Shown here: one piece after another, positions 1-64,000 of the stretch | Layout: every line of letters begins with the position of its first letter | How positions within the stretch are numbered: position 1 is the stretch's first letter | Source: Deinococcales bacterium | GTDB lineage: Bacteria; Deinococcota; Deinococci; Deinococcales; JAAFIG01 | Assembly (NCBI GenBank): GCA_043778225.1 | Contig: JAYWGM010000101.1 | Span: forward strand, 74,760-138,759 | Length of the DNA: 64,000 bases | Reading direction: 5' to 3' | The notes under the pieces: model-generated | The model's input: only the letters and a program-made list of their open reading frames with translations | The model's database searches: none | What the model was told of the DNA's origin: nothing | Made by a program: the position numbers and the translations under genes

Positions 1-150
1 AAAATGTATGTCCCTTTACGAGCCTTAAATGGTTTAGCTGGGGTCAGCATTGCGTGGGATGCGACCGCAAAAAGTGTGCTGGTTTCGGTCGAAGGTCTGG
101 TGACACAGATTAAATTAGATTTGGCAAAATTACCAAAAGTTAAACCATAA
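1..150 (+). CDS. 3' end of a copper amine oxidase N-terminal-like (stalk) domain protein, partial
   Basis: Frame 1 reads KMYVPLRALNGLAGVSIAWDATAKSVLVSV...KP* (YVPLR...WD motif); the 5' end lies outside the window. Confidence 0.55.
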   Translation, partial: KMYVPLRALNGLAGVSIAWDATAKSVLVSVEGLVTQIKLDLAKLPKVKP

Positions 151-180
151 ACCTCGAGTCCAAATCATTGATTTTTGTAG

Positions 181-201
181 GGGTGATGCTTGTCATCACC
201 C
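181..201 (+). terminator. Hairpin, probable terminator
   Basis: GGGTGATG-cttgt-CATCACCC perfect 8-bp stem 30 nt after the stop codon. Confidence 0.5.
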
Positions 202-416
202 TGCTTTCAGCGACAGAAATTATTTATGCAAAAGGTCTAATCTCGAGTCATTCAGCTAAAATTCAGCTTTGGTTTAAGTTAAGTTGCACCCACCAAGTTT
301 AGAGTGGTTCTCGAGGATATTCAGGGCTTTGGCGCTGGCTTGACTTCGGGAGCGTTTTTTAACTCGAGTTAGGATTTTTTTCTTGGCTCGAGTCAAAAAA
401 CGGGTAAAGGTGCAAC

Positions 417-1028
417 ATGAAAACTTCAGAACAACGTATTTCGACCACTTTATTAAAAAGCCGCTATATTGTTTTGTTAGCGGTTGGCACGTTGTATTTG
501 CTGTCCATGACTTTATTCGGTTATGCGACCATTAAAACGGCGGTGATGTTGCCGGGTTTGCTGGCAAAATTTACCTCGAGCAGTTCTAAATCTTTAATGC
601 TTTTTGCGGTCGAAACCGCTGATTTATTTTTGGTGGCGGTGGTTTTATTTGTGACTGCCGCAGGGTTGTATGCGCTTTTTATGGGTAGACAAGCCAAAGC
701 CGGCGATGCGGCGGTCACCCGTTGGCTCGAGGTCGAAACACTGGACGACTTAAAACAAAACTTGATTGGCGTGGTTGTGGTGGCAATGGCGGTGCTGTTT
801 TTAGGGGTTTTTATCCGCGATGACCCAGACCATAATTTACTCGAGATTGGCGGTGGAGTTGGGGCGGTGATTGCGGCTTTGGGTTGGTATGTCTCACAAA
901 AATCCAGAGCCAAGGAATCGGATGCCAAGGTCAGCGAAATTAAAGTCAGCGAGACCAAAGTTAGCCAAGAAGAAAGCCAAGCGGCGGCAGAAACACTGGT
1001 TAAATTCAGCGAATCGCTGAAACCATAA
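417..1028 (+). CDS. YqhA/UPF0114-family membrane protein
   Basis: Four hydrophobic segments; DLFL...GLY.LF and WLEV.TLDDLK..L motifs; KVSE-repeat tail. Confidence 0.75.
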   Translation: MKTSEQRISTTLLKSRYIVLLAVGTLYLLSMTLFGYATIKTAVMLPGLLAKFTSSSSKSLMLFAVETADLFLVAVVLFVTAAGLYALFMGRQAKAGDAAVTRWLEVETLDDLKQNLIGVVVVAMAVLFLGVFIRDDPDHNLLEIGGGVGAVIAALGWYVSQKSRAKESDAKVSEIKVSETKVSQEESQAAAETLVKFSESLKP

Positions 1029-1094
1029 AAATGTAAAGACTTGCTTATATTTCAAAGAAGTGTAGAGTACGACTATGAACTTTATCGGAAATTT

Positions 1095-1457
1095 GTGAGT
1101 CAATACCGCGTTCTGGTGATTGACGATGAACCAAGAATGCGTAGCCTGATGCAGCGTGGGCTTGGTTTGGCTGGATTTCAGGTACAGACGGCTGACAATG
1201 GTGAGCTAGGTTTATTGGCAGTGACCCAAAACCCGCCAGATGTAGTGCTGCTCGACCTGATGATGCCGGGGGTATTCGATGGATTTGCGACCCTCGAGCA
1301 ACTCTTAAAACTCGAGCCACGCCCAAAAGTAATTGTTGTCTCGGGCAGAGACGAACTCGAGGACAGACAAAGGGCAAAGGTGGCGGATGGTTTTTTGGTC
1401 AAACCTGTGGCATTTGATTTTTTGGTGGAAACGATTCATAAAGTTATTCGGGCGTAA
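1095..1457 (+). CDS. Single-domain response regulator (receiver only)
   Basis: VLVIDD, LLDLMMP, SG and KP receiver motifs; GTG start uncertain. Confidence 0.85.
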   Translation: MSQYRVLVIDDEPRMRSLMQRGLGLAGFQVQTADNGELGLLAVTQNPPDVVLLDLMMPGVFDGFATLEQLLKLEPRPKVIVVSGRDELEDRQRAKVADGFLVKPVAFDFLVETIHKVIRA

Positions 1458-1468
1458 GAAGGAGTACC

Positions 1469-4400
1469 GTGATAAAGCCCAAACCAAAAGAATTACCTGT
1501 CGTGGTTGGCATCGGCGCTTCGGCTGGCGGTCTCGAGGCATTCTCGAAACTCTTAAAGGCGCTTAAACCAGACACGGGCATGGCTTTTGTTTTGCTGCAA
1601 CACCTCGAGCGCAGTCACGATAGCTTGCTGAGCGAATTATTGGCACGCACCACCAGCATGAAGGTTATCGAAATTATAGATGGCATCAGCCTTTTCGCCA
1701 ATTGTGTTTATGTCATTCCACCCAATGTTAGCGTGGTCATGAAGCGCGGTGTTTTACGGCTTTTGCCGCGTCCTGCGGGGCGAGAATTACACCAGCCCAT
1801 CAATGAATTTTTTAGTTCGCTGTCTCAGGCACGGCTGCATCAGGCAATTGGTGTGGTCTTGTCCGGCACAGCTTCGGATGGCACAGTTGGCTTAGAAGCG
1901 ATTAAAGCCGCCGGCGGAATCACTTTTGCCCAGCGTCCAGAGTCGGCACGTTCGCCAGCCATGCCGCGCAGTGCCATCAAAGCTGGTGTGGTGGATTTTG
2001 TGCTGTCGCCCGAAGAGATTGCCGCCAAGTTGGTCAGTTTAGCCCAAGACCCATACTTAGGAAAAGCCAACAAGCGTCAGGCTCGAGCCAAACCAAGTGC
2101 GGCAGCCAGCAGCGATGATGGCTTTGAAGCGATTTTACATTTACTCCAAGATGCCAAAGACGTGGATTTTTCTTTGTACCGCTCAACCACAATTGGGCGG
2201 CGAATAAGGCGGCGGATGCTGCTCGATTCGATGACTTCAACCACACGCTATATCGAACATCTACGCAGTCAGCCAGCCGCGCTCGAGTTGCTGTATCAAG
2301 ATTTGCTGATTGGTGTGACCAGTTTTTTTCGTGATGCCCATGTTTTTGAATGCCTACAAAAAACAGTTTTCCCCGAACTGCTTAAAGACCGTGCCGCCGA
2401 TGATGTGCTGCGAATCTGGGTCAGTGGTTGCTCGACCGGACAAGAAGCCTATTCTTTGGGGATGGCGTACTTGGAATGTATGGCACTTGCCAAAGTCAAT
2501 ATCCCACTGCAAATTTTTGCCACCGACTTAAACGCCCCAATGCTCGAGAAAGCCCGTGCGGGTTGGTACTCGGCTGCCAGCATGGAGAATGTTTCGCCCG
2601 AGCGCCGCAAACGTTTTTTTAGCGAAGAAAAAGATGGTTGGCGCATCAGCGAAGCGGTGCGTGAAAAAATAATCTTTTCAAAACAAAATGTTTTTGCCGA
2701 CCCGCCTTTTTCGCGTATGGACTTGGTTACTTGCCGAAATTTACTGATTTACCTCGAGCCAGCCCTGCAAAGCCGTGTCATTCCAACCCTGCACTATGCC
2801 TTAAAACCGCAGGGTGTCTTGCTGCTTGGCGCTTCGGAAACGGTTGGGCGCTTTGAGGATTTATTTGGCGTGCTTGACCAGTCTTGCCGGTTTTATAGTA
2901 AGCGCTTGGTCAGCAGCCGAATTCCAAAACTCGAGGGGCGAATTGTCAAATCGGTGGTCAGTAAACAAGAACCCACCGCCTCGGTGGTCAGTGCCAGTAC
3001 AGTACAAACAGGGCGCGAGGTAGACCATTTGCTGCTTTTGCGCTATGCCCCAAGCAGTGTCGTGGTCAACGATGCGCTCGAGGTGGTGCAGTTTCGTGGC
3101 TCGACCAGTCAATTTTTAGAAGCCCCGAGCGGTAAAGCCACTTTTAATTTGCTCAAGATGGCACGTGAAGGCTTAATGTTGCCATTGCGGCGTTTGACCG
3201 ACCAAGCCCGCCAAGAAAATCGGGTCGTGCGCCTCGAGCATCTGCGCTATTCGTACAACGGTGCAGTGGTTGCGATCAATCTCGAGGTTCAGCCCTTAAA
3301 ACAACCCGGTTGTCTGTTGGTGCTGTTCGAGGTCTTGCCAGAATTACCAGCCGCCCAGCCGACTGCCGAGCCACAAACCCAGACCCGCCAACTCGAGGAC
3401 TTGAACCGCGAATTATTAGAGTCCCGCGAATATGTGCGCTTTATCCAGCGCCAAAACGAAGACGAAAACGAACAGTTCCAAGCTGCCAATGCCGAAATGC
3501 AATCCTCGGGCGAAGAATTACAAAGCCTCAACGAAGAACTCGAGACCGCCAAAGAAGAACTCGAGTCCACCAACGAAGAAATCCAAACCTTAAACCAAGA
3601 ACTGACGGTGCGGAACGCCGAATTGTTGCGCTTAAATACGGTCTTGACCAATTTCCAAAGCAGTGCCGAATTGGCAATTGTGGCGGTCAGCTTGGACTTA
3701 GAAGTGCAACGTTTTACCCCACAAGCCGAACGTACTTTGGGTTTACGCAACACTGACCTTGGGCAGCCGATTGGTCGGCTGAGCCATTTATTAAATTTAC
3801 CCGATTTAGAAGAACTTGTTTTGACGGTTATTACTCAAGAAAAACCAACCGACTGCGAAGTTCGTGACCGCGATGGGCGCTGGTTTTTATTGCGGATTCG
3901 TCCCTATTACACCCCCGAAAATGATATTGACGGCGCGGTGCTGGTCTTGTTCGAGATGGATGCCCTAAAAAGAGCCGAACTCGAGCGAGAACGGCTACAA
4001 CAACAAACCGAAGTTGTTTTTGAAAGCCTTGCCGATGGCTTACTTGCCCTCAGTCACGATTGGATGATTACCTATATCAATGCCAACGGCGCACGTTTGG
4101 CGAATCGGTCAAAAGAGACCATGCTGGGTCGTAATTATTGGTCAATTTTTCCAGAAGTGATTGACACCGTTTTTGAGACTGGCTACAGAAAAGCCATGAC
4201 TGAACGGGTGACGGTAGACCTCGAGGCGTATTATCCTGCGCTGGCTGCCCAATTTGAGGTTCGGGCTGTGCCAGTCGAGACTGGAATCACGGTTTTTTTT
4301 CGCGATGTCACCACACGGCACGAAACCGAAATCTTGGTTGCCGAAACCAAAGAAAAACTGCGCGTGCTTGCCGAAAGCCAACAGCGTTTTTTAGCCGATG

Positions 4401-5047
4401 CCGCCCACGAGTTACGCGCTCCGTTGGCGGTCATTCAGGGCAACCTTGAGGTGCTTGAACGCTTCCCCGAGATGCCAGCCCCAGACCGTTTAGAAGCCAT
4501 CAGCGACAGCGCCCGCGAAGCCACACGCCTCGCCCAACTGGCAAATGATTTACTGGCACTGGCTCGAGGTGACGCTGGCGACGGTCTGCGGCTTGAGCCA
4601 CTTGAATTAGCGGCACTGGTTTCAGAAACCCTCCTAGGTGCAACTTATCTGGATATTCAAAACCAACTCGAGTTGGGTACAATCGAGTCGGCTTTGGTTT
4701 TAGGCGATGCCAATAAACTTAAACAACTGGTGCTGATTCTGCTCGATAACGCCATGAAATACTCGCCAGAAGGTGGAAAAGTCAGCCTGAGTTTGCAGCA
4801 CCAAACCAGCCATGCCGAATTAAGAGTCTCGGACAGTGGTCAGGGTATTGACGAAGCAGACCTCGAGCGGGTTTTTGAACGTTTTTACCGCACCGATACC
4901 TCGCGTTCACGCCAGACCGGCGGCACGGGATTAGGTTTACCGATTGCCCGTTGGATTAGCGAGCAGCACCACGCTAAACTCTGGCTCGAGAGTCAGGTTG
5001 GCGTTGGCACAACTGCCGTGTTGCGTTTACCGCTCATGCCAGAATAA
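1469..5047 (+). CDS. CheB methylesterase-CheR methyltransferase-coiled coil-PAS-histidine kinase fusion
   Basis: GIGASAGG and LSGTASDG (CheB); VTSFFRD, GCSTGQEAYS, CRNLLIY (CheR); EELQSLNEELET coil; PAS domains; AAHELRAPL, LLDNAMKY, GGTGLGL (kinase). Confidence 0.92.
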   Translation: MIKPKPKELPVVVGIGASAGGLEAFSKLLKALKPDTGMAFVLLQHLERSHDSLLSELLARTTSMKVIEIIDGISLFANCVYVIPPNVSVVMKRGVLRLLPRPAGRELHQPINEFFSSLSQARLHQAIGVVLSGTASDGTVGLEAIKAAGGITFAQRPESARSPAMPRSAIKAGVVDFVLSPEEIAAKLVSLAQDPYLGKANKRQARAKPSAAASSDDGFEAILHLLQDAKDVDFSLYRSTTIGRRIRRRMLLDSMTSTTRYIEHLRSQPAALELLYQDLLIGVTSFFRDAHVFECLQKTVFPELLKDRAADDVLRIWVSGCSTGQEAYSLGMAYLECMALAKVNIPLQIFATDLNAPMLEKARAGWYSAASMENVSPERRKRFFSEEKDGWRISEAVREKIIFSKQNVFADPPFSRMDLVTCRNLLIYLEPALQSRVIPTLHYALKPQGVLLLGASETVGRFEDLFGVLDQSCRFYSKRLVSSRIPKLEGRIVKSVVSKQEPTASVVSASTVQTGREVDHLLLLRYAPSSVVVNDALEVVQFRGSTSQFLEAPSGKATFNLLKMAREGLMLPLRRLTDQARQENRVVRLEHLRYSYNGAVVAINLEVQPLKQPGCLLVLFEVLPELPAAQPTAEPQTQTRQLEDLNRELLESREYVRFIQRQNEDENEQFQAANAEMQSSGEELQSLNEELETAKEELESTNEEIQTLNQELTVRNAELLRLNTVLTNFQSSAELAIVAVSLDLEVQRFTPQAERTLGLRNTDLGQPIGRLSHLLNLPDLEELVLTVITQEKPTDCEVRDRDGRWFLLRIRPYYTPENDIDGAVLVLFEMDALKRAELERERLQQQTEVVFESLADGLLALSHDWMITYINANGARLANRSKETMLGRNYWSIFPEVIDTVFETGYRKAMTERVTVDLEAYYPALAAQFEVRAVPVETGITVFFRDVTTRHETEILVAETKEKLRVLAESQQRFLADAAHELRAPLAVIQGNLEVLERFPEMPAPDRLEAISDSAREATRLAQLANDLLALARGDAGDGLRLEPLELAALVSETLLGATYLDIQNQLELGTIESALVLGDANKLKQLVLILLDNAMKYSPEGGKVSLSLQHQTSHAELRVSDSGQGIDEADLERVFERFYRTDTSRSRQTGGTGLGLPIARWISEQHHAKLWLESQVGVGTTAVLRLPLMPE

Positions 5048-5408
5048 TTTTGCTGGGCAAAAAAAACTTTAATTTCTCGAGCAGCAAAAGAAACTCTACA
5101 GGTTTATGGAAATAGTCATTTGCACCCAGCACCAGTCCATCTTCGGGCGCACCATCTCGACCAGTCATAAACAGAATCGGAATTAAGCTACCAGCCTTGC
5201 GGATTTGCCGCAAGGCTTCTGGACCATCCATGCCAGGCATCATCCAATCAAGAATAATCAAGTCTGGCTGAGCCGTTCGGGTCATTTCGACGGCGGCGGC
5301 TCCAGAATCTGCCTCGAGAACACCGTACCCTTCTAGGCTCAATCCGCGCCGCAAAAAGCTACGAATCCGTGGTTCATCATCGGCAACCAGAATACGAAAC
5401 TCAGGCAA
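5034..5408 (-). CDS. Single-domain response regulator (receiver only)
   Basis: ILVADD, ILDWMMPGMDG, TG and KP motifs. Confidence 0.85.
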   Translation of the reverse strand: MPEFRILVADDEPRIRSFLRRGLSLEGYGVLEADSGAAAVEMTRTAQPDLIILDWMMPGMDGPEALRQIRKAGSLIPILFMTGRDGAPEDGLVLGANDYFHKPVEFLLLLEKLKFFLPSKIILA

Positions 5409-5500
5409 GAGCGCAACAACTTTTTTCGGTGGAACAGTATCTCATACCACAAAGTCTATCACCACCAACTGATTCTAAGCTGAGGCGAACCTTGGATTTT

Positions 5501-5715
5501 GTCCTCCCCTGCGAAGCAGTAGGGGAGGTGGCGAGCGAAGCGCGTCGGAGGGGTCTTGCACAGCGTCTACCTGTTGCAAACCCATCCGTCACTCGTTGCA
5601 CTCGCGCCACCTCCACCTACCTTCTTGCTCACAAGACAGCACCTTCTTGACCACATACGCGCACCTATCAGGCGTGGTCGCTATCGGGCTGTTCGCGCTA
5701 ACGGCAGGGGAGGAC
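5501..5715. repeat. REP/MITE-like palindromic element
   Basis: 12-bp terminal inverted repeats GTCCTCCCCTGC / GCAGGGGAGGAC and a long internal hairpin at 5519-5620. Confidence 0.6.
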
Positions 5716-5805
5716 TTTTTGCGTTGCACACGAATTTCTTGATTAAGTCACAGGCAATGAAGGCAAACCTTGGACAGCCTTTGTTTTTTGTTTTACAATA
5801 CTGCC

Positions 5806-6423
5806 ATGACAGCCATACTCGAGCCACCAAAATCTGTAGAAGCACCCCTCGAGTCAATGCCACTCCTCGAGTCAATACGTTTCTCGCCGCTCGAGTTGAT
5901 GCGTTTTTCGGGTGAACGTTACGACGAGCTTTGGAGACTGGGCTTAATCACCTCCGATGACCGTGTGGAATTACTCAATGGTCAGATTGTGAGGAAACCA
6001 GAAATGAACCCACCGCATTTATATACTTTATCCGACCTTCACACCCGAATTTTGTTTCAATTCTACAACCGCGCTGTGGTACTGAATCAAAGCACAATTT
6101 TCTTACCCCAAGATGGCAGACCAGACCCAGACATTGCGCTCCTAAAACTTGGCACACCAAGAGACCGCTTGCCGTTGCCCGAAGACATTGATTTGATTAT
6201 CGAAGTTTCTGACAGCACTGTAGCTCGAGACCGCGAAACCAAACTGGCACTCTATGCCCGAGACAACATTATAGAATACTGGATTGTCAATCTGGCACAG
6301 CGCCAACTCGAGGTTTACCGCCAGCCCGACGGCTTGCGCTATGGCAGCAGTTTTACAGTTAAAGATGGCAGCCCAACCGCTTGTTTGGCATTTCCAAACG
6401 ATTTGATTGCTTGGGCAGTGTGA
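5806..6423 (+). CDS. Uma2 (DUF820) family endonuclease-like protein
   Basis: RVELLNGQI, P.PDIAL, LIIEVSDST..RD...KL.LYA...I.EYWIVNL motifs. Confidence 0.88.
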   Translation: MTAILEPPKSVEAPLESMPLLESIRFSPLELMRFSGERYDELWRLGLITSDDRVELLNGQIVRKPEMNPPHLYTLSDLHTRILFQFYNRAVVLNQSTIFLPQDGRPDPDIALLKLGTPRDRLPLPEDIDLIIEVSDSTVARDRETKLALYARDNIIEYWIVNLAQRQLEVYRQPDGLRYGSSFTVKDGSPTACLAFPNDLIAWAV

Positions 6424-7310
6424 AGGTCATTACCCTGAACGTCAATGGAATCCGCAGCGCCAACCAAAAGGGTTTACTCGAGTGGTTGGCGCTGCAAAAT
6501 GCCGACCTTGTGCTGCTCCAAGAAGTCCGAGCGCTCGAGCATCAACGACCAATTTTAGCGGGCTTGGAGCATTACCATGCTTATTGGTTTGAAGCACAAA
6601 AAGCTGGCTACAGTGGCGTTGGAATTTTAAGTAAACAGATTCCAAAAACAGTCCAGTACGGTTTTGGTTCAGCCGAATTTGATGCCGAAGGGCGGGTCTT
6701 GCGGCTCGAGTTTGAGGACTTAAATGTGGTCAGTGCCTATTTTCCAAGTGGCTCGAGCAGCCCGGAGCGCCAAGCTGCCAAGTACCGTTTTTTAGCCGAA
6801 TTCGAGCCGTGGTTGCTTGGTTTACAAGGCGAAGTTTTGTTGGGCGGCGACCTGAACATTGCCCATCAAGCAATAGACCTTAAAAATTGGCACGGTAATA
6901 TCGGCAACAGTGGTTTTTTACCCGAAGAACGGGCTTGGTTTTCTAAGCTACTCGAGGCTGGTTTTGCCGATGTTTTTAGAAACCACGTCGGGCAAACCGA
7001 GCATTATTCGTGGTGGTCTAACCGTGGTGGCGCTCGAAGAAACAATGTCGGTTGGCGCATAGATTACCAGTTGTGTACGGCTGGTTTGGCGGCTCGAGTC
7101 GAGCGGGCGAGCATTTACCGCGCAGATTTTTTTTCTGACCACGCCCCAGTCATTCTCGAGTACACAAAATCTGCGCTCGAGAATTTACGGGCTTTGATTC
7201 AAGTCGGAGTGGATGATTTCCAAGCAGGGCGGGTTACAAGTTATGATTCTCGTCAAGAAGCCGTGGCTGATATTCGAGCCTTGGCGCTTTCAAAACAAAA
7301 TCGCCCATAA
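6420..7310 (+). CDS. xth: Exodeoxyribonuclease III with a ~45-aa C-terminal extension
   Basis: NVNGIR, LQEV, GYSGV, EGRV, YFPSG, GDLNIAH, GWRIDY, SDHAP motifs; GTG start overlaps the upstream stop. Confidence 0.9.
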   Translation: MKVITLNVNGIRSANQKGLLEWLALQNADLVLLQEVRALEHQRPILAGLEHYHAYWFEAQKAGYSGVGILSKQIPKTVQYGFGSAEFDAEGRVLRLEFEDLNVVSAYFPSGSSSPERQAAKYRFLAEFEPWLLGLQGEVLLGGDLNIAHQAIDLKNWHGNIGNSGFLPEERAWFSKLLEAGFADVFRNHVGQTEHYSWWSNRGGARRNNVGWRIDYQLCTAGLAARVERASIYRADFFSDHAPVILEYTKSALENLRALIQVGVDDFQAGRVTSYDSRQEAVADIRALALSKQNRP

Positions 7311-7331
7311 GTTCTTGATAGACTGCTTTGT

Positions 7332-8102
7332 ATGGAATACATCATCAAAGATTTACACAAGGCTTTTGAAATGGATGGACTCGAGGAAGTCCAACAAAGC
7401 GCTTGGGGTTACGACGACCGCGACCTGACACCGGGCGGTTTATTTACAGTTCATGCCCACATGGGCGGAATTGTTTGCGCCGCCTTTGCGGTTGGTTCAG
7501 ATATTCCAGTCGGTTTTGCCTACAGCTTTCCAGCGCTTTACAAAAATAAAATGGTACAGCATTCGCATATGCTGGCGCTGCGCCCAGAACACCGTGCCAG
7601 TGGTTTGGCGGTGCGCCTCAAACAGCACCAACGAACTCGAGCCATAGCATTGGGCTACGACCTGATGACTTGGACTTTTGACCCAGCCTTAACCAAAAAT
7701 GCACGGCTGAACTTGGGTAAACTTGGCGCTCGAGCCGTTTCCTACCACGAGGACTGGTATGCGATTAAAGGCGGAATTTATGCTGGGCTACCCGCTGACC
7801 GTTTTTTTGCCGAATGGGATTTAACCACAACCTTTGCGGAGCGCTCTAAGACTGCTCCGAGTGGCGAAATTGCGCTTGAAGCCAACGGTACTGGAGCAGG
7901 AAAACCAAGGCTTGATTTGACAGGCGTGGTTTTAATAGAAAGCCCACGGGACATTGACGCGCTTAAAGCCTCCAATCTCGAGGCGGCTCAAACGTGGCGC
8001 ACCGCCCATCGTCTGGTTTTTCCGCATTATTTTGAGCGTGGTTATCTGGTCACGGATTTACACGACACTGGGACACAGACTTTTTATCGGCTCGAGCCGT
8101 AG
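7332..8102 (+). CDS. GNAT-family acyltransferase
   Basis: HSHMLAL.PEHR.SGLA..LK..QR and WTFDP...NA.LNL.KLGA motifs. Confidence 0.8.
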   Translation: MEYIIKDLHKAFEMDGLEEVQQSAWGYDDRDLTPGGLFTVHAHMGGIVCAAFAVGSDIPVGFAYSFPALYKNKMVQHSHMLALRPEHRASGLAVRLKQHQRTRAIALGYDLMTWTFDPALTKNARLNLGKLGARAVSYHEDWYAIKGGIYAGLPADRFFAEWDLTTTFAERSKTAPSGEIALEANGTGAGKPRLDLTGVVLIESPRDIDALKASNLEAAQTWRTAHRLVFPHYFERGYLVTDLHDTGTQTFYRLEP

Positions 8103-8105
8103 TTT

Positions 8106-8172
8106 GCGCTGGCTGAGTTTGGCTGCCTCTAGCGCTGGCTGAGTTTGGCTGCCCTCTAGCGCTGGCTGAGTT
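8106..8172. repeat. Tandem repeat, 26/27-bp unit, ~2.5 copies
   Basis: GCGCTGGCTGAGTTTGGCTGCC(C)TCTA repeated; includes the stop codon of the minus-strand hydrolase. Confidence 0.9.
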
Positions 8173-9601
8173 CGATAATCCAATCAACACTTGGGTTAGC
8201 TCGAGCCGCTAAAACATCCAAATGGGTCATGCTGGGTAAATTTCGGACATCTATGCTTTGCTGCATTTTTTTCTCGAGTGGCTGATAAGCATTTGATTCG
8301 GTCACAATACCGCGCCCACCACGAATTGCCATGACTGGGATTTTGGTGCTGCCAATGTGTTGGACTCGCAAGAATTGCCGCGCCCAAGTTGGTGACTCGA
8401 GACCAACCGCGCCTATATCTAAACTGAGTCGGGCTGGGAAATACCATTCCTGAAAATCGCTTTGCGGGTTGTAAAAACGTGTTGCAAAATCGATCGGGTC
8501 GGTCAATTCGGTTGGGTCGGTCTGGCTAGGGATTTCCCACTCGACCCGTTTTGCACCGTCTGCCACGCCCGTCACCTCGAGTGCAAAACCGCCAACAAAC
8601 CACGATAAGACATTGATACCGACTTTGGCTTGGCTGGCACGTCCGGCAGTAATCGCAAAGGCACTGATTAAGGCATATTGGTCATCACCAGAAATCATGG
8701 CAGCGGCAAGGTTGCTGGCAGGATACGGCACAACCCCGCCGGGGCTATCGCCGTTGGGGTCAAAACGCGCCAAAAGCGCGGCTGCACCAAGTTTAGCCAG
8801 CCCAGACGGGTCAAAACCAAAGGCACTAAAATACGGCACATCTGTACCCGCCTCGAGACCAAGCTGACCCGCGCCACGAATCCCAAAAGGTCCAACCACC
8901 CCAGCTTGGTAATCGGCTTGACTTGTGCCGTTTTCGGAGGTGGTACGCCCAGCCACACCATCGAGCAGCAGGAGCGAATCAATATCTTTGTAGCCGGGTG
9001 TGCCGTTAAAATCCCATCCTGCGTACAATGAAACCATGACTGCGCCAAGGCTATGACCTCCCAGCACGACTTTCTGCCCGTAGGTTCGCGCCAACTGCAC
9101 CACCCGTCGTAAATCCTCGAGATGCACCTGTAACCCCCAAAAGCCCATAAATTTTAAGTCTTTCGGGTCTCGAGCCTGAAAACCATTGGGCGCAAAATGG
9201 TACTGCCATGCCAGCCTTGGGTTGCGCTTGGTTAGGGCTTCTTGCAAACGGCTGTGGTCTTCGAGTTGATTGCTGCGGCGGTCGATTGCCCAGACCTCGA
9301 GACTTGGGTCTTTGGCGACCATGCTTCGCGCCAAACGGTCAAAATTGGCTGCACCACCCAAAAAGCCGGGCATCAGTACCACCACGGCTCGAGCTTTGCT
9401 GGTTTTGGGCAAGCTATAGCGCACAAAAAAAGCCTTGTCAAATTCGTTTGGGGTGTTGGGTTCGTCAAAGCCAGTTATGGTCATGCGCTGGGCTTCTATT
9501 ACCTCGAGACTTTTTGGCTCTGGGATTTGGGCAGATAGTGGTTGTATGGCTGGCGCACAGGCTGCCAAAGCCAACAAAGTCAGGAGCAAAAAGCGTTTCA
9601 T
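8156..9601 (-). CDS. Alpha/beta-hydrolase lipoprotein
   Basis: MKRFLLLTLLALAAC lipobox; GHSLG nucleophile elbow; C-terminal HLD. Confidence 0.75.
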   Translation of the reverse strand: MKRFLLLTLLALAACAPAIQPLSAQIPEPKSLEVIEAQRMTITGFDEPNTPNEFDKAFFVRYSLPKTSKARAVVVLMPGFLGGAANFDRLARSMVAKDPSLEVWAIDRRSNQLEDHSRLQEALTKRNPRLAWQYHFAPNGFQARDPKDLKFMGFWGLQVHLEDLRRVVQLARTYGQKVVLGGHSLGAVMVSLYAGWDFNGTPGYKDIDSLLLLDGVAGRTTSENGTSQADYQAGVVGPFGIRGAGQLGLEAGTDVPYFSAFGFDPSGLAKLGAAALLARFDPNGDSPGGVVPYPASNLAAAMISGDDQYALISAFAITAGRASQAKVGINVLSWFVGGFALEVTGVADGAKRVEWEIPSQTDPTELTDPIDFATRFYNPQSDFQEWYFPARLSLDIGAVGLESPTWARQFLRVQHIGSTKIPVMAIRGGRGIVTESNAYQPLEKKMQQSIDVRNLPSMTHLDVLAARANPSVDWIIELSQR

Positions 9602-9772
9602 GGTCTCGAGTTTACGGGTTTTATCTGAATTCAAATTGAAGTTGGGTCACACTCAATCTTTGTTGCTCCTTAGCATCTTAGAATTCAAATACAATTAAGT
9701 ATCATTGCGCCTTGTATCCAGAAAACGTAGAATCGCGGCTCGAGTTCAAATTTGAACTTTCCGGAGGTACTC

Positions 9773-11020
9773 ATGGCATTAACCGCATCAAAAACCCAAG
9801 ACATCATTCGCACCGAAACCCAATACGATTCTGGTGTCTACAACAAACATAGCATTGTTCTCGAGCGCGGCTTAGGCGCAAAAGTCTGGGATACCGACGG
9901 ACGCGAGTACATTGATTGCGTGGTCGGAATTAGTGTGGCGAACCTTGGTCATAGCCACCCCGAAATTGTCAAAGCAATTCAAGAACAAGCGGCGAAACTG
10001 ATGGTCTGCCCACAGACCTACCCAAACGACCAACGTTCTGAGTTTTACGCCGAACTGGTCAGCATTTTGCCCAGCAACCTCACCAGAATTTTCCCGTGTA
10101 ACAGTGGCGCAGAGGCGATGGAAGCTGCCCTAAAGTTTGCTCGAGTTGCCACAGGGCGCGAGAAATTTGTTGCCATGAAACGTGGTTTTTCGGGGCGCAC
10201 GATGGGCGCTTTAAGCCTGACCTACGAACCCAAGTACCGCGAGCCATTTGGTGGCTTGGTTCACGAGACCAGCTTTGTGGCATTTAACGACCTCGAGCAA
10301 CTCGAAGCTGCGATAGACGACCAGACAGCCGCCGTGATTATCGAGCCAGTCCAAGGCGAAGGCGGAGTTCGCCCAGCCACCCCAGAATTTTTGCGTTTGG
10401 CTCGAGCCTTGACCAAAAAGCACGGCGCACTGTTGGTCTTTGACGAGATTCAATCTGGTTTTTGCCGCACCGGTAAATGGTGGGGGCATCAACACGCTTG
10501 CGAACCCGACTGCAACGGCACGTGTGCTTTAAGTAGTGGTTGTGTGGTGCAACCCGACATCATGACCCTTGCTAAAGCCATCGGCAGTGGTATTCCGCTT
10601 GGCGCAATGACCATGACTGCCGAAGTCGCCGACAAAATGCCCAAAGGCGGACATGGCACAACTTTTGGCGGTAATCCACTCGCCATGGCGGCTGGAATTG
10701 CCACGATTAAATACATGAAAAAGCACGACATGGCAGCCCAGTGTAGCGAATTAGGCGCATACTTTGTTGAAAAATTGCAAGCCATTCAAAGTAAAAAAAT
10801 TAAAGAAATCCGCGCTAAAGGCTTACTGATTGGGGTAGAACTTAAAGAACACAGTGCGCCGTATCTCGAGGCACTCGAGCGCGATCATGCCATTTTGGCA
10901 TACAGTGCCACGCCTACTGTAATGCGTTTTTTGCCGCCCTTGGTGATTACCAAAGCCGAAATAGACCAAGTGGTGGCGGCGACCGCACGGGTGCTGCAAG
11001 AAGTCAATCCAAAGGGCTAA
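9773..11020 (+). CDS. lysJ: [LysW]-aminoadipate semialdehyde / acetylornithine aminotransferase
   Basis: Class III PLP aminotransferase motifs ([38 protein letters not shown]); near lysK; GGAGG ribosome-binding site. Confidence 0.85.
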
Positions 11021-11066
11021 ACTCGAGGTCACGACAATCATTAACAAGTGTTAGTATGGCGCTGCA

Positions 11067-11984
11067 ATGCTTAGGCAAACACTTCAAGAACAATTCACCC
11101 GCCTGATTTGGTGGGTGATGTTTGTTGGCGTTGGGGTCAGCACTTTTTCTTATGGGGTGCTTAAACCAGAGAAAAATTTTTACGAGAGTGGTTTACTGCG
11201 TGTTTTGCTGGTGCTGGTTTTGGTCTGTATTTGCCGCTTGGCATTCTGGCATAAACCGTTGTTTGGGGCGGGTTTATTTTTACTTCTGGTCAATTTATCC
11301 ACGCCTTTTTTAATCAACGGCGGTGTTTTTGATAATCCTTTTTCGGTGCTCTCTATCTCGAGTTTACCGACGCTATTTTTAAGTATTGTATGGGGTTGGC
11401 GCGGTGGATTGCTGGCACTGATGGCATTACTGTCGGTACTTTTTACCAAATCCAGCAGCGACCTCGAGACAGTTGTGCTTGGCTGGGTGATCATTATCGC
11501 CACGGCTTTTTCGGGCAGCCTGATTCACCATCTGATGACCAATGTAGACCAAACCCGCACTCGGCTCGAGCAGATGGCAATGAGCGACCCACTGACCAAA
11601 CTGGGCAACCGTTTTGCCCTCGAAGCCGATTTTACCAAACTGCTGGGCTTAGGTTACTTATGTATGTGGGATGTCAACGGCTTAAAACGGGTCAATGACG
11701 AAAAAGGGCATCATGCTGGCGATGCCTATTTGCTGGCATTTGTCAAAGCCTATCAAAGCCAATGCCCAGACCGCTTATACCGAGTTGGTGGCGACGAATT
11801 TGTTAGTTTTCATAGCGACACAACCGATGTTGCCGAAGTGTACGCCAAGGTTCGCCATAAATTTAGCGATGTTTCGGCGGGTTGGGCAGCCTTGCAAAAC
11901 CGAGACTTGGATGCGGTGCTGCGCCAAGCTGACCGCACAATGTACCTCGAGAAAGGTAAACGCATTGCCAGTACCTTTGTGTAA
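11067..11984 (+). CDS. Membrane-bound diguanylate cyclase
   Basis: N-terminal transmembrane helices; DPLTKLGNR, DVNGLKRVND..GH..GD, RVGGDEF. Confidence 0.9.
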   Translation: MLRQTLQEQFTRLIWWVMFVGVGVSTFSYGVLKPEKNFYESGLLRVLLVLVLVCICRLAFWHKPLFGAGLFLLLVNLSTPFLINGGVFDNPFSVLSISSLPTLFLSIVWGWRGGLLALMALLSVLFTKSSSDLETVVLGWVIIIATAFSGSLIHHLMTNVDQTRTRLEQMAMSDPLTKLGNRFALEADFTKLLGLGYLCMWDVNGLKRVNDEKGHHAGDAYLLAFVKAYQSQCPDRLYRVGGDEFVSFHSDTTDVAEVYAKVRHKFSDVSAGWAALQNRDLDAVLRQADRTMYLEKGKRIASTFV

Positions 11985-12022
11985 GTGTTACCAGTATCCG
12001 TGGGTAAGGTAAACTAAAACCC

Positions 12023-13126
12023 GTGACCGATTTCTACTCGAGCCAAGACCAAGAATTTATTGCCCTGTTGCGCGAAGCGGTGCAGATTCAGAGCCACAGC
12101 ACCCAAGAAGCCGATGTCTGCCGTTTTCTGGTGCGCTGGATGCACAAACGCGGCTTTCGTGCCGAAATGGACGGGGCGGGCAATGCAGTAGGCGCACGTG
12201 GCACTGGCACAAAAGAAGTTGTCTTGTTGGGGCATATTGACACCGTACCGGGCGATATTGAAGTGCGAATCGAAAACAACCAAGCAGGCAAGCTCGAGTT
12301 GTGGGGGCGTGGCAGTGTCGATGCCAAAGGACCATTTTGTACCTTTGTGGCTGCCGTGAGTTTGTTGTCTCCAGCCGCACTCGAGAAAGCCAAGTTTATT
12401 TGTGTGGGCGCGGTCGAAGAAGAAGCCCCTTCCTCTAAAGGCGCACACCATGCGATTAGTAAATACACTCCAGCCTACTGCATTATTGGCGAACCAAGTG
12501 GCTTTGATACGGTCACGCTTGGCTACAAAGGCAGGCTGATTATCCGCGCTCGGCTCGAGAAAGACAATTTCCATAGTGCTGGCGCGGACAGCACCGCTCC
12601 CGAGGAGATGCTGCGTTTTTTTCAGGCACTCGAGACATGGGCAGCCGTTTTTAATCAAGACCAACGGCTTTTTGACAGCGTGCAAGTGGCGCTGCAAGCC
12701 ATCTCGAGCAGCAACGATGGTTTGCGCCAAGGCTGCGAAGCAACGATTGGTTTTCGTTTGCCACCGCGTTTAAGCCCCGACGAGGCAATGCGCCAACTTG
12801 AAGCGGTGCGGCTTGGGCAAAATGTACAAGGACTCAGAATCAGTTACACTGGGCGCGAAGAACCATACCGAGGTGCAAAAGATACCCCTTTAACCCGAGC
12901 TTTTCGGGTGGCGATGCGTGCCAGAGGTATTACCCCACAACTGACCTTAAAGACTGGCACTGCCGATATGAATGTGGTTGCACCACTTTGGGATTGTCCA
13001 ATTCTGGCTTATGGACCCGGCGACAGCACCCTCGACCACACCCCAACCGAGCGGCTCGAGATAGACGAATACCTGACGGCTATTTTGGTATTGCGCGATG
13101 CTCTGGAGCGGCTGGTTGCAAATTGA
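12023..13126 (+). CDS. lysK: [LysW]-lysine hydrolase (M20 family)
   Basis: [49 protein letters not shown]. Confidence 0.9.
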
Positions 13127-16100
13127 GGTTTTGACTGCGTGGTAAAAATACCGATTCGATGTGGGTATACGAAAGGCTTGCCAGGCTGTAACTCGCCAGC
13201 CATACAAAAGCACAAATGGCTGCCCAATGCCAAGGGTCTTGGATGCCACCATATCTGAAATCAGAGTTGTGCAGTAAGCGCACCAACTCGAGAATCAGGT
13301 AATGCCAAATATAAATCCCAAAGGATAATTTGGCGGTATAGCGACTGAATGGATTATCAAGAATTTTTGGCAAGCGTACCGAAAAAGCAGCGCTAAATAA
13401 AAGCAGCCCAATTAAACTTGGGAAGATCGGAAAAGCATACGGCTGGCTTCCAAGACTCCAAGCAAATTCTGGGCTATAGCGGGTTGCCCAGACCCATGCA
13501 GCAATCAAAACCATGCTGGCGATTGCCAGATAATCGAAGGTTCTCGAGCGCGGTCGCTGCTGACGTAAACAGATTGCCCCAGCACACAGCACCCCGATAA
13601 TATAGTGCGAAAACCAGCCAAGCGGGTTGTAATTGGGCATCCAGAATTTAGCGCCACCAATTAAGCCATATTGCCAGCCACGTTGGTCATTGTCTGGGAC
13701 AAGATGATTGAGAATCCAAAAATGCGCCAGAAGCGTCAACAGTAAAACCGCAATCCAGTAGGCAAAGGCAAGGGTTGGGCTGCTGTTGGCGGCTTTGGTC
13801 TGAAAAGTTTTGCGAATTGTTTTGGTGGTGACAATTTGTGTATCGCCTCTGGTGATGGTGCGCTTATGGGTGATTTGCCAAATTGGGCGGACTCGAGCAA
13901 TCGCAAACAAGCCAAGCATAAAAAGTGGCATCAGGGCATAGCAAACCACTTCAAAACCAATGCTCCAAAGTGGACCATTTAATTCGGTTGGAAAAAAAGT
14001 CACGTAGTGAAAAGCACTGCTAAAAGTCAAACCAGAGACCAAACGCAACCACATTTGTTCGCCAGGCTCGAGGCTGCGGGCAACCAAAAAGCTGACAATC
14101 AGGGCGACATAAAACCCAGGGGCAATCCTTAAAAAACGGCGTTTGGCATACTCGAGTAGGCTTGGTGCAGCTTGAGCCGTATAATAGCGTTTCCAAAAAG
14201 GCAAAGACAAAAGCATTCCAGACAGCACAAAAAAAGCACTGACCCCATAGCCACCAGCCATTAAAAATTGCTTAATCTCGAGTAACCATTTGGGAATGTT
14301 CTCGGGGCTTAAACGCTGCCCCAAATGACTCCAGACCACCGCTAGGCAAGCCACAGTTCGCACAAAATCTGCGCCATCCAAAAGACGGGCGCTACCAGAC
14401 TCGAGTATTGTTGTTTTGAAATCAAACAGTTTTCGTTCGGCAACCAAACCAAAACCTCGAGCCAGTTGCGGTGCGAAAAACAATAAAATCAGAATGCTCG
14501 GGAGGGTGCTGATGGCACTGGCAAGTAAAAAACCTTGGCTGTTACTCAAAAATCCCAGCACTTGGGGAATGACTCGGGTCATTTCGCTCCGCAGCATTAA
14601 GGTTGCCACATCGAGTTGATTCCAAGTGCTGATAAAAGTCAGGACAGCAATCGTTATTAAGACTGGAGTCATTAAAGGAACGGCAATTCGGGTGTAAATG
14701 GTTTGGTTGCTTGCGCCGTCCACCCGCGCTGCTTCGATTAGGGATTTTGGAATGGCGTGTAAGCAAAATTGGCGCACCAGAAAAACACCAATCGCACTGT
14801 ATGAAGCTGGCAACCAAATGGTTCTGGGGGTGTCGATCCAATCCAAAAGCCGCATTTGCATCAGGTGCGGAATGGCGCTGGACAAAGCTGGAAAGACCAT
14901 GGCAATCAAAACCACCAAAAACAATTGACGTTTATAGGGAAACTCGAGCGCCGCAAAAGCAAATCCTGCCAAGCTGCTGGTCAGCACCGCCCCAAAGGCA
15001 GCGAGGCTCGAGATATAGAGGCTGTTCCAGAGGTTGCGCCAAAACATCGGCATATCGCGTTGTAATGCCTCGTAATTACTGCCTAAGTCTTGCCCAAAAG
15101 CTAAACTCAGCCCTGAATTATTCTGGCTCGAGCCAAATAAACTGTTCAAAAAATCGCGCCAGAAGCCAACGCCATCGCGCATGGCTGCCAAGTCAAGATT
15201 AAAATTGCGGCTGGATGGCAACTCAAAACTCGAGCCATTTTGGGTGGTCTGAAAAAAAAGCGCAATCAGTGGGAAAACACTGAGCAACACAACAAAGACC
15301 ATGAATAGTTTAATCAAAATAACATTGATGCGCGGCAAATTGAGCGGAGCATGGTCAGACTCGAGGCTGGCAGGGCTTTCTAAGCCAGTAAAGTTGCGCC
15401 CAAAAGCAAAATACGCCATGCCGACCAACAGCATCAGCACCAATAAAAATACCCATGTCTGGGCGGCTGCCATCGAAAAATTGGTGTAATGAAAAGCAGT
15501 CCCAAAAATAAACCCAGGCAGTTTTGCACTTTCAAAATTTGAGTAATCTGCCCGCCAAGCATTGGCTTGTAGGCGTTGGACAATGCTGATACTGACCGCC
15601 ACAAAAATCATCGGTCGCATCAAAGGAAAAGCGAGGCTGCCAAGTTGCCGCCAAAAACCTGCTCCATCCAATTGGGCTGCCTCGAGCATACTGCGTGGCA
15701 CACTGGACAACGCCATCAGGTAAAGCAAAATATTCCAGCCAAAACCAATCCAGATTGCCGAAAAAATCTGCAAACCCGAAGCTGGTATTTGCAAACCGAC
15801 CAGACCAAGCAAGTCGTTTAAGGGATTACTAAACAACAAAAAAAAGAAACTCAGCCCACTCGAGACCGCCACTGGGGCGACCAGCATCGGCACAAGCAGC
15901 AAACCACCCAGCGAAGCCAACGCTCGGCGCAAAACCAAATGGATTGCAAACGCCGCAGGAATGGCAATGGCGTGCTGTAAAACCAAAGCTGGTAAAGCCT
16001 CGAGTAAAGAGCGCAGCAACGCCAACCAAAAAGCTGGGTCGGTAAAAACAAAGCCATAAAAACGCAAGCCACGAAAGTAAAATTCGCCTGTGCCTTGAAT

Positions 16101-16256
16101 TGGATCCCACAAAAAAACCGAAATAAAGAAGGTAAACAGCAAACTAAAAATTCCAAAACCAATAAAAAGCACAAAAAAAGGCAGCACAAAAAAAGTACCG
16201 CTCGAGATTTTCGCTCGAGCCAAGGGTTTTGTAGCCGTGGGCAGGGTTTGAATCAT
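13080..16256 (-). CDS. Fusion of two carbohydrate ABC permease domains and an acyltransferase-3 (OafA-like) domain
   Basis: Two EAA loops ([18 protein letters not shown]), then [57 protein letters not shown]; one uninterrupted 1058-aa ORF. Confidence 0.85.
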
Positions 16257-17227
16257 GGTTGTAGGATTTTGGCAAAAAACGTGAGTTTCTCGAGTCCCTG
16301 AATACTTTGCCCACCTTCGTGATTGTTGTACGGATAGACCCGAATTTCTTTTTGCCCTGCATGGTGGTTATAGGCGGCGTAAACCGTACTTGGTGGGCAG
16401 ATGTCGTCCATCAGTCCAACGCTGTAGAGGGCGGGTATGTTGGTGCGCTTGGCAAAATTAATTCCATCAAAATAACTCAGGGTGGTAAAAACTTGCTCGA
16501 GTTGGTCGCGGTGAATTTTTAAGTAGGCACTGATTTCACCGTAAGGATGAGTCGCCACGATTTCGGTTGCCCGACGGTAATGGCATAAAAACGGCACATC
16601 TGGAGCAAGTGCTTGGACTGACTCGAGCGCCGCCGCCGCAATCGCCATACCACCGCCTTGACTGCCGCCAGTCACGGCAATGCGGCTTGGGTCAATCATG
16701 CTTAAATGCTTGGCAGTTTCGATGGCTCGCACCGCATCGGCAAAAACCCGACGGTAATAATAGGTGCTTTGGTGGGTGATGCCCTTGGTCATAAAGCCGG
16801 GATAATGCCCGTTCTGGGAGGCAACGTCTTCAAGGTCTGGGGTGTCGCCAGAACTCCAATTGCTGCCTTGTCCTCGAGTGTCCATAAACAGGTGGGCATA
16901 GCCAGCACTGGCAAAAAACAGCAAATCGTGGGCTTGGTTACGCCCGCCGCCATAGCCATTAAATTCAACAATGCAGGGTATTTTTTCGGGTCGGTGACGT
17001 GGCAAACTGAGCCAGGCTTTAATCGGTTGCCCGTTGTATCCCGAAAAAGTCAGGTCGTAACTTTCGATTGTCTGCATTGGGGTGGCATAAGGTAGGCATT
17101 GGATTTTTAGATCGTGGGATCGAGTTTCTAAAAGCGTGTTTTCCCAAAAAGCGTCAAAATCGCTTGGCTCGAGAACATCAGGGCGATACTGCTCGAGTTG
17201 GCTCAGGGGTAAGTCAAATAATGGCAT
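16253..17227 (-). CDS. Acetyl xylan esterase / cephalosporin-C deacetylase (CE7)
   Basis: RGQ, GGSQGGG, DDICPPST and HEGG motifs. Confidence 0.92.
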   Translation of the reverse strand: MPLFDLPLSQLEQYRPDVLEPSDFDAFWENTLLETRSHDLKIQCLPYATPMQTIESYDLTFSGYNGQPIKAWLSLPRHRPEKIPCIVEFNGYGGGRNQAHDLLFFASAGYAHLFMDTRGQGSNWSSGDTPDLEDVASQNGHYPGFMTKGITHQSTYYYRRVFADAVRAIETAKHLSMIDPSRIAVTGGSQGGGMAIAAAALESVQALAPDVPFLCHYRRATEIVATHPYGEISAYLKIHRDQLEQVFTTLSYFDGINFAKRTNIPALYSVGLMDDICPPSTVYAAYNHHAGQKEIRVYPYNNHEGGQSIQGLEKLTFFAKILQP

Positions 17228-17258
17228 GATTGGTCATCTCCTGTAGGCAGTGTAGCCG

Positions 17259-19742
17259 TTAATCATCGGCTGCCACCAGTCTAGGACTCAGGTCAACGGT
17301 GTGTTGACCGCCCAGCCAACGAAGCTCGAGTAAATCCACAATACTTGGGAACTCGAGTATCTGCGGGTCGTTGGGCATTAAATCGAGCATATTGTCAGAA
17401 ATCTGGTCAGTCTCGAGCCAGACGGCTTTGACGGGCTTATCGGTACTGATTTTTAGGCGATGTTGGTCAAGGCGTTCAATTGAAATTTTGGCATTGGGAA
17501 ATTGAAATTTAACATAAGGTTCTGGGAAAAAACTGTCTCGAGCAATCACTTTATTATTTTGCAGTAGGCGCACTTGAATAATTTGTGGCTCGAGCATAGG
17601 CGCTACCGTCCCCAACTCGGTGCTGGCATTGGCTGGCAGTTGCACAGGGCGGCTGGTGGTTTCTATGGCTTGACCTTGCAAATCAAAAACACGAATCTCT
17701 AAGGTGGCTTGGCAACCCAATAAACTGGTGTTACTGCCCCAAATTGCTCCATCTGACCAGAGGTTAATGGTAATCGCTTCTAAGGCGCGTTTGACCGTGT
17801 AATAGGCTGGTTTACAGCGCTGGCTCGAGTCTATAATTGCCCAACTGCTGACTTGCCAGCAATCGTTGAGTTGCCAAACCAATGCCCCACCACAGGCTCG
17901 AGTCCCCACATTTCCCCAAGCCCGCCGCCAAATTCGGTAGGCTGCATTTAAGGCTTCGGACTGCACAATTTGGGTTGCAAAGACAAAATCTTCTAACTTG
18001 TCCAGGTCAGAACGGATGTCGGAGGCGTATTTCTCGAGCCGCATCATCCCTTCTCCAGCCTTGATGTGGTGCAAAAAACTTGGACTGTGGGGTTGCCACG
18101 CCTCTTTGGGAATGACTTCGCGCAGGGTCTCAAGTCGGGGGGCTGCACCCATGCCAAACTCGGAGATAAAACGTCCGCCCAGACGTGCATATTCGCGGTA
18201 TGGCGCGGCATCCCGTCCCCAGACTTCCCAGGTGTGGCGGTCGCCAATTGTCTGGTCGTCGGGGTCTTGCCCAAAGTATGGACTGCCAGCTTGATAATAG
18301 ACATCTGGGCAAAACTCGAGCAGCGCTTTTGGTAAAATTTGTTCGTAAATTACTCGAGCGCCAAAGCCAGAATTGGCATCGGGGGCTGCCGCCATATTGT
18401 ATAGCCCTAAGCCGTTGGCAAGTGGATAATCCTCGTTGTTGCCTGTCCAAATAATGATGCTCGGATGACTCCGCAAGCGCTTAACTTGATAAACCGCTTC
18501 TTCTTGGACACTTTCGAGAAAAGCTGGATGGGACGGATAAATCCCGCAGCCAAACATAAAATCTTGCCAGACCAAAATACCCATTTGGTCGCAGAGGTCA
18601 TAAAAAACTTTGTTTTCGTAAATCCCACCGCCCCAAATTCGCAGCATCGTCATGTTGGCATTTTTGGTGGCTTCGATTCGTGCCTTGTAACGTTCACCCG
18701 TGACTCGAGCCAACATCAGATCGTCGGGAATCCAATTTGCACCATTGGTAAACATTGCTATGCCATTGATTTCAAAATAAAAACTTGTCCCGACTTGGTT
18801 TTCAATCGCTTCTTTGACGACCCGAACCTGACGAATCCCAAAAGTCTGTTCTTGGCTGTCTAAACATATCCCAGCCTGCTCGAGTGAAACCCGCAAGCGG
18901 TACAAAGGTTGCGTGCCAAGCGTATGTGGATACCAAAGTTCGGGTTGTAAAATCCAAAAGCGGTGTTTGAGCTTGCTACCAGCCGCCATGATGTGCTGCT
19001 CGAGCGCAATTCCATTGGGGTCGCAGAGGGTCAGCACCACTCTGGCTTCTTGGTACTGCCCGTGTAATTGCAAGTCAATGTCTATGGTACTTGTTTCGAG
19101 TGTTGCTTCGAGCTTAGGCTGAATATGGACTTCGGCAATTCGGGCATTGTACTGCTCGAGCCGAATTTCTTGCCAAATACCACTGTCCACCAATTTTGGA
19201 CCCCAATCCCAAGAGTAGTGGTATTGGGCTTTACGCACGTGTAAGCGGCTTGGGTCGCCATTCCAGAGTGGTCGTGCGCCGCCATGGGCTTGCATTCGCT
19301 TTAAGCCCTCGAACCAAGCGCTCTTAAAATGAATCTCGAGGCGGTTTTTGGCTTTGAGTTGCACCGTAATTCGCTGCCCCAAAAACATATTTTCTGACTC
19401 GAGAATTAAATCGCCATTGAGGTAAACATCGGCAAAAGTGTCCAAGCCATCAAAACACAATTGGTTCTGCAAAAAACCCAGTTCGGCACTAAACTCGAGG
19501 CAATACAACCAGTCGCGCTCAGACACCCACTGCACCAGATTTTCGTTTTGGTCAAAATATGGGTCGGGGATTAAGCCATGCTCGAGTAAATTCTGATAGG
19601 TACTGCTTGGAACTTGGCAACTCAGCCAGCCATTGGGGTTAGCAAAATCTTCGAGCATCGAATGGCTGTTTTGGCGTTCCCGAAATAACCAGCCACTTGT
19701 TAAGGGTTGCTTTTGCAGCAACTCGAGTTTTGATATGGGCAT
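17259..19742 (-). CDS. Beta-mannosidase (GH2)
   Basis: RKAQYHYSWDWGP, GANWIP, RIWGGG, WQDFMF, GNNE, RFISEFG, WQLNDCW. Confidence 0.92.
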   Translation of the reverse strand: MPISKLELLQKQPLTSGWLFRERQNSHSMLEDFANPNGWLSCQVPSSTYQNLLEHGLIPDPYFDQNENLVQWVSERDWLYCLEFSAELGFLQNQLCFDGLDTFADVYLNGDLILESENMFLGQRITVQLKAKNRLEIHFKSAWFEGLKRMQAHGGARPLWNGDPSRLHVRKAQYHYSWDWGPKLVDSGIWQEIRLEQYNARIAEVHIQPKLEATLETSTIDIDLQLHGQYQEARVVLTLCDPNGIALEQHIMAAGSKLKHRFWILQPELWYPHTLGTQPLYRLRVSLEQAGICLDSQEQTFGIRQVRVVKEAIENQVGTSFYFEINGIAMFTNGANWIPDDLMLARVTGERYKARIEATKNANMTMLRIWGGGIYENKVFYDLCDQMGILVWQDFMFGCGIYPSHPAFLESVQEEAVYQVKRLRSHPSIIIWTGNNEDYPLANGLGLYNMAAAPDANSGFGARVIYEQILPKALLEFCPDVYYQAGSPYFGQDPDDQTIGDRHTWEVWGRDAAPYREYARLGGRFISEFGMGAAPRLETLREVIPKEAWQPHSPSFLHHIKAGEGMMRLEKYASDIRSDLDKLEDFVFATQIVQSEALNAAYRIWRRAWGNVGTRACGGALVWQLNDCWQVSSWAIIDSSQRCKPAYYTVKRALEAITINLWSDGAIWGSNTSLLGCQATLEIRVFDLQGQAIETTSRPVQLPANASTELGTVAPMLEPQIIQVRLLQNNKVIARDSFFPEPYVKFQFPNAKISIERLDQHRLKISTDKPVKAVWLETDQISDNMLDLMPNDPQILEFPSIVDLLELRWLGGQHTVDLSPRLVAADD

Positions 19743-19750
19743 AAAAACCT

Positions 19751-19803
19751 CTTTGTTTAGTAAAATTTATCAATACGGTAACATCTCGAGTCTGTACTGT
19801 CAA
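19751..19803 (-). promoter_or_regulatory. Sigma70 promoter plus putative LacI operator of the leftward operon
   Basis: Minus strand TTGACA-17-TACCGT, then AATTTTACTAAACAAAG (19751-19767), identical to 21072-21088. Confidence 0.75.
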
Positions 19804-19942
19804 CGCAAGCATGGGCTGTTAAGGTATTTGATGCCGTCATAAACAGTCTAAAACGCCACAAAAAGGAATCTGGCGAACAAGCCTTGAGCTTGCTTTACAT
19901 TTGTATTTATCTAAAAAGTCTGCTAAGATTCGCCGCGTGACC

Positions 19943-20929
19943 ATGACCCTCAGCCGAAAAGTCACCATCCGTGAAGTTGCACAACACGCCAATGTCTCGA
20001 TCGGTACAGTCTCGAGAGCCTTAAAGAACCAAAACGGGCTTTCGGACGATACTCGAGAAGAGATTTTGCGGGCGGCTCAAACACTTGGTTATGACACCGG
20101 AAATCTGCGCCAGACGCGCATTAAACGGCTTGGCTTTTTCACTTGGCGAATGCCCGATTTACTGGTCAATCCTTTTTACTCGCCAGTCCTGCATGGGGTC
20201 GAAGATGCCTGTAGTGAACAAGAAATTGTGCTTTCCTATACGGCTTTTAGACCGAGCGATAAAGTCTTAGAAATCATTCGCCGCCACGAAGTAGATGCGC
20301 TTTTGTGTGTTTCGTATTTTCAACCTAAATTGCTCGAGAAAATTGCTTCGCTTGGGGTTCAAGTGCTGCTGGTCGATCATTTCCACCCAAGTTTAACCAG
20401 CGTCAATATTGACAACATCGGTGGTGCAAAAAAAGCCGTGCAGCATTTACTCGAGCTTGGCAGAAAACGCATTGCTTATGTCAATGGAATGAACCACCAT
20501 TCGATTGTCGAACGCGCCCGAGGCTTTCGCCAAGCCCTATTTGAAGCGGGAATGCCCGCCGACCCAAGTCTCGAGGTCAACACCGACCCACATTTTGATA
20601 TTGCCGAAGTCCAAAAAGCCACCGAGCAGCTATTGGCACTGGCTGTACCACCCGATGCGATTTTTGTCTTTAATGATAAATCTGCGCTGGTGGTACAACG
20701 GGTCTGTATTGAAGCAGGTTTTCGTGTGCCACAAGACATAGCAATTGTTGGCTTTGACGACATTGATGCGGCTTCACACGCTCGCCCAAGTTTAAGCACG
20801 GTTCGCGTCAGCAAAGAAGAATTGGGGCGCAGAGCCGTACAAATGCTGGTCAACCGCGAAGAAAACAGTTTGGTTGTTCCGGTTGAACTGATTGTGCGCG
20901 GTAGCAGTTTAGCTAAAAAACAAAAATAA
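19943..20929 (+). CDS. LacI-family transcriptional regulator
   Basis: TIREVAQHANVSIGTVSRAL HTH; DIAIVGFDD; LSTVR. Confidence 0.93.
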   Translation: MTLSRKVTIREVAQHANVSIGTVSRALKNQNGLSDDTREEILRAAQTLGYDTGNLRQTRIKRLGFFTWRMPDLLVNPFYSPVLHGVEDACSEQEIVLSYTAFRPSDKVLEIIRRHEVDALLCVSYFQPKLLEKIASLGVQVLLVDHFHPSLTSVNIDNIGGAKKAVQHLLELGRKRIAYVNGMNHHSIVERARGFRQALFEAGMPADPSLEVNTDPHFDIAEVQKATEQLLALAVPPDAIFVFNDKSALVVQRVCIEAGFRVPQDIAIVGFDDIDAASHARPSLSTVRVSKEELGRRAVQMLVNREENSLVVPVELIVRGSSLAKKQK

Positions 20930-20983
20930 TTGCGTTTTGTTTATCAAACACCTGCCTAAAAATAGTGGGTAAGCGTCTTATTT

Positions 20984-21018
20984 TATAGAAAAATGCTTTC
21001 TAAAAGCATTTTTCTATA
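20984..21018. other. Perfect 16-bp inverted repeat (terminator or binding site)
   Basis: TATAGAAAAATGCTTT-cta-AAAGCATTTTTCTATA. Confidence 0.6.
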
Positions 21019-21032
21019 CCTTTAAGACCCTC

Positions 21033-21088
21033 TTGACAGACGCAACAGACTGTATTACCATATGTCTGTTCAATTTTACTAAACAAAG
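21033..21088 (+). promoter_or_regulatory. Sigma70 promoter plus putative LacI operator of the ABC/GH operon
   Basis: TTGACA(21033)-17-TACCAT(21056), then AATTTTACTAAACAAAG. Confidence 0.75.
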
Positions 21089-21156
21089 TAGAACGCTTCG
21101 AGAAAAACTCGAGCGGCTGGCAACGTCCAGTTCTCGAGCGTTACAGAGGAGAGGTC

Positions 21157-22509
21157 ATGAAGAATTTGCGGTTATTGGCAGCATTTGGCATCGGTGCGCT
21201 GGCGGTTGGGGCAATGTTTGCTTCGGCGCAGACAGGTCGTACCAAGGTCACTTGGTTTGTGGGTGTAGGAACGGGTGGTCAACCCGACCAAATCGAAGCC
21301 GAAAAAGCGGCGGTGGCTCGTTATAACAAAGCCCAAGACAAAATCGAAATCAACCTCGAGATTGTCGAATACAACTCGGCTCGAGATAACCTCTCGGCGC
21401 GGATTGCCGCTGGCAACGCCCCAGACATTGTTGGACCAGTCGGTACACAAGGCGCAAACTGGTTCAAAGGACAATTTGTTGACCTCGACCCTTATGTCGC
21501 TAAATTTAAGCCAGACCTCAAAGGCATTGATGAAGGGCTGCTTAAATTCTACAAGGAATCACAGGGCGGCGAAGGTCTGCCTTACGCAGTTTACCCAAGT
21601 TTCTTCTTTTACAACAAAGCCCTCTTTAAGGAATCAAAACTGCCAGACTTGCCAACCAAAGTTGGCGAAAAATACCGTGGTCGCACTTGGGATTGGAATG
21701 CCGTTCGTCAGCTAGGGATGGAACTGACTTTTGACAGCAAAGGCAACAGCGCTGTTTCAAAAGACTTTGATTCTAAAAGCATCGAGACTTACGGCTTTGT
21801 CAACCAATGGAACTTAGGTATTACCTCGATGGGAACCGCCTTTAAGCCAGCCAATGTCTTCCAGAACGGCAAAGCTGTAATCGATCCAGAATGGGTCAAT
21901 GCGATTCGCTACTACCACAACGCCATCTGGAAAGATAAATTCATGCCAAGCCAAGCTGCCATGGACACCGATTTACTCGGACGCGGCAATGCCTTTAACT
22001 CTGGTAACGTCGCCATGGCTTGGACACACCTCTGGTACACCTGCTGCTTAGACCCAGCTGGAACAGGCAAAGTCAAAGATTGGGGCGTTGGTGTGATGCC
22101 AAGCTACAAAGGCAAGACCATCGCTAAACTCCATGCCGATACCTTCCGCATCATGAAAGGCAGCAAAGTTAAAGAAGAAGCCTTCCAAGCAATGTGGTGG
22201 ATTATGAACCAAAAAGACCTCTTGGTGACTTATGGTGCTTTCCCAGCCAACGAGAATCTCCAAGACGATTACATCGCCGCCGTCAACAAAAAGTATGCCC
22301 CTGTTAAAATCAACTGGAATGTTGTTAAAGATATGCTCAAGTACACCGACACCCCAAGCCACGAACAGTATTACCCTAACTTCACTAAAGTGGACGACAT
22401 CTTTGCAAAACTTGCCACCAAAGTGCTGACCCAACCGACCTTAAATATCTCCAAAGAAGTCTCGGATACGCAAAAAGAAATCCAACGCGCTTTTGACGAA
22501 AAGAAATAA
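21157..22509 (+). CDS. Carbohydrate ABC transporter substrate-binding protein
   Basis: Signal peptide; AAGNAPDIV, FFYNKALF, FNSGNVAM; GGAGAGG ribosome-binding site; operon context. Confidence 0.9.
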   Translation: MKNLRLLAAFGIGALAVGAMFASAQTGRTKVTWFVGVGTGGQPDQIEAEKAAVARYNKAQDKIEINLEIVEYNSARDNLSARIAAGNAPDIVGPVGTQGANWFKGQFVDLDPYVAKFKPDLKGIDEGLLKFYKESQGGEGLPYAVYPSFFFYNKALFKESKLPDLPTKVGEKYRGRTWDWNAVRQLGMELTFDSKGNSAVSKDFDSKSIETYGFVNQWNLGITSMGTAFKPANVFQNGKAVIDPEWVNAIRYYHNAIWKDKFMPSQAAMDTDLLGRGNAFNSGNVAMAWTHLWYTCCLDPAGTGKVKDWGVGVMPSYKGKTIAKLHADTFRIMKGSKVKEEAFQAMWWIMNQKDLLVTYGAFPANENLQDDYIAAVNKKYAPVKINWNVVKDMLKYTDTPSHEQYYPNFTKVDDIFAKLATKVLTQPTLNISKEVSDTQKEIQRAFDEKK

Positions 22510-22536
22510 CCTTCTCGCGCCTTTCTTCCTCCTCCG

Positions 22537-22562
22537 CCTCCGCGCTTTTAAGAGCGCGGAGG
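22537..22562 (+). terminator. Intra-operon stem-loop after the binding-protein gene (mRNA stabiliser or leaky terminator)
   Basis: CCTCCGCGCT...AGCGCGGAGG 10-bp stem. Confidence 0.6.
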
Positions 22563-22587
22563 TCAATTCAAAAAATAGGACACCTGT

Positions 22588-23517
22588 ATGCTACTCAGTC
22601 AAAAAACAAAAAAACCTATCGGTATTGAACGCACTGACCAGCGTTGGGGTTGGCTTTTCTTAACACCTTGGCTGCTTGGCTTGCTGCTTTTTACAGCATT
22701 TCCAATGCTGTTTTCTTTATTTTTAGCCTTTACCAATTATAATCTAGTGCCAGACGAACCAACCCGCTTTGTCGGCTTCAAAAACTGGGTGGTGATGGTT
22801 CAAGACCCACAAATGCAGAGTGCCTTTTTGAACACCCTCAAATATATTGCCATTGTTGTGCCACTTTTAATCGTCAGCCCCTTGGTTTTAGCCTTGTTTT
22901 TGAATGCCAAACCACTTTGGCTTAAAGGTTTATTTATCACTCTATTTTTTCTACCCAACCTCATTCCGGGCGTGGTCACTGGTTTAATTTGGGCGGGTTC
23001 ACTTTCACCAGATGGCACAGTCAATCGTTTCCTCAAAGGCTTTGGAATTACCCCGCCAGCTTGGTTGACCGAAGCGGCTTGGGTCATGCCAGCCATTGCA
23101 ATTATTGGCTTATGGAGCATTGGTAACACCATTTTACAACTGATTGCCGCCTTAAAAAATGCCCCCAAAGAACTCTTTGAAGCCGCCACCATAGACGGGG
23201 CAAGTTCACTGACGATGTTTTTTAGAATCACCATTCCACTGATGTCCTCGGTGCTGTTTTTTAATGTGATTACCGCCATTATTGGTGGCTTTCAGTATTT
23301 TGTGGTCAGTTTTTTACTTTTTAATGGTCAGGGCGGTCCAAATGACGCGGGTATGTTTTTAATGCTGAAAATTTTTAAGGAAGCGATTACTTACCGCAAC
23401 ATGGGCTATGCCTCGGCAATGTCTTGGGCAATGCTGCTGATTACTTTGTTGATTACCCAAGTGCTGTTTGCCATGGGTAAACGGTTTGTCTATTACGCTG
23501 GAGAGGAGCAAAAATGA
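22588..23517 (+). CDS. Carbohydrate ABC permease (MalF-like)
   Basis: FEAATIDGA EAA loop; MGYASAMSW. Confidence 0.92.
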   Translation: MLLSQKTKKPIGIERTDQRWGWLFLTPWLLGLLLFTAFPMLFSLFLAFTNYNLVPDEPTRFVGFKNWVVMVQDPQMQSAFLNTLKYIAIVVPLLIVSPLVLALFLNAKPLWLKGLFITLFFLPNLIPGVVTGLIWAGSLSPDGTVNRFLKGFGITPPAWLTEAAWVMPAIAIIGLWSIGNTILQLIAALKNAPKELFEAATIDGASSLTMFFRITIPLMSSVLFFNVITAIIGGFQYFVVSFLLFNGQGGPNDAGMFLMLKIFKEAITYRNMGYASAMSWAMLLITLLITQVLFAMGKRFVYYAGEEQK

Positions 23518-24593
23518 GTCTGGTTTTACCAAAAGTAAGTGTCCAAAGTGTTCAACGTGAAAATCAAAGGGCTTGGCGCTCGAGAATCGCGTCTTTGTTG
23601 ATTACGATTTTGATTGCTTGGGTGGCATGGGTTTTTTTAACGCCTTTTTATGAACAAATCAATGCCAGTTTTGGCGCACCATCTCGAGAACCCGGACAAC
23701 CCTTTGGTCCTTATGTCGGTCAAGTTTTTAAGTACCAAGACCAAGACCTAAAAATCTATAAAGTGCCAATCAATGGGGCTGTACAGCAATTGGCGTTGCT
23801 CGAGCCGGGGCGCAGTAGCAGTGTTTTTATTGACCCAAAAGACCCAAGTGTTCCCATTACTTACGAAGGTTCATACCGTGCTTTAGAACGTTTGTGGACA
23901 TTCAGTCCGCGTTTTGCCAATTATGCCGAAGCCTGGGATAAATTACCCGGTGGGTTCTTTCGGGGTTTAAGCAACACCTTTATTATTGCTGGTTTAAGCA
24001 CCTTGGGGGTTTTAATCAGCAGCACTTTTACGGCTTATGGGCTGGCTCGTTTCAATATGCCACACAAAGATTTCTTGCTCGGCTTGGTGACTTTAACACT
24101 GATGCTACCAACGGTCGTTTTATTTGTGCCACAGTATATTCTCTACTTTAAGATCGGCTGGGTTGGCACATGGCTACCGCTCATCGTACCATCGTTTTTT
24201 GGTAATGCTTACAGTATTTTTTTGCTGCGTCAGTTCTTCTTAGCCATTCCCAAAGAATTTGACGAAGCCGCCAAAGTGGACGGGGCAAACCCGTTGCAAA
24301 TACTTTGGTTTATCTTGCTACCGCTTATTCGCCCTGCTTTAATTGCAGTCGCTATTCTTAACTTTATTCTTGTCTGGAACGATTTTTTCTATCCAACGCT
24401 GTACTTGGCTGGAAAAACCGACCTGATGCCTTTATCGGTCTTAATTCGGATGTTTAGCTCGAGTTACGGCAGCAGCACCCCACATCTGATTTCGGCAGCC
24501 GCAATCATTGCCACGATTGTACCGATGGTCTTATTTTTAGTCGCTCAACGCCCTTTTATTCGTGCCATCACGATGCCGGGGTTGGACAAATGA
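23514..24593 (+). CDS. Carbohydrate ABC permease (MalG-like)
   Basis: IFLLRQFF..IP.E.DEAAKVDGA; WNDFF. Confidence 0.92.
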   Translation: MSLVLPKVSVQSVQRENQRAWRSRIASLLITILIAWVAWVFLTPFYEQINASFGAPSREPGQPFGPYVGQVFKYQDQDLKIYKVPINGAVQQLALLEPGRSSSVFIDPKDPSVPITYEGSYRALERLWTFSPRFANYAEAWDKLPGGFFRGLSNTFIIAGLSTLGVLISSTFTAYGLARFNMPHKDFLLGLVTLTLMLPTVVLFVPQYILYFKIGWVGTWLPLIVPSFFGNAYSIFLLRQFFLAIPKEFDEAAKVDGANPLQILWFILLPLIRPALIAVAILNFILVWNDFFYPTLYLAGKTDLMPLSVLIRMFSSSYGSSTPHLISAAAIIATIVPMVLFLVAQRPFIRAITMPGLDK

Positions 24594-25609
24594 AACATCA
24601 CTTAAAACAGTACATTCTTGGCAGCCTCTTACTTATTACCTTCACAGGAATCACCATGACCCAAGCACAAGACAAGCCTCGAGATATTTTTGCCGTCAAT
24701 AAAACCCTTGCTCGGACGATCAATTTTGGTAATGCCTTAGAAGCCCCAAGCGAAGGGGCGTGGGGTCTAAAGCTCGAGGAACGTTTTTTTGATTTGGCAA
24801 AACAAGGTGGCTTTACCGCCATTCGTTTACCTGTCAAATTTAGTGCTTATGCTGCCGAAACTGCACCATTTAAGCTCAGGCGTGAATTGATGTTGCGGGT
24901 AGATTGGGCGATTCAAAATGCCAAAAAACGTGGTCTGAGCATTATTTTAGACCTGCACCATTACGACGAGCTGATGCAAAAACCAAGTGAACATTTAGAG
25001 CGCTGGCTTGGAATTTGGCAACAAATTGCCGAGCGTTACAAAAATCAGCCCGACACGGTTATTTTTGAGCCTTGCAATGAACCGCACGAAAAAATCGAAC
25101 CCTATTGGAATGATTACTTTGCCAAAGTGCTGACCGTCATTCGTGCCACCAACCCAACTCGAGCCGTGATTGTTGGCGGCAATGGCTGGAACAACGCCGA
25201 CCGCTTAAAAGAACTGGTGTTGCCAGAGGACTCCAACCTGATTGTGACTTTTCATAATTACAATCCGTTTCCGTTTACGCACCAAGGTGCAGAATGGTGG
25301 GCAGATGGCTATAAACACCTTGGGACACTCTGGAAAGGTACACCCGACGAGCAAGCCAATGTGATTCAACACATCAAACTTGGTGTGGATTATGCCCAGA
25401 GCCTTGGCAAACCACTTTTTATGGGTGAATTTGGCGCGTACAACAAAGCCGACGCGGCATCGCGGGTGCGTTGGACAAAATTTACTCGAGCAACCATCGA
25501 AGCAAGTGGCGCAAGCTGGGGTTATTGGGAATTTGCCTCTGGTTTTGGGGTCTACGACAACCTGATGAAACGCTGGCGCAAAGATTTACTCGATGCCCTG
25601 ACCAAATAA
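24590..25609 (+). CDS. Secreted GH5 endoglucanase/mannanase
   Basis: INFGNALEAP.EGAWG, DLHHY, NEP acid/base, FHNY.PF.FTHQGAEW, GEFG nucleophile. Confidence 0.9.
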   Translation: MKHHLKQYILGSLLLITFTGITMTQAQDKPRDIFAVNKTLARTINFGNALEAPSEGAWGLKLEERFFDLAKQGGFTAIRLPVKFSAYAAETAPFKLRRELMLRVDWAIQNAKKRGLSIILDLHHYDELMQKPSEHLERWLGIWQQIAERYKNQPDTVIFEPCNEPHEKIEPYWNDYFAKVLTVIRATNPTRAVIVGGNGWNNADRLKELVLPEDSNLIVTFHNYNPFPFTHQGAEWWADGYKHLGTLWKGTPDEQANVIQHIKLGVDYAQSLGKPLFMGEFGAYNKADAASRVRWTKFTRATIEASGASWGYWEFASGFGVYDNLMKRWRKDLLDALTK

Positions 25610-25619
25610 GGAAAAACAC

Positions 25620-26954
25620 ATGACTTTACATCGTTCACAATTTCCAGACCATTTTCGTTTTGGAGCCGCCACCTCGAGTTACCAAATCGAAGGCGCAGCC
25701 AGCACCGACGGGCGCAGCCCAAGCATCTGGGATACATTTTCGCACACCAGCGGACGCACCAAAAATGGAGACACCGGCGATGTGGCTTGTGACCATTATC
25801 ACCGTTATCTCGAGGATGCTAACGTGATGCAGCAAATGGGCTTAAACAGTTACCGATTTAGCACCAGTTGGTCGCGGGTTTTACCAAAAGGCAGAGGGCA
25901 AATTAACCAAGCGGGTATGGATTATTACTCGAGGTTGGTAGATTCTTTACTCGAGCGTGGCATCGAGCCGTGGCTGACGCTCTACCACTGGGATTTACCA
26001 CAGGTTCTCGAAGACCAAGGCGGTTGGGGGTCTCGAGACACGGCTTTTGCTTTTGCCGAGTATGCCCAAACGATGGCAGACCATTTGGGCGACCGTGTAA
26101 AAAATTGGTTTACCCACAATGAGCCTTGGTGTACAGCCTTTCTTGGACATCAAATCGGGATGTTTGCACCCGGTAAAAAAGACCAAGCCTTGGCTTTACA
26201 AGTCGCGCACCACCTGATGTTATCGCATGGACTGGCAATTCCAGCTTTACGCTCGAGCCAAAGTAAAGTTGGGGCTGCCTTAAACCTCTGGACGGTTCAC
26301 CCAGCCAGTTCAAGCCAAGCCGATGCAGTCGCCGCCCATCGTTACGATGGTTTCTCGAATCGCTGGTTTTTAGACCCCTTGTATGGGCGCGGCTACCCTG
26401 CCGATATGCTCGAGTGGTACGGCGATAAAGCCCCCAAAGTCGAAGCAGATGATATGGCGATAATTGCCACACCGACCGATTTTTTGGGGATTAATTACTA
26501 TATTCGTATGGTCGTGGCTGCCGACCCAAACGACACCCAGCTTGGTCGAAAAATTATTTTGCCAACAAGCAGCGAGTACACCGATTTTGATTGGGAAGTC
26601 TACCCCGATGGTCTGCGTGAATGCCTCGAGCGGGTGCAAAACGAGTACAACCCCAAAGCCATGTACATTACCGAAAATGGGGCGTGTTACGACGACGACA
26701 TCAATGCCGATGGCATTATCCCAGATACCAAACGTCAGCGTTATCTCGAGCAGCACCTCGAAGCCACCCGCCAAGCTCGAGCCAATGGTGCAAAACTCGA
26801 AGGTTATTTTGCTTGGAGTCTGCTCGATAATTTTGAATGGGCAGAAGGCTACAGCCGCAGATTTGGTTTGGTACACGTTGATTTTACCACCCAAAAACGC
26901 ACCCTCAAGCAGTCCGCCCATTGGTACAAGCAGTTTTTACAAGGAAACGCATGA
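25620..26954 (+). CDS. GH1 beta-glucosidase
   Basis: F.FGAATSSYQIEGA, TLYHWDLP, NEP, ITENG, WSLLDNFEWAEG. Confidence 0.95.
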   Translation: MTLHRSQFPDHFRFGAATSSYQIEGAASTDGRSPSIWDTFSHTSGRTKNGDTGDVACDHYHRYLEDANVMQQMGLNSYRFSTSWSRVLPKGRGQINQAGMDYYSRLVDSLLERGIEPWLTLYHWDLPQVLEDQGGWGSRDTAFAFAEYAQTMADHLGDRVKNWFTHNEPWCTAFLGHQIGMFAPGKKDQALALQVAHHLMLSHGLAIPALRSSQSKVGAALNLWTVHPASSSQADAVAAHRYDGFSNRWFLDPLYGRGYPADMLEWYGDKAPKVEADDMAIIATPTDFLGINYYIRMVVAADPNDTQLGRKIILPTSSEYTDFDWEVYPDGLRECLERVQNEYNPKAMYITENGACYDDDINADGIIPDTKRQRYLEQHLEATRQARANGAKLEGYFAWSLLDNFEWAEGYSRRFGLVHVDFTTQKRTLKQSAHWYKQFLQGNA

Positions 26955-27010
26955 ACCTTTGGTGCAAGGAGACGCATGAACCTTTGGTGCAAGGAGACGC
27001 ATGAATCTTT
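26940..27010 (+). repeat. Tandem repeat, 25-bp unit, ~2.8 copies, containing RBS and ATGA
   Basis: CAAGGA(A/G)ACGCATGAACCTTTGGTG repeated. Confidence 0.9.
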
Positions 27011-27795
27011 CGTTTATCACGGCTAATTTTGTGGCTCGAGAACTCGAGTACAACATGACCCAAGGCTGGATGCAAGGCGACAGCGCCACCCAAGAGTTTT
27101 TTAAGCCGATTAAAACCTTTGAGGGGCGTTTTATCGCCATGCTTGAAGAAATTACAGCCATGGGGTTTAGCAATCTCGACCTTTGGGGAGCGCACCTCCA
27201 CCCAGATTGGGCAACTGCCGAACACTTGCAATTGGCTCGAGATGCCTTGCACAACCAGCAAATCAGCGTCAGTAGCCTCGCTGCTTGGTGCGGTGATTTG
27301 GATACTTTAGCGGGTTTTAGCCGAGTTGCCAATGGCATTGGTGCAAAAATAATTGCTGGCGGTATGCCCGTGCTGCACCAGACTCGAGCCGAAGCGCTGA
27401 TGATTTTACAAGACGCTGGTGTCAAAATTGCGATCGAAAACCACCCAGAAAAAAATGCACAAGAAATCCTTATGCAGATTGGCGCAGACAGCCACTTGGT
27501 TGGCGCAGCCCCAGATACAGGCTGGTGGGGAACACAAGGCATGGACAGCCCAACTGCGCTGCGTGAGCTTGGGCGGCATATGCTGACTGTACATTTTAAG
27601 GATGTAAAAGAGGTGGGTTCACACCACACCTGTCGTTTTGGCGATGGCATTGTTGACCTAGAAAATAGCTTGGCAACACTTAAAGAGATTGGTTATAACG
27701 GCGTTATTGGCATCGAACACGAACCAGAAACACACAACCCAACGGATGACATTTTGTACAGCAAAAACCGACTCGAGACTTGGAGCAATCTATGA
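27001..27795 (+). CDS. Sugar phosphate isomerase/epimerase (IolE-like TIM barrel)
   Basis: IENHP, DTGW, VHFKD, IEHE metal-binding motifs. Confidence 0.85.
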   Translation: MNLSFITANFVARELEYNMTQGWMQGDSATQEFFKPIKTFEGRFIAMLEEITAMGFSNLDLWGAHLHPDWATAEHLQLARDALHNQQISVSSLAAWCGDLDTLAGFSRVANGIGAKIIAGGMPVLHQTRAEALMILQDAGVKIAIENHPEKNAQEILMQIGADSHLVGAAPDTGWWGTQGMDSPTALRELGRHMLTVHFKDVKEVGSHHTCRFGDGIVDLENSLATLKEIGYNGVIGIEHEPETHNPTDDILYSKNRLETWSNL

Positions 27796-28856
27796 AACTT
27801 GCGATTATTGGTTGTGGCAACATCGCTGGACCGTACTCGGATGATCTAAAAAAACGCCCAGACCTCGAGATTGTTGGATTTTACGACCTCGATATGGCTC
27901 GAGCGCAAAATTTTGCTGCCAAGTACGGTGGGGTTGTTTACCCTAGCCTTGAGGCTGCACTGCAAGACCCCAAGGTCGAGATTATTGTCAACTTAACTAT
28001 TTTTCAAGCCCATTACGAGGTTGTTAAAGCTGGTTTGCAAGCAGGAAAACACGTCTACAGCGAAAAACCGTTGGCACTCGAGGCAAAACACGCCTTTGAG
28101 TTGGTAGAACTTGCCAAAACCGTGGGTAAGCGCTTGGCTTGCGCCCCAATTACCTTTTTAGGCGAAGCCCAACAAACAGCCCTGCACGCCATTCGTCAAG
28201 GAAAAATCGGACAATTGCGGGTTATTTATGCCGAAGTCAATCATGGACGAATCGAATCATGGCATCCAAACCCAGCCGCTTTTTATGATGTTGGACCAAT
28301 GCTCGATGTTGGGGTCTATCCATTAGCACTGGTGACTTCGCTGCTTGGTGCGGCTGTTCGCCTCAGCAGTTTTGCTACGACACTTTATCCAAACCGAATC
28401 ACCAAAGATGGCACGGCTTTTGCGGTCAGCAGCCCAGACTTTTATGTCGTCAATCTCGAATTTCCAAATAACATCATCATGCGTTTAACCTGCAATTTCT
28501 ATGTCTCGGGCAGCAGTAAACAAGCCGAAAGCATTGAATTTCACGGCGACCACAGTTCTTTATACCTCGAGTCTTGGTTTGCTGCCAACAGCCGCTTAGA
28601 ACAAGCCGAATTTGGCAAAAAAGAATACCAAAATGTACCACTCTTGCAAGAACCGAACAGCCCACTCGACTGGTCTCGAGGGATTGATGATTTTGCAACC
28701 GCCATCCGCCAAAACCGAGCTTCTCGAGTGACCGGAGCCCAAGCCGCCCATATTGTTGAAATTCTTGAAGCTGCCAACATCAGCGCCAAAGAAGGTCGTC
28801 CGATCGATTTGGTTTCAAAATTTGAACCACCCGCCGCCATGGACTGGGCGATGTAG
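27792..28856 (+). CDS. Gfo/Idh/MocA oxidoreductase
   Basis: IIGCGNIA, GKHVYSEKPLA, GPMLDVGVY. Confidence 0.9.
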   Translation: MKLAIIGCGNIAGPYSDDLKKRPDLEIVGFYDLDMARAQNFAAKYGGVVYPSLEAALQDPKVEIIVNLTIFQAHYEVVKAGLQAGKHVYSEKPLALEAKHAFELVELAKTVGKRLACAPITFLGEAQQTALHAIRQGKIGQLRVIYAEVNHGRIESWHPNPAAFYDVGPMLDVGVYPLALVTSLLGAAVRLSSFATTLYPNRITKDGTAFAVSSPDFYVVNLEFPNNIIMRLTCNFYVSGSSKQAESIEFHGDHSSLYLESWFAANSRLEQAEFGKKEYQNVPLLQEPNSPLDWSRGIDDFATAIRQNRASRVTGAQAAHIVEILEAANISAKEGRPIDLVSKFEPPAAMDWAM

Positions 28857-28875
28857 AATACTCCCAGGAGTTCTT

Positions 28876-29598
28876 ATGAAAATAGGTTTACAAATTTACA
28901 GTCTGCGCGATGCCCTCGAATCCGATTATCAAGGCACATTGCAAAAAGTGAAAAATATCGGCTATGCAGGCGCAGAGATTTTTGGCACACACCTGTCTGC
29001 CTTAAAAACCAAAGCCTTATTTGCTGATACGGGTCTTGAAATAATCGGACATCATTTTTCTTTACCCGACCTCGAAAAAGATTTGGCTGCCTGTATTGCC
29101 CGTACTAAAGAAGTTGGCACGGATAACTTGGTTTGCTCGTGGAGTATGCCCAGCCCAACCCAAAGTTGGCAAGCGATTCTCGAGTCCCTAAAAAAGATAA
29201 CACCAGAGGTACAAAGCGCTGGACTGAATTTTATGTACCACAACCACGACCATGAAATCAGTCAGAATATAGAGGGTAAGCGCGTTTTGGATGCCATTTT
29301 GGAAATCTGCAACAGCGAACTCGATGTTGCTTGGGTACAGGCTGGCGGTGTAAGCCCAGCCGCTTACCTCGAGCAGAACGCCAGCAAAGTAAAACTGCTG
29401 CACATCAAAGACGTGCGGCTCGAGAACCAAAAATGGGAAACCGTCAATCTTGGCACGGGTACTGTTCCACTGACCGAATGTTTGGCGGCTGCCCAAAAAA
29501 CCTCGAGCCAGTGGCTAATTGTCGAGCAAGATAACAGCCCAGACCCAATAGCAAGCGCCAAGCACAATTTTGGGTGGCTCAAAGCGGCACTGGGTTAA
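28876..29598 (+). CDS. Sugar phosphate isomerase/epimerase (IolE-like)
   Basis: IGLQIYSLR, YHNHDHE, ELDVAW, LHIKD, IVEQD. Confidence 0.88.
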   Translation: MKIGLQIYSLRDALESDYQGTLQKVKNIGYAGAEIFGTHLSALKTKALFADTGLEIIGHHFSLPDLEKDLAACIARTKEVGTDNLVCSWSMPSPTQSWQAILESLKKITPEVQSAGLNFMYHNHDHEISQNIEGKRVLDAILEICNSELDVAWVQAGGVSPAAYLEQNASKVKLLHIKDVRLENQKWETVNLGTGTVPLTECLAAAQKTSSQWLIVEQDNSPDPIASAKHNFGWLKAALG

Positions 29599-29603
29599 AA
29601 AAA

Positions 29604-29631
29604 TGGGGATACGTCTCGAAACCTATCCCCA
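29604..29631. terminator. Hairpin between convergent genes
   Basis: TGGGGATA...TATCCCCA 8-bp stem. Confidence 0.5.
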
Positions 29632-29642
29632 CAAAAACCCAA

Positions 29643-30269
29643 TCAGGCTTTGGGATGTACCTTTTGCACTTCGCCACCAAAAAGGTGCTTGAGGTCGCCC
29701 TTAAAGCTGTACTGCAAGTAATCGTTTTGCGGCACTTCGAGCGCCATCTCTTCGGCGACATTCATGTTCTCGAGGTACGCCCTGATGCAGCGAATGCTGT
29801 TGCCGTGTGCCGAAATCAAGATGTTTTTACCATCTCCAGCCGTGCGAATGAGTTCGTGAATAAAGGGATAAACCCGCATCTCGACCATTTTGACACTCTC
29901 GCCGTTGGGTGGTGGCACATCGTAGCTTCTGTGCCAAATTTTATACATATCGGGGAATTCGGTTTGAATATCGGTGTGTAAACGCCCACTCAGGTCGCCA
30001 TAACTGCGCTCGATAATGCGGTCGTCGGTGATGATTGGCACACCATAGCTGTGCGGCGCGAGCAAAATATCCAAAGTATGCCGGCAGCGCAACAAACGGC
30101 TGGTGTAAGCCACATCAAAATGAATTCCAGAGAGTGTCTCGGCAATGGCGGTGGCTTGCTGCACACCAATTTCGGATATGTCCACATCCACCCAACCAGT
30201 AAAGGTTTTGGTGCCGCTTGCGTTAAAAGTTGTCTGCCCATGCCGAACGATATAAAGATTGGATGCCAT
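29643..30269 (-). CDS. gpmA: 2,3-bisphosphoglycerate-dependent phosphoglycerate mutase
   Basis: RHGQT, FTGWVDV, ERSYGDLSG, PPPNGES, SAHGNSIR. Confidence 0.88.
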   Translation of the reverse strand: MASNLYIVRHGQTTFNASGTKTFTGWVDVDISEIGVQQATAIAETLSGIHFDVAYTSRLLRCRHTLDILLAPHSYGVPIITDDRIIERSYGDLSGRLHTDIQTEFPDMYKIWHRSYDVPPPNGESVKMVEMRVYPFIHELIRTAGDGKNILISAHGNSIRCIRAYLENMNVAEEMALEVPQNDYLQYSFKGDLKHLFGGEVQKVHPKA

Positions 30270-30402
30270 AAGCCGATTGTATCAGGTCTCGAGTCAGAGC
30301 AGCATCAGATGCTCGAGTCAGAGCCACTAGGTTACTCGAGTTACGTCATTTAGCCAATGAATTTGTGCATAAAAACCGTTATCATAGTCGAGGTGAGAGA
30401 TA

Positions 30403-30813
30403 ATGTGTCGGTATGCGTTCAAAAATTACAAAAATCATTATGCCTGTTTTGAATGCCGTAAAGCCTTCAAGCAGCCTTTTCTTATTGAAAAAATGACTCA
30501 AAAAATACCACAGGGAGTAGCACGAACAACAACTCGAGTTATTCAGCACCAGACTGCAACCTGTCCACAATGCCACAAGCCAATGAACAGTATGGGGTTT
30601 GATTTCAAAGCACCCAAGCGGAGCGACAAAAAACAATGGGAGAAAGTAAAGCAACTCTTTAATGCGGGTTTTACTTATGTTTCATGTGGATGTGACGGAC
30701 CTGGAACTCGTCCTCAGCATTTGCGTGAAGTGTCAGATTTTATTCGTGAGCGTCGAAGATTAAGCGTTGGACAAAGATTACTTGAACAGTTCTCGAGGTA
30801 TGGACGAGAATGA
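30403..30813 (+). CDS. Small Cys-rich (putative Zn-binding) hypothetical protein
   Basis: HYACFECRKAFK, CPQC..PM..MG.DFKAP and SCGC.GPG.RP motifs. Confidence 0.65.
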   Translation: MCRYAFKNYKNHYACFECRKAFKQPFLIEKMTQKIPQGVARTTTRVIQHQTATCPQCHKPMNSMGFDFKAPKRSDKKQWEKVKQLFNAGFTYVSCGCDGPGTRPQHLREVSDFIRERRRLSVGQRLLEQFSRYGRE

Positions 30814-31736
30814 ATCAACTATTCCACACTGATGGTATCCAAGCCATTAAGCATCTGCCAGAATCTTCGGTGCATCTTATTCTCAGCGATATTCCTTACG
30901 GCATTGGCGCAGAAGATTGGGATGTACTGCACGAAAATACCAATTCGGCTTACCTTGGCTCGAGTCCAGCCCAGCAAACGGCAGGTTCGGTTTTTAAGAG
31001 CCGTGGCAAACCGATTAACGGTTGGTCAGAAGCTGACCGCGAGATTCCATTGCAGTATTACAAATGGTGTCAAACGTGGGCTGACCAGTGGTTGCGCGTC
31101 TTAAAACCGGGTGGTAGTGCAATTGTTTTTGCAGGTCGGCGTTATTCGCACCGATGTATTGCTGCCCTTGAAGATGTCGGCTTTAGTTTTAAGGATATGC
31201 TTTCGTGGCTTAAACCTCGAGCCGCCCACCGAGCGCAACGCCTGAGTCTGGTTTATGAACGTCGCACCAACCAAGAAGCCGCCGATGAATTTTTTGGCTG
31301 GCGTTTGGGCAATCTTCGTCCAACTTTTGAGCCGGTTTTGTGGTTTACAAAACCTTATAAAATCGGTACAACGGTGGCTGATAATGTTTTGCATCATGGT
31401 GTTGGTGCGTACAACGAAACCGCTTTTTTGAAATATAAAGATTCGCCAGACAATGTTTTGCGAAGTGGCTTTGCGCCCAATGAAACTGGTTTTCACCCGA
31501 CCCAAAAACCAGTCTTGCTGATGCAAGCCCTGATTGAACTGACTACCCAAAAGGGACATGTGATTTTAGACCCATTTTGCGGCAGTGGTACAACTTTATT
31601 GGCGGCAAAACATCTGGAACGCAACTACCTTGGTTTTGAAATTAACGAAAAATATGCCGCCATTGCCCAAGCTCGACTCGAGGACGATTTATTTGACCTC
31701 TTTGCCGAGCCAACTTTGCTTACTGCATCCATATGA
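30810..31736 (+). CDS. Orphan N6-adenine/N4-cytosine DNA methyltransferase, M.HindIII-like
   Basis: DIPY before HPTQKP and DPFCGSGTT (beta order); WDVLH.NTNSA, RGKP.NGWSEAD, HRAQR, NLRP.FEP.LWF blocks match my recollection of M.HindIII. Confidence 0.85.
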   Translation: MNQLFHTDGIQAIKHLPESSVHLILSDIPYGIGAEDWDVLHENTNSAYLGSSPAQQTAGSVFKSRGKPINGWSEADREIPLQYYKWCQTWADQWLRVLKPGGSAIVFAGRRYSHRCIAALEDVGFSFKDMLSWLKPRAAHRAQRLSLVYERRTNQEAADEFFGWRLGNLRPTFEPVLWFTKPYKIGTTVADNVLHHGVGAYNETAFLKYKDSPDNVLRSGFAPNETGFHPTQKPVLLMQALIELTTQKGHVILDPFCGSGTTLLAAKHLERNYLGFEINEKYAAIAQARLEDDLFDLFAEPTLLTASI

Positions 31737-32671
31737 CTTTTCTGGCTGCTATTCAAACTCAACTAGAAATAGAGGCATACCATACGACCAACGCCTTTAG
31801 CACTTGGATTCTCGAGCAGAGCGCCAAAGCCTTGGCTTCTCGAGACCCAAATACGCCCGCCCTGATTGCTTTTCCAGAGTTGATTGGTTTACCGCTTCTG
31901 TTTTTTCTCGAGCGGCAGACAAACGCCCAAACCCTGCAAGCTGCCGCCCTAGAACTTGCCAAAACCCATTGGCGCGAGGGGCTTAGGCTTGGCTGGCAAC
32001 ATCTACGCCTTGCCAGTTTGCTGTTACCCCGAGCGATTGCCATGCACACCGCGATGCTGGCTGCTTTTGCTGTGGCGGCTCGAGAACACAATGCCTATAT
32101 TGTGGCTGGCTCGAGCTTTTTGCCATTTATAGATGAAGAAGCGGCTCAGGGTATCTTTTTAGCCAACAGCCAAGTCCAAAATGTGTCTTTTTTGTTTGCT
32201 CCAAGTGGTAAACTGCTCTCAAGAAGCCCTAAAATGAACTTGACCAAAGGGTTTGAACGCCAATTGGGTTTACACACTGCACGGCTCGAGGATTGGCAAC
32301 CAACCCAGACCAGAATTGGTAAAATTGGCACACTGATTTGCTACGATGCCTTTTTTGATTCGTGTATCCAAAAAGCCGATGCAACCGGCACACAAATTCT
32401 GGTTCAGCCAAGTGCCAATGCCGCCAAGTGGACTGGGGCGTGGAGCGCCGACTCGAGTTTAATCGAAGGGCAAGAATGGCTGGCTCGAGGTGCAATCCAA
32501 CGGATTCAGCACTGCGAACATATCAAAGTGGTACTCAATCCGATGCTGGTTGGAAAACTGTTTGAGCTTGAATTTGAGGGTTGCTCGAATATTGGTTTTA
32601 ATGGCACTCGAGAACCTATTTTTGCGCCTTCTTATACCAATTTTGCGGTGGTTTCAGGGCTGCTCGAGTAA
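31733..32671 (+). CDS. Carbon-nitrogen hydrolase (nitrilase superfamily)
   Basis: FPE, K.NL and LICYD catalytic triad. Confidence 0.8.
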   Translation: MTFLAAIQTQLEIEAYHTTNAFSTWILEQSAKALASRDPNTPALIAFPELIGLPLLFFLERQTNAQTLQAAALELAKTHWREGLRLGWQHLRLASLLLPRAIAMHTAMLAAFAVAAREHNAYIVAGSSFLPFIDEEAAQGIFLANSQVQNVSFLFAPSGKLLSRSPKMNLTKGFERQLGLHTARLEDWQPTQTRIGKIGTLICYDAFFDSCIQKADATGTQILVQPSANAAKWTGAWSADSSLIEGQEWLARGAIQRIQHCEHIKVVLNPMLVGKLFELEFEGCSNIGFNGTREPIFAPSYTNFAVVSGLLE

Positions 32672-34126
32672 ATTCTGTACTGCTGTTTTTAGATTTTCTT
32701 GTGCCATCTCGAGGTTCTGCACTTTTTGGCTATGCCAGTTTTTTGTTTGCTCGAGTCTCAGACCTGCTTTCTCCAGCGCCACCTGCACCACACTTGGCGC
32801 ACTGCCCCCCAAGGTTGTGCGGCGCTCTACAAAGTTTTGTGGATTTAGCGCCCCCTGCACAAACTGGTCGGTTAGCTCGAGCCGAATTTCGGTCATGCTT
32901 TGGACAATCTCGGCTGTTAGTTGTGTCGGCTCTAAACTGTGCTGAACTGCATTATCTATGGTTCTCGAGACAATGGTATGGGCTGTTTTGAAGGTCAGAC
33001 CCACCCCAACCAAGGCATCAGCTAAACCTGTGGCAGTAATAAAATGTTTTCCTGCGGCATGGCGCATTTTTGCGGTCTCAAAACTTGAAATCTCGAGAAC
33101 AGCAGTTAGTAATCCAGTGGCAGCGCGGCTATCTTCAAGGGCTGATAGCACCACTGGCAAGAGCGGCTCAGCAACATCGTTGACATCGCCAAAGGGAATA
33201 TGGTGGCACATCGTAAAAGCCGTTTGGGCTGCACCGTTGGCTCGAGCCAACTTAGCGCGGATGTGTTCCAAGACCACAGGATTGCGTTTTTGCGGCATGA
33301 TGCTGCTGATTTGGACAAATGAATCTGCCACCCGAAAAAAACCAGTTTCTTGAGTCGCCCAAAAAATCAGGTCATGTACCAGCCTCGAGAGGTTGGTGTT
33401 GCAAATCTGTAAAGCGCTCAGTAACTCAAGGCTGTGGTCGGAAGCCCCAACTGCATCTATGCCATTCTCGAGTAAGGACTCAAAACCCAGCCAATCAGCC
33501 ACACTTTGACGGTTGATGGCAAAACCAGTCCCAGTCATGGCAACTGCCCCAAGCGGCGAAAGATTGATGCTCGAATAAGCGGCTTTAAGGCGTTGTAAAT
33601 CGCGCTCAAGAACCCCAAGAATCCCAGATAAATAATGTCCAAGGGTGGTCGGTTGGGCTGGCTGATGATGGGTGTAGCCGGGCATCAGCCAAGTCAGACC
33701 TGCTAAGGCTCGAGTTTGTAGTACCACTCCTATTTGGGTGACAACTTCGATTGCTTCGAGGGTTTCGCGGCGCAGTATCATCCGAATCAGGGCAGCATCG
33801 GTGTCGTTGCGACTGCGGGCAATATGCAGATTACCGGCTGCATCTGTGCCAGCCAGTGCCAGAAGACGTGCCTCGAGTGCAAAAAATAAATCCTCGAAAT
33901 TTTGAGAATAAGTAAAGGTTTCGCTCGCCACTGTCTCGAGGGCAGCACAAATTTTTTTGGCATGGTCTAGCTCGAGTAAACCAGACTGCCAAAGCATTAG
34001 GGCATGGGCGCGGCTGACCTCGAGTAGGGGCGCTAAAAAATGTTGCTCAGCTTGGCGAAAATGTGGCTCGAGCAGATATTTTACATATTGCGGATTCCAG
34101 TCTTTTTTTGGCTTGGCTTGGCTCAT
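32654..34126 (-). CDS. argH: Argininosuccinate lyase
   Basis: [32 protein letters not shown]; start uncertain. Confidence 0.9.
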
Positions 34127-34177
34127 GGTTCTATTCTGACCTTTGTGCTTTACCTTTTTGACCTTAGAATGCCTCAT

Positions 34178-35068
34178 ATGTCCGAACTTCCGACTCCCAA
34201 AGTCATTTCCCGACCCAATACAGCCCGTTTACTGATTAGCTGCCCCGATAAACGCGGTATTGTGGCGGCGGTATCGCAGTTTTTATTTAATCACAATGCC
34301 AACATCATCTCTTCAGACCAGCACAGCATTGACCCCGAAGGTGGGCGTTTTTTTATGCGCCAAGAATTTTCTTTAGAAGGACTAGACCTGACCAGAACGC
34401 AATTTGAACGGGCTTTTCAAGAAGTCGTGGCTACACCTTTTGGTATGGAATGGAGTTTATCCTATGCCACCGAACCCAAACGCATGGCGATTTTATGCAG
34501 CAAATACGATCATTGCCTCATGGATTTACTCTGGCGGGTGCGGCGCGGCGAATTTGACTGTGAAATCACGATGGTGATTAGCAACCACACCGACCTCGAG
34601 CCGGATGTGACCGCCTTTGAAATTCCGTACCATTTGGTCGAGTCGCAAAAAGGCACGGACAAAGCCAAGTCTGAAGCCGAAATCCTCGAGTTGTTGCACA
34701 ACCAAGCCGATTTTGTGGTGCTGGCACGCTATATGCAGATTTTATCGGGCGATTTTTTAGAAAAGTTAGCCGTACCCGTGATTAACATCCACCATAGTTT
34801 TTTGCCAGCTTTTATTGGTGCAAATCCCTATAAAAGCGCCGCCCAACGTGGTGTTAAAATTATTGGTGCAACCGCCCATTATGTGACCGCCGAACTCGAC
34901 GGTGGTCCAATTATCGAGCAAGATGTCTCGAGGGTGACACACCGCGATGATGTCAAAGCCATGACCCGAGTCGGACGCGACATCGAACGGGCGGTGCTGG
35001 CTCGAGCCGTCAAAGCCCATCTCGAGGACAGGGTTTTGGTCTATCAGAATAAAACTGTGGTGTTTTAA
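34178..35068 (+). CDS. purU: Formyltetrahydrofolate deformylase
   Basis: [41 protein letters not shown]. Confidence 0.95.
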
Positions 35069-35361
35069 GTCAAAACGCTCAGAATCAGTTGTGGGTCTCG
35101 CAATGCGACTGCAATCAAGACTTTAGCCGCGCCGCGTGGATGCCGGCGGTTTTGTTCCCAGTTTTCGATGGTGCGTGGGCTGACACCAAGCAAACGGGCG
35201 AATTCGGCTCGAGGTAAATTCAGTTTGGCTCGAGCTTCTGCCACAGGCAGTTCACGGGTCGTGACTCGCCCTTCGAGCTTACCTTCGGCAATTTCTACAG
35301 CTTGCCTAGCGCTCTCGAGCAGCATGGTTTCAAATTCACTGATTTTTTTTAGACGTGGCAT
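35065..35361 (-). CDS. HigA-like HTH antitoxin
   Basis: [22 protein letters not shown]. Confidence 0.85.
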
Positions 35362-35668
35362 CTTTTAACCTCTCAATCAACTTCTTGAGTTCATTTTTTC
35401 CGTTATTACTGAGATTAGCAGCACTGTTTTTGGCGAAAGCAACCAGCAGCCAAATTGTGTCGCCAATTTCAACATAGACAACCCGAATCCCGCCGCTTTT
35501 CCCACCTCCACTTCTTGCCCAACGCATTTTTCGAGCGCCACCAGTGCCTGTCATGACTGCTCCAAGTTCCAAATTTTCGAGTAAAGCATTTTGTAGTTTT
35601 CGTTGTTCTTCATCGTCTAAAAGCTGGTCTATTGCACGGATAAAATGAGGTGTTTCAATAAACCGCAT
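35336..35668 (-). CDS. HigB-2/RelE-family toxin
   Basis: FIET..F, GTGGARKMRW, GKSGG.RVVY, LL..FAKN. Confidence 0.88.
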   Translation of the reverse strand: MRFIETPHFIRAIDQLLDDEEQRKLQNALLENLELGAVMTGTGGARKMRWARSGGGKSGGIRVVYVEIGDTIWLLVAFAKNSAANLSNNGKNELKKLIERLKDATSKKNQ

Positions 35669-35677
35669 AGATTACTT

Positions 35678-35692
35678 TACGCCATTGGCGTA
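35678..35692. promoter_or_regulatory. Palindromic operator in the higBA promoter
   Basis: TACGCCA-T-TGGCGTA overlapping the promoter spacer and -10 immediately upstream of the toxin ATG. Confidence 0.65.
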
Positions 35693-35730
35693 TATAAATC
35701 AAGTCTAGAATCTTTTTTTGAAATAGTACA

Positions 35731-36759
35731 ATGAAGGCTATGAGCAACAAATTACATTTGCTTTTGCTCGAGTGGTACGACACCCATGCTCGAGTCTTGC
35801 CGTGGCGACAAACCAAAGCTGGTTCTCGAGAACCTTACCAAGTTTGGCTTTCAGAAATTTTATTACAACAGACCCAAGTTTCTCGAGCCAGCAGTTATTA
35901 CGAGTCTTTTCTCGAGGCTTTTCCGACCCTGCAAGACCTTGCGGCTGCGCCACTCGATACTGTCCTAAAACTCTGGGAGGGGGCTGGATACTATGCCCGC
36001 GCCAGAAGCCTGCACCGCGCCGCGCAAATCATGGCAGAAAGTGGCACACCGAGTGCTTATCTGGCTTGGCTCGAATTGCCAGGCGTTGGGCGCTATACGG
36101 CTGCTGCAATTGCCAGTTTAAGCACCAACCAAGCCGTGGCGGCGGTGGATGGCAATGTCCGCCGAGTATTGGCACGGCTCGAGAACAACGCTAACCCGTC
36201 TGAAGATTGGCTCTGGGCAACCGCCACAAGCTATCTTGAAAAAGACCGTGCTGGCGCATGGAACGAAGCCCTGATTGAACTTGGGGCAACGATTTGTAAA
36301 CCAAAAAAACCGCTTTGTCTCGAATGTCCAATTGCAAAACACTGTTTGGCTTTTCGTGCCAATACCATGCTGTCTGTGCCAGCCCCCAAAGCTCGAGCCA
36401 AAGTCAAACTGGTCAAGGCGGTGGCTTTATTGCTGCATTTTGGGGGCGAAGTCTACCTCGAGTTACGACCAAAAAACGGTTTGCTGGGTGGCTTATACGG
36501 TGTACCACTCGAGTCAATCAGCACCACCCTCGAGGCTGCGCTCGAGTTGCTACTCAAGCGCTACACACCCTTACACTCCTTGGGTGGGTGGTGCGGGGAG
36601 GTATCGCACACCATGACCCACCGCCAGTTTGAAATTTCGGTCTTTGCGCTCGAGTCTAAACGCCCCGATTTAGTGCGACCGACAACTCGAGCCATCGCTA
36701 ACCTCGACCGTAAAATTCTTAAACTGCTCGAGTCTGGCTTACCCGTCACCTCTTCTTGA
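35731..36759 (+). CDS. mutY: A/G-specific adenine glycosylase
   Basis: WLSEILLQQTQV, WEGAGYYARAR, LPGVGRYTA, VDGNVRRV, C-X6-C-X2-C-X5-C Fe-S motif. Confidence 0.93.
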   Translation: MKAMSNKLHLLLLEWYDTHARVLPWRQTKAGSREPYQVWLSEILLQQTQVSRASSYYESFLEAFPTLQDLAAAPLDTVLKLWEGAGYYARARSLHRAAQIMAESGTPSAYLAWLELPGVGRYTAAAIASLSTNQAVAAVDGNVRRVLARLENNANPSEDWLWATATSYLEKDRAGAWNEALIELGATICKPKKPLCLECPIAKHCLAFRANTMLSVPAPKARAKVKLVKAVALLLHFGGEVYLELRPKNGLLGGLYGVPLESISTTLEAALELLLKRYTPLHSLGGWCGEVSHTMTHRQFEISVFALESKRPDLVRPTTRAIANLDRKILKLLESGLPVTSS

Positions 36760-37592
36760 CCAATCTGGTTGTAGAATACCCTGTGCGTGGTTCTCTTGGC
36801 GTTTTTAATTTGCTGGATTTGCTGCAACTCTTGTCGCAGAATCAGTCAAAAGGCTGTTTGGTGGTTTACCATCCGTCTGAACGCGAGGGGCGAGTTTTTT
36901 TTGATTCTGGGCGGATAACCCATGTTGCTTTTGGCACAACCACCGATGCCGAGGCGCTGCACGTGATGCTCAAAGACGAGCGCGGTAATTTTGAATTCCA
37001 ACCCTCAAAAGCCCCCGCCAAAAAAACCATTGACCAAGCCTTTGATAACCTAATGCTCGAGGTCATCCGTGGCTTAGATGATGGCTCGAGTACAGTCGAG
37101 AAACAAATTCCAATTCCCGAAGAACTCGATACCCCCAGAATTCTTGATGTCGCTAGGGTGAGTGCTTTAACCATGTCTGCCGACGAATTTGCGATTGTCC
37201 AACTGATCGATGGCGAGCGCACCGTGGTTAGTATTTCGCAAGCCACTTCACAGCCTTTGGAATCAGTCCAACGAACCCTGATTAGGCTCTCGAGCATGGG
37301 AATGCTCGAAATCAATAAGCGCAAAGCTCGGGTGGCGCGTTTGGTGATTGGTTTGTCTCGAGAAATGACCGGAATGCAAGTCTGCGTGGACGACGTGATT
37401 CTACGAGCTTGGGACAGGCAGCATGGTCGTCCGGTCAAAAAGGTACGAATGCGCGACGAAGCTGGGCGGGAGTTTATTTTTGAAGCCATCAGTGCGCCAA
37501 ACTTAGGTGCATATGCGCTTTTTTCTAACAATGCCCTGACTCGCTTTGATTTACGTGCCGGTGGTAATGTGCTTATTAAACCCGAAGTCTAA
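36756..37592 (+). CDS. DUF4388 (PATAN-like) domain protein
   Basis: GSL..F.L.DLLQLL......G.L, G..FF..G.I.H; upstream of pilT. Confidence 0.75.
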   Translation: MTNLVVEYPVRGSLGVFNLLDLLQLLSQNQSKGCLVVYHPSEREGRVFFDSGRITHVAFGTTTDAEALHVMLKDERGNFEFQPSKAPAKKTIDQAFDNLMLEVIRGLDDGSSTVEKQIPIPEELDTPRILDVARVSALTMSADEFAIVQLIDGERTVVSISQATSQPLESVQRTLIRLSSMGMLEINKRKARVARLVIGLSREMTGMQVCVDDVILRAWDRQHGRPVKKVRMRDEAGREFIFEAISAPNLGAYALFSNNALTRFDLRAGGNVLIKPEV

Positions 37593-37626
37593 GTTTAGGT
37601 GTACAGTATAACTCGAGGAGAAAATA

Positions 37627-38754
37627 ATGGCGCAAAGCGTGACAATTGTGGACTTATTGCGGACGATGGTAGCGCGAGGCGTTTCTGATGTGCATTTGCA
37701 AGTTGGTTCACCACCAATGGGACGGGTTCATGGCACATTGACGGCTTTTCACAGCGAAGCCCTAAAGCCCGACCAGACCAAAATGATTGGACGTACCCTT
37801 TTAACAACCGAACAATGGGAAGAATTTGAGTACCGTCATGAACTCGACTTTGCCTATCTTGTGCCTAATGTGGCGCGTTTCCGTTGCAATATCTTTCGTC
37901 AGCGCGGCAGTATTGGCTTGGTCATGCGGGTTATCCCCGATGCGATTGCCAGCTTTGAGAGTCTGGGGCTACCAGCCGATTTGATGGAAGAATTCTGCGG
38001 CAAAGAACGCGGTATTATTTTGACCACAGGTCCGACCGGTTCGGGCAAAAGTACCACCATGGCAGCCATTGTCGACAAAATTAACCGCACCTATGCTCAT
38101 AACATCATCACCATCGAAGACCCAATCGAATACTTGCACCGCAATCAGCGCAGCCTTGTGGTGCAGCGTGAAGTTGGCTCAGATACCTCGGATTTTAAGA
38201 GCGCCCTGAAATATGCCATGCGTCAAGACCCCGATGTGATTATGATTGGCGAGATGCGCGACAAAGAAACCGTTGAAGCCGCGATTACCGCCGCCCAGAC
38301 GGGTCACTTGGTCTTGAGTACGCTGCACACCCAAGACGCGATTCGCAGTGTCAACCGTATTATTGACTTTTTCCCGCCCCATGAGCGCGATCAAATCAGG
38401 ATTTTGTTTGCCGAATCTTTGGTCGGTATTTTATCACAGCGCTTATTGCCTCGAGCCGATGGTTCTGGACGGGTGCTGGCATTGGAAGTGATGATTAACA
38501 CGCCACTTATCCGCGACTACATCAAAGACGAAAACAAAACCCCAGAAATTAAAGATGCGATGCGCGAAGACAACAACCGTGGCATGACCACCTTCGATCA
38601 ACATTTGGTACAGTTGTATTTCTCGGGCATGATTTCTTTTGAGGAAGGTTTGTCGGCTGCCACCAGTCCAGACGAGTACAAACTGATGATTACCCAAGGT
38701 TCAACCGCCCACAATTCATTCACTTCTCAAGGCAACGCTCACGCCCCATCCTAG
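37627..38754 (+). CDS. pilT: PilT/PilU type IV pilus retraction ATPase
   Basis: GPTGSGKSTT, TIEDPIE, RQDPDVIMIGEMRD, TGHLVLSTLHT, GMTTFD. Confidence 0.9.
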   Translation: MAQSVTIVDLLRTMVARGVSDVHLQVGSPPMGRVHGTLTAFHSEALKPDQTKMIGRTLLTTEQWEEFEYRHELDFAYLVPNVARFRCNIFRQRGSIGLVMRVIPDAIASFESLGLPADLMEEFCGKERGIILTTGPTGSGKSTTMAAIVDKINRTYAHNIITIEDPIEYLHRNQRSLVVQREVGSDTSDFKSALKYAMRQDPDVIMIGEMRDKETVEAAITAAQTGHLVLSTLHTQDAIRSVNRIIDFFPPHERDQIRILFAESLVGILSQRLLPRADGSGRVLALEVMINTPLIRDYIKDENKTPEIKDAMREDNNRGMTTFDQHLVQLYFSGMISFEEGLSAATSPDEYKLMITQGSTAHNSFTSQGNAHAPS

Positions 38755-38758
38755 GTGC

Positions 38759-38856
38759 AGTCAAAGTGGTTTTCGCACACGCCAAGTCAAGTGGTTTTCG
38801 CACACGCCAAGTCAAAGTGGTTTTCGCACACGCCAAGTCAAGTGGTTTTTGCACAC
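38759..38856. repeat. Tandem repeat, alternating 26/25-bp unit, ~4 copies
   Basis: AGTCAA(A)GTGGTTTTCGCACACGCCA, starting 4 nt after the pilT stop. Confidence 0.92.
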
Positions 38857-38888
38857 ATTATTCTGAGTCCAGCGTGTAGACTGGTTGC

Positions 38889-40031
38889 GTGAGTGACTGG
38901 ATTAGTACAATACGGCAATCTGTCGGTGGCAATACCCACGCCGAAATCAATTCTCCTGATGCTGGAATGCTTTTGACCGATAACGAATTGGTCTATATCA
39001 ATGTCGGTGGGATGCAGCGTGCAAGGCTGGGTGAAATTGCTAAAGTGGCTCGAGAAAACGGCGAATTGGTGATTTCATCCACCGACCGCCCTTTGATTCG
39101 CGGCGCAATTAAAGCCGACAAAGAAACTCTGGCAAATTTCTTTTCGCAAGTGCGCCAAGTGGCAGCTTGGTCTCGAGAACGCCGCACCGTGATTATGGAT
39201 TCGCCCAGTGCCACCCCGATGGACTCGAGTTTTGTTGGGCGCACCCCAGATGGTCTTGTCCGACCCGATTTACCAGACCCAATTGCCGAAATGCCAGTGC
39301 CTGTAGCCACTCGCCCAGTGGTGATGGTTGCACCAATCGAGTCTTTGCCGCCGTTGTTGTCACGTCCAGACCCAACCCAATCTCTGGGTCGTGGTGTCCC
39401 GCCAGTACCGCGAATCTCCGACGAAAACTTGATTGCCCAAGACCGCCCTCGGGTGGTGGCATCGGTCGCGCCGCGTTTTTCGGAAACTCGGTCCGAGCCT
39501 GTGCGGCTCGAGTATGCTGGTTTCTGGGTGCGCTTTGGGGCATACTTTATTGATTTAATCGTACTGGGTTTAGCCAGCGGGGTGCTTTCTTTTGTGTTCT
39601 CGAGCGGTGATGCTGCCAGTGGTTTAGGCTTGGCTTCGTTTGCCAACCTGATTTTTACTTGGTTGTACTTTGCTTTTCTCGAGTCTGGCGAACGCCAAGG
39701 TACACTGGGCAAAATGGCGTTGGGTCTAACAGTAACAGACATGAATCAGCAGCGCATTTCGTTTCTTCATGCCACAGGTCGCTACTTGGCTCGAGCCATT
39801 CCAGCCGTGGTGATTGTTTTTGGGGCTTTTTTGACTTTGGGCGCGGCTGCCCTTGCTTCCGCCCTTTCGTTCAGCAATTCGGGTTCAGTTAGAGCAACAC
39901 TTGCACCTTTGGTTGGTGGTGCTTTCTTGGCATTGTTGCTTTTACTTGTGACCTATTTAATGGCGGCGTTTACCGCCAAAAAACAAGCCTTGCACGATTT
40001 AATTGCCAGAACCCTGGTCTTAAAAAAATAA
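38889..40031 (+). CDS. RDD-family membrane protein with N-terminal domain and Pro-rich linker
   Basis: YAGFWVRFGAYFID, QGTLGKMALGL.V, KQALHDLIART.V. Confidence 0.85.
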   Translation: MSDWISTIRQSVGGNTHAEINSPDAGMLLTDNELVYINVGGMQRARLGEIAKVARENGELVISSTDRPLIRGAIKADKETLANFFSQVRQVAAWSRERRTVIMDSPSATPMDSSFVGRTPDGLVRPDLPDPIAEMPVPVATRPVVMVAPIESLPPLLSRPDPTQSLGRGVPPVPRISDENLIAQDRPRVVASVAPRFSETRSEPVRLEYAGFWVRFGAYFIDLIVLGLASGVLSFVFSSGDAASGLGLASFANLIFTWLYFAFLESGERQGTLGKMALGLTVTDMNQQRISFLHATGRYLARAIPAVVIVFGAFLTLGAAALASALSFSNSGSVRATLAPLVGGAFLALLLLLVTYLMAAFTAKKQALHDLIARTLVLKK

Positions 40032-40032
40032 C

Positions 40033-40806
40033 TCAATAGGTAAAATGCTTAATTTGCTCACCACGAGCGCCAATCTCGGTCATGGCTTCAATCCCAATAT
40101 CCAAATGCACATCTACCCATTTCTTGGTGACTTCTCTGTCCGAAGCATCGGTCTTGACTCCATCTGGAGTAATCGGCACATCCGAAACCAGCAACAGCGC
40201 CCCTCGAGCAATTTCGTTGTGATGCCCGACAATAAAAATCGTGGCGGTTTCCATATCGATGCCAATACAGGTTAAGCGTTTGAGCCGCTCGAGAAAATCC
40301 AAATCGTGTTCCCAAACCCGCCGATTGGTGGTGTAAATCACGCCCGTGCGGTACTCGAGGTTTCGCTCCACAATTTTATCCGAGACAAATTTATGGAGCT
40401 TAAAACTTGGTAAAGCGGGGACTTCAGGCGGAAAATAATCGTTAGAAGTGCCTTCACCACGAATGGCAGCGATTGGCAAAATAAAATTCCCCAGTTCGGT
40501 ACTGCTTTTTAAGCCGCCGCATTTGCCTAAAAACAATACGCCTTTGGGCATCCGCGCCGATAGTAAATCCATGACCGTCGCCGCATTGGCACTGCCGATG
40601 CCGAAATTGACCATCGTCAAACCAGCGCTGTTGGTACAGGCTTGCATCGCTTTACCTTCACCGTAAACATCCGCTCCAAAGCGATTAGCAAAACGCGCAA
40701 CATAGTCGTCAAAATTAGTCAGCAAAATATAATCACCGAACATATCCACGGGCATTCCGGTATAACGCGGCAACCAGTTTTGGGTAATCTCGAGTTTTGA
40801 TTTCAT
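40033..40806 (-). CDS. amn: AMP nucleosidase (short type)
   Basis: NWLPRYTG, NFGIGSANAA, FLGKCGG, AIRGEGTS.DY, IDMETAT. Confidence 0.88.
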   Translation of the reverse strand: MKSKLEITQNWLPRYTGMPVDMFGDYILLTNFDDYVARFANRFGADVYGEGKAMQACTNSAGLTMVNFGIGSANAATVMDLLSARMPKGVLFLGKCGGLKSSTELGNFILPIAAIRGEGTSNDYFPPEVPALPSFKLHKFVSDKIVERNLEYRTGVIYTTNRRVWEHDLDFLERLKRLTCIGIDMETATIFIVGHHNEIARGALLLVSDVPITPDGVKTDASDREVTKKWVDVHLDIGIEAMTEIGARGEQIKHFTY

Positions 40807-40813
40807 ACACGCA

Positions 40814-40898
40814 TCATACTCGAGTCGCAGAGGCACGTCATACTCGAGACCTCAGAGGCACGTCATACTCGAGCAACCAGAGGCACGTCATACTCGAG
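40814..40898. repeat. Four copies of TCATACTCGAG with a 24-25 bp period in a divergent promoter region
   Basis: CAGAGGCACGTCATACTCGAG units separated by 3-4 variable nt. Confidence 0.9.
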
Positions 40899-40939
40899 CA
40901 ACTAGAATCATTGACACTCGAGCGGTTAGAATACACGCC

Positions 40940-41455
40940 ATGAACAAGAATGTAATTGGAATTATGGTCGGCGTGGTTGTTCTGGCATTAGGCGCTTTAT
41001 ATGTCTACGTCAGCTTTGGCTCTGGAACGCAAAACTCTGGCAGCCCCCCATCTATTGTAAGCCCAGAAGCACCTGCTAGTGCGATGTGTGCTGCCCAACC
41101 AGCCGCCAACACCAGCCTAAAAGACGCGGATGTAACCGAACTCAAAAAAGAAGATGTCAAAGTCGGCACTGGCGCAGAAGCAGTCGCAGGAAAAACCGTG
41201 GTGGTGAATTACATCGGGCGATTGGTTGATGGTAAGCAGTTTGATGCTTCTTGCGACCGCAGCCCCTTTGATTTTCCGCTCGGGGCTGGCGGCGTGATTC
41301 AGGGCTGGGACCAAGGCGTGGCGGGAATGAAAGTTGGCGGGCAACGCCGTTTGATTATTCCCTCGAGCCTAGGCTACGGCGCAGCAGGGGCGGGTTCAGA
41401 TATTCCACCCAATGCGGCTTTGATTTTTGATGTTGAACTGCTCGAGGTACGCTGA
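40940..41455 (+). CDS. FKBP-type peptidyl-prolyl isomerase with N-terminal membrane anchor
   Basis: VNY.G.L.DGK.FD.S, VIQGWDQG, LGYG, IPPNA.LIFDVELL. Confidence 0.93.
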   Translation: MNKNVIGIMVGVVVLALGALYVYVSFGSGTQNSGSPPSIVSPEAPASAMCAAQPAANTSLKDADVTELKKEDVKVGTGAEAVAGKTVVVNYIGRLVDGKQFDASCDRSPFDFPLGAGGVIQGWDQGVAGMKVGGQRRLIIPSSLGYGAAGAGSDIPPNAALIFDVELLEVR

Positions 41456-41546
41456 ACTCATCCTGCTCGAGGTACGCTGAACTCATCCTGCTCGAGGTAC
41501 GCTGAACTCATCCTGCTCGAGGTACGCTGAACTCATCCTGCTCGAG
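41438..41546. repeat. Perfect 25-bp tandem repeat, 4 copies plus a partial copy
   Basis: CTGCTCGAGGTACGCTGAACTCATC; the unit includes the FKBP stop codon. Confidence 0.95.
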
Positions 41547-41645
41547 ATTTTGCTATAACCTTTGTACCTTTTAACCTTTTGCCCTCTGTTGTCTGCCTAA
41601 CCGTTTTTGTGTCAAGAGTGTTGCACAATAAGACTCGAGGTTTCT

Positions 41646-42302
41646 ATGCGTGAAAGAATGTTTAATTTAACCACCCCCGAAGAAGTCAATTTATTTATCT
41701 CCGAGAATCCAGCCTGTGCGATTTTCAAAGCTGGAACGTGCCACAAAACCATGCAGGGTTGGGGCAATATCGAATCGTACCTTAGTCAGCGCCCAGATGT
41801 GCCAGTCGGCATCATTCGGGTGGTCGAGGCTCGTCCTGCCAGCAATCATGTGGCGGATTTAACGGGCATTGTGCATCAGAGTCCGCAGATTATTTTGTTC
41901 CGCGACCAAGAAGCCAAATTTGACTTGGACAACTGGAACATCACCAAAGAAAACCTCGAGCCAAACCTCGAGAAATTCTTACCGGCTTTGGAGGGCGAAG
42001 TGGTGGCAGAAGGTAAGCGCACCAGTTTAGACCCGTACAAGAACTTAATGGATAAGTATTTAAGTGGTGCGGTTTCCGAAAGTCAATTTCAATGGACTTA
42101 CTTAGAAATGTTTCGCAACGATGCCAATTTGCGCTCCCAAGACGAATTTACACTTTTGGACAGCCTATTTGGCAACCCAGACGAGCATCACATTCACGCT
42201 GGGGCAATTGTGCAACTCGAGATGGCGAATCAAAGCACTGGTGCAGTTGCGCCTCTGCTCGAGCGGGTTGGGATGTTGCGCCAGCAGATGAACGCACTGT
42301 AA
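41646..42302 (+). CDS. Monothiol bacilliredoxin BrxC/YtxJ with C-terminal helical domain (AbxC-like)
   Basis: FKAGTCHKT, RPASNHVA..TGIVHQSPQ; tail Y..L.DKYL.G..SE..F...YL..F. Confidence 0.8.
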   Translation: MRERMFNLTTPEEVNLFISENPACAIFKAGTCHKTMQGWGNIESYLSQRPDVPVGIIRVVEARPASNHVADLTGIVHQSPQIILFRDQEAKFDLDNWNITKENLEPNLEKFLPALEGEVVAEGKRTSLDPYKNLMDKYLSGAVSESQFQWTYLEMFRNDANLRSQDEFTLLDSLFGNPDEHHIHAGAIVQLEMANQSTGAVAPLLERVGMLRQQMNAL

Positions 42303-42429
42303 TCAAAAAGCCCCACCCCTACGACAAAGACTATGCTAAAGGCTCAAGAAGGCTTTCCGAGCCGATTGGCTCGAGGCAATGTGTCTCGAGCTTCATCTTT
42401 TTTTTGGTGTTTCGGGGCATACTATAGAA

Positions 42430-43710
42430 ATGCTAAAACGCTTTTTGATTCTGCTGTGTTTTCTGACCTCGAGCCTCGCTGCTGCCCAAACAGTCCAGTG
42501 GACAACCGTAGACCCCAAATTTGCCGCCCTCCCCAATGCCAAGGCTTTTTTTGGCACTCGAGCTGGTGTTTTTGGTGGGCAGTACGCCTACCGTATCGAA
42601 ATGCCAGACACGTGGAATGGCGACTTGGTGATGTACGCCCACGGTTTTAAGGGGCTTGGTCCAGAATTAAACGCCGACATCATTCCAATTCGGGCTTGGT
42701 TTATTCAAAACGGTTACGCTTGGGCAAGCTCGAGTTATAGTGCCAATGGCTGGGCAGTCCGTCAGGGCGCAGACGACACCAAAGACCTCGCCGAGTTTGT
42801 GAGTAGCAGTATCGCCAAGCCAAAACGCACCTTTATTCTTGGGGCTTCGATGGGTGGCAACGTCATTACCGATAGCCTTGGCAATTTTCCAACCCTCTAT
42901 GCTGGCGCAATGCCGATTTGTGGCGCTTTGACCGGTCTCGAGCTATTCGATTACTTTTTATCTTATGCCTTGGTCGGCGAGTACGTCTCGGGGATTAACC
43001 TTGTGCCTAGCACCTTAGACCCCGTTTCGTTTTACATTCAAAAATACTTTGGTGGTTTGCTGCCAACCCTTGGACAACCCAAGGCATACACCGCCAAAGG
43101 CTTACAATTTGACAGCATTATTAAAAACTTGTCAGGCGGCGAACGCCCCTATAGGCTCGAGGGAATGCTTGCCGAAACCGCGCCAAACATCAATTTTTAC
43201 AGCGCGTGGTTTAGTGGCGGTGGGCTTGGGGTGATTAACCACAACACCGATAAACAAGTCACCAGCAACATCGGACTCGAGTACCGCATAGACCCAAATC
43301 TGGGCTTAGACAGTGCTACCCTGAACCGTGGCATCAAGCGTATCGAAGCCAACCCAGATGTGCGAATTACCGAAGGGCGTTATTGGTATGGCATCCCGAG
43401 CGGCAGAATCCTTGTGCCAGTCATGAGTTACCACACCTCAGGCGATGCTTTTGTGCCGGTCAATATGGAAATTTCGTACCGTAAAAAAGTCGAGGCTCGA
43501 GGGCGCGGCGATTTATTGGTGCAGCGTTTGGTACGCCGTCCGAATCATTGCCAATTTAGCGAAGCCGAACTGATTGAAGGTTTTTCTGATTTGGTGGCAT
43601 GGGTCAATACGGGCAAAAAACCACGCGGCGACGATTTATTGGGCGACATCAGCAATGCCGGTCTCGAGTGGACAAAACCGCTTTTGGAAAGCGACCCCGC
43701 TAAAAAATAA
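42430..43710 (+). CDS. Secreted alpha/beta hydrolase
   Basis: Signal peptide; WNGDLVMYAHG, GASMGG, D..VP, HC.F. Confidence 0.7.
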   Translation: MLKRFLILLCFLTSSLAAAQTVQWTTVDPKFAALPNAKAFFGTRAGVFGGQYAYRIEMPDTWNGDLVMYAHGFKGLGPELNADIIPIRAWFIQNGYAWASSSYSANGWAVRQGADDTKDLAEFVSSSIAKPKRTFILGASMGGNVITDSLGNFPTLYAGAMPICGALTGLELFDYFLSYALVGEYVSGINLVPSTLDPVSFYIQKYFGGLLPTLGQPKAYTAKGLQFDSIIKNLSGGERPYRLEGMLAETAPNINFYSAWFSGGGLGVINHNTDKQVTSNIGLEYRIDPNLGLDSATLNRGIKRIEANPDVRITEGRYWYGIPSGRILVPVMSYHTSGDAFVPVNMEISYRKKVEARGRGDLLVQRLVRRPNHCQFSEAELIEGFSDLVAWVNTGKKPRGDDLLGDISNAGLEWTKPLLESDPAKK

Positions 43711-43749
43711 TCTGTACTCGTGAGGTCATGACTGGGCTATACTCGAGCC

Positions 43750-44040
43750 ATGATCACTGCGATTGTTTTGGTTCGTGCCACTCGAGACAAAATCCCCGAA
43801 ACTGCCGAGCGATTGGCGGCGCTGCCGCACGTTGCCGAGTGCTACAGCATTACGGGCGATTGGGACATTGCCTGTATTTTGCGCTTTCCTCATTTTGAGG
43901 ATTTAGACGAGATCGTGACCCAAGAACTGCGTGGCATTGCTGGCATCGAACGCACCCAAACGATGTTGGCGTTTAAGGCATACTCCAAGGATTTACTCGA
44001 CCAGGGTTTTGGGATTGGTATGGACGAAAGCGGCGTATAA
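43750..44040 (+). CDS. Stand-alone Lrp/AsnC ligand-binding domain protein
   Basis: V.E.YSITGDWDI, LRGIAGIERTQT. Confidence 0.85.
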   Translation: MITAIVLVRATRDKIPETAERLAALPHVAECYSITGDWDIACILRFPHFEDLDEIVTQELRGIAGIERTQTMLAFKAYSKDLLDQGFGIGMDESGV

Positions 44041-44080
44041 GGCTTGAGCTAAGAAAAACCCGCACTCGAGCAGTGGTGAA

Positions 44081-44512
44081 TTAGCGATTGCGTGGTGCGT
44101 GTAAAATTAGGTCGGCTAAAGCTCGTGATGTATTGCTTTGCATCTCGAGCCACGCTTGTATTTGCTGCATTTCTTCTGATGGAGCGCTAATCCGAACTTG
44201 TTTAGAGATAAAATTCTTCTTTTTTCGTCCAGCCCCCATTCGGCTACCGCCACGTTTGGGATGCTTGGTATACTCTTTTTGTAACTGCAACCAAAATTCT
44301 GCTTTGGCACTGCCCAATTGCTCGAGTCCGTGAGCAATGCTGGGAGTTATGCCGAGCAGACCGACACAAAGTTGTTGTAGTTCTTGTTTACTGACACCAA
44401 AGGTTTTACTGGCTTTACTGGCACTGATTCCAAGGGCTTCGAGTTCGTCAGCAACCACAAAGCCGGGATGGATAACTCGAGCCGCAGATAGATTATCCGA
44501 ATAGATTTTCAT
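44081..44512 (-). CDS. HigA-like antitoxin with C-terminal extension
   Basis: HPG....EL, ITP..A..L, AEFWL.LQ..Y; tail RGGSRMGAGRKK. Confidence 0.8.
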   Translation of the reverse strand: MKIYSDNLSAARVIHPGFVVADELEALGISASKASKTFGVSKQELQQLCVGLLGITPSIAHGLEQLGSAKAEFWLQLQKEYTKHPKRGGSRMGAGRKKKNFISKQVRISAPSEEMQQIQAWLEMQSNTSRALADLILHAPRNR

Positions 44513-44519
44513 ATACTCC

Positions 44520-44816
44520 TTAGTGGTAATCCACAATTTCCAAAATATAAACAATATTGCCGATGTCATCTTGGTGGAGTTCAAAACAGAGTCGAAACTG
44601 CTTATTCAGACGAACACTGAATTGTCCCGCCCGATTGCCGACCAGTTTTTCGGTTTGTAAACCCTTGATTGCGTAGAAGATTCGTTCATCCGAAGCTGCA
44701 CTGATAATTTGCATCACAACCAAAAAACGTCTATAAACACTTTCTGGGAGTGATTCTGCCCCTTTCCCACTTGAGTAGAGTTCCTCGAGCTTGCCATCCT
44801 TAAAGGCAAATTTCAC
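44520..44816 (-). CDS. HigB (plasmid-killer type) toxin
   Basis: EKL.GNRAGQFSVRLNKQFRLCF, EIVDYH end; TTGACA-17-TACATT 6 nt before GTG (leaderless). Confidence 0.88.
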   Translation of the reverse strand: MKFAFKDGKLEELYSSGKGAESLPESVYRRFLVVMQIISAASDERIFYAIKGLQTEKLVGNRAGQFSVRLNKQFRLCFELHQDDIGNIVYILEIVDYH

Positions 44817-44965
44817 TGGCGTAATGTATTTGATTTGCTGATTTCTGTCAAGTTTTTTCAAAAATAGAGTTAAAGCAAAACCATCATATCTATTGCCAAG
44901 TTGGGTTACGATAAGACCAGTGCGCCTCGAGACTCGAGATGCTGTTTTTTTATGGAGGAAAAATT

Positions 44966-45889
44966 ATGCCCTTAGTCACAGGTGGAGCAATCCTGACCGC
45001 AGCCCGCGCCGGCAAGTATGGCGTTGGGGCTTTCAATACCAACAATTTAGAATTCACCCAAGCGATTCTCGAGACGGCAGAAAAACTTAAATCCCCCGTC
45101 ATTTTGCAGATTTCCGAAGGCGCTCGCAAATACGCTGGCACAGAAAATCTGGCACACATGATTGCCGACATGGCAAGCCGTGTCAGTGTGCCGGTCGCCA
45201 TTCATCAAGACCATGGCTCGAGTCTCGAGATTTGCAAATCGGCAATTGCGGCAGGTTTTACCAGTGTGATGATTGACGCTTCGCACGACCCATTCGAGGA
45301 AAATGTTCGCATCACCAAAGAAGTGGTCGAGTATGCCCATAGCCACGGTGTGACGGTCGAAGCCGAGCTTGGACGCTTGGGTGGCATCGAAGAACACGTC
45401 GATGTCTCGGCAGAGGATGCTTTTTTGACCGACCCAGAAGAAGCCGCACGGTTTATTGAACTGACTGGCGTGGATTATTTGGCAATTGCCATCGGCACAA
45501 GCCACGGCGCATACAAAGGCAAAGGCAGACCATTTATAGACCATGCCCGAATCGAAAAAATTGCCAGTTTAACACCGATTCCGTTGGTCATGCACGGCGC
45601 TTCCGGTGTGCCACAGTGGTTGACCGACCGTTTTAAGGCTTCGGGTGGCGAAATTGGCGAAGCGGCTGGCATCCACGATGAAGACTTGGCACGCAGCACC
45701 CAGTTTGGCATTGCCAAAGTCAATATCGACACCGATTTACGACTGGCTTTTACGACTGCCGTGCGCGAGGTGCTGATGAAAAACCCAGCCGAATTTGACC
45801 CGCGTAAAATTCTAGCCCCTGCCAAAGAGATGATGAAAGAAATTGCAGCCCACCGAATGCAGGTCTTGGGCAGCGCTGGAAAAGCCTAG
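44966..45889 (+). CDS. fba: Class II fructose-1,6-bisphosphate aldolase
   Basis: HQDHG, FTSVMIDASH, VEAELG, IGTSHGAYK, LVMHGAS, KVNIDTDLR. Confidence 0.95.
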   Translation: MPLVTGGAILTAARAGKYGVGAFNTNNLEFTQAILETAEKLKSPVILQISEGARKYAGTENLAHMIADMASRVSVPVAIHQDHGSSLEICKSAIAAGFTSVMIDASHDPFEENVRITKEVVEYAHSHGVTVEAELGRLGGIEEHVDVSAEDAFLTDPEEAARFIELTGVDYLAIAIGTSHGAYKGKGRPFIDHARIEKIASLTPIPLVMHGASGVPQWLTDRFKASGGEIGEAAGIHDEDLARSTQFGIAKVNIDTDLRLAFTTAVREVLMKNPAEFDPRKILAPAKEMMKEIAAHRMQVLGSAGKA

Positions 45890-45960
45890 TTTGACCTCAT
45901 GATTATACAAGCTAAACTCGAGTCAAATTAAAAAACGTGTCTGAGATAGCTAAAAATCGC

Positions 45961-46035
45961 TTGACACTAACCCAAGGGTAGACTTAATAATTGTTGTACG
46001 AACATCGAGACCTCCCGCTCGATGTTCGCTTTTTT
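45961..46035 (+). other. Promoter-like element followed by an 11-bp hairpin and U-tract (terminator or tiny sRNA)
   Basis: TTGACA...TAATAAT, then CGAACATCGAG-acctcccg-CTCGATGTTCG-cTTTTTT. Confidence 0.55.
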
Positions 46036-46106
46036 ATGCCAAGCGATTTTGATTGCAAAATTAACCTCGAGTAACCAATCATTTATAGCGTGTTAATCTA
46101 AGTGCT

Positions 46107-46988
46107 ATGGAAACACTTATTGGTATAGACCTCGGTGGTACGAAAATCGCCGCCGCCGCCGTCCAGAATGGCATCATTGTTGCAAAAGTGGTTGTCCCAA
46201 CGCCCAAAGATGGGGCGGATAGCGTTTTTGCCGCCATGATTGAAGCCGCCCAAGAGGTCTTAAAAACCGCGCCAGCCACTCGAGTCGGGGTTGGTGTACC
46301 GGGTCCACTGGATTTCAAAAAAGGCGAAATTAAATTCGCGCCCAATATCAACGGTATGGTCAATGCACCGGTGGTGGCTAAACTGCAAGCTGGTTTAGGC
46401 TTACACATCGAACTCGAGAACGATGCCAATGCGGCTGGGCTTGCCGAACACACCTACGGCGCGGGGCGCGGCGCAAGCTCGAGTTATTTCATCACCATCT
46501 CGACTGGTATTGGCGGCGGAATTATTCTCCATAACCGAATCTGGCGTGGCGCACATGGAATCGCTGGCGAGATTGGTCATGTGATTGCTTTGCCGGGTGG
46601 TGTGGTGGCTGGCAGTGGTGTCTCTGGGGCGCTCGAGGCGGTGGCAAGTGGTACGGCAATGGCTCGAGATGCGAGTTATGCCTTTGCCCGTTCGGTAGAT
46701 ACCCGCGAGCTTTTTGCCATGGCACAGGAAGGCGAATATCGCGCCTTAAAAATTGTAGACCAGGCGGCTCGTTATATTGGCTGTGCGATTGCCGATGTTC
46801 AAAAAAACCTCGACCCGGAAGTCTTTGTGTTGGGTGGCGGGGTTGCCGAAGTCGGCGAATTCTTTTTGGGTAAAATTCGAGCGGTGGCGATTGCCGAAGC
46901 TCGAGGTTTTGCTGTGCCGATTATCCATAAAGCAGTTTTAGGCAGCGATGCTGGCGTGATTGGCGCGGCATTAGCGGCTCGAGAATAA
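46107..46988 (+). CDS. ROK-family glucokinase
   Basis: IGIDLGGTK, LENDANAA, GIGGG, AGEIGH, LEAVASG. Confidence 0.88.
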   Translation: METLIGIDLGGTKIAAAAVQNGIIVAKVVVPTPKDGADSVFAAMIEAAQEVLKTAPATRVGVGVPGPLDFKKGEIKFAPNINGMVNAPVVAKLQAGLGLHIELENDANAAGLAEHTYGAGRGASSSYFITISTGIGGGIILHNRIWRGAHGIAGEIGHVIALPGGVVAGSGVSGALEAVASGTAMARDASYAFARSVDTRELFAMAQEGEYRALKIVDQAARYIGCAIADVQKNLDPEVFVLGGGVAEVGEFFLGKIRAVAIAEARGFAVPIIHKAVLGSDAGVIGAALAARE

Positions 46989-48428
46989 AAATTCACCGCC
47001 TTCAAAAATCAAATGCTGGGTGGCAAAAGGTGGTTTATCTTCTTGGCGGTGCGCGATAATCAGCAGTGTGGCATTTTGGTCTTGCAGCACTCGCCAAACC
47101 AAAGTCCGAGCCGTTGCATCCAAATAATCAAAGGCTTCGTCCAGAATAATCACCTCGGGGCGCAGCACCAAAGCTCGAGCCAAGAGTAATTTTCGCAGTT
47201 CGCCTTGTGAAGCGTACAAGGTATTGCGCTGCTCGAGAAAACCAATTTCGAGTACATCTAGCAGTTCTTGGACTCGAGCCACCTCGGCTGCCGCAAGTGG
47301 TCTATGCCAGCCCAAGCCGCCACTGTAAGCACTGGCAACAATTTCAAAACCAGTTGCCTCTAATCTGTGCCAAACTTGGGCATCGCTCGAGACCAGTGCA
47401 ATTTTGGCGTGGCGCTCCCAGATTGGAGTTCGACTCGAGCCAAACCAACGCACCAAACCGCCAAAGGCAGGTGCAATATCGCCGCGCAAGAGTTTGGCAA
47501 AAGTGCTTTTGCCTGCTCCGTTTTGCCCAGTCACCAAGCAGTGCTGCCCTTGCCTGAGGGTAAAATTTATCTGCTCGAGAATCAGTTTTGTGGCACTTAA
47601 AGCATGACCATCCAAAGCTGTAGCATCATCTCCGCCAAGGTAGACATCGGCATTTTTTATTTCAATCAGGATGTTCGCTTGGGCTTGGTTTTTGGCTGGC
47701 TTTGACTTTTTGGCGGTCGTCTTGGTCTCGAGCCACCGACCCATTTTTCCCTGCTCAAGAAATAGCTTTTTTTCGTCTTTGACAAAAGGTGCTTCTTGGC
47801 GATGCGTGGTGTAGACCAATGTGCCACCAGTTGCCAAAAAACCTTGCACCATCTGGCGCAAGCGTTCTCGAGCTTTGGTATCTATGCCACTAAAAAACTC
47901 ATCGAGCAGCAACAGCCGTGGTGTGTTTAACAAGGCTCGAGCCAGCAGCACTTGGCGCATTTGCCCTTTGGAGAGCTTGGTAAAAACTTGCCCAAGCAGG
48001 GCTGTAATTTTCAGGTTTTCGGCAAGCTCGAGTAGTTTTTGTTCTTGGGCTGGCTCGAGTGGCGTGTATAAAAAATCAGTTTGGGCAAAGCCAGTTTGTA
48101 GCACTTCAAGGGCAGTCTGTTGGTGGTTTAGACGCTGATAGCGCTCTTGGATTTCTGGCGAGACCAGTGCCATCTGTTGCTTTGCCCCAATTGGGCTACT
48201 TCTGGGGAGCGACGTAAAATAATAGCTGCGCTGACCGCTCGAGTGCCAATGGTCGCCGTATAAAAGTTTTAGGAGGGTGCTTTTGCCCGAGCCATTTGCG
48301 CCACCAATCTGTACAACATCGCCACGACGAAGCTCAAGACTGATGTTCTCGAGCAGTACCCGACCATTGAGTTCCAGACCAGCTTGCTCGAGGGTGACTA
48401 ACTCAGCTTGCTCGAGGGTATTTAACAT
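46971..48428 (-). CDS. Double ABC ATPase (ModF-like)
   Basis: Two Walker A motifs (GANGSGKS, GQNGAGKS); LSKGQ and SQGE signatures; LLDE and ILDE. Confidence 0.8.
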   Translation of the reverse strand: MLNTLEQAELVTLEQAGLELNGRVLLENISLELRRGDVVQIGGANGSGKSTLLKLLYGDHWHSSGQRSYYFTSLPRSSPIGAKQQMALVSPEIQERYQRLNHQQTALEVLQTGFAQTDFLYTPLEPAQEQKLLELAENLKITALLGQVFTKLSKGQMRQVLLARALLNTPRLLLLDEFFSGIDTKARERLRQMVQGFLATGGTLVYTTHRQEAPFVKDEKKLFLEQGKMGRWLETKTTAKKSKPAKNQAQANILIEIKNADVYLGGDDATALDGHALSATKLILEQINFTLRQGQHCLVTGQNGAGKSTFAKLLRGDIAPAFGGLVRWFGSSRTPIWERHAKIALVSSDAQVWHRLEATGFEIVASAYSGGLGWHRPLAAAEVARVQELLDVLEIGFLEQRNTLYASQGELRKLLLARALVLRPEVIILDEAFDYLDATARTLVWRVLQDQNATLLIIAHRQEDKPPFATQHLIFEGGEFLFSSR

Positions 48429-48435
48429 ACAAAAA

Positions 48436-48462
48436 AATATCCCCCAAATTACAGGGGATATT
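48436..48462 (-). terminator. Terminator downstream of the fasciclin gene
   Basis: AATATCCCC...GGGGATATT stem with an adjacent A-run (U-tract on the minus strand). Confidence 0.55.
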
Positions 48463-48476
48463 CAAGGGCTGGATAT

Positions 48477-48974
48477 TTATTTTGGCATCAGAACGCGGTC
48501 AATGACGTGAATCACACCATTGCTGGCTGCGACATCGGTGGCGATAACGCGGGTTAAGCGCTTGGATTCATCAACGATTGAAACGCCTCCACCAAGCACG
48601 TAAACGGTAAATTCGCCACCTTGAACGGTCTTAACTTTTTTGCGGTTCATACCAACCACATCGGCTGCCATCACTTTTCCAGCCACAACATGGTAGGTCA
48701 AGACTTTGACCAAAGCGGCTTTGTTTTCTGGCTTGAGGAGCATATCCACTGTGCCGGCTGGCAGTTTAGCAAAGGCTTCGTTGGTTGGAGCAAAGACTGT
48801 AAACGGACCTGCACCCGAAAGTGTACCAACCAAGTCACCAGCTTTGACGGCGGCAACCAAGGTGGCAAAGCTGCTGTTCCCGACAGCAACATCCACAATT
48901 GTGCCGGGGGCGGTTTGAGCCACAACAGTCGAGAGCATCGCGGCGGTGAGTCCAAGAGCAAAGAATTTTTTCAT
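48477..48974 (-). CDS. Secreted fasciclin (FAS1) domain protein
   Basis: Signal peptide; [27 protein letters not shown]. Confidence 0.93.
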
Positions 48975-49247
48975 ATGTTTTACCTCGGGTTAGAGTCTAC
49001 GCAGTTGGGTTGCCTAAAAACTCAGCCTCGAGTGACAATCAAAAGGAAGTCAAAGACACGAAATTTAACTTTTTTCAGGATTTACTTATATTTTTTTGTA
49101 GACCAGCCGACAATCGTAAACGTTATTTGTAATTAAAGCACCTAAATTATTGTGCATTAAACCCGAATAGATTTTGGAAGTCTAAAAATTGTAATTCAAA
49201 CTACAGTATAATCAAGTCACCCAAAAGCTGTGCTACCCTATACGTCC

Positions 49248-50963
49248 ATGAACCTCCTCAATCCGCGTGTTCTCGAGCGCTTAAATCTACATCGTGCCTT
49301 TCTTGGCGACCTGCGCCAAGCCCTGACCGCCAGCCTTGCGCCCGAAAGCGAACTGCGCGATGCCAAAGCCACTGCCGCCGGACTCGAGCAGAGTTTTTTG
49401 TTGGTTGTGGCTGGCGAATTTAACAGTGGCAAGTCGTCTTTGCTGAACGCCCTATTGGGCAGCGAGGCACTGCTTGAGGGCGTGACCCCAACCACCGATA
49501 AAGTCCAGATTTTGGTGCATGGGGAACGCGATATAACCACGCCTTATGAACCCGATGCTTTTGTGGTGCGGCGCGAACTGCCATTTGGGTTTCTCGAGGG
49601 TGTGGCATTGGTGGATACCCCCGGCACGAATGCGGTCATTCGTCAGCACCAGATTATCACCGAAGGATTTTTGCCACGCGCCGATTTACTGCTTTTTTTA
49701 ACCAGTGCCGACCGTCCTTTTTCCGAATCCGAACGCCAATTTTTAACGATTGCCAAAGCCTGGTCGCGCAAAGTCGTGATCGTGATTAACAAAGTCGATT
49801 TGCTCGAGAACCAAGCCGACCGCGAGGCGGTTTTAGAATTTGTCAAAAGTAATGCTTTAGCCACGCTTGGCGAGAACCCGCCGCTTTTTATGGTCTCGGC
49901 ACGGCAACACAAACGCGAAGGGACAGATGCGGGTTTTATGGCACTCGAGCAACACCTGCGCCAAGTTCTGGGCGAACAAAATCGGATTCGCTTAAAACTT
50001 TTATCGCCGCTCGGGGTAGCGACAGAACTTTTAACTCGAGCGACGGCTCGGGTCAAAGCCAGTCAAGAATTGTTGGCAACCGATGGCAAACTCTTAGCCG
50101 ACCTCGAGAATGAATTTACAGAGCATCAAACCGACCTCAAAACCCAACTCGAGGCGCAGTTAAATACAGTCTATGCGGTGCTGGATGGGGTGCAAAAACG
50201 CGGTGAGCTTTTTATAGACGATACCCTGCGCGTTTCTAAGACTTTTGAACTCCTAAATTCCGAGAAAATCCGTGGGCGCTTTGAGCGCGAAGTGGTATCC
50301 GATGCGCCCCAGCAACTCGAGCGCCGTGTTTCAGAAATCATTGATAGATTTTTAGAGCGCAATCTCAAATTTTGGAACGATACCGTACAACTTTTGGCAA
50401 CCCGAGGTAAAGCCGACGAAACCCGAGCCGCCTTGGTACGTGGCGCACAATTTGATTACGACCGCCAAGGTTTGCTCGAGCGCCTTGGCAGTGCCGCCAG
50501 CACCGAAATTGCTCGCTTTGAGGGCGGTGAATTTGCCCGCCAACTGGCAACCGATGCCTCGAGTGCCGTAGTGCGCGGTGGCTTAACCAGTGTTGGTGGC
50601 TTGGGCTTAGGCGCACTGCTGGCTGGGGTTTTTGGCACACTGCTGGCAGATTTTACCGGTATTTTATTGGGTATTGCGGTGGCTGGCGTGGGCTTTTTAA
50701 TTTTGCCACGCCGCCGCGCCCAAGCCAAAAGCGAACTCGAGCAGCGCATTCGTGAGACTCGAGAACGCTTGAGCGAGGTGCTGCTGCGCGAACACGACCT
50801 CGAGGGGCAACGCGCCCAAGGCAGGCTGCGCGACGCGATTGCGCCATTTACACGGTTTATTCGTGCCGAGACCGAACGCTATCAAAAAACCCAAGGCAGC
50901 CTCGAGACTTTACAAGCCCAAGCCAGCCGACTCAAGGCAGAAGTCGAAGCCTTTGAGGTTTAA
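49248..50963 (+). CDS. Bacterial dynamin-like GTPase
   Basis: GEFNSGKSS, TPTT, DTPG, NKVD; coiled coils; hydrophobic paddle. Confidence 0.85.
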   Translation: MNLLNPRVLERLNLHRAFLGDLRQALTASLAPESELRDAKATAAGLEQSFLLVVAGEFNSGKSSLLNALLGSEALLEGVTPTTDKVQILVHGERDITTPYEPDAFVVRRELPFGFLEGVALVDTPGTNAVIRQHQIITEGFLPRADLLLFLTSADRPFSESERQFLTIAKAWSRKVVIVINKVDLLENQADREAVLEFVKSNALATLGENPPLFMVSARQHKREGTDAGFMALEQHLRQVLGEQNRIRLKLLSPLGVATELLTRATARVKASQELLATDGKLLADLENEFTEHQTDLKTQLEAQLNTVYAVLDGVQKRGELFIDDTLRVSKTFELLNSEKIRGRFEREVVSDAPQQLERRVSEIIDRFLERNLKFWNDTVQLLATRGKADETRAALVRGAQFDYDRQGLLERLGSAASTEIARFEGGEFARQLATDASSAVVRGGLTSVGGLGLGALLAGVFGTLLADFTGILLGIAVAGVGFLILPRRRAQAKSELEQRIRETRERLSEVLLREHDLEGQRAQGRLRDAIAPFTRFIRAETERYQKTQGSLETLQAQASRLKAEVEAFEV

Positions 50964-50973
50964 GGAATAAACC

Positions 50974-51681
50974 ATGAAAAAACTCTTGACCTGCTGCATT
51001 TTGCTGTTTGGATTGGCGATTGCCCAAAATCGCAGTCTTGAAGCTGCCAGAGCGCTTTACACCAAGGGCGACTTCAAGGGGGCAGCGTTGCTTGCCCAAG
51101 ACCTCGAGACCTCAGAAGCCCAAGCCTTTGCTGCCAAAGCCAACAGTGTCTATGCCAGTACCCAAGCCGAAAACAAACAAGAAATTATTTATGTCCAATC
51201 CGAAGAATACGCCCGTAAAGCGATTGCGCTAAACACCAAAAACCCCGATGCCTATTTTGAAGTGGCTCGAGCCTTGGGGCGTTTAAGCCAATTGCGCGGC
51301 ATTGCCGCAGCCCTGACCCAAGGCTTAGGCACACAAATTCGTGAACAACTCGAAAATGCTCTGCAACTCGAGCCTAAACACACCAACAGCTTGGTGGCTT
51401 TTGGAATCTGGCACGCCGAAATTAGTGCTAAAGGGGTCGGCTGGTTGTACGGCGCAAGCCCCGAAGCCGCAATTGCTTATTTTGAACGCGGCAGTAAACT
51501 CGAGCCAAAGCTGATTTTACCCAAAGTCGAATATGCCAGAGGCTTACTTTTACTCGATAAGAAAAAACACCTCGAGAAAGCCATTGATTTACTCGAGCAA
51601 GCGGTCAAACTGACCCCCAACGATGCCGCCGACCGCCTAGACTTAGCCAGAGCCAAACGCGATTTAGAGGCTTTGCGCTAA
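50974..51681 (+). CDS. Secreted TPR-like protein
   Basis: Signal peptide; repeated A..L.P helical units. Confidence 0.7.
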   Translation: MKKLLTCCILLFGLAIAQNRSLEAARALYTKGDFKGAALLAQDLETSEAQAFAAKANSVYASTQAENKQEIIYVQSEEYARKAIALNTKNPDAYFEVARALGRLSQLRGIAAALTQGLGTQIREQLENALQLEPKHTNSLVAFGIWHAEISAKGVGWLYGASPEAAIAYFERGSKLEPKLILPKVEYARGLLLLDKKKHLEKAIDLLEQAVKLTPNDAADRLDLARAKRDLEALR

Positions 51682-52416
51682 AAACCCGCGCAATTTTTGC
51701 AGATAACCACGGTCTGTAAAATCCAAGTGCAATGGCGTGACCGAAATAAACCCTTGCTCGAGGGCAGTGTAGTCTGAATCAGCTTCGGAGTCGCCAGTTG
51801 CCACACCACCAATCCAGTAATAATTTTTGCCGTCGGGGTCTTGGCGCTCTGCTACGTTGTCTTCGTAGTGGTGTGTTCCTTGCACCGTGACGCGCACCCC
51901 TTTTGGAATGCCGCTTGGGATATTGACGTTCAGCACTGTTTTATTAGGCAGCCCATGCTCGAGAATTTGCTGGGCGATGACTCGAGCAAAAGCTGCGCTA
52001 TGGGTGTAATCCATGGCGTTGGCAAAGGACTGACTAAACGCAATGCTCGGAATACCAATGTGTGTCCCCTCGATGGCACAGGCAAATGTACCAGAGTGGG
52101 TTAAATCGTAGCCAAGATTAGGTCCATAGTTAATCCCACTGACCACCAAGTCTGGTTTACCAAGCCGATGCACCCCCATGACCACACAATCGGTTGGTGT
52201 GCCATCCACACGGTAGGCTTTGATATTTGGGTGCAGTCCCTCGAGAACCGTGGGCTTAAAACGCAATGGACGGCGAATCGTAATCCCATGCCCAACGCCA
52301 CTTTGCTCAAATTCTGGAGCGACAATAAAAACATCGCCGAGGTCAGCTAAGGCATTGGCAAGCGCCAAAAGCCCGTGGCTATAGATACCATCGTCGTTGG
52401 CGACCAGTATTTTCAT
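51664..52416 (-). CDS. surE: 5'/3'-nucleotidase SurE
   Basis: ILVANDDG, GTPTDCV, SGINYGPN, SGT, SVTPL. Confidence 0.95.
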   Translation of the reverse strand: MKILVANDDGIYSHGLLALANALADLGDVFIVAPEFEQSGVGHGITIRRPLRFKPTVLEGLHPNIKAYRVDGTPTDCVVMGVHRLGKPDLVVSGINYGPNLGYDLTHSGTFACAIEGTHIGIPSIAFSQSFANAMDYTHSAAFARVIAQQILEHGLPNKTVLNVNIPSGIPKGVRVTVQGTHHYEDNVAERQDPDGKNYYWIGGVATGDSEADSDYTALEQGFISVTPLHLDFTDRGYLQKLRGFLAQSL

Positions 52417-52417
52417 C

Positions 52418-54019
52418 TTAAAACTCGACCACAAAAGCACTTTCAATAAAATCCTGCGCCCGTATTGTCTCGAGAATCGTGTCCGATGGACGAGCATCCA
52501 AACCGAGCGCAAAAAGCGCTTTACCACCCGGGGCATCGCGCCCAAGCTGCATACTGGCAATGTTGACATTGGCTTCGCCGAGTAGGCTGCCGATTTTACC
52601 AACCACGCCCGGCTGGTCAAAGTTGGTAGCAATTAAGGCAAAGCCCTCTGGGGCAATCTCGAGGCGGTAATTGCGAATTCTGGTAATTCTGGGCTGACGA
52701 CCAAAGCACGTTCCCGATAAACTGCGAACCCGTTTGCCATCGGACATTGTGACTTTAATTTCGTTGGCATAATCTTCGGATTCGTCGGTGTGCTTGATGC
52801 TCACGGCAATGCCCTGTTCTCGAGCCAGCGCCCGAGCATTGACAAAGTTCGGGGTTTCGCTGGTGACCCGTTTTAAGTAGCCAATCAAAACACTTGAAAA
52901 AACCGGCTCGAGTTCGCTTGGGTTTGCGCCACCCATGCTTAAACTTGGGAATTTGCCGCCAAATTCAACTTCGATTTCGGTGGCTGTGCCAATTTCAAGT
53001 TGCGCCAGCATTATCCCCATCCGCTCGGCTAAAATCATATACGGACCAAGTTTTTCGAGCGCACTGGCATCAAGTTTTGGGGCATTGATTGCCCCATGCG
53101 AATAATCGCCCAACAGGGCTGCACAGACCCGCTCGAGAATTTCATTGCCAACGCGGTCTTGGGCTTCGGTTGTGTTTGCCCCCAAATGCGCCGTTAAAAC
53201 CACATCGTCGCGCCCAAGCAGTGGATTATCTAAACTGGGTGGTTCGGTGATAAAAACATCCACCCCAGCCGCAAACAAATGTCCATCCTCGAGTGCCGCC
53301 GCAATCGCCGCTTCATTGATGATGCCACCTCGAGCCGCATTGACGACCACACCACCAACGGGCATCAGGGCAATTTCTCGAGCGCCAATCATGTCTAGGG
53401 TTTCTTCGCTCAAGGGTACATGAACCGTTAGAACATCTATTTGTTTTAGCAGTTCCTCGAGACTGTGCGCCCGTTTGACCCCAAGCAATTCAAATTTTCT
53501 GTCCGAGATATACGGGTCAAACGCCACCACATTCATTTTTAAGCCCATGGCACGGTTCGCCACAATCGTACCGATTCGCCCCAAGCCAATAATGCCAATG
53601 GTTTTTTCGCGCACTTCGCGTCCAAGGTATTTTCTGTCCCATTTGCCCGCCCGAATCAGGCGGTCAGAACGCGCCACGCCTCGAGAAGCCGCCAGCATTA
53701 AAGTAATTGCCAACTCGCCAGCCGAAACAGTATTGGCTTCTGGGGCATTAAAAACAATAATCCCTTTGCGTGAAGCCGCCTCGAGGTCGATGTTGTCCAC
53801 GCCCACGCCGCCGCGCCCAACGACCCGCAAGCGCAAACCCGCCTCAAGCAATTCGGGGTCTACTTTGGTTCGAGAGCGGGTAATTAAACCGTCAAACTCG
53901 GGCAAACGACGCAGAATTTCTTCTCGAGGCATATTGGCAACATACTCAATCGCAAAGCCTTCGCGGTCAAAGCTGCCGGGGCGAAACTTCATTTCATCAC
54001 AAATCAATATGCGCTGCAT
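52418..54019 (-). CDS. serA: D-3-phosphoglycerate dehydrogenase
   Basis: GRGGVGVDNID, GLGRIG, NAARGG, HLGANT.EAQ; C-terminal ACT domain. Confidence 0.93.
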   Translation of the reverse strand: MQRILICDEMKFRPGSFDREGFAIEYVANMPREEILRRLPEFDGLITRSRTKVDPELLEAGLRLRVVGRGGVGVDNIDLEAASRKGIIVFNAPEANTVSAGELAITLMLAASRGVARSDRLIRAGKWDRKYLGREVREKTIGIIGLGRIGTIVANRAMGLKMNVVAFDPYISDRKFELLGVKRAHSLEELLKQIDVLTVHVPLSEETLDMIGAREIALMPVGGVVVNAARGGIINEAAIAAALEDGHLFAAGVDVFITEPPSLDNPLLGRDDVVLTAHLGANTTEAQDRVGNEILERVCAALLGDYSHGAINAPKLDASALEKLGPYMILAERMGIMLAQLEIGTATEIEVEFGGKFPSLSMGGANPSELEPVFSSVLIGYLKRVTSETPNFVNARALAREQGIAVSIKHTDESEDYANEIKVTMSDGKRVRSLSGTCFGRQPRITRIRNYRLEIAPEGFALIATNFDQPGVVGKIGSLLGEANVNIASMQLGRDAPGGKALFALGLDARPSDTILETIRAQDFIESAFVVEF

Positions 54020-54069
54020 CGCTAGGACTTTACCGATTAAGACAAAATGAAGCAAGTCCCAAGACTAGA

Positions 54070-55866
54070 CTAATAAGTGGTTGCACCCGATTTGGTTTTT
54101 AGGGTCTCGAGCAGTGCCGTGTCAGAAGCAGCCGTAGCAGCATGATACGCCGTAAAATGTTCTTGGATGGTGCGAATTGTGCCATACCGTGGTGCGCCAT
54201 TCAAGGTGCTGTCGGATAAGAAACTTCGCAAAGCAGTCAAATCGGCTGAACTGTAGGTGTCTTTCTCGAGCGATTCGATTTGCAGATAGGTTGCCATCCG
54301 AAAACCATTGCCTACCATTCTCGAGAATAAATTGATCGATTCGGTTTTAAGTTCGCTCGGGAATTTAATGTTTTTGTCTTCATTCCATTCTTTATCCAAC
54401 ACGCCACGCCCGTAGCCAATAAAATAACTAAAATTCATGATGAACTTGGGGGCTTGGTACTCAACTCGATTTGGTCTGGTCAGGGCTTTGGCATTGGCTT
54501 CTGGCAGTGTACCTTTACTAACCAAGCGTGTTAAAGTCATAAAAGCATTGTGGTTAAAAAGCCGTTCTTCGATTAAAGTGGCAACCATATACTCAGCCAC
54601 GGCGCTGGCATTTGAGCCACTGATTCGGGCAAAGCTCGGGTCAAACGTAAAACCAATCCAAAACCATGTTAAACGCAGCGCCTGTTCTTCTGTGCCAGCC
54701 GCCCTTGCCGCATCGATGCTGTTCAGGGCAAATTCTGGATAACCCAATTTTCGTAAGTTTTCGCGGAACGAACCAACCGCACCTGTGGACTCGAGCATCG
54801 TGCGACCCATATCGCCAATTTCCCACGGGTTGGCAGGCAAAAATTCAAGGTTGCCTCGAGTCTGCATAAAAGCAAAATTGGGGTCTTGGTCAAGGTACTT
54901 AAAAGCAATCCCATCGGCAAAAAACTCTTCTAAGCGCCCTAAAGTCTCGAGTCGCATCATGTGCTGACCGATTAAGGCGCTTAAAAATTTATCGCGGTTG
55001 AAGTCGTCCATTGCGCCACACGCCAAATGAGGATTAATACCATCAGCCGTACACGCCCCTAAAAGCGGCACTTGAGTCATGTCTTTGGCAGCGATGTACA
55101 TTTTCCAAAATGTCTGGTTGTTTGGGTTCGATAGGTAAGCATCTTGCAAGGCTTGCCACTCGAGTTTGCGCTCGGGCTTGGGGTCGTGAGCAATGTCGGC
55201 AATCCAATCGTTAAATGTGCCTTCGGCTGTGCCGTGGTGTAAATCGGCGCTCCAAAGTGGATACAAAATACCAGTTTGCATTTTGCGTAAATTGAGGCGC
55301 TGTGGGTTTGCCCCAGCCGCATTTGAGCCTTTGACTAAATCTAAAAGTTCATCGCGGGCTTTTTTGGCGCTCTCGAGGCTGGCAATCGGTGCGCCGTACA
55401 GGGTTGGCAAAAATGGCTCGAGGCTTTTGGCAAAGGCAATATCACGCTTGACATTGGCAATGTGTGGCACATCAGTCAAATCGGGTAGGATTTGCGCTCC
55501 TGTCGGTTGAAACGGACGAAAGCTGCGAGCATTGGTGCTGGGCATTTTGTACTGGGCGCGAAGTTGGCTAATGGCTTGCACCAGTGCTTTGGCTTCGTTG
55601 GGCGTTGCGCCATCTATTTTGGCACGACGCTCGAGGTCGGTGGTACTCGAGCCAATTCGGGCTAAATCAAAAAAATCTGCCCCGTGACAACCTGCACAAG
55701 ACCCTTTTGGATGACGACTTAAATCGTCATCGCGCCACAAGTTCATGGCGACTGCTTGCGCCTCGGCTGGGGTGAAGGACTCAACTGTCGGTTCGGGCGG
55801 TTTACCACACGCCAGCAAAGCCAAAATCATAAAACTCGAGAGCCATACAAAACGCGAGGGATTCAT
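54070..55866 (-). CDS. Hypothetical lipoprotein with a CxxCH haem-binding motif
   Basis: LLAC lipobox; CAGCH near the N-terminus; remainder unrecognised. Confidence 0.6.
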   Translation of the reverse strand: MNPSRFVWLSSFMILALLACGKPPEPTVESFTPAEAQAVAMNLWRDDDLSRHPKGSCAGCHGADFFDLARIGSSTTDLERRAKIDGATPNEAKALVQAISQLRAQYKMPSTNARSFRPFQPTGAQILPDLTDVPHIANVKRDIAFAKSLEPFLPTLYGAPIASLESAKKARDELLDLVKGSNAAGANPQRLNLRKMQTGILYPLWSADLHHGTAEGTFNDWIADIAHDPKPERKLEWQALQDAYLSNPNNQTFWKMYIAAKDMTQVPLLGACTADGINPHLACGAMDDFNRDKFLSALIGQHMMRLETLGRLEEFFADGIAFKYLDQDPNFAFMQTRGNLEFLPANPWEIGDMGRTMLESTGAVGSFRENLRKLGYPEFALNSIDAARAAGTEEQALRLTWFWIGFTFDPSFARISGSNASAVAEYMVATLIEERLFNHNAFMTLTRLVSKGTLPEANAKALTRPNRVEYQAPKFIMNFSYFIGYGRGVLDKEWNEDKNIKFPSELKTESINLFSRMVGNGFRMATYLQIESLEKDTYSSADLTALRSFLSDSTLNGAPRYGTIRTIQEHFTAYHAATAASDTALLETLKTKSGATTY

Positions 55867-55910
55867 AACCAACAGTTTACAAAGTCTTTTGAAAAATTCC
55901 TGTAAAAAAT

Positions 55911-57251
55911 TCACACTGGTTTCAAATGCCGTTTGGCAGTCTCGAGAAAACGGTCACGCCCCAGCGCAAGCGGCAATATCGGGGCGGGGTACAACTTTGG
56001 TGGGCGTAAACTTGTCCACGGCTGGTGAGCTTCTTTGTTGGGTAAATCGGCTAATTCTGGTACAAAGCGTTTGATGTATTCGCCGCTCGAGTCAAATTTT
56101 TCGCCTTGGGTGACGGGATTAAAAACCCGAAAGTACGGCGCGGCATCCACCCCACAACCGGCGCTCCATTGCCAACCGCCGTTGTTACTGGCAAGGTCGC
56201 CATCCAAGAGTAAGTTATTAAAGTGTGCTTCGCCCAATTGCCAATTTTGCAATAGGTGCTTAGACAAAAAACTTGCCACAATCATTCGTACCCGGTTGTG
56301 CATCCAGCCTGTGGTCGCCAATTGGCGCATTCCGGCATCCACAATTGGATACCCAGTATTGCCACTTTTCCAAGCCTCGAGGTCTAGCTTATCGTTGCGC
56401 CACGGGAAGTCGTTCCACTCGGGGCGAAAGGCTTCTTGCGCCAGACGCGGCTCTGCCAGCAAAATATGGCGGTAAAAATCGCGCCAGCAGAGTTCGCGCA
56501 CCCAACCAGTCATGCCAGCTTGGGTCGCACGTGCTGCTGCCACCCGAGGCGAAATCGTACCAAGGTGTAAGTCGAGCGACAACCGACTTGTGCCTTCAAT
56601 ACTCGGTATATCGCGCTTGGTGTCGTAGAACAGCCCAATTTGGCGAATAAATTGCTCGAGACGATACAGCGCAGCTTCTTCTCCCGCCTTAGGTAAATGA
56701 ACTCCTGCGGCAGGAGTTGGAAGCTCGAGACCAACCAAACCATGTGGCTCGAGTTTTTGCGGTGTCGCCACGATTTCGGGCATGGCAATGTTGCTCCAGG
56801 TGCGCCAAAAAGGTGTAAAAACTTTATAGGTTGTGCCACTGCCACTCAAGACCGTATTTGGCTCGAGAATGCAGTCTCCAGACAACAATTTGAATTCGAT
56901 ACCAGCCGCCTCGAGAACTGTTTTGACCCGTACATCCCGTGCCATGCCAATCGGTTCATAACTTTTAAGGGCATAGACCGCTTTTGCACCACTTTCTCGA
57001 GCCAAGCGCAACAACTGACTTTCGGGTGTGCCAGCACACAAAACCAGACTCGAGCCAAGGGCGGTGTAGGATTCGGACAGAGCTTGTAAACAAGCATAGA
57101 GCCACTGGACACGGTTGTTGCCAGTATACGGTGCAGCCAATAAACTCGGGTCAAGGATAAAACAGGGCAGAACTTGTCCTCGAGAGGCTGCCATTGCCAA
57201 AGCTGGATGGTCGTGGGTGCGTAAATCGGCTCTGTGCCAAACAAGAATCAT
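55911..57251 (-). CDS. phr: Deoxyribodipyrimidine photolyase
   Basis: W.R.DLR..D.PAL, TSRLS..L..G.IS, TGYPIVDAGMRQL..TGWMHNR.RM, NNGGWQW. Confidence 0.93.
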   Translation of the reverse strand: MILVWHRADLRTHDHPALAMAASRGQVLPCFILDPSLLAAPYTGNNRVQWLYACLQALSESYTALGSSLVLCAGTPESQLLRLARESGAKAVYALKSYEPIGMARDVRVKTVLEAAGIEFKLLSGDCILEPNTVLSGSGTTYKVFTPFWRTWSNIAMPEIVATPQKLEPHGLVGLELPTPAAGVHLPKAGEEAALYRLEQFIRQIGLFYDTKRDIPSIEGTSRLSLDLHLGTISPRVAAARATQAGMTGWVRELCWRDFYRHILLAEPRLAQEAFRPEWNDFPWRNDKLDLEAWKSGNTGYPIVDAGMRQLATTGWMHNRVRMIVASFLSKHLLQNWQLGEAHFNNLLLDGDLASNNGGWQWSAGCGVDAAPYFRVFNPVTQGEKFDSSGEYIKRFVPELADLPNKEAHQPWTSLRPPKLYPAPILPLALGRDRFLETAKRHLKPV

Positions 57252-57313
57252 GGTTTGAGTTTACGTGATGCTCGAGTTGCAAGACTGTAGGCTGCGGCTC
57301 GAGTAGAGGCAGA

Positions 57314-57475
57314 ATTTCTTGGCAATTGGTTGGTCGGGCGCATGGCGAGATTTTTGGCACAATTTTGCCGGCTGCTACGATGCTCGAGGTCTCGAGATTG
57401 ATTGCCCCCAAGATGCTGGTAGAGATTGAGGCGGATGCCATTTCTTTGATAGACTACCCGCATGGCAATTTTTAG
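57314..57475 (+). pseudogene. C-terminal remnant of a RidA/YjgF-family gene
   Basis: Translates ISWQLVGRAHGEIFGTILPAATMLEVSRLIAPKMLVEIEADAI; no N-terminal half; not in the ORF track. Confidence 0.7.
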
Positions 57476-58955
57476 TCGTTCAAGTGGAGTGCTGCTCCAT
57501 CCGTCGTCGTTTCCGGGGCGTTTTGGCATTGGTACGCTGGGTTTGGCAGCCCTCGAGTGGATTGATTGGCTGGCATTGGCAGGGCAAAAGCTCTGGCAGG
57601 TCTTACCGCTTGGTCATACGGGCTATGGGGATTCGCCCTATCAGAGCTTTGGGGCATTTGCGGGCAATCCGTTGCTGATTGATTTAGAACTGCTACAAGC
57701 CGATGGTTTTTTGTCGGTGGAAGCGCTTCAAAATACGCCAGACTTTCCAGCCGACAGTGTGGATTTCGGTTGGATTTATATTTGGAAATGGCAGATTTTA
57801 CGTCTGGCGGCTGATTCTTGGCAACTTAAAGCCTCGGAATCCGAACAGACTGCGTTTAAGGTATGGCGAAATGCCAATCGGTCGTGGCTCGAGGATTACG
57901 CCCTGTTTATGGCGTGTAAAAATGCCCATGGTGGGCAACCTTGGAACACTTGGAAGCCCGAACTTGTGCGCCGTGAAACATCGGCACTCGAGGCAGCCCG
58001 ACTCGAGTATGCTTCGGACATCACTTTATATGCTTTAACTCAGTTTTGGTTTTTTAGTCAATGGGCAATGGTGCAACGGGCGGCTCGAGCTAAAGGGATT
58101 CGGATTATTGGCGATATTCCAATTTTTGTGGCGCACGATTCTTCGGATGTTTGGGCAAACCAAGGTTTATTTGCACTCGAGCCAGATGGCAGCCCAAGTG
58201 TGGTGGCGGGTGTGCCACCAGATTATTTTAGTGCTACAGGGCAGCTTTGGGGCAATCCACATTACCGTTTTGATGTCATGGCAAAGGATGGCTTTGCATG
58301 GTGGTTACAGCGTTTTGAAGAAACCTTTAAGACCGTAGACATTGTGCGGGTAGACCATTTTCGGGGTTTTGAAGCCTATTGGGAAATCCCCGGAACAGCC
58401 GAAACCGCGATTGATGGGCGTTGGGTCAAAGCCCCCGGAGTCGAATTGTTTAATGCCGTCCGAGCCAAATTTGGCGACTTAGCGATTATTGCCGAAGACT
58501 TAGGCGTGATTACCAAAGAAGTCGAAGCCTTGCGTGATGGGTTTAATTTGCCCGGCATGAAAATTTTGCAATTTGCTTTTTACGGTTCAGAAAACGATGC
58601 CTTTTTGCCGCATACCTATACCCCAAATTGCGTGGTCTATACTGGTACGCACGATAACGACACGACGCTGGGCTGGTGGCTGTCCGAATCCGAAACAGTT
58701 CGCGCCAAAGCCAAAGCCTATTTGGGTATTAACGGCAAGGATATTGTCTGGGATTTAATTCGGGCGGCTTGGAATTCAAAAGCAGTCATGGCACTGACTC
58801 CGCTCCAAGATTTACTCGAGTTACCAACCCAGCAGCGTATGAATTTACCCGGCAGCCTTGGTGGTACAAACTGGGCTTGGCGTTACTCGAGCCAAGTTTT
58901 AAGTCCAACTTTGGCGGCTAAACTCAAAGCGCTAACGGTCTCGAGCCAACGCTAG
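57462..58955 (+). CDS. malQ: 4-alpha-glucanotransferase (GH77)
   Basis: SGVLLHPSS, SPYQS, GDIPIFV, RVDHFRGF, IAEDLG, YTGTHDNDT. Confidence 0.95.
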   Translation: MAIFSRSSGVLLHPSSFPGRFGIGTLGLAALEWIDWLALAGQKLWQVLPLGHTGYGDSPYQSFGAFAGNPLLIDLELLQADGFLSVEALQNTPDFPADSVDFGWIYIWKWQILRLAADSWQLKASESEQTAFKVWRNANRSWLEDYALFMACKNAHGGQPWNTWKPELVRRETSALEAARLEYASDITLYALTQFWFFSQWAMVQRAARAKGIRIIGDIPIFVAHDSSDVWANQGLFALEPDGSPSVVAGVPPDYFSATGQLWGNPHYRFDVMAKDGFAWWLQRFEETFKTVDIVRVDHFRGFEAYWEIPGTAETAIDGRWVKAPGVELFNAVRAKFGDLAIIAEDLGVITKEVEALRDGFNLPGMKILQFAFYGSENDAFLPHTYTPNCVVYTGTHDNDTTLGWWLSESETVRAKAKAYLGINGKDIVWDLIRAAWNSKAVMALTPLQDLLELPTQQRMNLPGSLGGTNWAWRYSSQVLSPTLAAKLKALTVSSQR

Positions 58956-59006
58956 GCTTTTTAGGTCTAGCCACCAATCGCTTTTTAGGTCTAGCCACCA
59001 ATCGCT
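58956..59006. repeat. 24-bp tandem duplication between convergent stop codons
   Basis: GCTTTTTAGGTCTAGCCACCAATC x2; includes the moaA stop. Confidence 0.9.
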
Positions 59007-59989
59007 ACCATCGTGCGTTCGCGGATTTTGGGCAGCAAATCGCCCATTCGATCTTTTTTGTGCGCCGCCTCGAGCAGGACATCTATTAAAGCCTCGATTG
59101 GGTTAGGGCTGTCAAAGGCAGCATTGGCGTTCAGTTCGCGGTCGGTCAGTAAACAGGGGCGAACTTTACGATCGGCGGTCAGGCGCATTCTCGAGCAAGC
59201 GCCACAAAAAGGCTCGGAAATTGGATTGATAAAACCAAGTGTGCCTAAGCTGTTTGGGACTTTATAGACTCGAGCCGGACTGGATGGGTCGGTTGGCACG
59301 ACTTCAAGCACCCCAAAGACTTCTTCAATCATGGCTTTGACCATAGCGCCCGACAAAAAAGCGCTGTTATAACTTTCTAAATCCGAGTTATTAAGGTGCA
59401 TATATTCAATAAAGCGCACATGAAGTGGTTGCTCGAGCGATAACCGCGCTAAATTGACCAATTCGGTGTGGTTAATACCCTGCATCGAGACTGCGTTTAA
59501 CTTCACAGGATGCAGATTTAACTCGAGTGCTAGGTCTATGGCATCTAAAACTTGTTTGACATCGCCGCCGCCCGTGGCTTGACGAAAAATGCTTGGGTTA
59601 AGGGCATCTATCGAGATATTAACGCGGTTTAAGCCAGCCTCGAGTAATTCTTTGTGTCTGCGCCGAAACATTGTGCCATTGGTGGTCAGGGCAATGTCTT
59701 TGACTCCCGGGGTGGCTCTGGCATTATCCATCATTTGTGGCAGTTCTTTACGCAACAACGGCTCGCCACCGGTAAAACGGGCAGCATCTAAGCCCAAAAG
59801 TGCCGAAGCACGGACAAAATTATCCACATCTTTGACACTTAAACCGCCACGTGGTTCGGGGTGCGAATCGGTCAGGGGGTCGCAATAAGCACAATGGAAA
59901 TTGCAACGTGGTGTGACCGAAATTCGTAGGTCACGAATGATTCGCCCAAAACGATCCATCAATACAGTTGGGCGCTCGAGATTTTGCAT
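58991..59989 (-). CDS. moaA: GTP 3',8-cyclase
   Basis: CNFHCAYC radical-SAM motif, FTGGEPL, FCGACSRMRLTAD...PCL, terminal GG. Confidence 0.93.
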   Translation of the reverse strand: MQNLERPTVLMDRFGRIIRDLRISVTPRCNFHCAYCDPLTDSHPEPRGGLSVKDVDNFVRASALLGLDAARFTGGEPLLRKELPQMMDNARATPGVKDIALTTNGTMFRRRHKELLEAGLNRVNISIDALNPSIFRQATGGGDVKQVLDAIDLALELNLHPVKLNAVSMQGINHTELVNLARLSLEQPLHVRFIEYMHLNNSDLESYNSAFLSGAMVKAMIEEVFGVLEVVPTDPSSPARVYKVPNSLGTLGFINPISEPFCGACSRMRLTADRKVRPCLLTDRELNANAAFDSPNPIEALIDVLLEAAHKKDRMGDLLPKIRERTMVAIGG

Positions 59990-60083
59990 ATTGGCATTCT
60001 AAGCCCAAACTTTGTGTAAAAATGTTGGCAACACAACAGGGGTGCAATGAATTGGATAGACTTTCGTGGTTCATCCCCACATC

Positions 60084-60231
60084 GGAACATTGGGGTATTG
60101 TTTCGTAATGGCATCGGCTCGCTCGAGGTCAAGGTCATCAAAAATCAAAGTCGGCAATTCTTTATTCGCTAAACTGCTCATAAAAGCCCGAGCCGCAAAT
60201 GCACCAATGTACTTGGTTGCAAGGTAATCCA
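60084..60231 (-). pseudogene. Internal fragment of a PIN/VapC toxin gene (diverged copy of 62401-62549)
   Basis: Collinear nucleotide match by eye to the PIN gene, with scattered substitutions. Confidence 0.85.
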
Positions 60232-60311
60232 CTCGAGAATATCAGAGGTACAAATGCCAGTGCCAGTTTAGCAAGGGTTCTCGAGGTGGCAAGGGTGCTG
60301 CCACAAGATAG
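60232..60311 (+). repeat. TA-array delimiter repeat, copy R1
   Basis: Core GCCAGTGCCAGTTTAGCAAGGGTTCTCGAGGTGGCAAGGGTG...CACAAGATAG. Confidence 0.9.
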
Positions 60312-60404
60312 TTTTGTTTACTCGAGAACCCACGTACACGCACATATTCGAGAATTCTTAGCTTGCCATTGACAATTTATCGTAACAACAATATCATTGT
60401 CATT

Positions 60405-60860
60405 ATGATTCCAAAGTTCACCAAAACAGGTTTATTACCCGCAGGTGAACACATAGCAACTTGGGAAGAAATTGTTGCCCATTACGGAACAAATTCACAC
60501 CGGTTACGATTACTCGCAGGATTATTTGAAGCTCTCCTTGCACTCCGAACTGCTAAAAGCCAATGGATACTCATTAACGGCAGTTTTGTAACCGATAAAG
60601 AATTCCCAAATGATATTGATGCCTGTTACGACGACCAAAACCTTGATTACGACTTACTCGAGCAACTTGAACCCAGCTTACTAGAATTTGACAATGCCAG
60701 AGCCGCCCAAAAAGCCAGATTCGGTTGTGAATTCTTCCCCGCTCGAGCCGTAGCCGATAGCGCAGGTAAAACCTTCCAGCACTTTTTTCAATTTGACCGT
60801 TATAACCAAGCCAAAGGCATTATTAAACTCGAGCTAAACCAACAAGGAGGCAACCCATGA
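60405..60860 (+). CDS. DUF6932-like putative nucleotidyltransferase
   Basis: G.LP.G.H..TW.E, NGSFVT.K..PNDID, KGII.L; TTGACA-17-TATCAT 7 nt before ATG (leaderless). Confidence 0.7.
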   Translation: MIPKFTKTGLLPAGEHIATWEEIVAHYGTNSHRLRLLAGLFEALLALRTAKSQWILINGSFVTDKEFPNDIDACYDDQNLDYDLLEQLEPSLLEFDNARAAQKARFGCEFFPARAVADSAGKTFQHFFQFDRYNQAKGIIKLELNQQGGNP

Positions 60861-61252
60861 TTCAGAACGAATTGCAATACCGAGTCACAAAAACCAGATT
60901 GCGTGAATTTCAAGAAACCCAAAATAATCTTGAACAAGACGGCATCAAAGGCAAAGCACTTGAGGTGCGGCGCAAAGCAGTCGCCAGCATGATTGCCGAA
61001 CTGAGCCTTTCACTGGAGGCATTCCAAGCCACTAAAACCCAAGGTATTCCAAACACCTTGCTGAGTCTCGAGCAAATACCAGACGACCTGATTAAAGCCA
61101 GAATAGCGGCTGGATTAACCCAAGCCAGTCTTGCCAAAACCCTGCACTTAAAACCACAGCAGATTCAAAGGTACGAAGCCACCAAGTACGCCAGTGCCAG
61201 TTTAGCAAGGGTTCTCGAGGTGGCAAGGGTGTTGCAAAATGCCACAAGATAG
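60857..61252 (+). CDS. XRE-family HTH protein
   Basis: MIQNE.QY..T; LIKARIAAGLTQ..LA..L....QQIQRYEA..Y.SASL; GGAGG RBS and ATGA coupling. Confidence 0.88.
   Translation: MIQNELQYRVTKTRLREFQETQNNLEQDGIKGKALEVRRKAVASMIAELSLSLEAFQATKTQGIPNTLLSLEQIPDDLIKARIAAGLTQASLAKTLHLKPQQIQRYEATKYASASLARVLEVARVLQNATR
61170..61252 (+). repeat. TA-array delimiter repeat, copy R2 (the coding 3' end of the HTH gene)
   Basis: Same core as R1, R3 and R4; encodes YEATKYASASLARVLEVARVLQNATR*. Confidence 0.9.
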
Positions 61253-61287
61253 TTTTACTCAAGCAAATGAAAAACCAGCGACTTTGG

Positions 61288-61674
61288 TTAGCTTGGCGTT
61301 AAATTGGTTTCTATTGAACGTCCACCTTGCTTAGGAACAAGCGAAATATGTAATTCAAAATCAAGGGCTTGGGCAAGACGGGCTAAAGTCCGCAGTTCTA
61401 CGTGTCCGCTTGATTGTTCGATTTGTACAAGCTGAGGATGTTTCATGCCAGCATTCGCTGCTGCTTCCCGAAGCGTAAATCCACTTTGCTGACGGGCTGT
61501 AACAATCAGTTCTTTAAGGTTAGCGGCAAAGATAATTTCTTCGACCATGGTGTCAATCTCTGTTGTATCTGTGGTGGCTTTTGGTAAATTCTTAGCGACT
61601 TTTTTCCGACGAATTGGTTGTTTATGTGGCAATTGAGCAAGTTGAGCAAGAGCTAGTTCGGGTGTAATTTTCAT
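61288..61674 (-). CDS. XRE HTH antitoxin
   Basis: ARQQSGFTLREAA...GMKHPQL..IE......LRTL.RLA.AL...L.I.L; GGAGG RBS. Confidence 0.8.
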   Translation of the reverse strand: MKITPELALAQLAQLPHKQPIRRKKVAKNLPKATTDTTEIDTMVEEIIFAANLKELIVTARQQSGFTLREAAANAGMKHPQLVQIEQSSGHVELRTLARLAQALDFELHISLVPKQGGRSIETNLTPS

Positions 61675-61702
61675 AATCTGACCTCCAAAGTCACGGCTTG
61701 AG

Positions 61703-62116
61703 TTAATTCTTGGTGGTGCGTTTAAGTGCTTGGGTTGGTGGAAAAACCTCATAACCTTCCATCCAATGCCAAGCAATAAAAGCAGTTCGTTTAAGCAATT
61801 CGAGATTGGTCGTAACACCTGTTTTGACTTCGGCTGCACAAATATGAAATTCTTGGTCATCGGCACGATACAAATAAATTCTTGCACCACCAGCTTCGCC
61901 ACCACGACTTCTGGTTTTCAACTCGAGAATTGGATAGCCCGTAATGCCATTCAAGTAACGACTTTGCGTACCGTTAATCAAAAGGTCTTTGAGCATTTTG
62001 CCAATGGCTCGCATTCCAAGTAATTTTCGAGATTCAGCAAGGGTTCTCATATCGGTTATAAACGGTGGTTCATCCCCGAGTTTTTCTGGATTGCAAGGAT
62101 AACGGATGATAGCCAC
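61703..62116 (-). CDS. RelE/HigB (Gp49-like) toxin
   Basis: ILELKT....GGARIY, I...EVK; toxin-first order with the HTH gene; TTGACA-18-TACACT 6 nt before GTG. Confidence 0.65.
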   Translation of the reverse strand: MAIIRYPCNPEKLGDEPPFITDMRTLAESRKLLGMRAIGKMLKDLLINGTQSRYLNGITGYPILELKTRSRGGEAGGARIYLYRADDQEFHICAAEVKTGVTTNLELLKRTAFIAWHWMEGYEVFPPTQALKRTTKN

Positions 62117-62177
62117 ACAAATAGTGTAAAGCCAAAATCTTTGGTATGTCAAGGCTTACCAAAAAATCAATGAAACT

Positions 62178-62231
62178 AGTTTAGCAAGAGTTCTCGAGGC
62201 GGCGAGGGTACTGCAAAATGCCATAAGATAA
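62178..62231 (+). repeat. TA-array delimiter repeat, copy R3
   Basis: AGTTTAGCAAGAGTTCTCGAGGCGGCGAGGGTACTGCAAAATGCCATAAGATAA. Confidence 0.85.
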
Positions 62232-62267
62232 TGCTTATTACACCATGACATTACGAAGTTTAATACG

Positions 62268-62656
62268 CTAAGGCAGTAAATTAAAATGCGTGAAACCTTG
62301 TGGTTTGACCAAAGAAAAATGCCTACGGTCAAATGTCAAAATGCTTTGGATTTTATGGCGTTCGGCTAATGCCATCACGCTTGCGTCCACAAAACTAAGT
62401 GGAACACTGGGGTATTGTTTCATAATGGCATTGGCTCGCTCGAGGTCAAGGTCATCGAAAATGAAAGTTGGTAATTCTTTATTTGCTAAACTGCTCATAA
62501 AAGCCCGAGCCGCAAATGCACCCATGTATTTGGTTGCAAGGTAATCTACCTCGGGCAGTATGGTCATAGGCACAATCAGGTTTTCATTTCAAAATGATGC
62601 ACGTCTTTTTTGTTCAAAATAGCCAGTACCGCGTTTGTGTCGAGTAAAATATTCAT
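62268..62656 (-). pseudogene. PIN/VapC toxin, frameshifted
   Basis: ATG at 62656 gives MNILLDTNAVLAILNKKDVHHFEMKT*; another frame continues ENLIVPMTILPE...SFVDAS...TFDRRHF; the 389-nt span is not a multiple of 3. Confidence 0.85.
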
Positions 62657-62862
62657 TTGGGTTCGTCTTGAAAGAGCAATTCTTCATCGCGTTCAGACAA
62701 ATCCGTGATTTCAGACTCACCGATACCAAACCAACTCAGGGTTTTCTTATTGGCTTCCAGTGGCTGTTGTAATTGCAAATCAGATGATAATAAACGCACC
62801 AATTCGACTTGCTCGAGGTACGATAATTGCTTGGCTTGGATTTGAAGTTCAGCAACACTCAT
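62653..62862 (-). CDS. Putative VapB-like antitoxin
   Basis: Small acidic protein ending GIGES...DLSER.EELL; ATGA overlap with the PIN gene. Confidence 0.7.
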   Translation of the reverse strand: MSVAELQIQAKQLSYLEQVELVRLLSSDLQLQQPLEANKKTLSWFGIGESEITDLSERDEELLFQDEPK

Positions 62863-62897
62863 TGGGTCAGTATAGCCGAAAAACAATTTGGGTTCAT

Positions 62898-62985
62898 CTC
62901 GAGAATATCAGAGGTGCGAAGCCACAAAGTACGCCAGTGCCAGTTTAGCAAGGGTTCTCGAGGTGGTAAGGGTTTTACAAGATAG
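62898..62985 (+). repeat. TA-array delimiter repeat, copy R4
   Basis: CTCGAGAATATCAGAGG...GCCAGTGCCAGTTTAGCAAGGGTTCTCGAGGTGG...ACAAGATAG. Confidence 0.9.
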
Positions 62986-63041
62986 GGCGAAATGATTTTT
63001 AAGAAGCGCTAAAGAACATTTGTTTTGTGCTATACTGTTCG

Positions 63042-63180
63042 TATCGCGGTCGAACCCAGAGTTGCTGCAAGGCAGAACACTTCGACGCTCGCCCCCCGCC
63101 TTTATTGGTGGTCGGGTTTCTAGCCAGGACTGGAATACAAAAAGAAGCAGGGGGAAAAGCAGCCTTTTGGGTTGCTTTTT
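63042..63180 (+). ncRNA. Candidate structured small RNA convergent with the 182-aa gene
   Basis: Extended -10 TGcTATACT (63028-63036); nested stems GTCGAA/TTCGAC, CTGC/GCAG, CCGCC/GGTGG; terminator AAAAGCAGCC/GGTTGCTTTT. Confidence 0.6.
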
Positions 63181-63182
63181 CG

Positions 63183-63731
63183 TTAATACCTTTTGTGAAT
63201 GCGTTTACCTTGATTGGTTGCGTGAAGCAGCTTGAAAAAACCAAAATGGTTGGTGCGGTCTAATTTAGGGCGTTCGTTGCTGTTGGGGTCACGTTCATAG
63301 GCACTTTTGATGATGAGTACAGTCTGTCGTTTGACTTTCACCATATCAAAAAAGATGTCATATTCAACTTTTTGATTCTGCACATCCAGCAACTCGAGGC
63401 GAAAGTACGCACCATCTGGTAGGACATAGAATCGTTTGTTGCTCTCGTCAAATGCTCGGATTAAGTCAGGCAGCAATTTGGAAAGTTCCCATCGTTTTTG
63501 GTTAAAGTACCTATTTTTGATGCCTTCTCGAGAATGGGTTTTGCTGTAGATTGGCATGTTATCTTCGTTGCTTGAATCGGTGAATGTGTGGTCAGTAAAT
63601 GTCACCAAGACCAAGAAGTGTTTTGCAGTAGCGGTTGCTATGGCGATTTGCACAAAAGTATGTTCAAAATCATCCAAATGCGAGAGGTTAAAAACTTGAC
63701 TTTTGTGGGCGTAGGGTGTCCACCTTGTCAT
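63183..63731 (-). CDS. Hypothetical protein, possible RNase-type toxin
   Basis: 182 aa; NLSHL, V.F.DHTFT, R.F...RWELSK.LP, Y.IFF and L.IKSAY motifs; TA-island context. Confidence 0.6.
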   Translation of the reverse strand: MTRWTPYAHKSQVFNLSHLDDFEHTFVQIAIATATAKHFLVLVTFTDHTFTDSSNEDNMPIYSKTHSREGIKNRYFNQKRWELSKLLPDLIRAFDESNKRFYVLPDGAYFRLELLDVQNQKVEYDIFFDMVKVKRQTVLIIKSAYERDPNSNERPKLDRTNHFGFFKLLHATNQGKRIHKRY

Positions 63732-63752
63732 TCATTTCACGCTACTCATAAA

Positions 63753-63806
63753 GCCAGTATAGCCAAAAATGAGGTGGCAAGAGTGCTACAAAATGCTTCA
63801 AAGTAA
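63753..63806 (+). repeat. TA-array delimiter repeat, degenerate copy R5
   Basis: GCCAGTATAGC...GAGGTGGCAAGAGTGCTACAAAATGC...AAGTAA; CTCGAG lost. Confidence 0.65.
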
Positions 63807-64000
63807 GGAATATATGTACGGTATGGAAAAGACAAATTGTTTTTCAACGTATAACATAGCGAATGCTGCCTTAGTTTCTGTAAACTGTAGTATGAAAGTT
63901 GCCTTAGAGCGTGTTTATAAAGTGTCAAAACGTCTCAAAATCAACTGAATATTCGCCAAATAAGCCCAAGATTCGGTTGTACTCGGTAAACCCTCAAAGT

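What the first reader, a model, noticed from the sequence alone, without database searches (positions are those of the whole stretch)
1..64000. CTCGAG is a highly iterated palindrome (HIP1-like) across the window
Seen: hand counts give 8 CTCGAG in 1-1000, 9 in 36170-36735 and 6 in 40785-40925. Random expectation at about 48% GC is roughly 0.2 per kb (about 14 per window); by eye there are several hundred. The site occurs in intergenic DNA and in all three frames (Leu-Glu, x-Arg-x such as ARA, and x-Ser-Ser/Arg), so it is not a single codon-pair bias. Known: cyanobacterial HIP1 (GCGATCGC) is the textbook analogue and has been linked to methyltransferases and deletions. Inference: a methylation- or repair-driven ratchet, or a recombination, uptake or chromosome-organisation signal. 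Related Deinococcota may share it, so novelty needs checking.
Basis: partly seen in the sequence, partly recalled or inferred. Interest (0 to 1): 0.8.

Follow-up and report, generated by a model that had tools for sequence, protein, structure and literature searches.

The report
Hyper-abundant CTCGAG palindrome in Deinococcota
One six-letter palindrome, CTCGAG, occurs about every 160 bases throughout this uncultured Deinococcus relative and its whole family, in genes and between them alike, which makes it a denser counterpart, in another phylum, of the cyanobacterial HIP1 repeat whose function is only now being worked out.

Summary
The window has 399 CTCGAG sites against 7.9 in shuffles. The genome has 24,877 (6.2/kb), making it the commonest hexamer. 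Enrichment is 27-47-fold by low-order Markov models, 9-fold over synonymous-codon shuffles and 32-fold in non-coding DNA alone. All three hand counts are exact.

This scan reported the same word before, on another window of this genome and in at least seven other genomes.

New here:
- A census of 364 Deinococcota genomes shows a graded trait. The density is 4.3-6.8/kb in all 19 genomes of this family, and a second, separate hyper-rich lineage exists. Levels are intermediate in Meiothermus/Calidithermus and many Trueperaceae, and there is no enrichment in the Thermus-like and Deinococcus-like genera.
- Cultured relatives methylate CTCGAG at adenine with apparently orphan enzymes (Blow 2016).
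- Those enzyme families are not found as orthologues in this family and do not track motif density.
- No XhoI nuclease or Vsr was found in any of the 19 family genomes, and no methyltransferase is shared across six of them.

A DNA-level bias of about 30-fold in gain over loss is shown. Its agent is not. My best guess is a transformation- or recombination-linked drive of the HIP1 type.

The parts
1..64000 (.). Field of 399 CTCGAG sites (6.2/kb). Counts per 2 kb are 3 (in the 22001-24000 bin) to 19 elsewhere. The palindrome reads the same on both strands.
36178..36732 (.). Local cluster of 9 sites inside the ORF 35731-36759. It lies within the Poisson tail of the genome (genome maximum 10 per 300 bp).
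40814..40906 (.). Intergenic 25-bp tandem array (3.8 copies) whose unit carries CTCGAG.
41438..41546 (.). A second 25-bp tandem array (4.4 copies, 100% matches) with CTCGAG in each unit.
21386..23578 (+). The longest motif-free stretch of the window (2,199-bp gap, GC 45.7%). It covers an ABC-transporter solute-binding gene (21157-22509) and a permease gene (22588-23517) and is probably a more recently imported segment.
   Evidence: genome-wide there are 19 gaps over 1.5 kb, mostly GC 31-44%
34603..34939 (.). A tract in which the strain in a second run differs at 27 listed positions, mostly third codon positions. None of them falls in the 2 CTCGAG sites inside the tract (0.96 expected, so no statistical power).

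Best explanation
SHOWN. CTCGAG is a real, family-wide, hyper-iterated palindrome. It is held at about 6 sites per kb by a directional force that acts on the DNA word itself. At equilibrium, the counts of the motif and its 18 one-letter neighbours require gains to be favoured over losses about 30-fold. The figure is the same in non-coding DNA as in the whole genome. The force is strong enough to capture 69% of all Leu-Glu dipeptides and to make Leu-Glu the most over-represented dipeptide of the proteome.

INFERRED, and my committed guess for the agent. The force is a molecular drive linked to natural transformation or homologous recombination. DNA that carries CTCGAG, probably adenine-methylated as in cultured relatives, would be taken up, spared or recombined preferentially. 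Alleles with the word would then replace alleles without it, as is now proposed for cyanobacterial HIP1 and long argued for DNA uptake sequences. The confidence given is for this agent. That a DNA-level bias exists I hold at about 0.95.
For: Size and generality of the bias:
- Observed/expected is 26.7-47.5 genome-wide and 32 (order 0) or 40 (order 1) in non-coding DNA alone.
- The implied gain/loss ratio is 30.6 in non-coding DNA (2,531 sites against 1,490 neighbour loci) and about 32 genome-wide (from 24,877 sites and 13,793 neighbour loci).
- Density is equal in coding and non-coding DNA.
- Use of synonymous opportunities is 69%, 42% and 56% in the three frames.

The force reaches protein sequence:
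- Leu-Glu observed/expected is 2.32, rank 1 of 400 dipeptides, while Glu-Leu is 0.96.
- In ORFs around rpoB, Leu-Glu observed/expected is 1.80 in the family and 1.71 in the second hyper lineage. It is 1.35 in Meiothermus/Calidithermus and 0.96-1.09 in the Deinococcus-like, Trueperaceae and Thermus loci.
- RpoB/RpoC have family-specific Leu-Glu columns coded CTCGAG where outgroups have other residues.

Placement is Poisson-like (gap coefficient of variation 0.998). There is no origin-like or promoter-like cluster; the maximum is 10 per 300 bp. This fits a genome-wide drive better than a set of regulatory sites.

The motif is missing from low-GC islands: 19 gaps over 1.5 kb.

The DNA-import channel ComEC was found in 18 of 19 family genomes.

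Precedent from papers:
- Methylated HIP1 raises natural transformation in Synechococcus PCC 7002 (abstract of 10.1101/2024.09.10.611283).
- HIP1 abundance correlates with uptake machinery (passages of PMC13756078).
- Three cultured Deinococcota methylate CTCGAG at adenine with no cognate nuclease listed (Blow 2016, S3 Table).
Against: Nothing here shows uptake or recombination bias; the link is by analogy.
- ComEC is equally present in motif-poor relatives, including G156 and the Deinococcus-like genomes, so it does not discriminate.
- From memory, Thermus and Deinococcus radiodurans are naturally competent, yet the Thermus-like and Deinococcus-like genera show no enrichment.
- No methyltransferase is shared across the family. 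The two enzyme families I infer to methylate CTCGAG in relatives do not track density. In the Meiothermus-like genus g13, the mean density I work out from the rounded sizes is 2.15/kb with the enzyme (6 genomes) and 2.15/kb without it (20 genomes).
- Spacing is random and not more even than random, unlike what is reported for HIP1 and uptake sequences. That comparison rests on a recalled claim and the Xu 2018 abstract line only.
- A 6-bp palindrome is shorter than, and different in kind from, known uptake sequences.
Confidence: 0.33

Rival explanations
1. Methylation-directed repair ratchet (Elhai's model for HIPs). A CTCGAG-specific methyltransferase marks sites, also on heteroduplex, and mismatch repair then resolves errors towards the methylated word. 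Sites would be created and protected without any function of their own.
For: - Elhai 2015 reports that each alternate HIP co-occurs with a methyltransferase of that specificity, and sets out this model (passages of PMC4390886).
- Active CTCG(m6A)G enzymes with no cognate nuclease listed exist in Marinithermus hydrothermalis, Meiothermus chliarophilus and M. ruber. Loci from Meiothermus/Calidithermus show 2-3.8 sites/kb, with observed/expected (order 1) of 5-11.
- G000 carries about 21 DNA methyltransferase genes, two of them TaqI-like or gamma-class of unknown specificity: L036 and L049.
- The three transition neighbours are about equally common (2,696, 2,051 and 2,762), so there is no sign of a hypermutable 5-methylcytosine. 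That fits adenine methylation or none.
Against: - No orthologue group of PF02086, PF01555, PF00145 or PF02384 enzymes occurs in more than 3 of 6 family genomes, one of which is a single-contig chromosome.
- The A1 family, which I infer to be the M.Mch9957IV/M.Mru1279II type, is at E<1e-190 in only 16 of 364 genomes. In the family it has only two weak, non-orthologous hits (G009 and G003).
- The TaqI-like family is in 0 of 19 family genomes.
- Within genera, density is the same with and without A1.
- G037 (3.6/kb, 96% complete) has only two large fused enzymes and one cytosine-5 enzyme.
- Elhai's model predicts saturation once every base is near a site, at about 1 per kb. Here the density is 6 per kb.
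- Conversion comes from every neighbour type, not from one mismatch class.
Confidence: 0.2
2. Direct selection for a chromosomal function of each site. Examples are a binding site for an abundant nucleoid or segregation protein, or a Dam-like epigenetic mark used for repair, replication or regulation.
For: - The word persists across a whole family and, at lower level, across most of the phylum.
- Orphan methyltransferases are conserved and are associated with regulatory unmethylated sites in Blow 2016. Its S5 Table lists unmethylated CTCGAG sites in Marinithermus.
- CTCGAG clusters near dnaA are reported for Nocardia.
- Non-coding DNA has an excess of site pairs 21-25 bp apart (105 against 61 expected). 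That is compatible with use in hairpin stems.
Against: - About 25,000 sites placed at random (coefficient of variation 0.998) with no cluster at any locus would each carry a minute share of any global function. It is hard to see selection holding each one against amino-acid cost.
- Densities are equal in coding and non-coding DNA.
- No conserved writer enzyme was found.
Confidence: 0.2
3. Self-marking for defence. A system spares DNA that is dense in the word and attacks DNA that lacks it, so resident DNA is driven to carry it.
For: - The genome is under extreme restriction-type pressure. 31 of 64 six-base palindromes have observed/expected below 0.06, and GGCC is left at 131 sites in 4 Mb.
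- About 21 methyltransferase genes are present.
- Imported islands lack the word.
Against: No candidate reader was identified. This explanation is purely conjectural.
Confidence: 0.08
4. Side effect of base composition, codon usage or Leu-Glu-rich proteins, or an assembly artefact.
For: In high-GC relatives CTC and GAG are favoured codons, and part of the count there is explained this way: in the Thermus-like genus CTCGAG is about as common as GAGCTC. An order-4 Markov model gives observed/expected of only 1.16.
Against: - Observed/expected is 32 in non-coding DNA.
- The excess is 9.4-fold over a synonymous shuffle and 22-fold over a codon-order shuffle.
- The mirror word GAGCTC, built from the same codons, has 24 sites.
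- The order-4 result is circular.
- 19 independent assemblies and contigs of two runs agree.
Confidence: 0.01

Closest known systems
HIP1 (GCGATCGC) and the alternate HIPs of cyanobacteria (Elhai 2015, PMC4390886, passages read; Xu, Lawrence and Durand 2018, PMC5861425, search listing and start of abstract only)
   Same: A short perfect palindrome, tens-fold over-represented. It occurs in genes and between them, is shared by a clade and is scarce in imported DNA. It is embedded in or identical to a methyltransferase site in at least some carriers. Recent work links HIP1 to methylation-dependent natural transformation.
   Different: - A different phylum and a different word of 6 instead of 8 bases.
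- The density is 4.3-6.8/kb, against about 1/kb given as HIP1 saturation in Elhai's text.
- Spacing is Poisson-like, not quasi-periodic.
- No cognate methyltransferase is conserved in the hyper-rich family.
- Where methylation is known in relatives it is on adenine, not cytosine.
DNA uptake sequences (DUS of Neisseria, USS of Pasteurellaceae); recalled, no paper read here
   Same: A genome-wide over-represented word in all frames that reshapes peptides, is scarce in foreign DNA, and can be explained by molecular drive through preferential uptake plus recombination. The uptake channel gene is present.
   Different: Known uptake sequences are 9-12 bases, not palindromic, and occur at about 1/kb. 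No uptake bias has been tested in any Deinococcota carrier, and competent relatives lack the enrichment (the competence itself is recalled).
Candidate orphan CTCG(m6A)G methyltransferases of Thermaceae: M.Mhy14884I, M.Mch9957IV, M.Mru1279II (Blow et al. 2016, PMC4752239; S3 Table rows and sections read)
   Same: The same word in the same phylum. The enzymes are active with 94-99.5% of sites detected, and no cognate nuclease is listed. Loci from relatives of their hosts show intermediate enrichment.
   Different: That paper does not report over-representation of the word in these organisms (2 mentions of CTCGAG in the main text, both about Nocardia). The enzyme families I infer for them are not found as orthologues in this family and do not track density.
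Dcm/Vsr very-short-patch repair and the CCWGG excess in E. coli (recalled)
   Same: Repair biased towards a methyltransferase site raises the count of that site.
   Different: Vsr was found in 0 of 19 family genomes. The expected depletion of the deamination neighbour is absent: CTTGAG has observed/expected 1.4 and TTCGAG 1.4. From memory, the effect in E. coli is well under 2-fold, against about 30-fold here.
XhoI/PaeR7I-type restriction-modification
   Same: The recognition word is the same.
   Different: Restriction pressure depletes a site; here it is enriched. The XhoI nuclease family was found in 0 of 19 family genomes and in 1 of 31 relatives. The Deinococcus-like genus, with 0.01-0.36 sites/kb, looks like the restricted state.

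Membership tests
Highly iterated palindromes (HIP class) | A short perfect palindrome at least 15-fold over-represented genome-wide | tested here: met
   Observed/expected 26.7 (order 0) and 47.5 (order 1); 24,877 sites
Highly iterated palindromes (HIP class) | Present in coding DNA in all frames and in non-coding DNA, beyond codon usage | tested here: met
   6.18 against 6.11 sites/kb; three frames; 9.4-fold over a synonymous shuffle; observed/expected 32 in non-coding DNA
Highly iterated palindromes (HIP class) | Shared by a clade | tested here: met
   19 of 19 family genomes at 4.3-6.8/kb; the family is one clade on the RpoB tree
Highly iterated palindromes (HIP class) | A methyltransferase of matching specificity present wherever the HIP is abundant (Elhai 2015) | tested here: inconclusive
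   No shared orthologue in 6 family genomes. The A1 family gives only two weak, non-orthologous hits in the family and the TaqI-like family gives none. The specificities of the roughly 21 enzymes of G000 are unknown.
Highly iterated palindromes (HIP class) | Sites methylated in vivo | not testable with these tools
   Only for cultured relatives, from Blow 2016, S3 Table
Highly iterated palindromes (HIP class) | Quasi-periodic spacing (Xu et al. 2018, title and abstract line only) | tested here: not met
   Gap coefficient of variation 0.998, median 117 against 111 for an exponential. The only departures are a deficit below 20 bp and 3-bp phasing in genes.
DNA uptake sequence | Uptake or transformation favoured by the word | not testable with these tools
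   No assay is possible; no cultured member of the family is known to me
DNA uptake sequence | Competence machinery present | tested here: met
   ComEC (PF03772) in 18 of 19 family genomes, but also in motif-poor relatives
DNA uptake sequence | Word of 9-12 bases, oriented, about 1/kb (recalled) | tested here: not met
   A 6-base palindrome with no information in the flanks, at 6/kb
Restriction-modification site (XhoI type) | Cognate nuclease gene and site avoidance | tested here: not met
   PF04555 in 0 of 19 family genomes; the site is enriched, not avoided
Very-short-patch repair product | Vsr endonuclease present and the deamination neighbour depleted | tested here: not met
   PF03852 in 0 of 19; neighbours CTTGAG and TTCGAG at observed/expected 1.4
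Dam/CcrM-like orphan-methylase regulatory motif | Motif clusters at the origin or in promoters | tested here: not met
   Maximum 10 sites per 300 bp anywhere in the genome; the top clusters lie inside ORFs. The assembly is 89% complete, so an origin region could be missing.

The most novel reading that the evidence does not exclude
Deinococcota carry a so far unknown sequence-specific 'word-writing' process that needs no dedicated methyltransferase. It could be a biased gene-conversion, repair or uptake system that reads CTCGAG. Its strength can be turned up independently in separate lineages: this family, and the g19/g15 lineage beside Deinococcus. At full strength it overrides protein coding. 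The within-genus contrast G155 (7.0/kb) against G156 (0.3/kb) would let the responsible gene be found by comparison. Culturable Meiothermus or Calidithermus would allow a bench test, which would give the HIP problem a second, independent model system.
Probability: 0.15. Interest if true: 0.9.

Novelty: new variant of a known kind. Interest (0 to 1): 0.7.

Why it matters
HIP1 has been unexplained for three decades and until now had no counterpart outside cyanobacteria. I found none in my searches. A second system with a different word, in a different phylum, about six times denser, and graded from absent to extreme among 364 genomes makes comparative tests possible. One can ask which genes track the density, and whether methylation is needed at all. 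My gene-content results suggest that a conserved methyltransferase is not needed, which would contradict the leading HIP model. Cultured relatives with intermediate density and a known CTCG(m6A)G methylome offer a direct bench route. On the practical side, absence of the word flags imported DNA in these genomes, and the word biases codon and even amino-acid usage, which matters for annotation and for phylogenetics of the group.

Tried and rejected
- Strain-level gain/loss rates. I wanted to separate faster gains from slower losses. This was not possible. Same-genus genomes are only 65-88% identical over window 24001-44000 and synteny is broken. Genus g5 is 79-93% identical. The first metagenome scan (ArgH) found no relative. 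The second (RpoB) gave only one family-like locus, L217. Contigs of the second run are identical to the window except for one 337-bp tract, so there is no power.
- Ancient against derived Leu-Glu columns in RpoB/RpoC. I asked whether new Leu-Glu dipeptides are CTCGAG more often. The result was 77% (95 of 124 cells) against 72% (128 of 178), Fisher p = 0.42, and the cells are not independent. No conclusion.
- L049 as the conserved enzyme. It is found in only 2 of 31 genomes. Rejected.
- Motif density inside the methyltransferase genes as a proxy for long residence. Most carry 3-8 sites/kb, so this does not discriminate.
- Predicting the specificity of L036 and L049 from solved structures. Only catalytic-domain matches were found, to BseCI, TaqI and BREX PglX. 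Inconclusive.
- Viral contigs with three close sites. Most are high-GC contigs where GAGCTC is also common. A few have CTCGAG far above GAGCTC (L319 39:0, L335 23:0). None is host-like at about 49% GC. Inconclusive.
- ComEC as a discriminator between hyper and low genomes. It is present in both.
- An origin-like cluster. None was found.
- Script failures. One search timed out and was redone. One search failed on a wrong peptide pattern and was redone.
Full report
1. THE OBSERVATION

CTCGAG occurs 399 times in the 64-kb window. Dinucleotide-preserving shuffles gave 7.86 +/- 2.81 and never more than 17. Four of the six sites in 40785-40925 come from a 25-bp tandem array whose unit contains the word.

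The window is C101:74760-138759 of a 4.03-Mb, 107-contig assembly with 48.7% GC. That assembly holds 24,877 sites, 6.17 per kb. CTCGAG is the commonest of all hexamers. The next ten places are mostly its own overlapping words, and the first unrelated word has 5,347 copies.

2. IS IT MORE THAN COMPOSITION?

Observed/expected is 26.7, 47.5 and 15.1 under Markov orders 0, 1 and 2. The fall to 3.6 and 1.16 at orders 3 and 4 is circular. 89% of CTCGA pentamers are followed by G, and 68% of all TCGA lie inside the hexamer, so these models already contain the motif.

I called 3,531 genes with a simple longest-ORF rule, not a trained gene finder. On that set:
- Density is 6.18/kb in coding and 6.11/kb in non-coding DNA.
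- The frames hold 13,224 (CTC-GAG), 4,667 (xxC-TCG-AGx) and 4,511 (xCT-CGA-Gxx) sites. The printed label swaps the last two.
- Shuffling synonymous codons within each gene leaves 2,379 +/- 50 of 22,402 sites. Shuffling codon order leaves 1,031 +/- 35 (five replicates each).
- 69.1% of 19,151 Leu-Glu dipeptides are written CTC-GAG, against 6.9% expected from codon usage.
- 42% and 56% of the synonymous opportunities in the other two frames are used.

In non-coding DNA alone, observed/expected is 32 (order 0) and 40 (order 1). The flanks carry at most 0.064 bit per position, so the word is exactly six bases.

3. ANATOMY OF THE DISTRIBUTION

The 24,770 gaps have mean 160.6, median 117 and coefficient of variation 0.998, close to a Poisson process. 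Departures:
- A 3-bp phasing in genes.
- A deficit of gaps under 20 bp (933 against 2,900 expected).
- No gap of exactly 6, which would create GAGCTC.
- A small peak at gap 7 (123).
- 11 gaps over 2 kb against 0.1 expected.

In non-coding DNA only the 6-10 bp bin is depleted (39 against 74), and pairs 21-25 bp apart are in excess (105 against 61). That is compatible with sites sitting in both arms of hairpins.

No locus stands out; the maximum is 10 sites in 300 bp, inside ORFs. The 19 motif-free stretches over 1.5 kb (45.5 kb in all) mostly have 31-44% GC. The one in the window (21380-23579) covers an ABC solute-binding gene and a permease gene.

4. SIZE AND NATURE OF THE FORCE

The nine neighbour classes are not depleted. 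Transition neighbours are at observed/expected of about 1.2-1.6 and some transversion neighbours at 0.15-0.6.

At equilibrium, 24,877 sites against 13,793 neighbour loci imply that a gain is favoured over a loss about 32-fold. In non-coding DNA alone the figure is 30.6 (2,531 against 1,490). The agreement says that the force acts on DNA and does not depend on translation.

All Leu-Glu codon pairs are drained, including those two steps away. The force is therefore not the repair of one mismatch type. The three transition neighbours are about equally common, so neither cytosine behaves as a hypermutable 5-methylcytosine. That last point is an inference.

5. EFFECT ON PROTEINS

- Leu-Glu is the most over-represented of 400 dipeptides (2.32). 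Glu-Leu is at 0.96 and Ser-Ser at 1.58.
- In ORFs of the homologous rpoB neighbourhoods, Leu-Glu observed/expected is 1.80 in the family, 1.71 in the second hyper lineage, 1.35 in Meiothermus/Calidithermus, 1.09 in the Deinococcus-like loci, 1.08 in Trueperaceae and 0.96 in Thermus. It follows motif density.
- RpoC has 21-28 Leu-Glu in the family against 13-23 in outgroups.
- Several columns are Leu-Glu coded CTCGAG in most family members where 13 outgroups have Ile-Pro, Phe-Asp, Val-Ala or Glu-Glu.
- The derived columns of the family are mostly not shared with the second hyper lineage. From few sequences, this suggests independent build-up.
- A test of whether derived Leu-Glu are CTCGAG more often than ancient ones gave nothing (77% against 72%, p = 0.42).

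6. WHO HAS IT

Record titles returned with the rpoB loci name the family only as uncultured Deinococcales MAGs.

On an RpoB tree of 141 rows, the family is one clade (support 100) of 15 rows at 3.2-5.4/kb. A second hyper clade (L078, L220, L221; 4.4-7.3/kb) sits beside Deinococcus-like rows that have 0-0.7/kb.

A census of 364 genomes of the phylum gave the following (genome sizes are rounded):

| Group | Sites per kb | Note |
|---|---|---|
| This family (19 of 19) | 4.3-6.8 | |
| Genus g19: G154, G155 | 8.6, 7.0 | |
| Genus g19: G156 | 0.3 | same genus as the two above |
| g15: G037 | 3.6 | |
| Deinococcus-like g7 (111 genomes) | 0.01-0.36 | |
| Meiothermus-like g13 | 1.4-3.5 | 2-43 times the mirror word GAGCTC |
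| Calidithermus-like g24 | 3.0-3.4 | |
| Thermus-like g9 | 0.6-1.6 | about equal to GAGCTC |
| Trueperaceae | 0.3-2.8 | some genera over 100 times GAGCTC |

One row of this census, G330, is an unpublished genome.

7. METHYLATION IN RELATIVES

Blow et al. 2016 (PMC4752239) list in their S3 Table active Type II m6A enzymes with specificity CTCGAG and no cognate nuclease. They are in Marinithermus hydrothermalis (Marky_0034, 94.6% of sites), Meiothermus chliarophilus DSM 9957 (MeichDRAFT_0814, 94.1%) and M. ruber (Mrub_2385, 99.5%). The main text mentions CTCGAG only for Nocardia, where sites cluster near dnaA.

In the genome that the tool ties to the named Calidithermus chliarophilus locus L105, the only mid-sized PF07669 gene lies at 818 kb of contig 3. 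It has 46-76% identical orthologues in three other named Thermaceae genomes. I take this family (alignment A1) to be the M.Mch9957IV type. The position agrees with the locus-tag number. A further member lies at 2.44 Mb of a complete 3.1-Mb genome, which would fit Mrub_2385. This assignment is an inference, not a verified identity.

A TaqI-like gene at 34.6 kb of the complete genome G025 would likewise fit Marky_0034.

8. GENE CONTENT IN THE FAMILY

Not found:
- The XhoI nuclease family: 0 of 19.
- Vsr: 0 of 19.

G000's own enzymes:
- I pre-filtered ORFs by catalytic motif (57 ORFs) and sent the 49 of 250 aa or more to Pfam. This gave about 21 DNA methyltransferase genes: five C5, three N4/N6, three D12, three HsdM, two type ISP, and five other Eco57I- or MmeI-type enzymes including a TaqI_C-bearing one.

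The two families from relatives:
- The A1 query and the G025 enzyme have no orthologue in G000.
- Across the phylum, A1 is at E<1e-190 in 16 of 364 genomes (g24 3 of 3, g13 6 of 26, six Trueperaceae, one f4) plus one truncated copy. In the family there are only two weak, non-orthologous hits: G009 at 30% identity and a partial hit in G003.
- The TaqI-like family is in 35 of 364 genomes: all 32 of g9, both of g26 and G025. It is in none of the family.
- Within g13, the mean density I compute is 2.15/kb for the 6 genomes with A1 and 2.15/kb for the 20 without. In g6 the values are 1.57 with and 1.55 and 1.55 without.

Clustering across the family:
- I clustered all hits of PF02086, PF01555, PF00145 and PF02384 from five good family genomes together with G000's enzymes, at 40% identity or more and 60% coverage or more.
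- No group occurs in more than 3 of the 6 genomes.
- PF07669 hits of those genomes were tabulated but not all fetched.

Hyper genomes outside the family:
- G037 (96% complete) has two large fused enzymes and one C5 enzyme.
- G154 (58% complete) has no hit in four families.
- The low genome G156 has none either.

ComEC is present in 18 of 19 family genomes and in G155, G156 and G037.

9. READING

Shown: a real, clade-wide, DNA-level bias of about 30-fold towards one hexamer. It is independent of coding, placed at random, absent from imported DNA, strong enough to alter proteins, and graded across a phylum with at least two separate peaks.

Not shown: the agent.

The methylation ratchet proposed for HIPs (Elhai 2015) fits the relatives' methylomes. 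It is weakened by the absence of any conserved enzyme, by the lack of association between the known enzyme families and density, and by a density six times the saturation that the model predicts.

I favour, at about one in three, a drive through natural transformation or recombination that prefers CTCGAG-bearing, possibly methylated, kin DNA. This is the direction in which HIP1 work now points (abstract of 10.1101/2024.09.10.611283; passages of PMC13756078). It would explain why thousands of individually worthless sites persist. It rests on analogy, however. The competent genera Thermus and Deinococcus (competence recalled) show no enrichment.

10. NOVELTY AND EARLIER NOTES

Four full-text searches found no paper that reports over-representation of this word in Deinococcota: CTCGAG with 'highly iterated palindrome'; with Deinococc* and palindrom*; with Meiothermus; and the HIP1 literature since 2016. 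One 2026 preprint notes CTCGAG and TCGA as methylated motifs shared in one host-phage group of hot-spring genomes. Subscription journals are not covered.

The scan itself reported the word before, on another window of this genome (e1-2303518, marked 'part of it fell', without saying which part) and in at least seven other genomes. I re-derived every figure used here.

- The 364-genome census.
- The second hyper lineage and the within-genus contrast.
- The link to published methylomes.
- The negative association with methyltransferase content.
- The equal bias in non-coding DNA.

Noticed in passing
whole genome G000; window included: About half of all 6-bp palindromes are almost purged. 31 of 64 have observed/expected below 0.06 genome-wide (AGGCCT, GACGTC and GGGCCC have 1 site each; GGCC has 131 sites in 4 Mb), and 31 of 64 are below 0.1 in non-coding DNA alone. 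CTCGAG is the one huge exception. The genome has about 21 DNA methyltransferase genes. The GGCC purge is limited to part of the family (0-2 sites per rpoB locus in L057-L064 against 47-120 in L065-L068). The GAGCTC purge is family-wide (0-25 sites in 16 of 19 genomes).
   Followed up: partly
window 8106-8172, 26940-27010, 38759-38856, 40814-40906, 41438-41546, 58956-59006; genome-wide: Short tandem arrays of 2-4 copies with unrelated units and a preferred period of 23-27 bp. They make up 198 of 765 TRF arrays in the genome. 119 have 2.5 or more copies, and 25 of those carry CTCGAG in the unit. In the window they lie mostly at gene borders.
   Followed up: partly
window 21157-23517: The ABC solute-binding gene and the first permease gene lie in a 2.2-kb stretch without a single CTCGAG, inside an otherwise motif-rich sugar-transport operon. 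This looks like a replaced or imported segment.
   Followed up: partly
window 34603-34939: The strain in a second run of the same study is identical to the window over most of 20 kb but differs at 27 listed positions within 337 bp, mostly at third codon positions. This looks like a recombination import. A CTCGAG site (34595-34600) lies 3 bp before the first difference.
   Followed up: partly
genomes G154, G155, G156 (genus g19): One GTDB genus holds two genomes with 7.0-8.6 CTCGAG/kb and one with 0.3/kb. The low one (2.3 Mb, 5 contigs) had no significant hit in the PF07669, PF01555 and PF00145 families and only a weak one to PF02086.
   Followed up: partly
genus g9 (Thermus-like), 32 genomes; loci L111, L114, L125: A TaqI-like methyltransferase is present in all 32 genomes of the genus, and TCGA is very scarce in their rpoB loci (11-22 per 11-19 kb against 100-200 in most other rpoB loci). 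This is the classical restriction-avoidance picture, next to relatives that enrich CTCGAG.
   Followed up: no
window 1469-5047: A 1,192-aa fusion of CheB methylesterase, CheR methyltransferase, PAS domains and a histidine kinase in one ORF.
   Followed up: no

Follow-up and report, generated by a model that had tools for sequence, protein, structure and literature searches.

Insertion with long target duplication is known for restriction-modification gene units, and integrative islands accrete in tandem at the 3' ends of tRNA or protein genes, as SGI1 does at trmE and other islands do at asparagine tDNAs. Integron cassette arrays and integrase-less cassette clusters hold small modules between repeats, commonly with toxin-antitoxin cargo, and the dif modules of Acinetobacter plasmids are bounded by 28-bp XerC/XerD sites in alternating orientation. 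Near the end of the 64,000-nucleotide stretch of DNA analysed here (the window), from an uncultured member of the Deinococcales, one small module lies in each interval between five direct repeats, an arrangement that a sequence-only reading had attributed to serial capture at a reusable, integron-like site. These gene-end stubs beside toxin-antitoxin modules probably represent a known way in which selfish genes accumulate, and not an integron.

A repeat search of the sequence returned five copies, in one orientation as had been claimed and all on the + strand, with a 53-nt unit found four times (75-100% identical to the reference), a 76-nt unit three times and a 31-nt unit five times. The copies lie at 60231..60317 (R1), 61165..61252 (R2), 62178..62231 (R3), 62908..62995 (R4) and 63771..63806 (R5), at start-to-start distances of 934, 979, 764 and 811 nt, and flank similarity begins at 62898 for R4 (to R1) and at 63744 for R5. 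Each copy derives from the 3' end of a gene of one and the same family, the XRE-type HTH genes whose partner is DUF6932. The live one is R2, corresponding to the last 88 nt of the HTH gene at 60857..61252 (+; HTH_3, E 6.8e-8), and this open reading frame confirms that R2 alone is in frame as a gene end while R1, R3, R4 and R5 are intergenic. These four retain the HTH reading frame and a stop codon of their own: R3 reads SLARVLEAARVLQNAIR followed by a stop, R4 ends in VLQDRAK and a stop, and R5 reads EVARVLQNASK and a stop. On sequence grounds, the array comprises one live end of a small regulator gene and four dead stubs made of its final 35-90 bases. Relative to R2, R3 has four synonymous and one non-synonymous codon changes in 12 codons and R5 has two and none in six, and between paralogues the same stretch shows 10 synonymous changes in 25 codons. 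With synonymous sites this free to differ between paralogues, the DNA shows no evident conserved site, which argues against recognition of the repeat by a recombinase.

The left ends of the stubs differ (-90, -53 and -35), and two junction types can be told apart, a cut at -53 adjoining the higB side (R3) and a cut at -90 adjoining the vapB side (R4). R2 and R4 are 91% identical over 76 nt, but differ at 6 of 72 positions in the body versus 9 of 15 in the tail (Fisher p 3e-5). This concentration of differences in the tail suggests that the gene end was exchanged, not merely duplicated, and the pattern points to a replaced gene end rather than to a plain duplication of the target. The R4 tail resembles that of the orthologue in genome G003 (VLQDKAK), the live gene has a different tail, and R4 is probably the displaced original gene end. 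R1 carries internal deletions and is chimeric, combining an R4-type left flank with an R2-type tail and 13 nt past the stop, and as such reads as the product expected of recombination inside the repeat; a 46-nt stretch of it is 97.8% identical to the G003 orthologue. R5 probably began as a -90 stub and then lost part of its length to a deletion. The stubs come from different alleles. In a G003 contig (C49), the vapB flank is homologous up to 62906 and then diverges, so the position of the stub junction is fixed. R1 and R4 have one junction, with vapB-type flanks, in common, as probably does R5. One junction common to three stubs implies few independent insertion events (two types of junction), and a large part of the array could have arisen by duplicating a unit of vapB plus stub.

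The claim of one module per interval holds, although several gene identities had to be corrected. The gene at 60405..60860 (+) had been labelled an NTase and is a DUF6932 gene (Pfam PF22014, E 2.7e-34; PADLOC PDC-M63A, E 4.5e-16), preceded by a promoter-like TTGACA-17-TATCAT site at 60369-60397 in a promoter scan. Its product is a candidate toxin or defence effector, and our literature search found no paper on DUF6932. The ATG of the HTH gene overlaps the DUF6932 stop (ATGA), and tblastn against genome_contigs confirmed 404 relatives of the HTH gene. The next interval holds an XRE HTH gene for a candidate HigA-like antitoxin (61288..61677, -; HTH_3 and HTH_31 matches) and, upstream of it, a small gene (61703..62035, -) that had been called RelE: it has no match in Pfam, NCBIfam, PADLOC or PHROGs, and is a candidate Gp49/RelE-like toxin by a high-scoring language-model lead only. 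The third interval holds the PIN gene proposed for it (E 1.3e-6 on 62268-62573), but this gene is a frameshifted vapC pseudogene (62268..62656, -) whose N-terminus sits in another frame, and a relative's contig has 16 extra bases after 62577, within vapC. The VapB-like gene upstream of it (62653..62886, -), which overlaps it by ATGA, has no family match and is named by position and paralogues.

The fourth interval contains a candidate small RNA (63046..63182, +) that has a -10 box and a terminator of its own, in convergent orientation to a gene for a 182-aa protein (63183..63731, -). Five aligned homologues of the candidate RNA show compensatory changes in 15 of 43 pairs, and its core motif occurs 12 times in 9 of the 19 family genomes; it has no Rfam match, and a pattern scan of metagenome_contigs for the motif gave none either. 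A sub-threshold c-di-GMP-I match in an Rfam scan of 59900-64000 (E up to 1) fell inside the HTH coding sequence and was rejected. The 182-aa gene is without a family match in Pfam, NCBIfam, PADLOC and PHROGs and is YjaZ-like by a language-model lead only, one of very high confidence; its immediate upstream neighbour in relatives is a vapB-like gene (vapB'-unk182 in G003:C49 and in contigs of another sequencing run, X3). Fragments of modules are found as well. At 60084..60232 (-) lies part of a second vapC gene, 93% identical to 62401-62549 and matching PIN residues 9-59 by tblastn, which a 348-nt deletion has fused to the flank usually found ahead of a -90 stub (60232-60249 is identical to 62898-62915), and at 63744..63769 (-) lies a remnant of a vapB-like promoter and first codons, 81% identical to 62857-62882. 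The modules, by these signs, are decaying. They carry their own promoter-like sites and point in both directions, and their small adjacent or overlapping gene pairs, one member being of a DNA-binding antitoxin type, have the layout of candidate type II toxin-antitoxin systems. Within the insert at 61253-62907, open reading frames match only HTH, PIN or nothing, and no transposase, integrase or other mobility gene is among them.

The window and its contig end together, 194 nt past R5, inside the end of a multi-copy transposon (63903..64000) that breaks the contig. This end is 98-100% identical to the ends of six other contigs (C103, C81, C38, C97, C104 and C94) and has about 10 times the depth of its flank, and a relative's copy of the transposon encodes DDE_Tnp_1 (E 7.8e-16). 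As an ordinary DDE element found at many contig ends, it was rejected as a mobiliser of the modules.

Cassette content and order were compared across relatives, as the sequence-only reading had suggested, and both differ. A 1193-nt contig of a related organism from another study (X4), 89-95% identical, runs from 60898-61234 straight into 62978-63806, joining the HTH gene to the R4 tail. It is without 1743 nt, corresponding to two modules, which are skipped exactly in repeat register with no contig break at the repeat, and its homology stops exactly at 63806. This may be the pre-insertion state, or a later deletion between R2 and R4. The X3 contigs have a different order, DUF6932-end/ncRNA/unk182/vapB', and also include an intact vapBC followed by an R1-type junction. 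From these alignments, module content differs between relatives in register with the repeats. No stub array was found in the 18 other family genomes or in 80 loci of the gene family, where the only other stub is a short one in locus L078, and such scarcity implies a rare or local process. A 96-nt repeat query matched 11 of 41 genomes, and of 18 loci, 17 hold full-length HTH genes and the remaining one is cut by a contig end. Among the 80 loci from genome_contigs, a strong extra C-terminal match occurred in two, one of them a whole-module duplicate and the other a second HTH gene; a 12-nt match after the stop in L038 was judged to be chance. A pattern scan of metagenome_contigs for the repeat core gave no matches. 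The moaA neighbourhood has a different neighbour in each of six genus genomes and offers no empty-site comparison.

It is conceivable that a site-specific system, integron-like or akin to Xer/dif modules, moves single modules as circles by means of a recombinase that recognises a site in the repeat. The presence of one module per interval, the uniform direction of the repeats and the variation between relatives in repeat register would all be expected, and the contig stops close enough to R5 to hide neighbouring genes. However, the three left cut positions of the stubs do not fit a defined site, the sequence past 63903 belongs to the end of a DDE transposon, the modules have promoter-like sites of their own and face both ways, and stub arrays are missing from the 18 other family genomes and the 80 loci of the gene family. 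A PF00589 search of the genome for an IntI-type tyrosine recombinase gave three matches (C75, C93 and C32), all on contigs other than the one studied (C101), which ends 194 nt after R5. Nor do the motifs within the repeat support such a site. CTCGAG, taken earlier as its specific centre, is the commonest hexamer of the genome (24,877 copies, 6.2 per kb), and the window has 399 copies where 7.9 would be expected; one to two of the five junctions have a copy on or close to them, which is unremarkable for a word met once per 160 nt, and CTCGAG was rejected as a recombination site. The GCAAGGGT direct-repeat pair encodes Ala-Arg-Val twice, and paralogues use other codons there. R1 and R2 do contain the GTGGCA/TGCCAC hairpin described for them, but it is the only dyad and is absent from R3-R5, hence not conserved. 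Palindrome, direct repeat and hairpin are by-products of coding or of a genome-wide word, and we consider a site-specific system highly improbable. Our literature search found nothing on a 'highly iterated palindrome' with CTCGAG, and a HIP review makes no mention of it. The higBA segment is poor in the word (1.08 per kb versus 6.2 genome-wide), as expected if it were imported DNA.

It is also possible that four or five tandem DUF6932-HTH paralogues once stood here, each later overwritten by other modules, with 3' ends left by chance. Tandem or nearby duplicates do occur in relatives, as a whole-module duplicate of 1099 nt at 92% identity (L141), two modules 1.1 kb apart (L078) and a second DUF6932 (L044), and the stubs stem from diverged alleles. 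Yet this origin needs four independent clean removals of DUF6932 and of the HTH 5' parts, of which tblastn finds no remnants beside the stubs, and it leaves the common vapB junction, the chimeric R1 and the in-register difference in X4 unexplained; we regard it as quite unlikely. That strains or paralogous loci were fused into a chimeric contig through common repeat cores during assembly has to be considered since the genome is a metagenome bin of 107 contigs and the exact cores measure 34-42 nt among R1, R2 and R4 (within homology patches of 53-90 nt overall) and 38 nt between the two PIN copies. The k=31 contigs of two samples (X1 and X2) break at every such core and so cannot confirm the module order, which across the cores of 34-42 exact bases comes from the assembly only. 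However, all five pieces are present in both samples with zero differences and at equal depth (28-32 in X1 and 13.5-15.4 in X2), the cores are shorter than an ordinary read, and each has distinct flanks, making an artefact extremely improbable.

A more appealing scenario, and in our judgement a fairly probable one, is serial insertion with long gene-end duplication, followed by homologous recombination and decay among the stubs. New DNA would have joined into the HTH gene end at least twice, yielding the two junction types, and with each join a long part of the gene end would have been duplicated or replaced, which kept the HTH gene whole and left the displaced end behind in the form of a stub. 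Should the HTH protein be the antidote of DUF6932, only insertions that restore it would survive, which would explain why all relics are 3' ends in the same orientation. Later homologous recombination, pairing stubs with live gene ends of the same genome or of DNA acquired from relatives (assuming natural competence of the lineage), would have moved, swapped, duplicated and deleted the intervening modules, and deletions would then have eroded these modules, with no need for a dedicated recombinase or a structured site. The order of events and the argument from selection are inferences of ours, as are the parts played by homologous recombination and by DNA uptake. Counting against this scenario, 34-42 exact bases make a poor RecA substrate in most bacteria. 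A literature search for homology-facilitated illegitimate recombination with toxin-antitoxin systems returned unrelated modelling work only. Perhaps modules even travel with a portable handle of homology, the stub of a conserved antitoxin-type gene end, by which a module excised between two stubs could re-insert through a single crossover into any live DUF6932-HTH gene and leave that gene active. We think this rather unlikely; if true, it would amount to an integron analogue that needs no recombinase and is policed by selection, in a lineage with heavily rearranged genomes.

Under serial insertion, the locus would show addictive gene pairs accumulating at the end of another such gene without mobile-element machinery, where joins persist only if the resident regulator stays whole, and leftover gene ends become recombination handles. 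It also cautions that coding sequence and a genome-wide word can give rise to a layout like that of an integron, and to a palindrome and a hairpin as well. The practical value is modest, lying in better annotation of stubs and pseudogenes and in a testable case of recombination-driven shuffling of defence modules in uncultured Deinococcales.

Serial capture at a reusable site thus survives in part, as the repeats do act as homology at module boundaries while the live HTH gene stays whole, but its integron-like, att-site side does not. As in integron arrays, each repeat interval holds one small module and content varies between relatives, but here no IntI is encoded on the contig, no attC-type folded site is apparent, the repeat is a coding fragment, and the cargo lacks a common orientation and brings its own promoters. 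In having small, separate modules between copies of a short repeat, many of them toxin-antitoxin pairs, the locus recalls the dif modules of Acinetobacter, from which it differs in that all repeat copies are direct and have no dyad. The layout also resembles that of accreted islands, in which copies of a gene end form a direct array, with the live gene restored on one side and the older ends pushed distally; here, however, no integrase is encoded on the contig, units measure just 0.7-1 kb, and the repeat has three different left boundaries with no constant att core. With insertion by long target duplication, the locus has in common a small selfish unit without a mobility gene between direct repeats of more than 30 bp, the alignment of R2 and R4 to a single copy in an insert-free relative (X4), and a target that is a gene end and stays intact. 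It departs from that process in its cargo, toxin-antitoxin-type modules in place of restriction-modification genes, in the stacking of several stubs at one target with evident later exchange between them, and in the sharp difference between R2 and R4 over the last 15 nt, where the incoming DNA seems to bring its own gene end.

The five same-direction copies of the repeat described in the sequence-only reading were recovered, all on the + strand (a 53-nt unit four times, a 76-nt unit three times and a 31-nt unit five times, spaced 934, 979, 764 and 811 nt apart), and R2 (61165-61252) is, as had been proposed, the in-frame coding tail, namely the final 88 nt, of an XRE-type HTH gene (60857-61252; HTH_3). 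R1 (60231-60317, reading ASASLARVLEVARVL and then a short deletion), R3 (62178-62231, reading SLARVLEAARVLQNAIR and a stop), R4 (62908-62995, ending in QRCEATKYASASLARVLEVVRVLQDRAK and a stop) and R5 (63771-63806, reading EVARVLQNASK and a stop) lie in the same frame as this gene and close with a stop codon of their own, and so are stubs of HTH gene ends. Across 17 aligned members of the protein family, conservation is strongest in this C-terminus (QQIQRYEA.KYA.ASLARVLEVARVLQ). The gene family was confirmed by tblastn in 404 relatives across many phyla, and two more intact DUF6932-HTH pairs, with 45-51% protein identity, reside elsewhere in the source genome (C94:1152-1996 and C87:3496-4316).

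The words that suggested a CTCGAG-centred element with direct repeats are present, but CTCGAG is the commonest hexamer of the genome (24,877 occurrences, 6.2 per kb; 399 in the window versus 7.9 expected) and the pair of GCAAGGGT words codes for Ala-Arg-Val two times. These residues are retained in paralogues, which spell them with other codons (GCT CGG GTT / GCG CGG GTA on C94), and R2 differs from the C94 paralogue over 25 codons by 10 synonymous and 2 non-synonymous changes. Conservation therefore lies in the protein, and no DNA site is visibly conserved. The GTGGCA/TGCCAC hairpin occurs in R1 and R2, as reported, and only there. By hexamer count, several other 6-base palindromes are nearly absent (GGGCCC, GACGTC and AGGCCT once each). 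Inside the repeat, on the opposite strand, lies a promoter-like site (TTGCCA, 16 nt, TG-TAAACT; 60265-60292 and 61199-61226, - strand) that in the R1 and R4 units would read toward vapB; this consensus match might help explain why vapB units retain the stub.

Of the modules proposed between the repeats, the PIN and XRE genes and the small RNA with its 182-aa neighbour stand, while the presumed NTase is a DUF6932 gene (60405-60860; PF22014, E 2.7e-34) that overlaps the HTH gene and has a second match, in PADLOC, to PDC-M63A, a candidate defence family. The presumed RelE gene (61703-62035, - strand), which is followed by an XRE gene (61288-61677, - strand), finds no support in Pfam, NCBIfam, PADLOC or PHROGs, and its assignment is a lead to Gp49/RelE to which a language model gives a high score. 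A vapB-like gene (62653-62886, - strand) overlaps the PIN gene. The 182-aa gene (63183-63731, - strand) has no family match and a very high-scoring language-model lead to YjaZ; in the congeneric genome G003 and in X3, a sequencing run from a related organism, it follows immediately downstream of a vapB-like gene, in the place that a toxin partner would take, and in the source genome the vapB' before it is cut down to the promoter and five codons. The candidate small RNA sharing its interval (63046-63182, + strand) comes with a -10 box of its own (GCTATACT), a terminator and a core, GGTTTCTAGCCAGGACTGGAATA, that is invariant. It has no Rfam match and recurs at G000:C1:18700-18900 of the source genome and on G003:C49, G003:C73 and G004:C6, with compensatory changes in 15 of 43 predicted pairs among five aligned copies; at least three copies converge on a 182-aa gene homologue, and the core motif was found 12 times, spread over 9 of 19 family genomes (control, zero).

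A 96-nt repeat query matched 11 of 41 genomes, including 10 of the 18 family members besides the source. The 18 loci fetched hold a full-length HTH gene (17) or one cut by a contig end, and no stub. Among 80 gene-family loci, examined with flanks of up to 10 kb, a strong extra C-terminal match occurs at two: a whole-module duplicate at L141 and a second HTH gene at L078, a Deinococcales relative. The latter locus also has a stub, which lies upstream of its DUF6932-HTH pair and comprises the gene's final 24 nt and 47 nt downstream (76% over 75 nt); no stub besides this one and those of the array was seen. There, a 72-75-nt direct repeat flanks the pair, and repeated short ORF fragments resembling the XRE C-terminal half lie downstream of the HTH genes (7548-8041).

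The sequencing runs are represented by k=31 contigs throughout. In X1, which may be the source, and in X2, from a second sample of that study, 59000-63932 is covered by five pieces with zero differences and even depth (28-32 and 13.5-15.4). Every module is thus present alongside the others in single copy, but the pieces end at each repeat and do not carry the order. R1, R2 and R4 have 34-42 exact bases in common, through which k=31 data could miss a misassembly, an explanation that we consider very improbable. A 1193-nt contig of X4, from another study and 89-95% identical, is unbroken at the repeat: it runs through 60898-61234 and resumes at 62978-63806, so that an HTH gene with an R4-type tail leads directly to the small RNA, the 182-aa gene and R5, at whose stop codon homology ends. 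The 1743 nt that it lacks (the higBA-like and vapBC modules) are missing in exact repeat register. X4 would represent either a pre-insertion state or a later R2-R4 deletion, and in both cases the break points are the repeats. An X3 contig (85-92% identical) is reordered, with the DUF6932 end, small RNA, 182-aa gene, 44 nt and a vapB copy, a layout identical to that of G003:C49. The expectation that module content differs between relatives at the repeats is thus borne out. On a second X3 contig vapC-vapB is intact, an R1-type junction comes next, and 16 additional bases stand after 62577; the vapC of the source genome is therefore frameshifted.

The stubs themselves derive from different alleles and have undergone recombination. 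Compared with R2, R3 has 4 synonymous and 1 non-synonymous changes over 12 codons and R5 has 2 and 0 over 6; small as these numbers are, they show the pattern expected of divergence while still coding. R4 is 89.5% identical to the G003 orthologue over 86 nt, and its tail (GAT AGG GCG AAA TGA) resembles that orthologue's (GAC AAG GCA AAA TAG), whereas the live gene ends in AAT GCC ACA AGA TAG. Between R2 and R4, 6 of 72 positions in the body differ but 9 of 15 in the tail (Fisher p 3e-5), so the end of the live gene is no plain copy of R4, which we read as a displaced older gene end. R1 is a chimera in which an R4-type left flank (CTCGAGAATATCAGAGGT, with a PIN fragment of 93% identity to 62401-62549 before it) is joined to an R2-type tail and the 13 nt that follow its stop. 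R5 is probably a -90 stub (left ends being counted from the gene end) shortened by deletion, because its left flank (63744-63769) resembles the vapB start adjoining R4 (81%). Only two junction types are found, vapB-side/-90 (R1, R4, probably R5) and higB-side/-53 (R3), and the -90 junction can be placed within a few bases because the vapB flank of G003:C49 is homologous as far as window position 62906 and divergent beyond. CTCGAG is scarce in the higBA-like segment (1.08 per kb; 5.5-5.6 in the DUF6932-HTH and vapBC segments), which looks to be the latest import. Decay is seen in the vapC frameshift, the loss of vapB' ahead of the 182-aa gene and the PIN fragment, which has lost 348 nt between CTCGGG and CTCGAG.

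The source bin is a metagenome assembly of 107 contigs (4.03 Mb, 89% complete), and window base 64000 is the final base of its contig. The contig stops there because positions 63903-64000 are one end of an element with about 10 copies, which recurs at the ends of C103, C81, C38, C97, C104 and C94 and breaks the assembly; a relative's copy encodes a DDE_Tnp_1 transposase, and the element is an ordinary insertion sequence. The C94 copy sits downstream of another DUF6932-HTH pair, at a distance of about 1 kb and oriented to it as in the window. Around moaA, gene order is scrambled at single-gene scale between species of the genus (G001-G007): the moaA neighbour differs in each of 6 genomes examined, and in none of them do malQ and moaA share a contig. 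Between malQ and the moaA 3' end is a perfect 24-nt tandem duplicate (58956-59003; GCTTTTTAGGTCTAGCCACCAATC twice).

It is possible to view the array as the work of a dedicated site-specific system, as in the integron-like or att-site proposal. The repeats do mark break points, but the stub left ends vary, no DNA site appears conserved and no integrase accompanies the array (a profile search placed the genome's three PF00589 genes on contigs other than C101, that of the window), making such a system quite improbable. Decay of tandem paralogues is also unlikely, as tblastn found no DUF6932 or HTH 5' remnants beside the stubs and the X4 difference is in register. A more appealing scenario, which we favour with moderate confidence, is serial joining at the HTH gene end, with this end duplicated or replaced. 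Foreign or paralogous DNA would have been joined stepwise into the gene end, which at each join would be duplicated or replaced over a long stretch; the stubs may then have undergone homologous exchange, duplication and deletion, and selection for an intact antidote may have filtered these events.

We found no paper on DUF6932 and, in a check of literature listings, none on stub arrays at the ends of antitoxin genes. Insertion with long target duplication is described for restriction-modification units that lack mobility genes (PMC2853133). Compared with what is described there, the cargo here is toxin-antitoxin, several stubs lie at one antitoxin-type gene, gene ends have apparently been exchanged and natural variants occur in other metagenomes. 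The array is thus a variant of a kind known for restriction-modification units, here on toxin-antitoxin cargo.

Follow-up and report, generated by a model that had tools for sequence, protein, structure and literature searches.

The window, meaning the whole 64-kb stretch of DNA analysed, contains a convergent pair in which an RNA of ~140 nt on the plus strand (63042-63180) faces a 182-aa ORF on the minus strand (63183-63731). Both the lone ORF and the facing segment had been claimed in a preliminary description of this DNA and are present in the sequence, the RNA segment being richer in G+C (53.2%) than the ORF (41.9%). The pair occupies one slot of an array of toxin-antitoxin (TA) cassettes that extends to the contig end. 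The other cassettes of the array are indeed gene pairs, namely DUF6932 with HTH, a 149-aa ORF with HTH, and PIN with a 77-aa ORF. Junction repeats of the array lie at 60231-60317, 61165-61251, 62178-62230, 62908-62994, and 63771-63801; the repeat at 62908-62994 (plus strand, repeat families D2-D4) stands on the RNA side of the module and the partial one at 63771-63801 (plus strand, family D4) on the protein side. Judged from sequence only, TGGCTATACT on the minus strand (63751-63760) is the likely promoter of the protein gene, and the same box precedes neighbouring cassettes (repeat D8, inverted repeat I10). A search for tRNA and tmRNA genes found none. Local Rfam matches comprised a c-di-GMP-I-like one inside an HTH gene and a GP20-b-like one, both under their own thresholds.

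The RNA has a predicted promoter of its own. The extended -10 element TGTGCTATACT (63026-63036, plus strand) contains the TGcTATACT at 63028-63036 that had been pointed out before, and the same 11-mer precedes the RNA of a paralogue on contig C1. A TANNNT box ending 3-14 nt upstream was found for 56 of 79 distinct RNA matches, compared with 19-21 of 79 in slid controls. Covariance model R1, built from the window-type RNA, matched the structured body of the sRNA at 63042-63158 on the plus strand (42.2 bits, E 6e-7). This was the single R1 match in the window, and the 4.03-Mb genome gave two matches at E<1e-3, each adjoining a paralogue of the ORF.

Within this body, helix P1 (GTCGAA at 63049-63054 with TTCGAC at 63081-63086) encloses the inner helix P1a (GTTGCTGC at 63061-63068 with GCAGAAC at 63072-63078), the two spanning 63049-63086 on the plus strand in the window fold, nested as originally described. 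The model alignment sets P1 of the window slightly out of register, and the P1 coordinates were taken from the sequence and the fold. The P2 hairpin (63093-63116, plus strand), placed by fold and alignment, has a conserved CGCC linker on its 5' side; the CCGCC/GGTGG pairing seen earlier (63096-63100 with 63107-63111) forms its stem and is closed by CCC/GGG. The conserved core GGTTTCTAGCCAGGACTGGAATA (63115-63137, plus strand) carries P3 (63118-63123 with 63130-63135). This 23-mer is identical beside the paralogue, whose protein is 32-34% identical, and its central 17-mer recurs in three more Deinococcales loci. An AAGAG-type motif, almost invariant across the RNA alignment and reading AAAGAAG in the window, is followed by GGGGG at 63150-63154, the predicted 3' strand of a pseudoknot (63141-63154 on the plus strand for motif and strand together, from the alignment).

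We assessed these helices in 81 distinct sequences. In total, 86.6% of cells were paired, compared with 66.4% after shuffling, figures to be read with the bias toward pairing of alignments A5 and A6, which were fitted to the model structure. The covariation score of the four helices was 0.562, compared with 0.226±0.010 for shuffled alignments (0/500), and reached at most 0.122 with the partners slid; 16 of the 20 pairs had changed on both sides. P1 was 96.1% paired, with five of its six pairs changed on both sides, as were five of six in P3, and helix 3 of the alignment (P2) was 84.8% paired, its closing C-G being invariant in 81/81. RNAalifold on an unfitted MAFFT alignment recovered P1 and no other helix; the helices other than P1 rest on an author-built structure string and model-fitted alignments. 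G-U pairs set the RNA strand as opposite to the gene. The fold energy of the window RNA by itself was unremarkable (z -1.48). A covarying RNA at the flanks of homologues, which the preliminary description had proposed to look for, was found: four helices covary, and the RNA is conserved next to homologous genes at more than 100 loci.

The comparative data also support a pseudoknot in which the RNA tail pairs with the P1 internal loop. Its predicted 5' strand is CCC at 63055-63057 (plus strand) in the internal loop, with a partner GGG within 63150-63154, as suggested by cross-clade complementarity; other clades have different complementary pairs at the same two positions. The longest cognate helix was 4.05, compared with 3.49±0.09 with swapped tails (0/1000). 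In other clades the CGCC linker is unchanged and it is with the P1 internal loop that the tail covaries; we therefore paired the tail with that loop. This pairing takes the place of the CCCCC/GGGGG helix suggested at first, and nothing was found in support of the CCAG/CTGG pseudoknot suggested with it.

A hairpin with an A-run before it and a T-run after it (63155-63180) ends 2 nt from the stop codon of the protein gene (63183-63185), just as had been claimed. It is the predicted terminator of the sRNA and, read in reverse, probably also that of the protein mRNA. The end of the RNA model lay 18-66 nt from the stop codon in 46/46 loci. The claim of a single-copy RNA clear of the CDS held as well, with one R1 match per module, on the opposite strand and downstream of the gene, and the repeats found in the window included no direct repeats within 63028-63180.

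Homologues, Atlas clusters, and BLASTP identified the 182-aa product as a basic protein (pI 9.44) of the YjaZ family (PF27200). PF27200.1 was precomputed on 7/7 close homologues, and the nearest Atlas clusters were 98-100% PF27200 "YjaZ". In BLASTP, the window protein was 26% identical to Escherichia coli YjaZ (E 5e-6), and a third paralogue of the genome was 42% identical (E 6e-39). The window protein had no match in NCBIfam or in a Pfam set lacking PF27200, and a sequence-profile search of the PDB gave no meaningful match. Residues H18, H48, S84, and Y124 are invariant in the family, R74 and R80 are nearly so, and the pI of its members has a median of 9.36 and exceeds 8 in 92%.

The AlphaFold2 model (pLDDT 89.6) predicts with confidence a globular fold of mixed sheet and helix. 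Its best fold match was RelE (2khe; Z 4.5, rmsd 3.1, 78 residues aligned), a weak match with no chain reaching Z>=5, and 21 of the best 22 fold matches bear the titles of TA or CDI toxins. Entire RelE-type chains (RelE, HigB, BrnT, YoeB, YafQ, and CdiA-CT) can be aligned to residues 39-156, with the same order of strand, two helices, three strands, and helix and with conserved His, Arg, and Tyr. Unlike the RelE/ParE/BECR toxins, which it resembles at Z 3-4.5 without a sequence-profile match, the window protein is twice the size, has an extra N-terminal sheet, and has an RNA instead of a protein antitoxin as its putative partner. Foldseek against the PDB gave nothing at E<=0.001, the best HigB2 match having E 0.075, and Pfam toxin families, including those of the RelE/ParE type, gave no match at E<=1 to 76 members. 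The motifs HTFT and IKSAY, initially taken to indicate a BECR RNase, do coincide with conserved residues (H48, F50, T51, S143, and A144), and the fold likeness to RelE/ParE/BECR proteins is weak (Z<=4.5).

Gene and RNA are coupled. In 18/18 genome loci spanning Deinococcota, Acidobacteriota, Gammaproteobacteria, Binataceae, and Methylophilaceae, and in 24/28 other Deinococcota loci, R1 placed the RNA immediately beyond the stop and on the strand opposite to the gene. It likewise found the RNA beside the gene in 56/74 metagenome loci and two of the three plasmids examined. The 18 metagenome loci missed by R1 comprised four without flanking DNA, one doubtful protein match, and 13 with a different facing segment, which was hairpin-ended as judged by eye; one variant was common to nine of these. 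No intact gene with enough flank was seen to lack a facing hairpin-ended segment (locus L046 left out). An alignment of 76 sequences yielded no conserved stretch for the related-locus search, which was rerun from 13 closer sequences. In the genome of the window, the paralogue at 32-34% protein identity is accompanied by the identical promoter 11-mer, the identical 23-nt core, and a terminator, and the third paralogue faces an RNA with a promoter and a terminator.

Together, these sequence comparisons support a genuine, structured, single-copy RNA with its own predicted promoter that co-occurs with the protein family across phyla. The window very probably holds a two-gene module, composed of a YjaZ-family gene and, convergent with it, a small RNA that has a promoter of its own and a terminator abutting the stop. 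Rfam gave no family at E<=1 for the window RNA and no match for the RNAs of 15 related loci; with the same high confidence, which covers the identity of the module jointly, we regard the window RNA as a member of a large RNA class without an Rfam model.

The pair has a precedent that the preliminary description overlooked. In E. coli K-12, the convergent sRNA gene sroH (RF00372), which has its own annotation as an ncRNA gene, begins 1 nt beyond yjaZ. The gene yjaZ was formerly called htrC, a designation since withdrawn; the name yjaZ is also borne by a Bacillus gene. The two pairs have protein family PF27200 in common, and in both the RNA is encoded opposite to the gene, has its own promoter, and has a terminator 1-2 nt from the stop; therefore, the window holds a distant version of the E. 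coli pair. The lone gene and its facing RNA are a real, widely conserved, and largely unrecognised protein-RNA pair of the yjaZ/sroH kind. Like sroH, the window RNA is convergent with, and abuts the stop of, a yjaZ-family gene, and its elements follow in the same order: a stem around a hairpin, a linker of CGC type, a hairpin with AGG-UC at its end, and GAAUACCA(A)GAG. The third-paralogue RNA of this genome matches RF00372 at 55.2 bits (E 4.6e-11), under the gathering threshold of 80 bits, compared with 201.1 bits for E. coli sroH. The window RNA and sroH differ in P3, the loop of which is larger in sroH, and at the pseudoknot tail, where sroH forms a local hairpin instead. R1 gave no match to E. 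coli sroH or to the third-paralogue RNA. Common descent of sroH and the window-type RNA is plausible rather than settled, because RF00372 misses the window RNA and R1 misses sroH.

A literature search, with supplements outside its scope, found no paper naming both SroH and yjaZ, and PF27200 was not found in any paper. Among the yjaZ matches listed, none was a functional study by title, and no paper naming SroH together with sRNA was devoted to SroH. A passage in PMC5389530 describes an E. coli sroH deletion mutant that is sensitive to envelope stress, and a table in PMC11228462 lists sroH with "cell envelope stress".

Occurrence is patchy (26/364 Deinococcota genomes and 6/400 sampled Gammaproteobacteria genomes), with up to five matches per genome, and the yjaZ-sroH islet is missing from 1685/5426 complete E. 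coli genomes. The family also occurs in 28 plasmid records, which include small ones of 9.5-13 kb. Integrase, ParA/ParB, DnaD-like, YafQ/RelB, ParE, AbiEii-like, Cas, or Schlafen genes are neighbours at 14 or more of the 33 loci, and certain loci sit amid housekeeping genes. Phage records gave no family match, and the family is absent from PADLOC and PHROGs; one IMG/VR contig carries a relative adjoining ParA/ParB genes. Across 151 Deinococcales genomes, 6 of 27 RNA places had no adjoining YjaZ match; five of the six were inspected, and at one of them the protein gene is reduced to its final 39 codons, whereas nothing of it is left at the other four. Protein copies with stops or frameshifts still have their RNA (G131:C205, G049:C93, and G086:C257).

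The module may be an RNA-controlled toxin module. In the reading we favour, the RNA would act otherwise than by base-pairing. It would adopt a compact fold of P1 with inner P1a, P2, P3, and the pseudoknot that joins the P1 internal loop to the tail following the conserved AAGAG, and in this form it would bind the basic protein with its RelE-like core and hold it inactive. The pair would then be a toxin/RNA-antitoxin or addiction module resembling type III, its RNA present in a single copy and transcribed from a promoter of its own. The RNA would be short-lived, and once it had disappeared, whether because the plasmid was lost, transcription was shut off, or a phage attacked, the freed protein would cleave RNA and stop growth. 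Such a module would share with the type III systems (ToxIN, CptIN, and TenpIN) an RNase toxin neutralised by a bound structured, pseudoknotted RNA, and also the plasmid and defence-island setting. It would differ from them in its RNA, which is present in one copy, convergent, and under its own promoter, whereas theirs consist of tandem repeats that lie upstream of the toxin gene, run in the same direction as that gene, and are cleaved by its product; the window module has no upstream co-directional tandem-repeat RNA. No known type III toxin was among the best 50 fold matches of the window protein.

The toxin reading is favoured by the coupling of gene and RNA, by the covarying RNA fold, by the asymmetric decay, by the patchy, multi-copy distribution, by the small-plasmid and TA/defence-island sites, by the lack of start-region complementarity, and by the basic protein with toxins heading its fold matches. 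Counted against it are the unremarkable fold energy of the window RNA, the model-fitted alignments, the weak fold match, the lack of a Pfam toxin family among the 76 members, the absence from PADLOC, PHROGs, and phage records, the plain absence of the islet from many complete E. coli genomes, and the single copy of an RNA compared with known type III antitoxins. The sroH deletion mutant in the cited passage of PMC5389530 is awkward for the antitoxin of a potent toxin. The RNA-only loci are equally compatible with an RNA acting alone. We therefore hold the mechanism of a type III-like toxin inhibited by a bound folded RNA as a tentative reading, with a chance somewhat short of even. The wider proposal, that YjaZ proteins and SroH-like RNAs form a multi-phylum TA class in which a pseudoknotted single-copy RNA neutralises a RelE-fold RNase by binding, is a possibility to which we give slightly less credence.

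A dedicated, non-toxic RNP would explain much of the same evidence. In Deinococcus and other bacteria, the Ro (Rsr) gene adjoins Y RNA genes, and their products form a non-toxic RNP. By analogy, the RNA would be the working part or an obligatory cofactor or scaffold, the YjaZ-like protein its private chaperone, processing enzyme, or effector, and the pair would serve a stress function with no poisoning. Ro and the window pair are alike in that a protein gene neighbours the gene of a structured non-coding RNA; protein and RNA are unrelated, and we know of no mobile-element or TA setting for Ro and Y RNA. Coupling, covariation, and the basic protein fit an RNP equally well, RNA-only loci are expected where the RNA can act alone, and part of the loci lie among housekeeping genes. 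The passages on sroH also agree with it, since E. coli tolerates the loss with an envelope-stress phenotype only (PMC5389530; PMC11228462). The enrichment on small plasmids, beside integrases and TA/defence genes, and inside a TA cassette array argues the other way, as do the patchy, multi-copy distribution with decaying protein copies and a fold likeness that, among the matches listed, is to toxins alone. On balance, we consider the RNP rather unlikely.

The convergent RNA could instead control yjaZ-like expression through the shared 3' end, without protein binding, by pairing with read-through transcripts, RNase III cleavage, or transcriptional interference. The layout, with a two-way terminator abutting the stop in 46/46 loci, suits this type I-like route, and several Bacillus type I pairs overlap at their 3' ends (TxpA/RatA and BsrG/SR4); there, as in the window, an RNA gene converges on the 3' end of the toxin or putative toxin gene. 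Unlike in those pairs, the RNA is clear of the CDS, and the 182-aa protein is large and soluble-looking, not a small hydrophobic membrane peptide. RNA-mRNA complementarity at the start region of 46 loci was -32.58 kcal/mol for cognate and -32.41 kcal/mol for non-cognate combinations (rank 0.506). Trans-antisense action on the start region was rejected, the own mRNA being no better a match than others. The four helices, the pseudoknot, and the unpaired motifs are kept across phyla, none of which antisense needs, and this route appears improbable. That there is no functional link at all, the segment being no more than a terminator region with structure, or else an sRNA without relation to the gene that travels with it by chance, agrees with the unremarkable fold energy of the window RNA alone, yet paralogues whose proteins are 32-34% identical keep the pairing, as do five or more bacterial lineages. 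The RNA also has its own promoter, its covariation reaches well beyond the terminator, G-U pairs fix its strand, and in E. coli its counterpart is annotated as an ncRNA gene in its own right. Locus-wide co-occurrence and covariation bring this explanation close to refuted, and we find it scarcely credible.

In E. coli K-12, yjaZ and sroH have adjoined each other for decades with no function assigned to either. Our evidence indicates that they are one conserved protein-RNA unit, spread through Deinococcota, Acidobacteriota, Proteobacteria, and plasmids, in which the RNA fold is upheld by compensatory changes and most of the RNA diversity is without an Rfam model. If the RNA is not an antitoxin, the unit would still be a new and widespread bacterial RNP. 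If it is, the unit would control a toxin by RNA in a new architecture and give RelE-like toxins a new type of partner, and the TA reading, if true, would provide a function for yjaZ and sroH, both long orphans among the genes of E. coli.

The preliminary description had set a lone ORF facing a structured RNA apart from the two-protein cassettes of a toxin-antitoxin (TA) array, and the neighboring cassettes are indeed gene pairs (DUF6932+HTH, 149-aa ORF+HTH, and PIN+77-aa ORF), separated by a repeat present in five copies. The promoter box, stems, terminator hairpin, and 2-nt gap that it had described were all confirmed in the sequence of 63026-63185. On the plus strand, an extended -10 box, TGTGCTATACT (63026-63036), is followed by an outer stem, GTCGAA/TTCGAC (63049-63054/63081-63086), enclosing a GTTGCTGC/GCAGAAC hairpin; CCGCC/GGTGG and TTCTAG/CTGGAA hairpins lie within the same 63026-63185 interval, and a hairpin flanked by A- and T-runs (63155-63180) ends 2 nt short of the stop codon of the 182-aa ORF (63183-63731), which occupies the minus strand. 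The G+C content is 53.2% in the RNA segment versus 41.9% in the ORF. Folded by itself, the window RNA was not more stable than its shuffles (z -1.48); the case for the RNA rests on comparison.

Several features of the surrounding DNA were recorded alongside. The junction repeat (53-87 nt) lies at every cassette junction of the array, which extends to the contig end (60231-60317, 61165-61251, 62178-62230, 62908-62994, and 63771-63801); the HTH antitoxin gene at 60857-61252 ends in one of these copies, and further copies occur in the same genome near the start of contig C94 and on contig C87. Through a 149-nt duplication of 93% identity (60084-60232 and 62401-62549), the array start, adjoining moaA, carries an incomplete copy of the PIN toxin gene's 5' region. 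The DUF6932 protein of the first cassette (60363-60860) resembles the PADLOC candidate defense family PDC-M63A (E 5.8e-16). Between the 4-alpha-glucanotransferase-like and MoaA-like genes, a perfect 24-nt tandem duplication (58956-59003) carries a GP20-b-like Rfam match that falls below threshold. CTCGAG, a palindrome expected about 15 times from base composition, is present 399 times in the 64-kb window, also within many repeat and inverted-repeat matches; this hyper-abundance recalls HIP1 of cyanobacteria.

When the assembly containing the window was searched with the protein, a paralogue was found on contig C1 (32-34% identity), and a DNA search placed a 31-nt match to the RNA segment directly beside it. 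The C1 locus shares the 11-nt promoter and an identical 23-nt core, GGTTTCTAGCCAGGACTGGAATA, and its terminator abuts the stop codon; the intervening helices differ in sequence from those of the window, and the C1 RNA folds with z -3.12. Contig C14 encodes a third paralogue, of 174 aa, and the RNA facing it belongs to another sequence type, with a terminator and a TTGACA-17-TATACT promoter.

We built a covariance model, R1, from 25 aligned segments and a hand-written structure (helices P1, P1a, P2, and P3). It has a single match in the whole window and two in the 4.03-Mb genome at E<1e-3, both adjoining paralogues. A library clustered at 50% identity contains 201 representatives of the protein family at E<=1e-3, almost all of them solitary and close to 180 aa long. 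The 3' flanks of homologues, which the preliminary description had proposed to examine, bear the RNA out. All 18 genome loci retrieved with a 13-sequence alignment (from Deinococcales, Acidobacteriota, Gammaproteobacteria, one Binataceae MAG, and one Methylophilaceae MAG) carry a hairpin-ended RNA-like segment just past the stop, on the opposite strand, and R1 detected the RNA in 18/18 of them, in 24/28 further Deinococcota loci, in 56/74 metagenome loci, and on two of three small plasmids examined. Among the four Deinococcota misses, two score 21.6 and 12.7 bits with filters off, one has 155 nt of flank, and the fourth is locus L046. Of the 18 metagenome misses, four come without flanking DNA and one is a doubtful protein match; the remaining 13 have another facing hairpin-ended segment, as judged by eye, and nine of these share a third RNA variant with the same element order. 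Loci with this variant (L126, L132, L135-L137, L139, and L141-L144) adjoin more distant YjaZ relatives and include one IMG/VR contig with ParA/ParB; the variant has an additional hairpin, and its AAGAGGTTCGCC tail is complementary to a first-loop GGCG. Loci L017, L060, and L063, from a genome flagged unpublished, account for 1/18 genome loci, 1/25 seed rows, and 2/62 matches of the metagenome-stage R1 search, and were excluded from the final covariation count.

RNAalifold recovered P1 from an unfitted MAFFT alignment, with six of seven pairs compensated. In the model-fitted alignment (82 matches, 81 distinct), paired cells reached 86.6% versus 66.4±0.8% in shuffles, and the covariation score was 0.562 versus 0.226±0.010 (0/500); sliding the partners by 1-3 columns lowered it to 0.038-0.122. 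Among the 81 distinct sequences, 16 of 20 pairs changed on both sides. Such alignments lean toward the model, a bias tempered by the slid control and the unfitted P1. The many G-U pairs assign the RNA to the strand opposite the gene. A -10 box lies 3-14 nt upstream of 56/79 RNA matches versus 19-21/79 in slid controls, and 55/80 satisfy a strict terminator rule. The CCCCC/GGGGG helix of the preliminary description was discarded, as it is not kept in other loci.

The P1 internal loop, after a UAUR motif, is complementary to the tail following a nearly invariant AAGAG, and the pairing differs by clade (CCC/GGG, GCUGAA/UUCAGC, GGGUG/CACCC, ACCGAA/UUCGGU, CGGUG/UACCG, and GUGC/GCGC). The longest cognate loop/tail helix averaged 4.05 versus 3.49±0.09 with tails swapped (79 sequences, 0/1000). 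We therefore propose that loop and tail form a pseudoknot.

The window protein had no match in the Pfam copy used for direct search; PF27200, named YjaZ/'heat shock protein C' in the ESM Atlas, is precomputed on all its close homologues. In E. coli K-12, yjaZ (4189786-4190325, plus strand) is followed 1 nt on by the ncRNA gene sroH (4190327-4190487, minus strand), reportedly first found in an RNomics screen of 2003. E. coli YjaZ shares 26% identity with the window protein (E 5e-6) and 42% with the C14 paralogue (E 6e-39), whose RNA scores 55.2 bits against Rfam sroH, with long identical blocks and compensated helices between them. In the Rfam comparison suggested earlier, the sroH model RF00372 found no match in the window RNA, nor did R1 in sroH; the window RNA thus represents a type of its own, not covered by an Rfam model, that fills the same genomic role. 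Both have the same element order and a GAAUACCA(A)GAG motif, and the two types may be homologous. In the literature, yjaZ is listed as uncharacterised and its htrC designation as retracted (PMC11551758), and SroH is described as of unknown function (PMC5389530) or as 'under-characterized', kbl being its one in-vitro target (PMC6172242).

The family is patchy (26/364 Deinococcota genomes and 6/400 sampled Gammaproteobacteria) and often multi-copy. The yjaZ-sroH stretch occurs in 3741/5426 complete E. coli genomes, and 3722 of the 3741 have 80% or more of it at a single site, in agreement with a table in PMC3318445 that gives sroH as lost from several lineages. The gene is on 28 plasmid records, some of only 9.5-13 kb, and on none of the phage records. 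At least 14/33 loci have mobile or defense neighbors within 1.2-1.5 kb (integrase, recombinase, ParA/ParB, DnaD-like, YafQ/RelB, ParE, AbiEii-like, Cas3/Csy1, and Schlafen); others lie among housekeeping genes. Across 151 Deinococcales genomes, R1 marked 27 places: 20 adjoin a YjaZ match, another lies 1 kb away from a stop-bearing copy, and six lack a match. Five of these six were inspected; one retains the last 39 codons only and four retain no gene. Copies bearing stops or frameshifts still have their RNA.

Individual loci vary in arrangement. On metagenome contig L102 (160-2878), the module is embedded in a type I-F-like CRISPR-Cas locus, flanked by genes for a Cas3 C-terminal domain and for Csy1. 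An 11.8-kb contig (G134:C292; L048, L148) has three R1-type RNA copies, at 2361, 5331, and 7217, the middle one alone adjoining a YjaZ gene, which is truncated. At L002 (989-1388) and L146 (807-1352), the R1-type RNA is accompanied by two conserved small genes (about 56-104 aa and 73 aa), with a YjaZ gene alongside in one genome and absent in the other, and the RNA inverted between them, which suggests cassette shuffling.

The preliminary description was right that the RNA does not overlap the coding sequence, ending 2 nt from the stop codon, and the RNA is no more complementary to its own gene's start region than to others (rank 0.506, 46 loci). Together with the conserved three-dimensional fold, these observations argue against antisense action and favor an RNA that would act through its folded shape on the basic protein it is paired with (family median pI 9.36). 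Control via the shared 3' end seems improbable.

We tentatively favor a type III-like toxin/antitoxin reading of the candidate module, because the RNA is retained where protein genes decay, the pair is found on plasmids and in islands and occupies a slot in a TA array, and the protein fold weakly resembles toxins. To the RelE/BECR-like fold suggested earlier the resemblance is weak: in a wide structural search with the confident AlphaFold2 model (pLDDT 89.6, pTM 0.86), TA or CDI toxins make up 21 of the first 22 rows, with RelE the best at a Z of 4.5, whereas none reaches Z>=5 and Foldseek returned nothing at E<=0.001. Residues H18, H48, S84, and Y124 are invariant in the family. The main rival, a non-toxic dedicated RNP, appears somewhat less likely; in its favor, the yjaZ-sroH islet is dispensable, and an E. 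coli sroH deletion mutant exists with an envelope-stress phenotype only (PMC5389530).

No YjaZ-SroH link was found in the literature searched, chiefly the main text of freely available papers. The E. coli genes yjaZ and sroH are already known; as far as searched, what is new is the conserved module, along with how its RNA is structured, how widely it occurs, and the possibility that it is a TA system.
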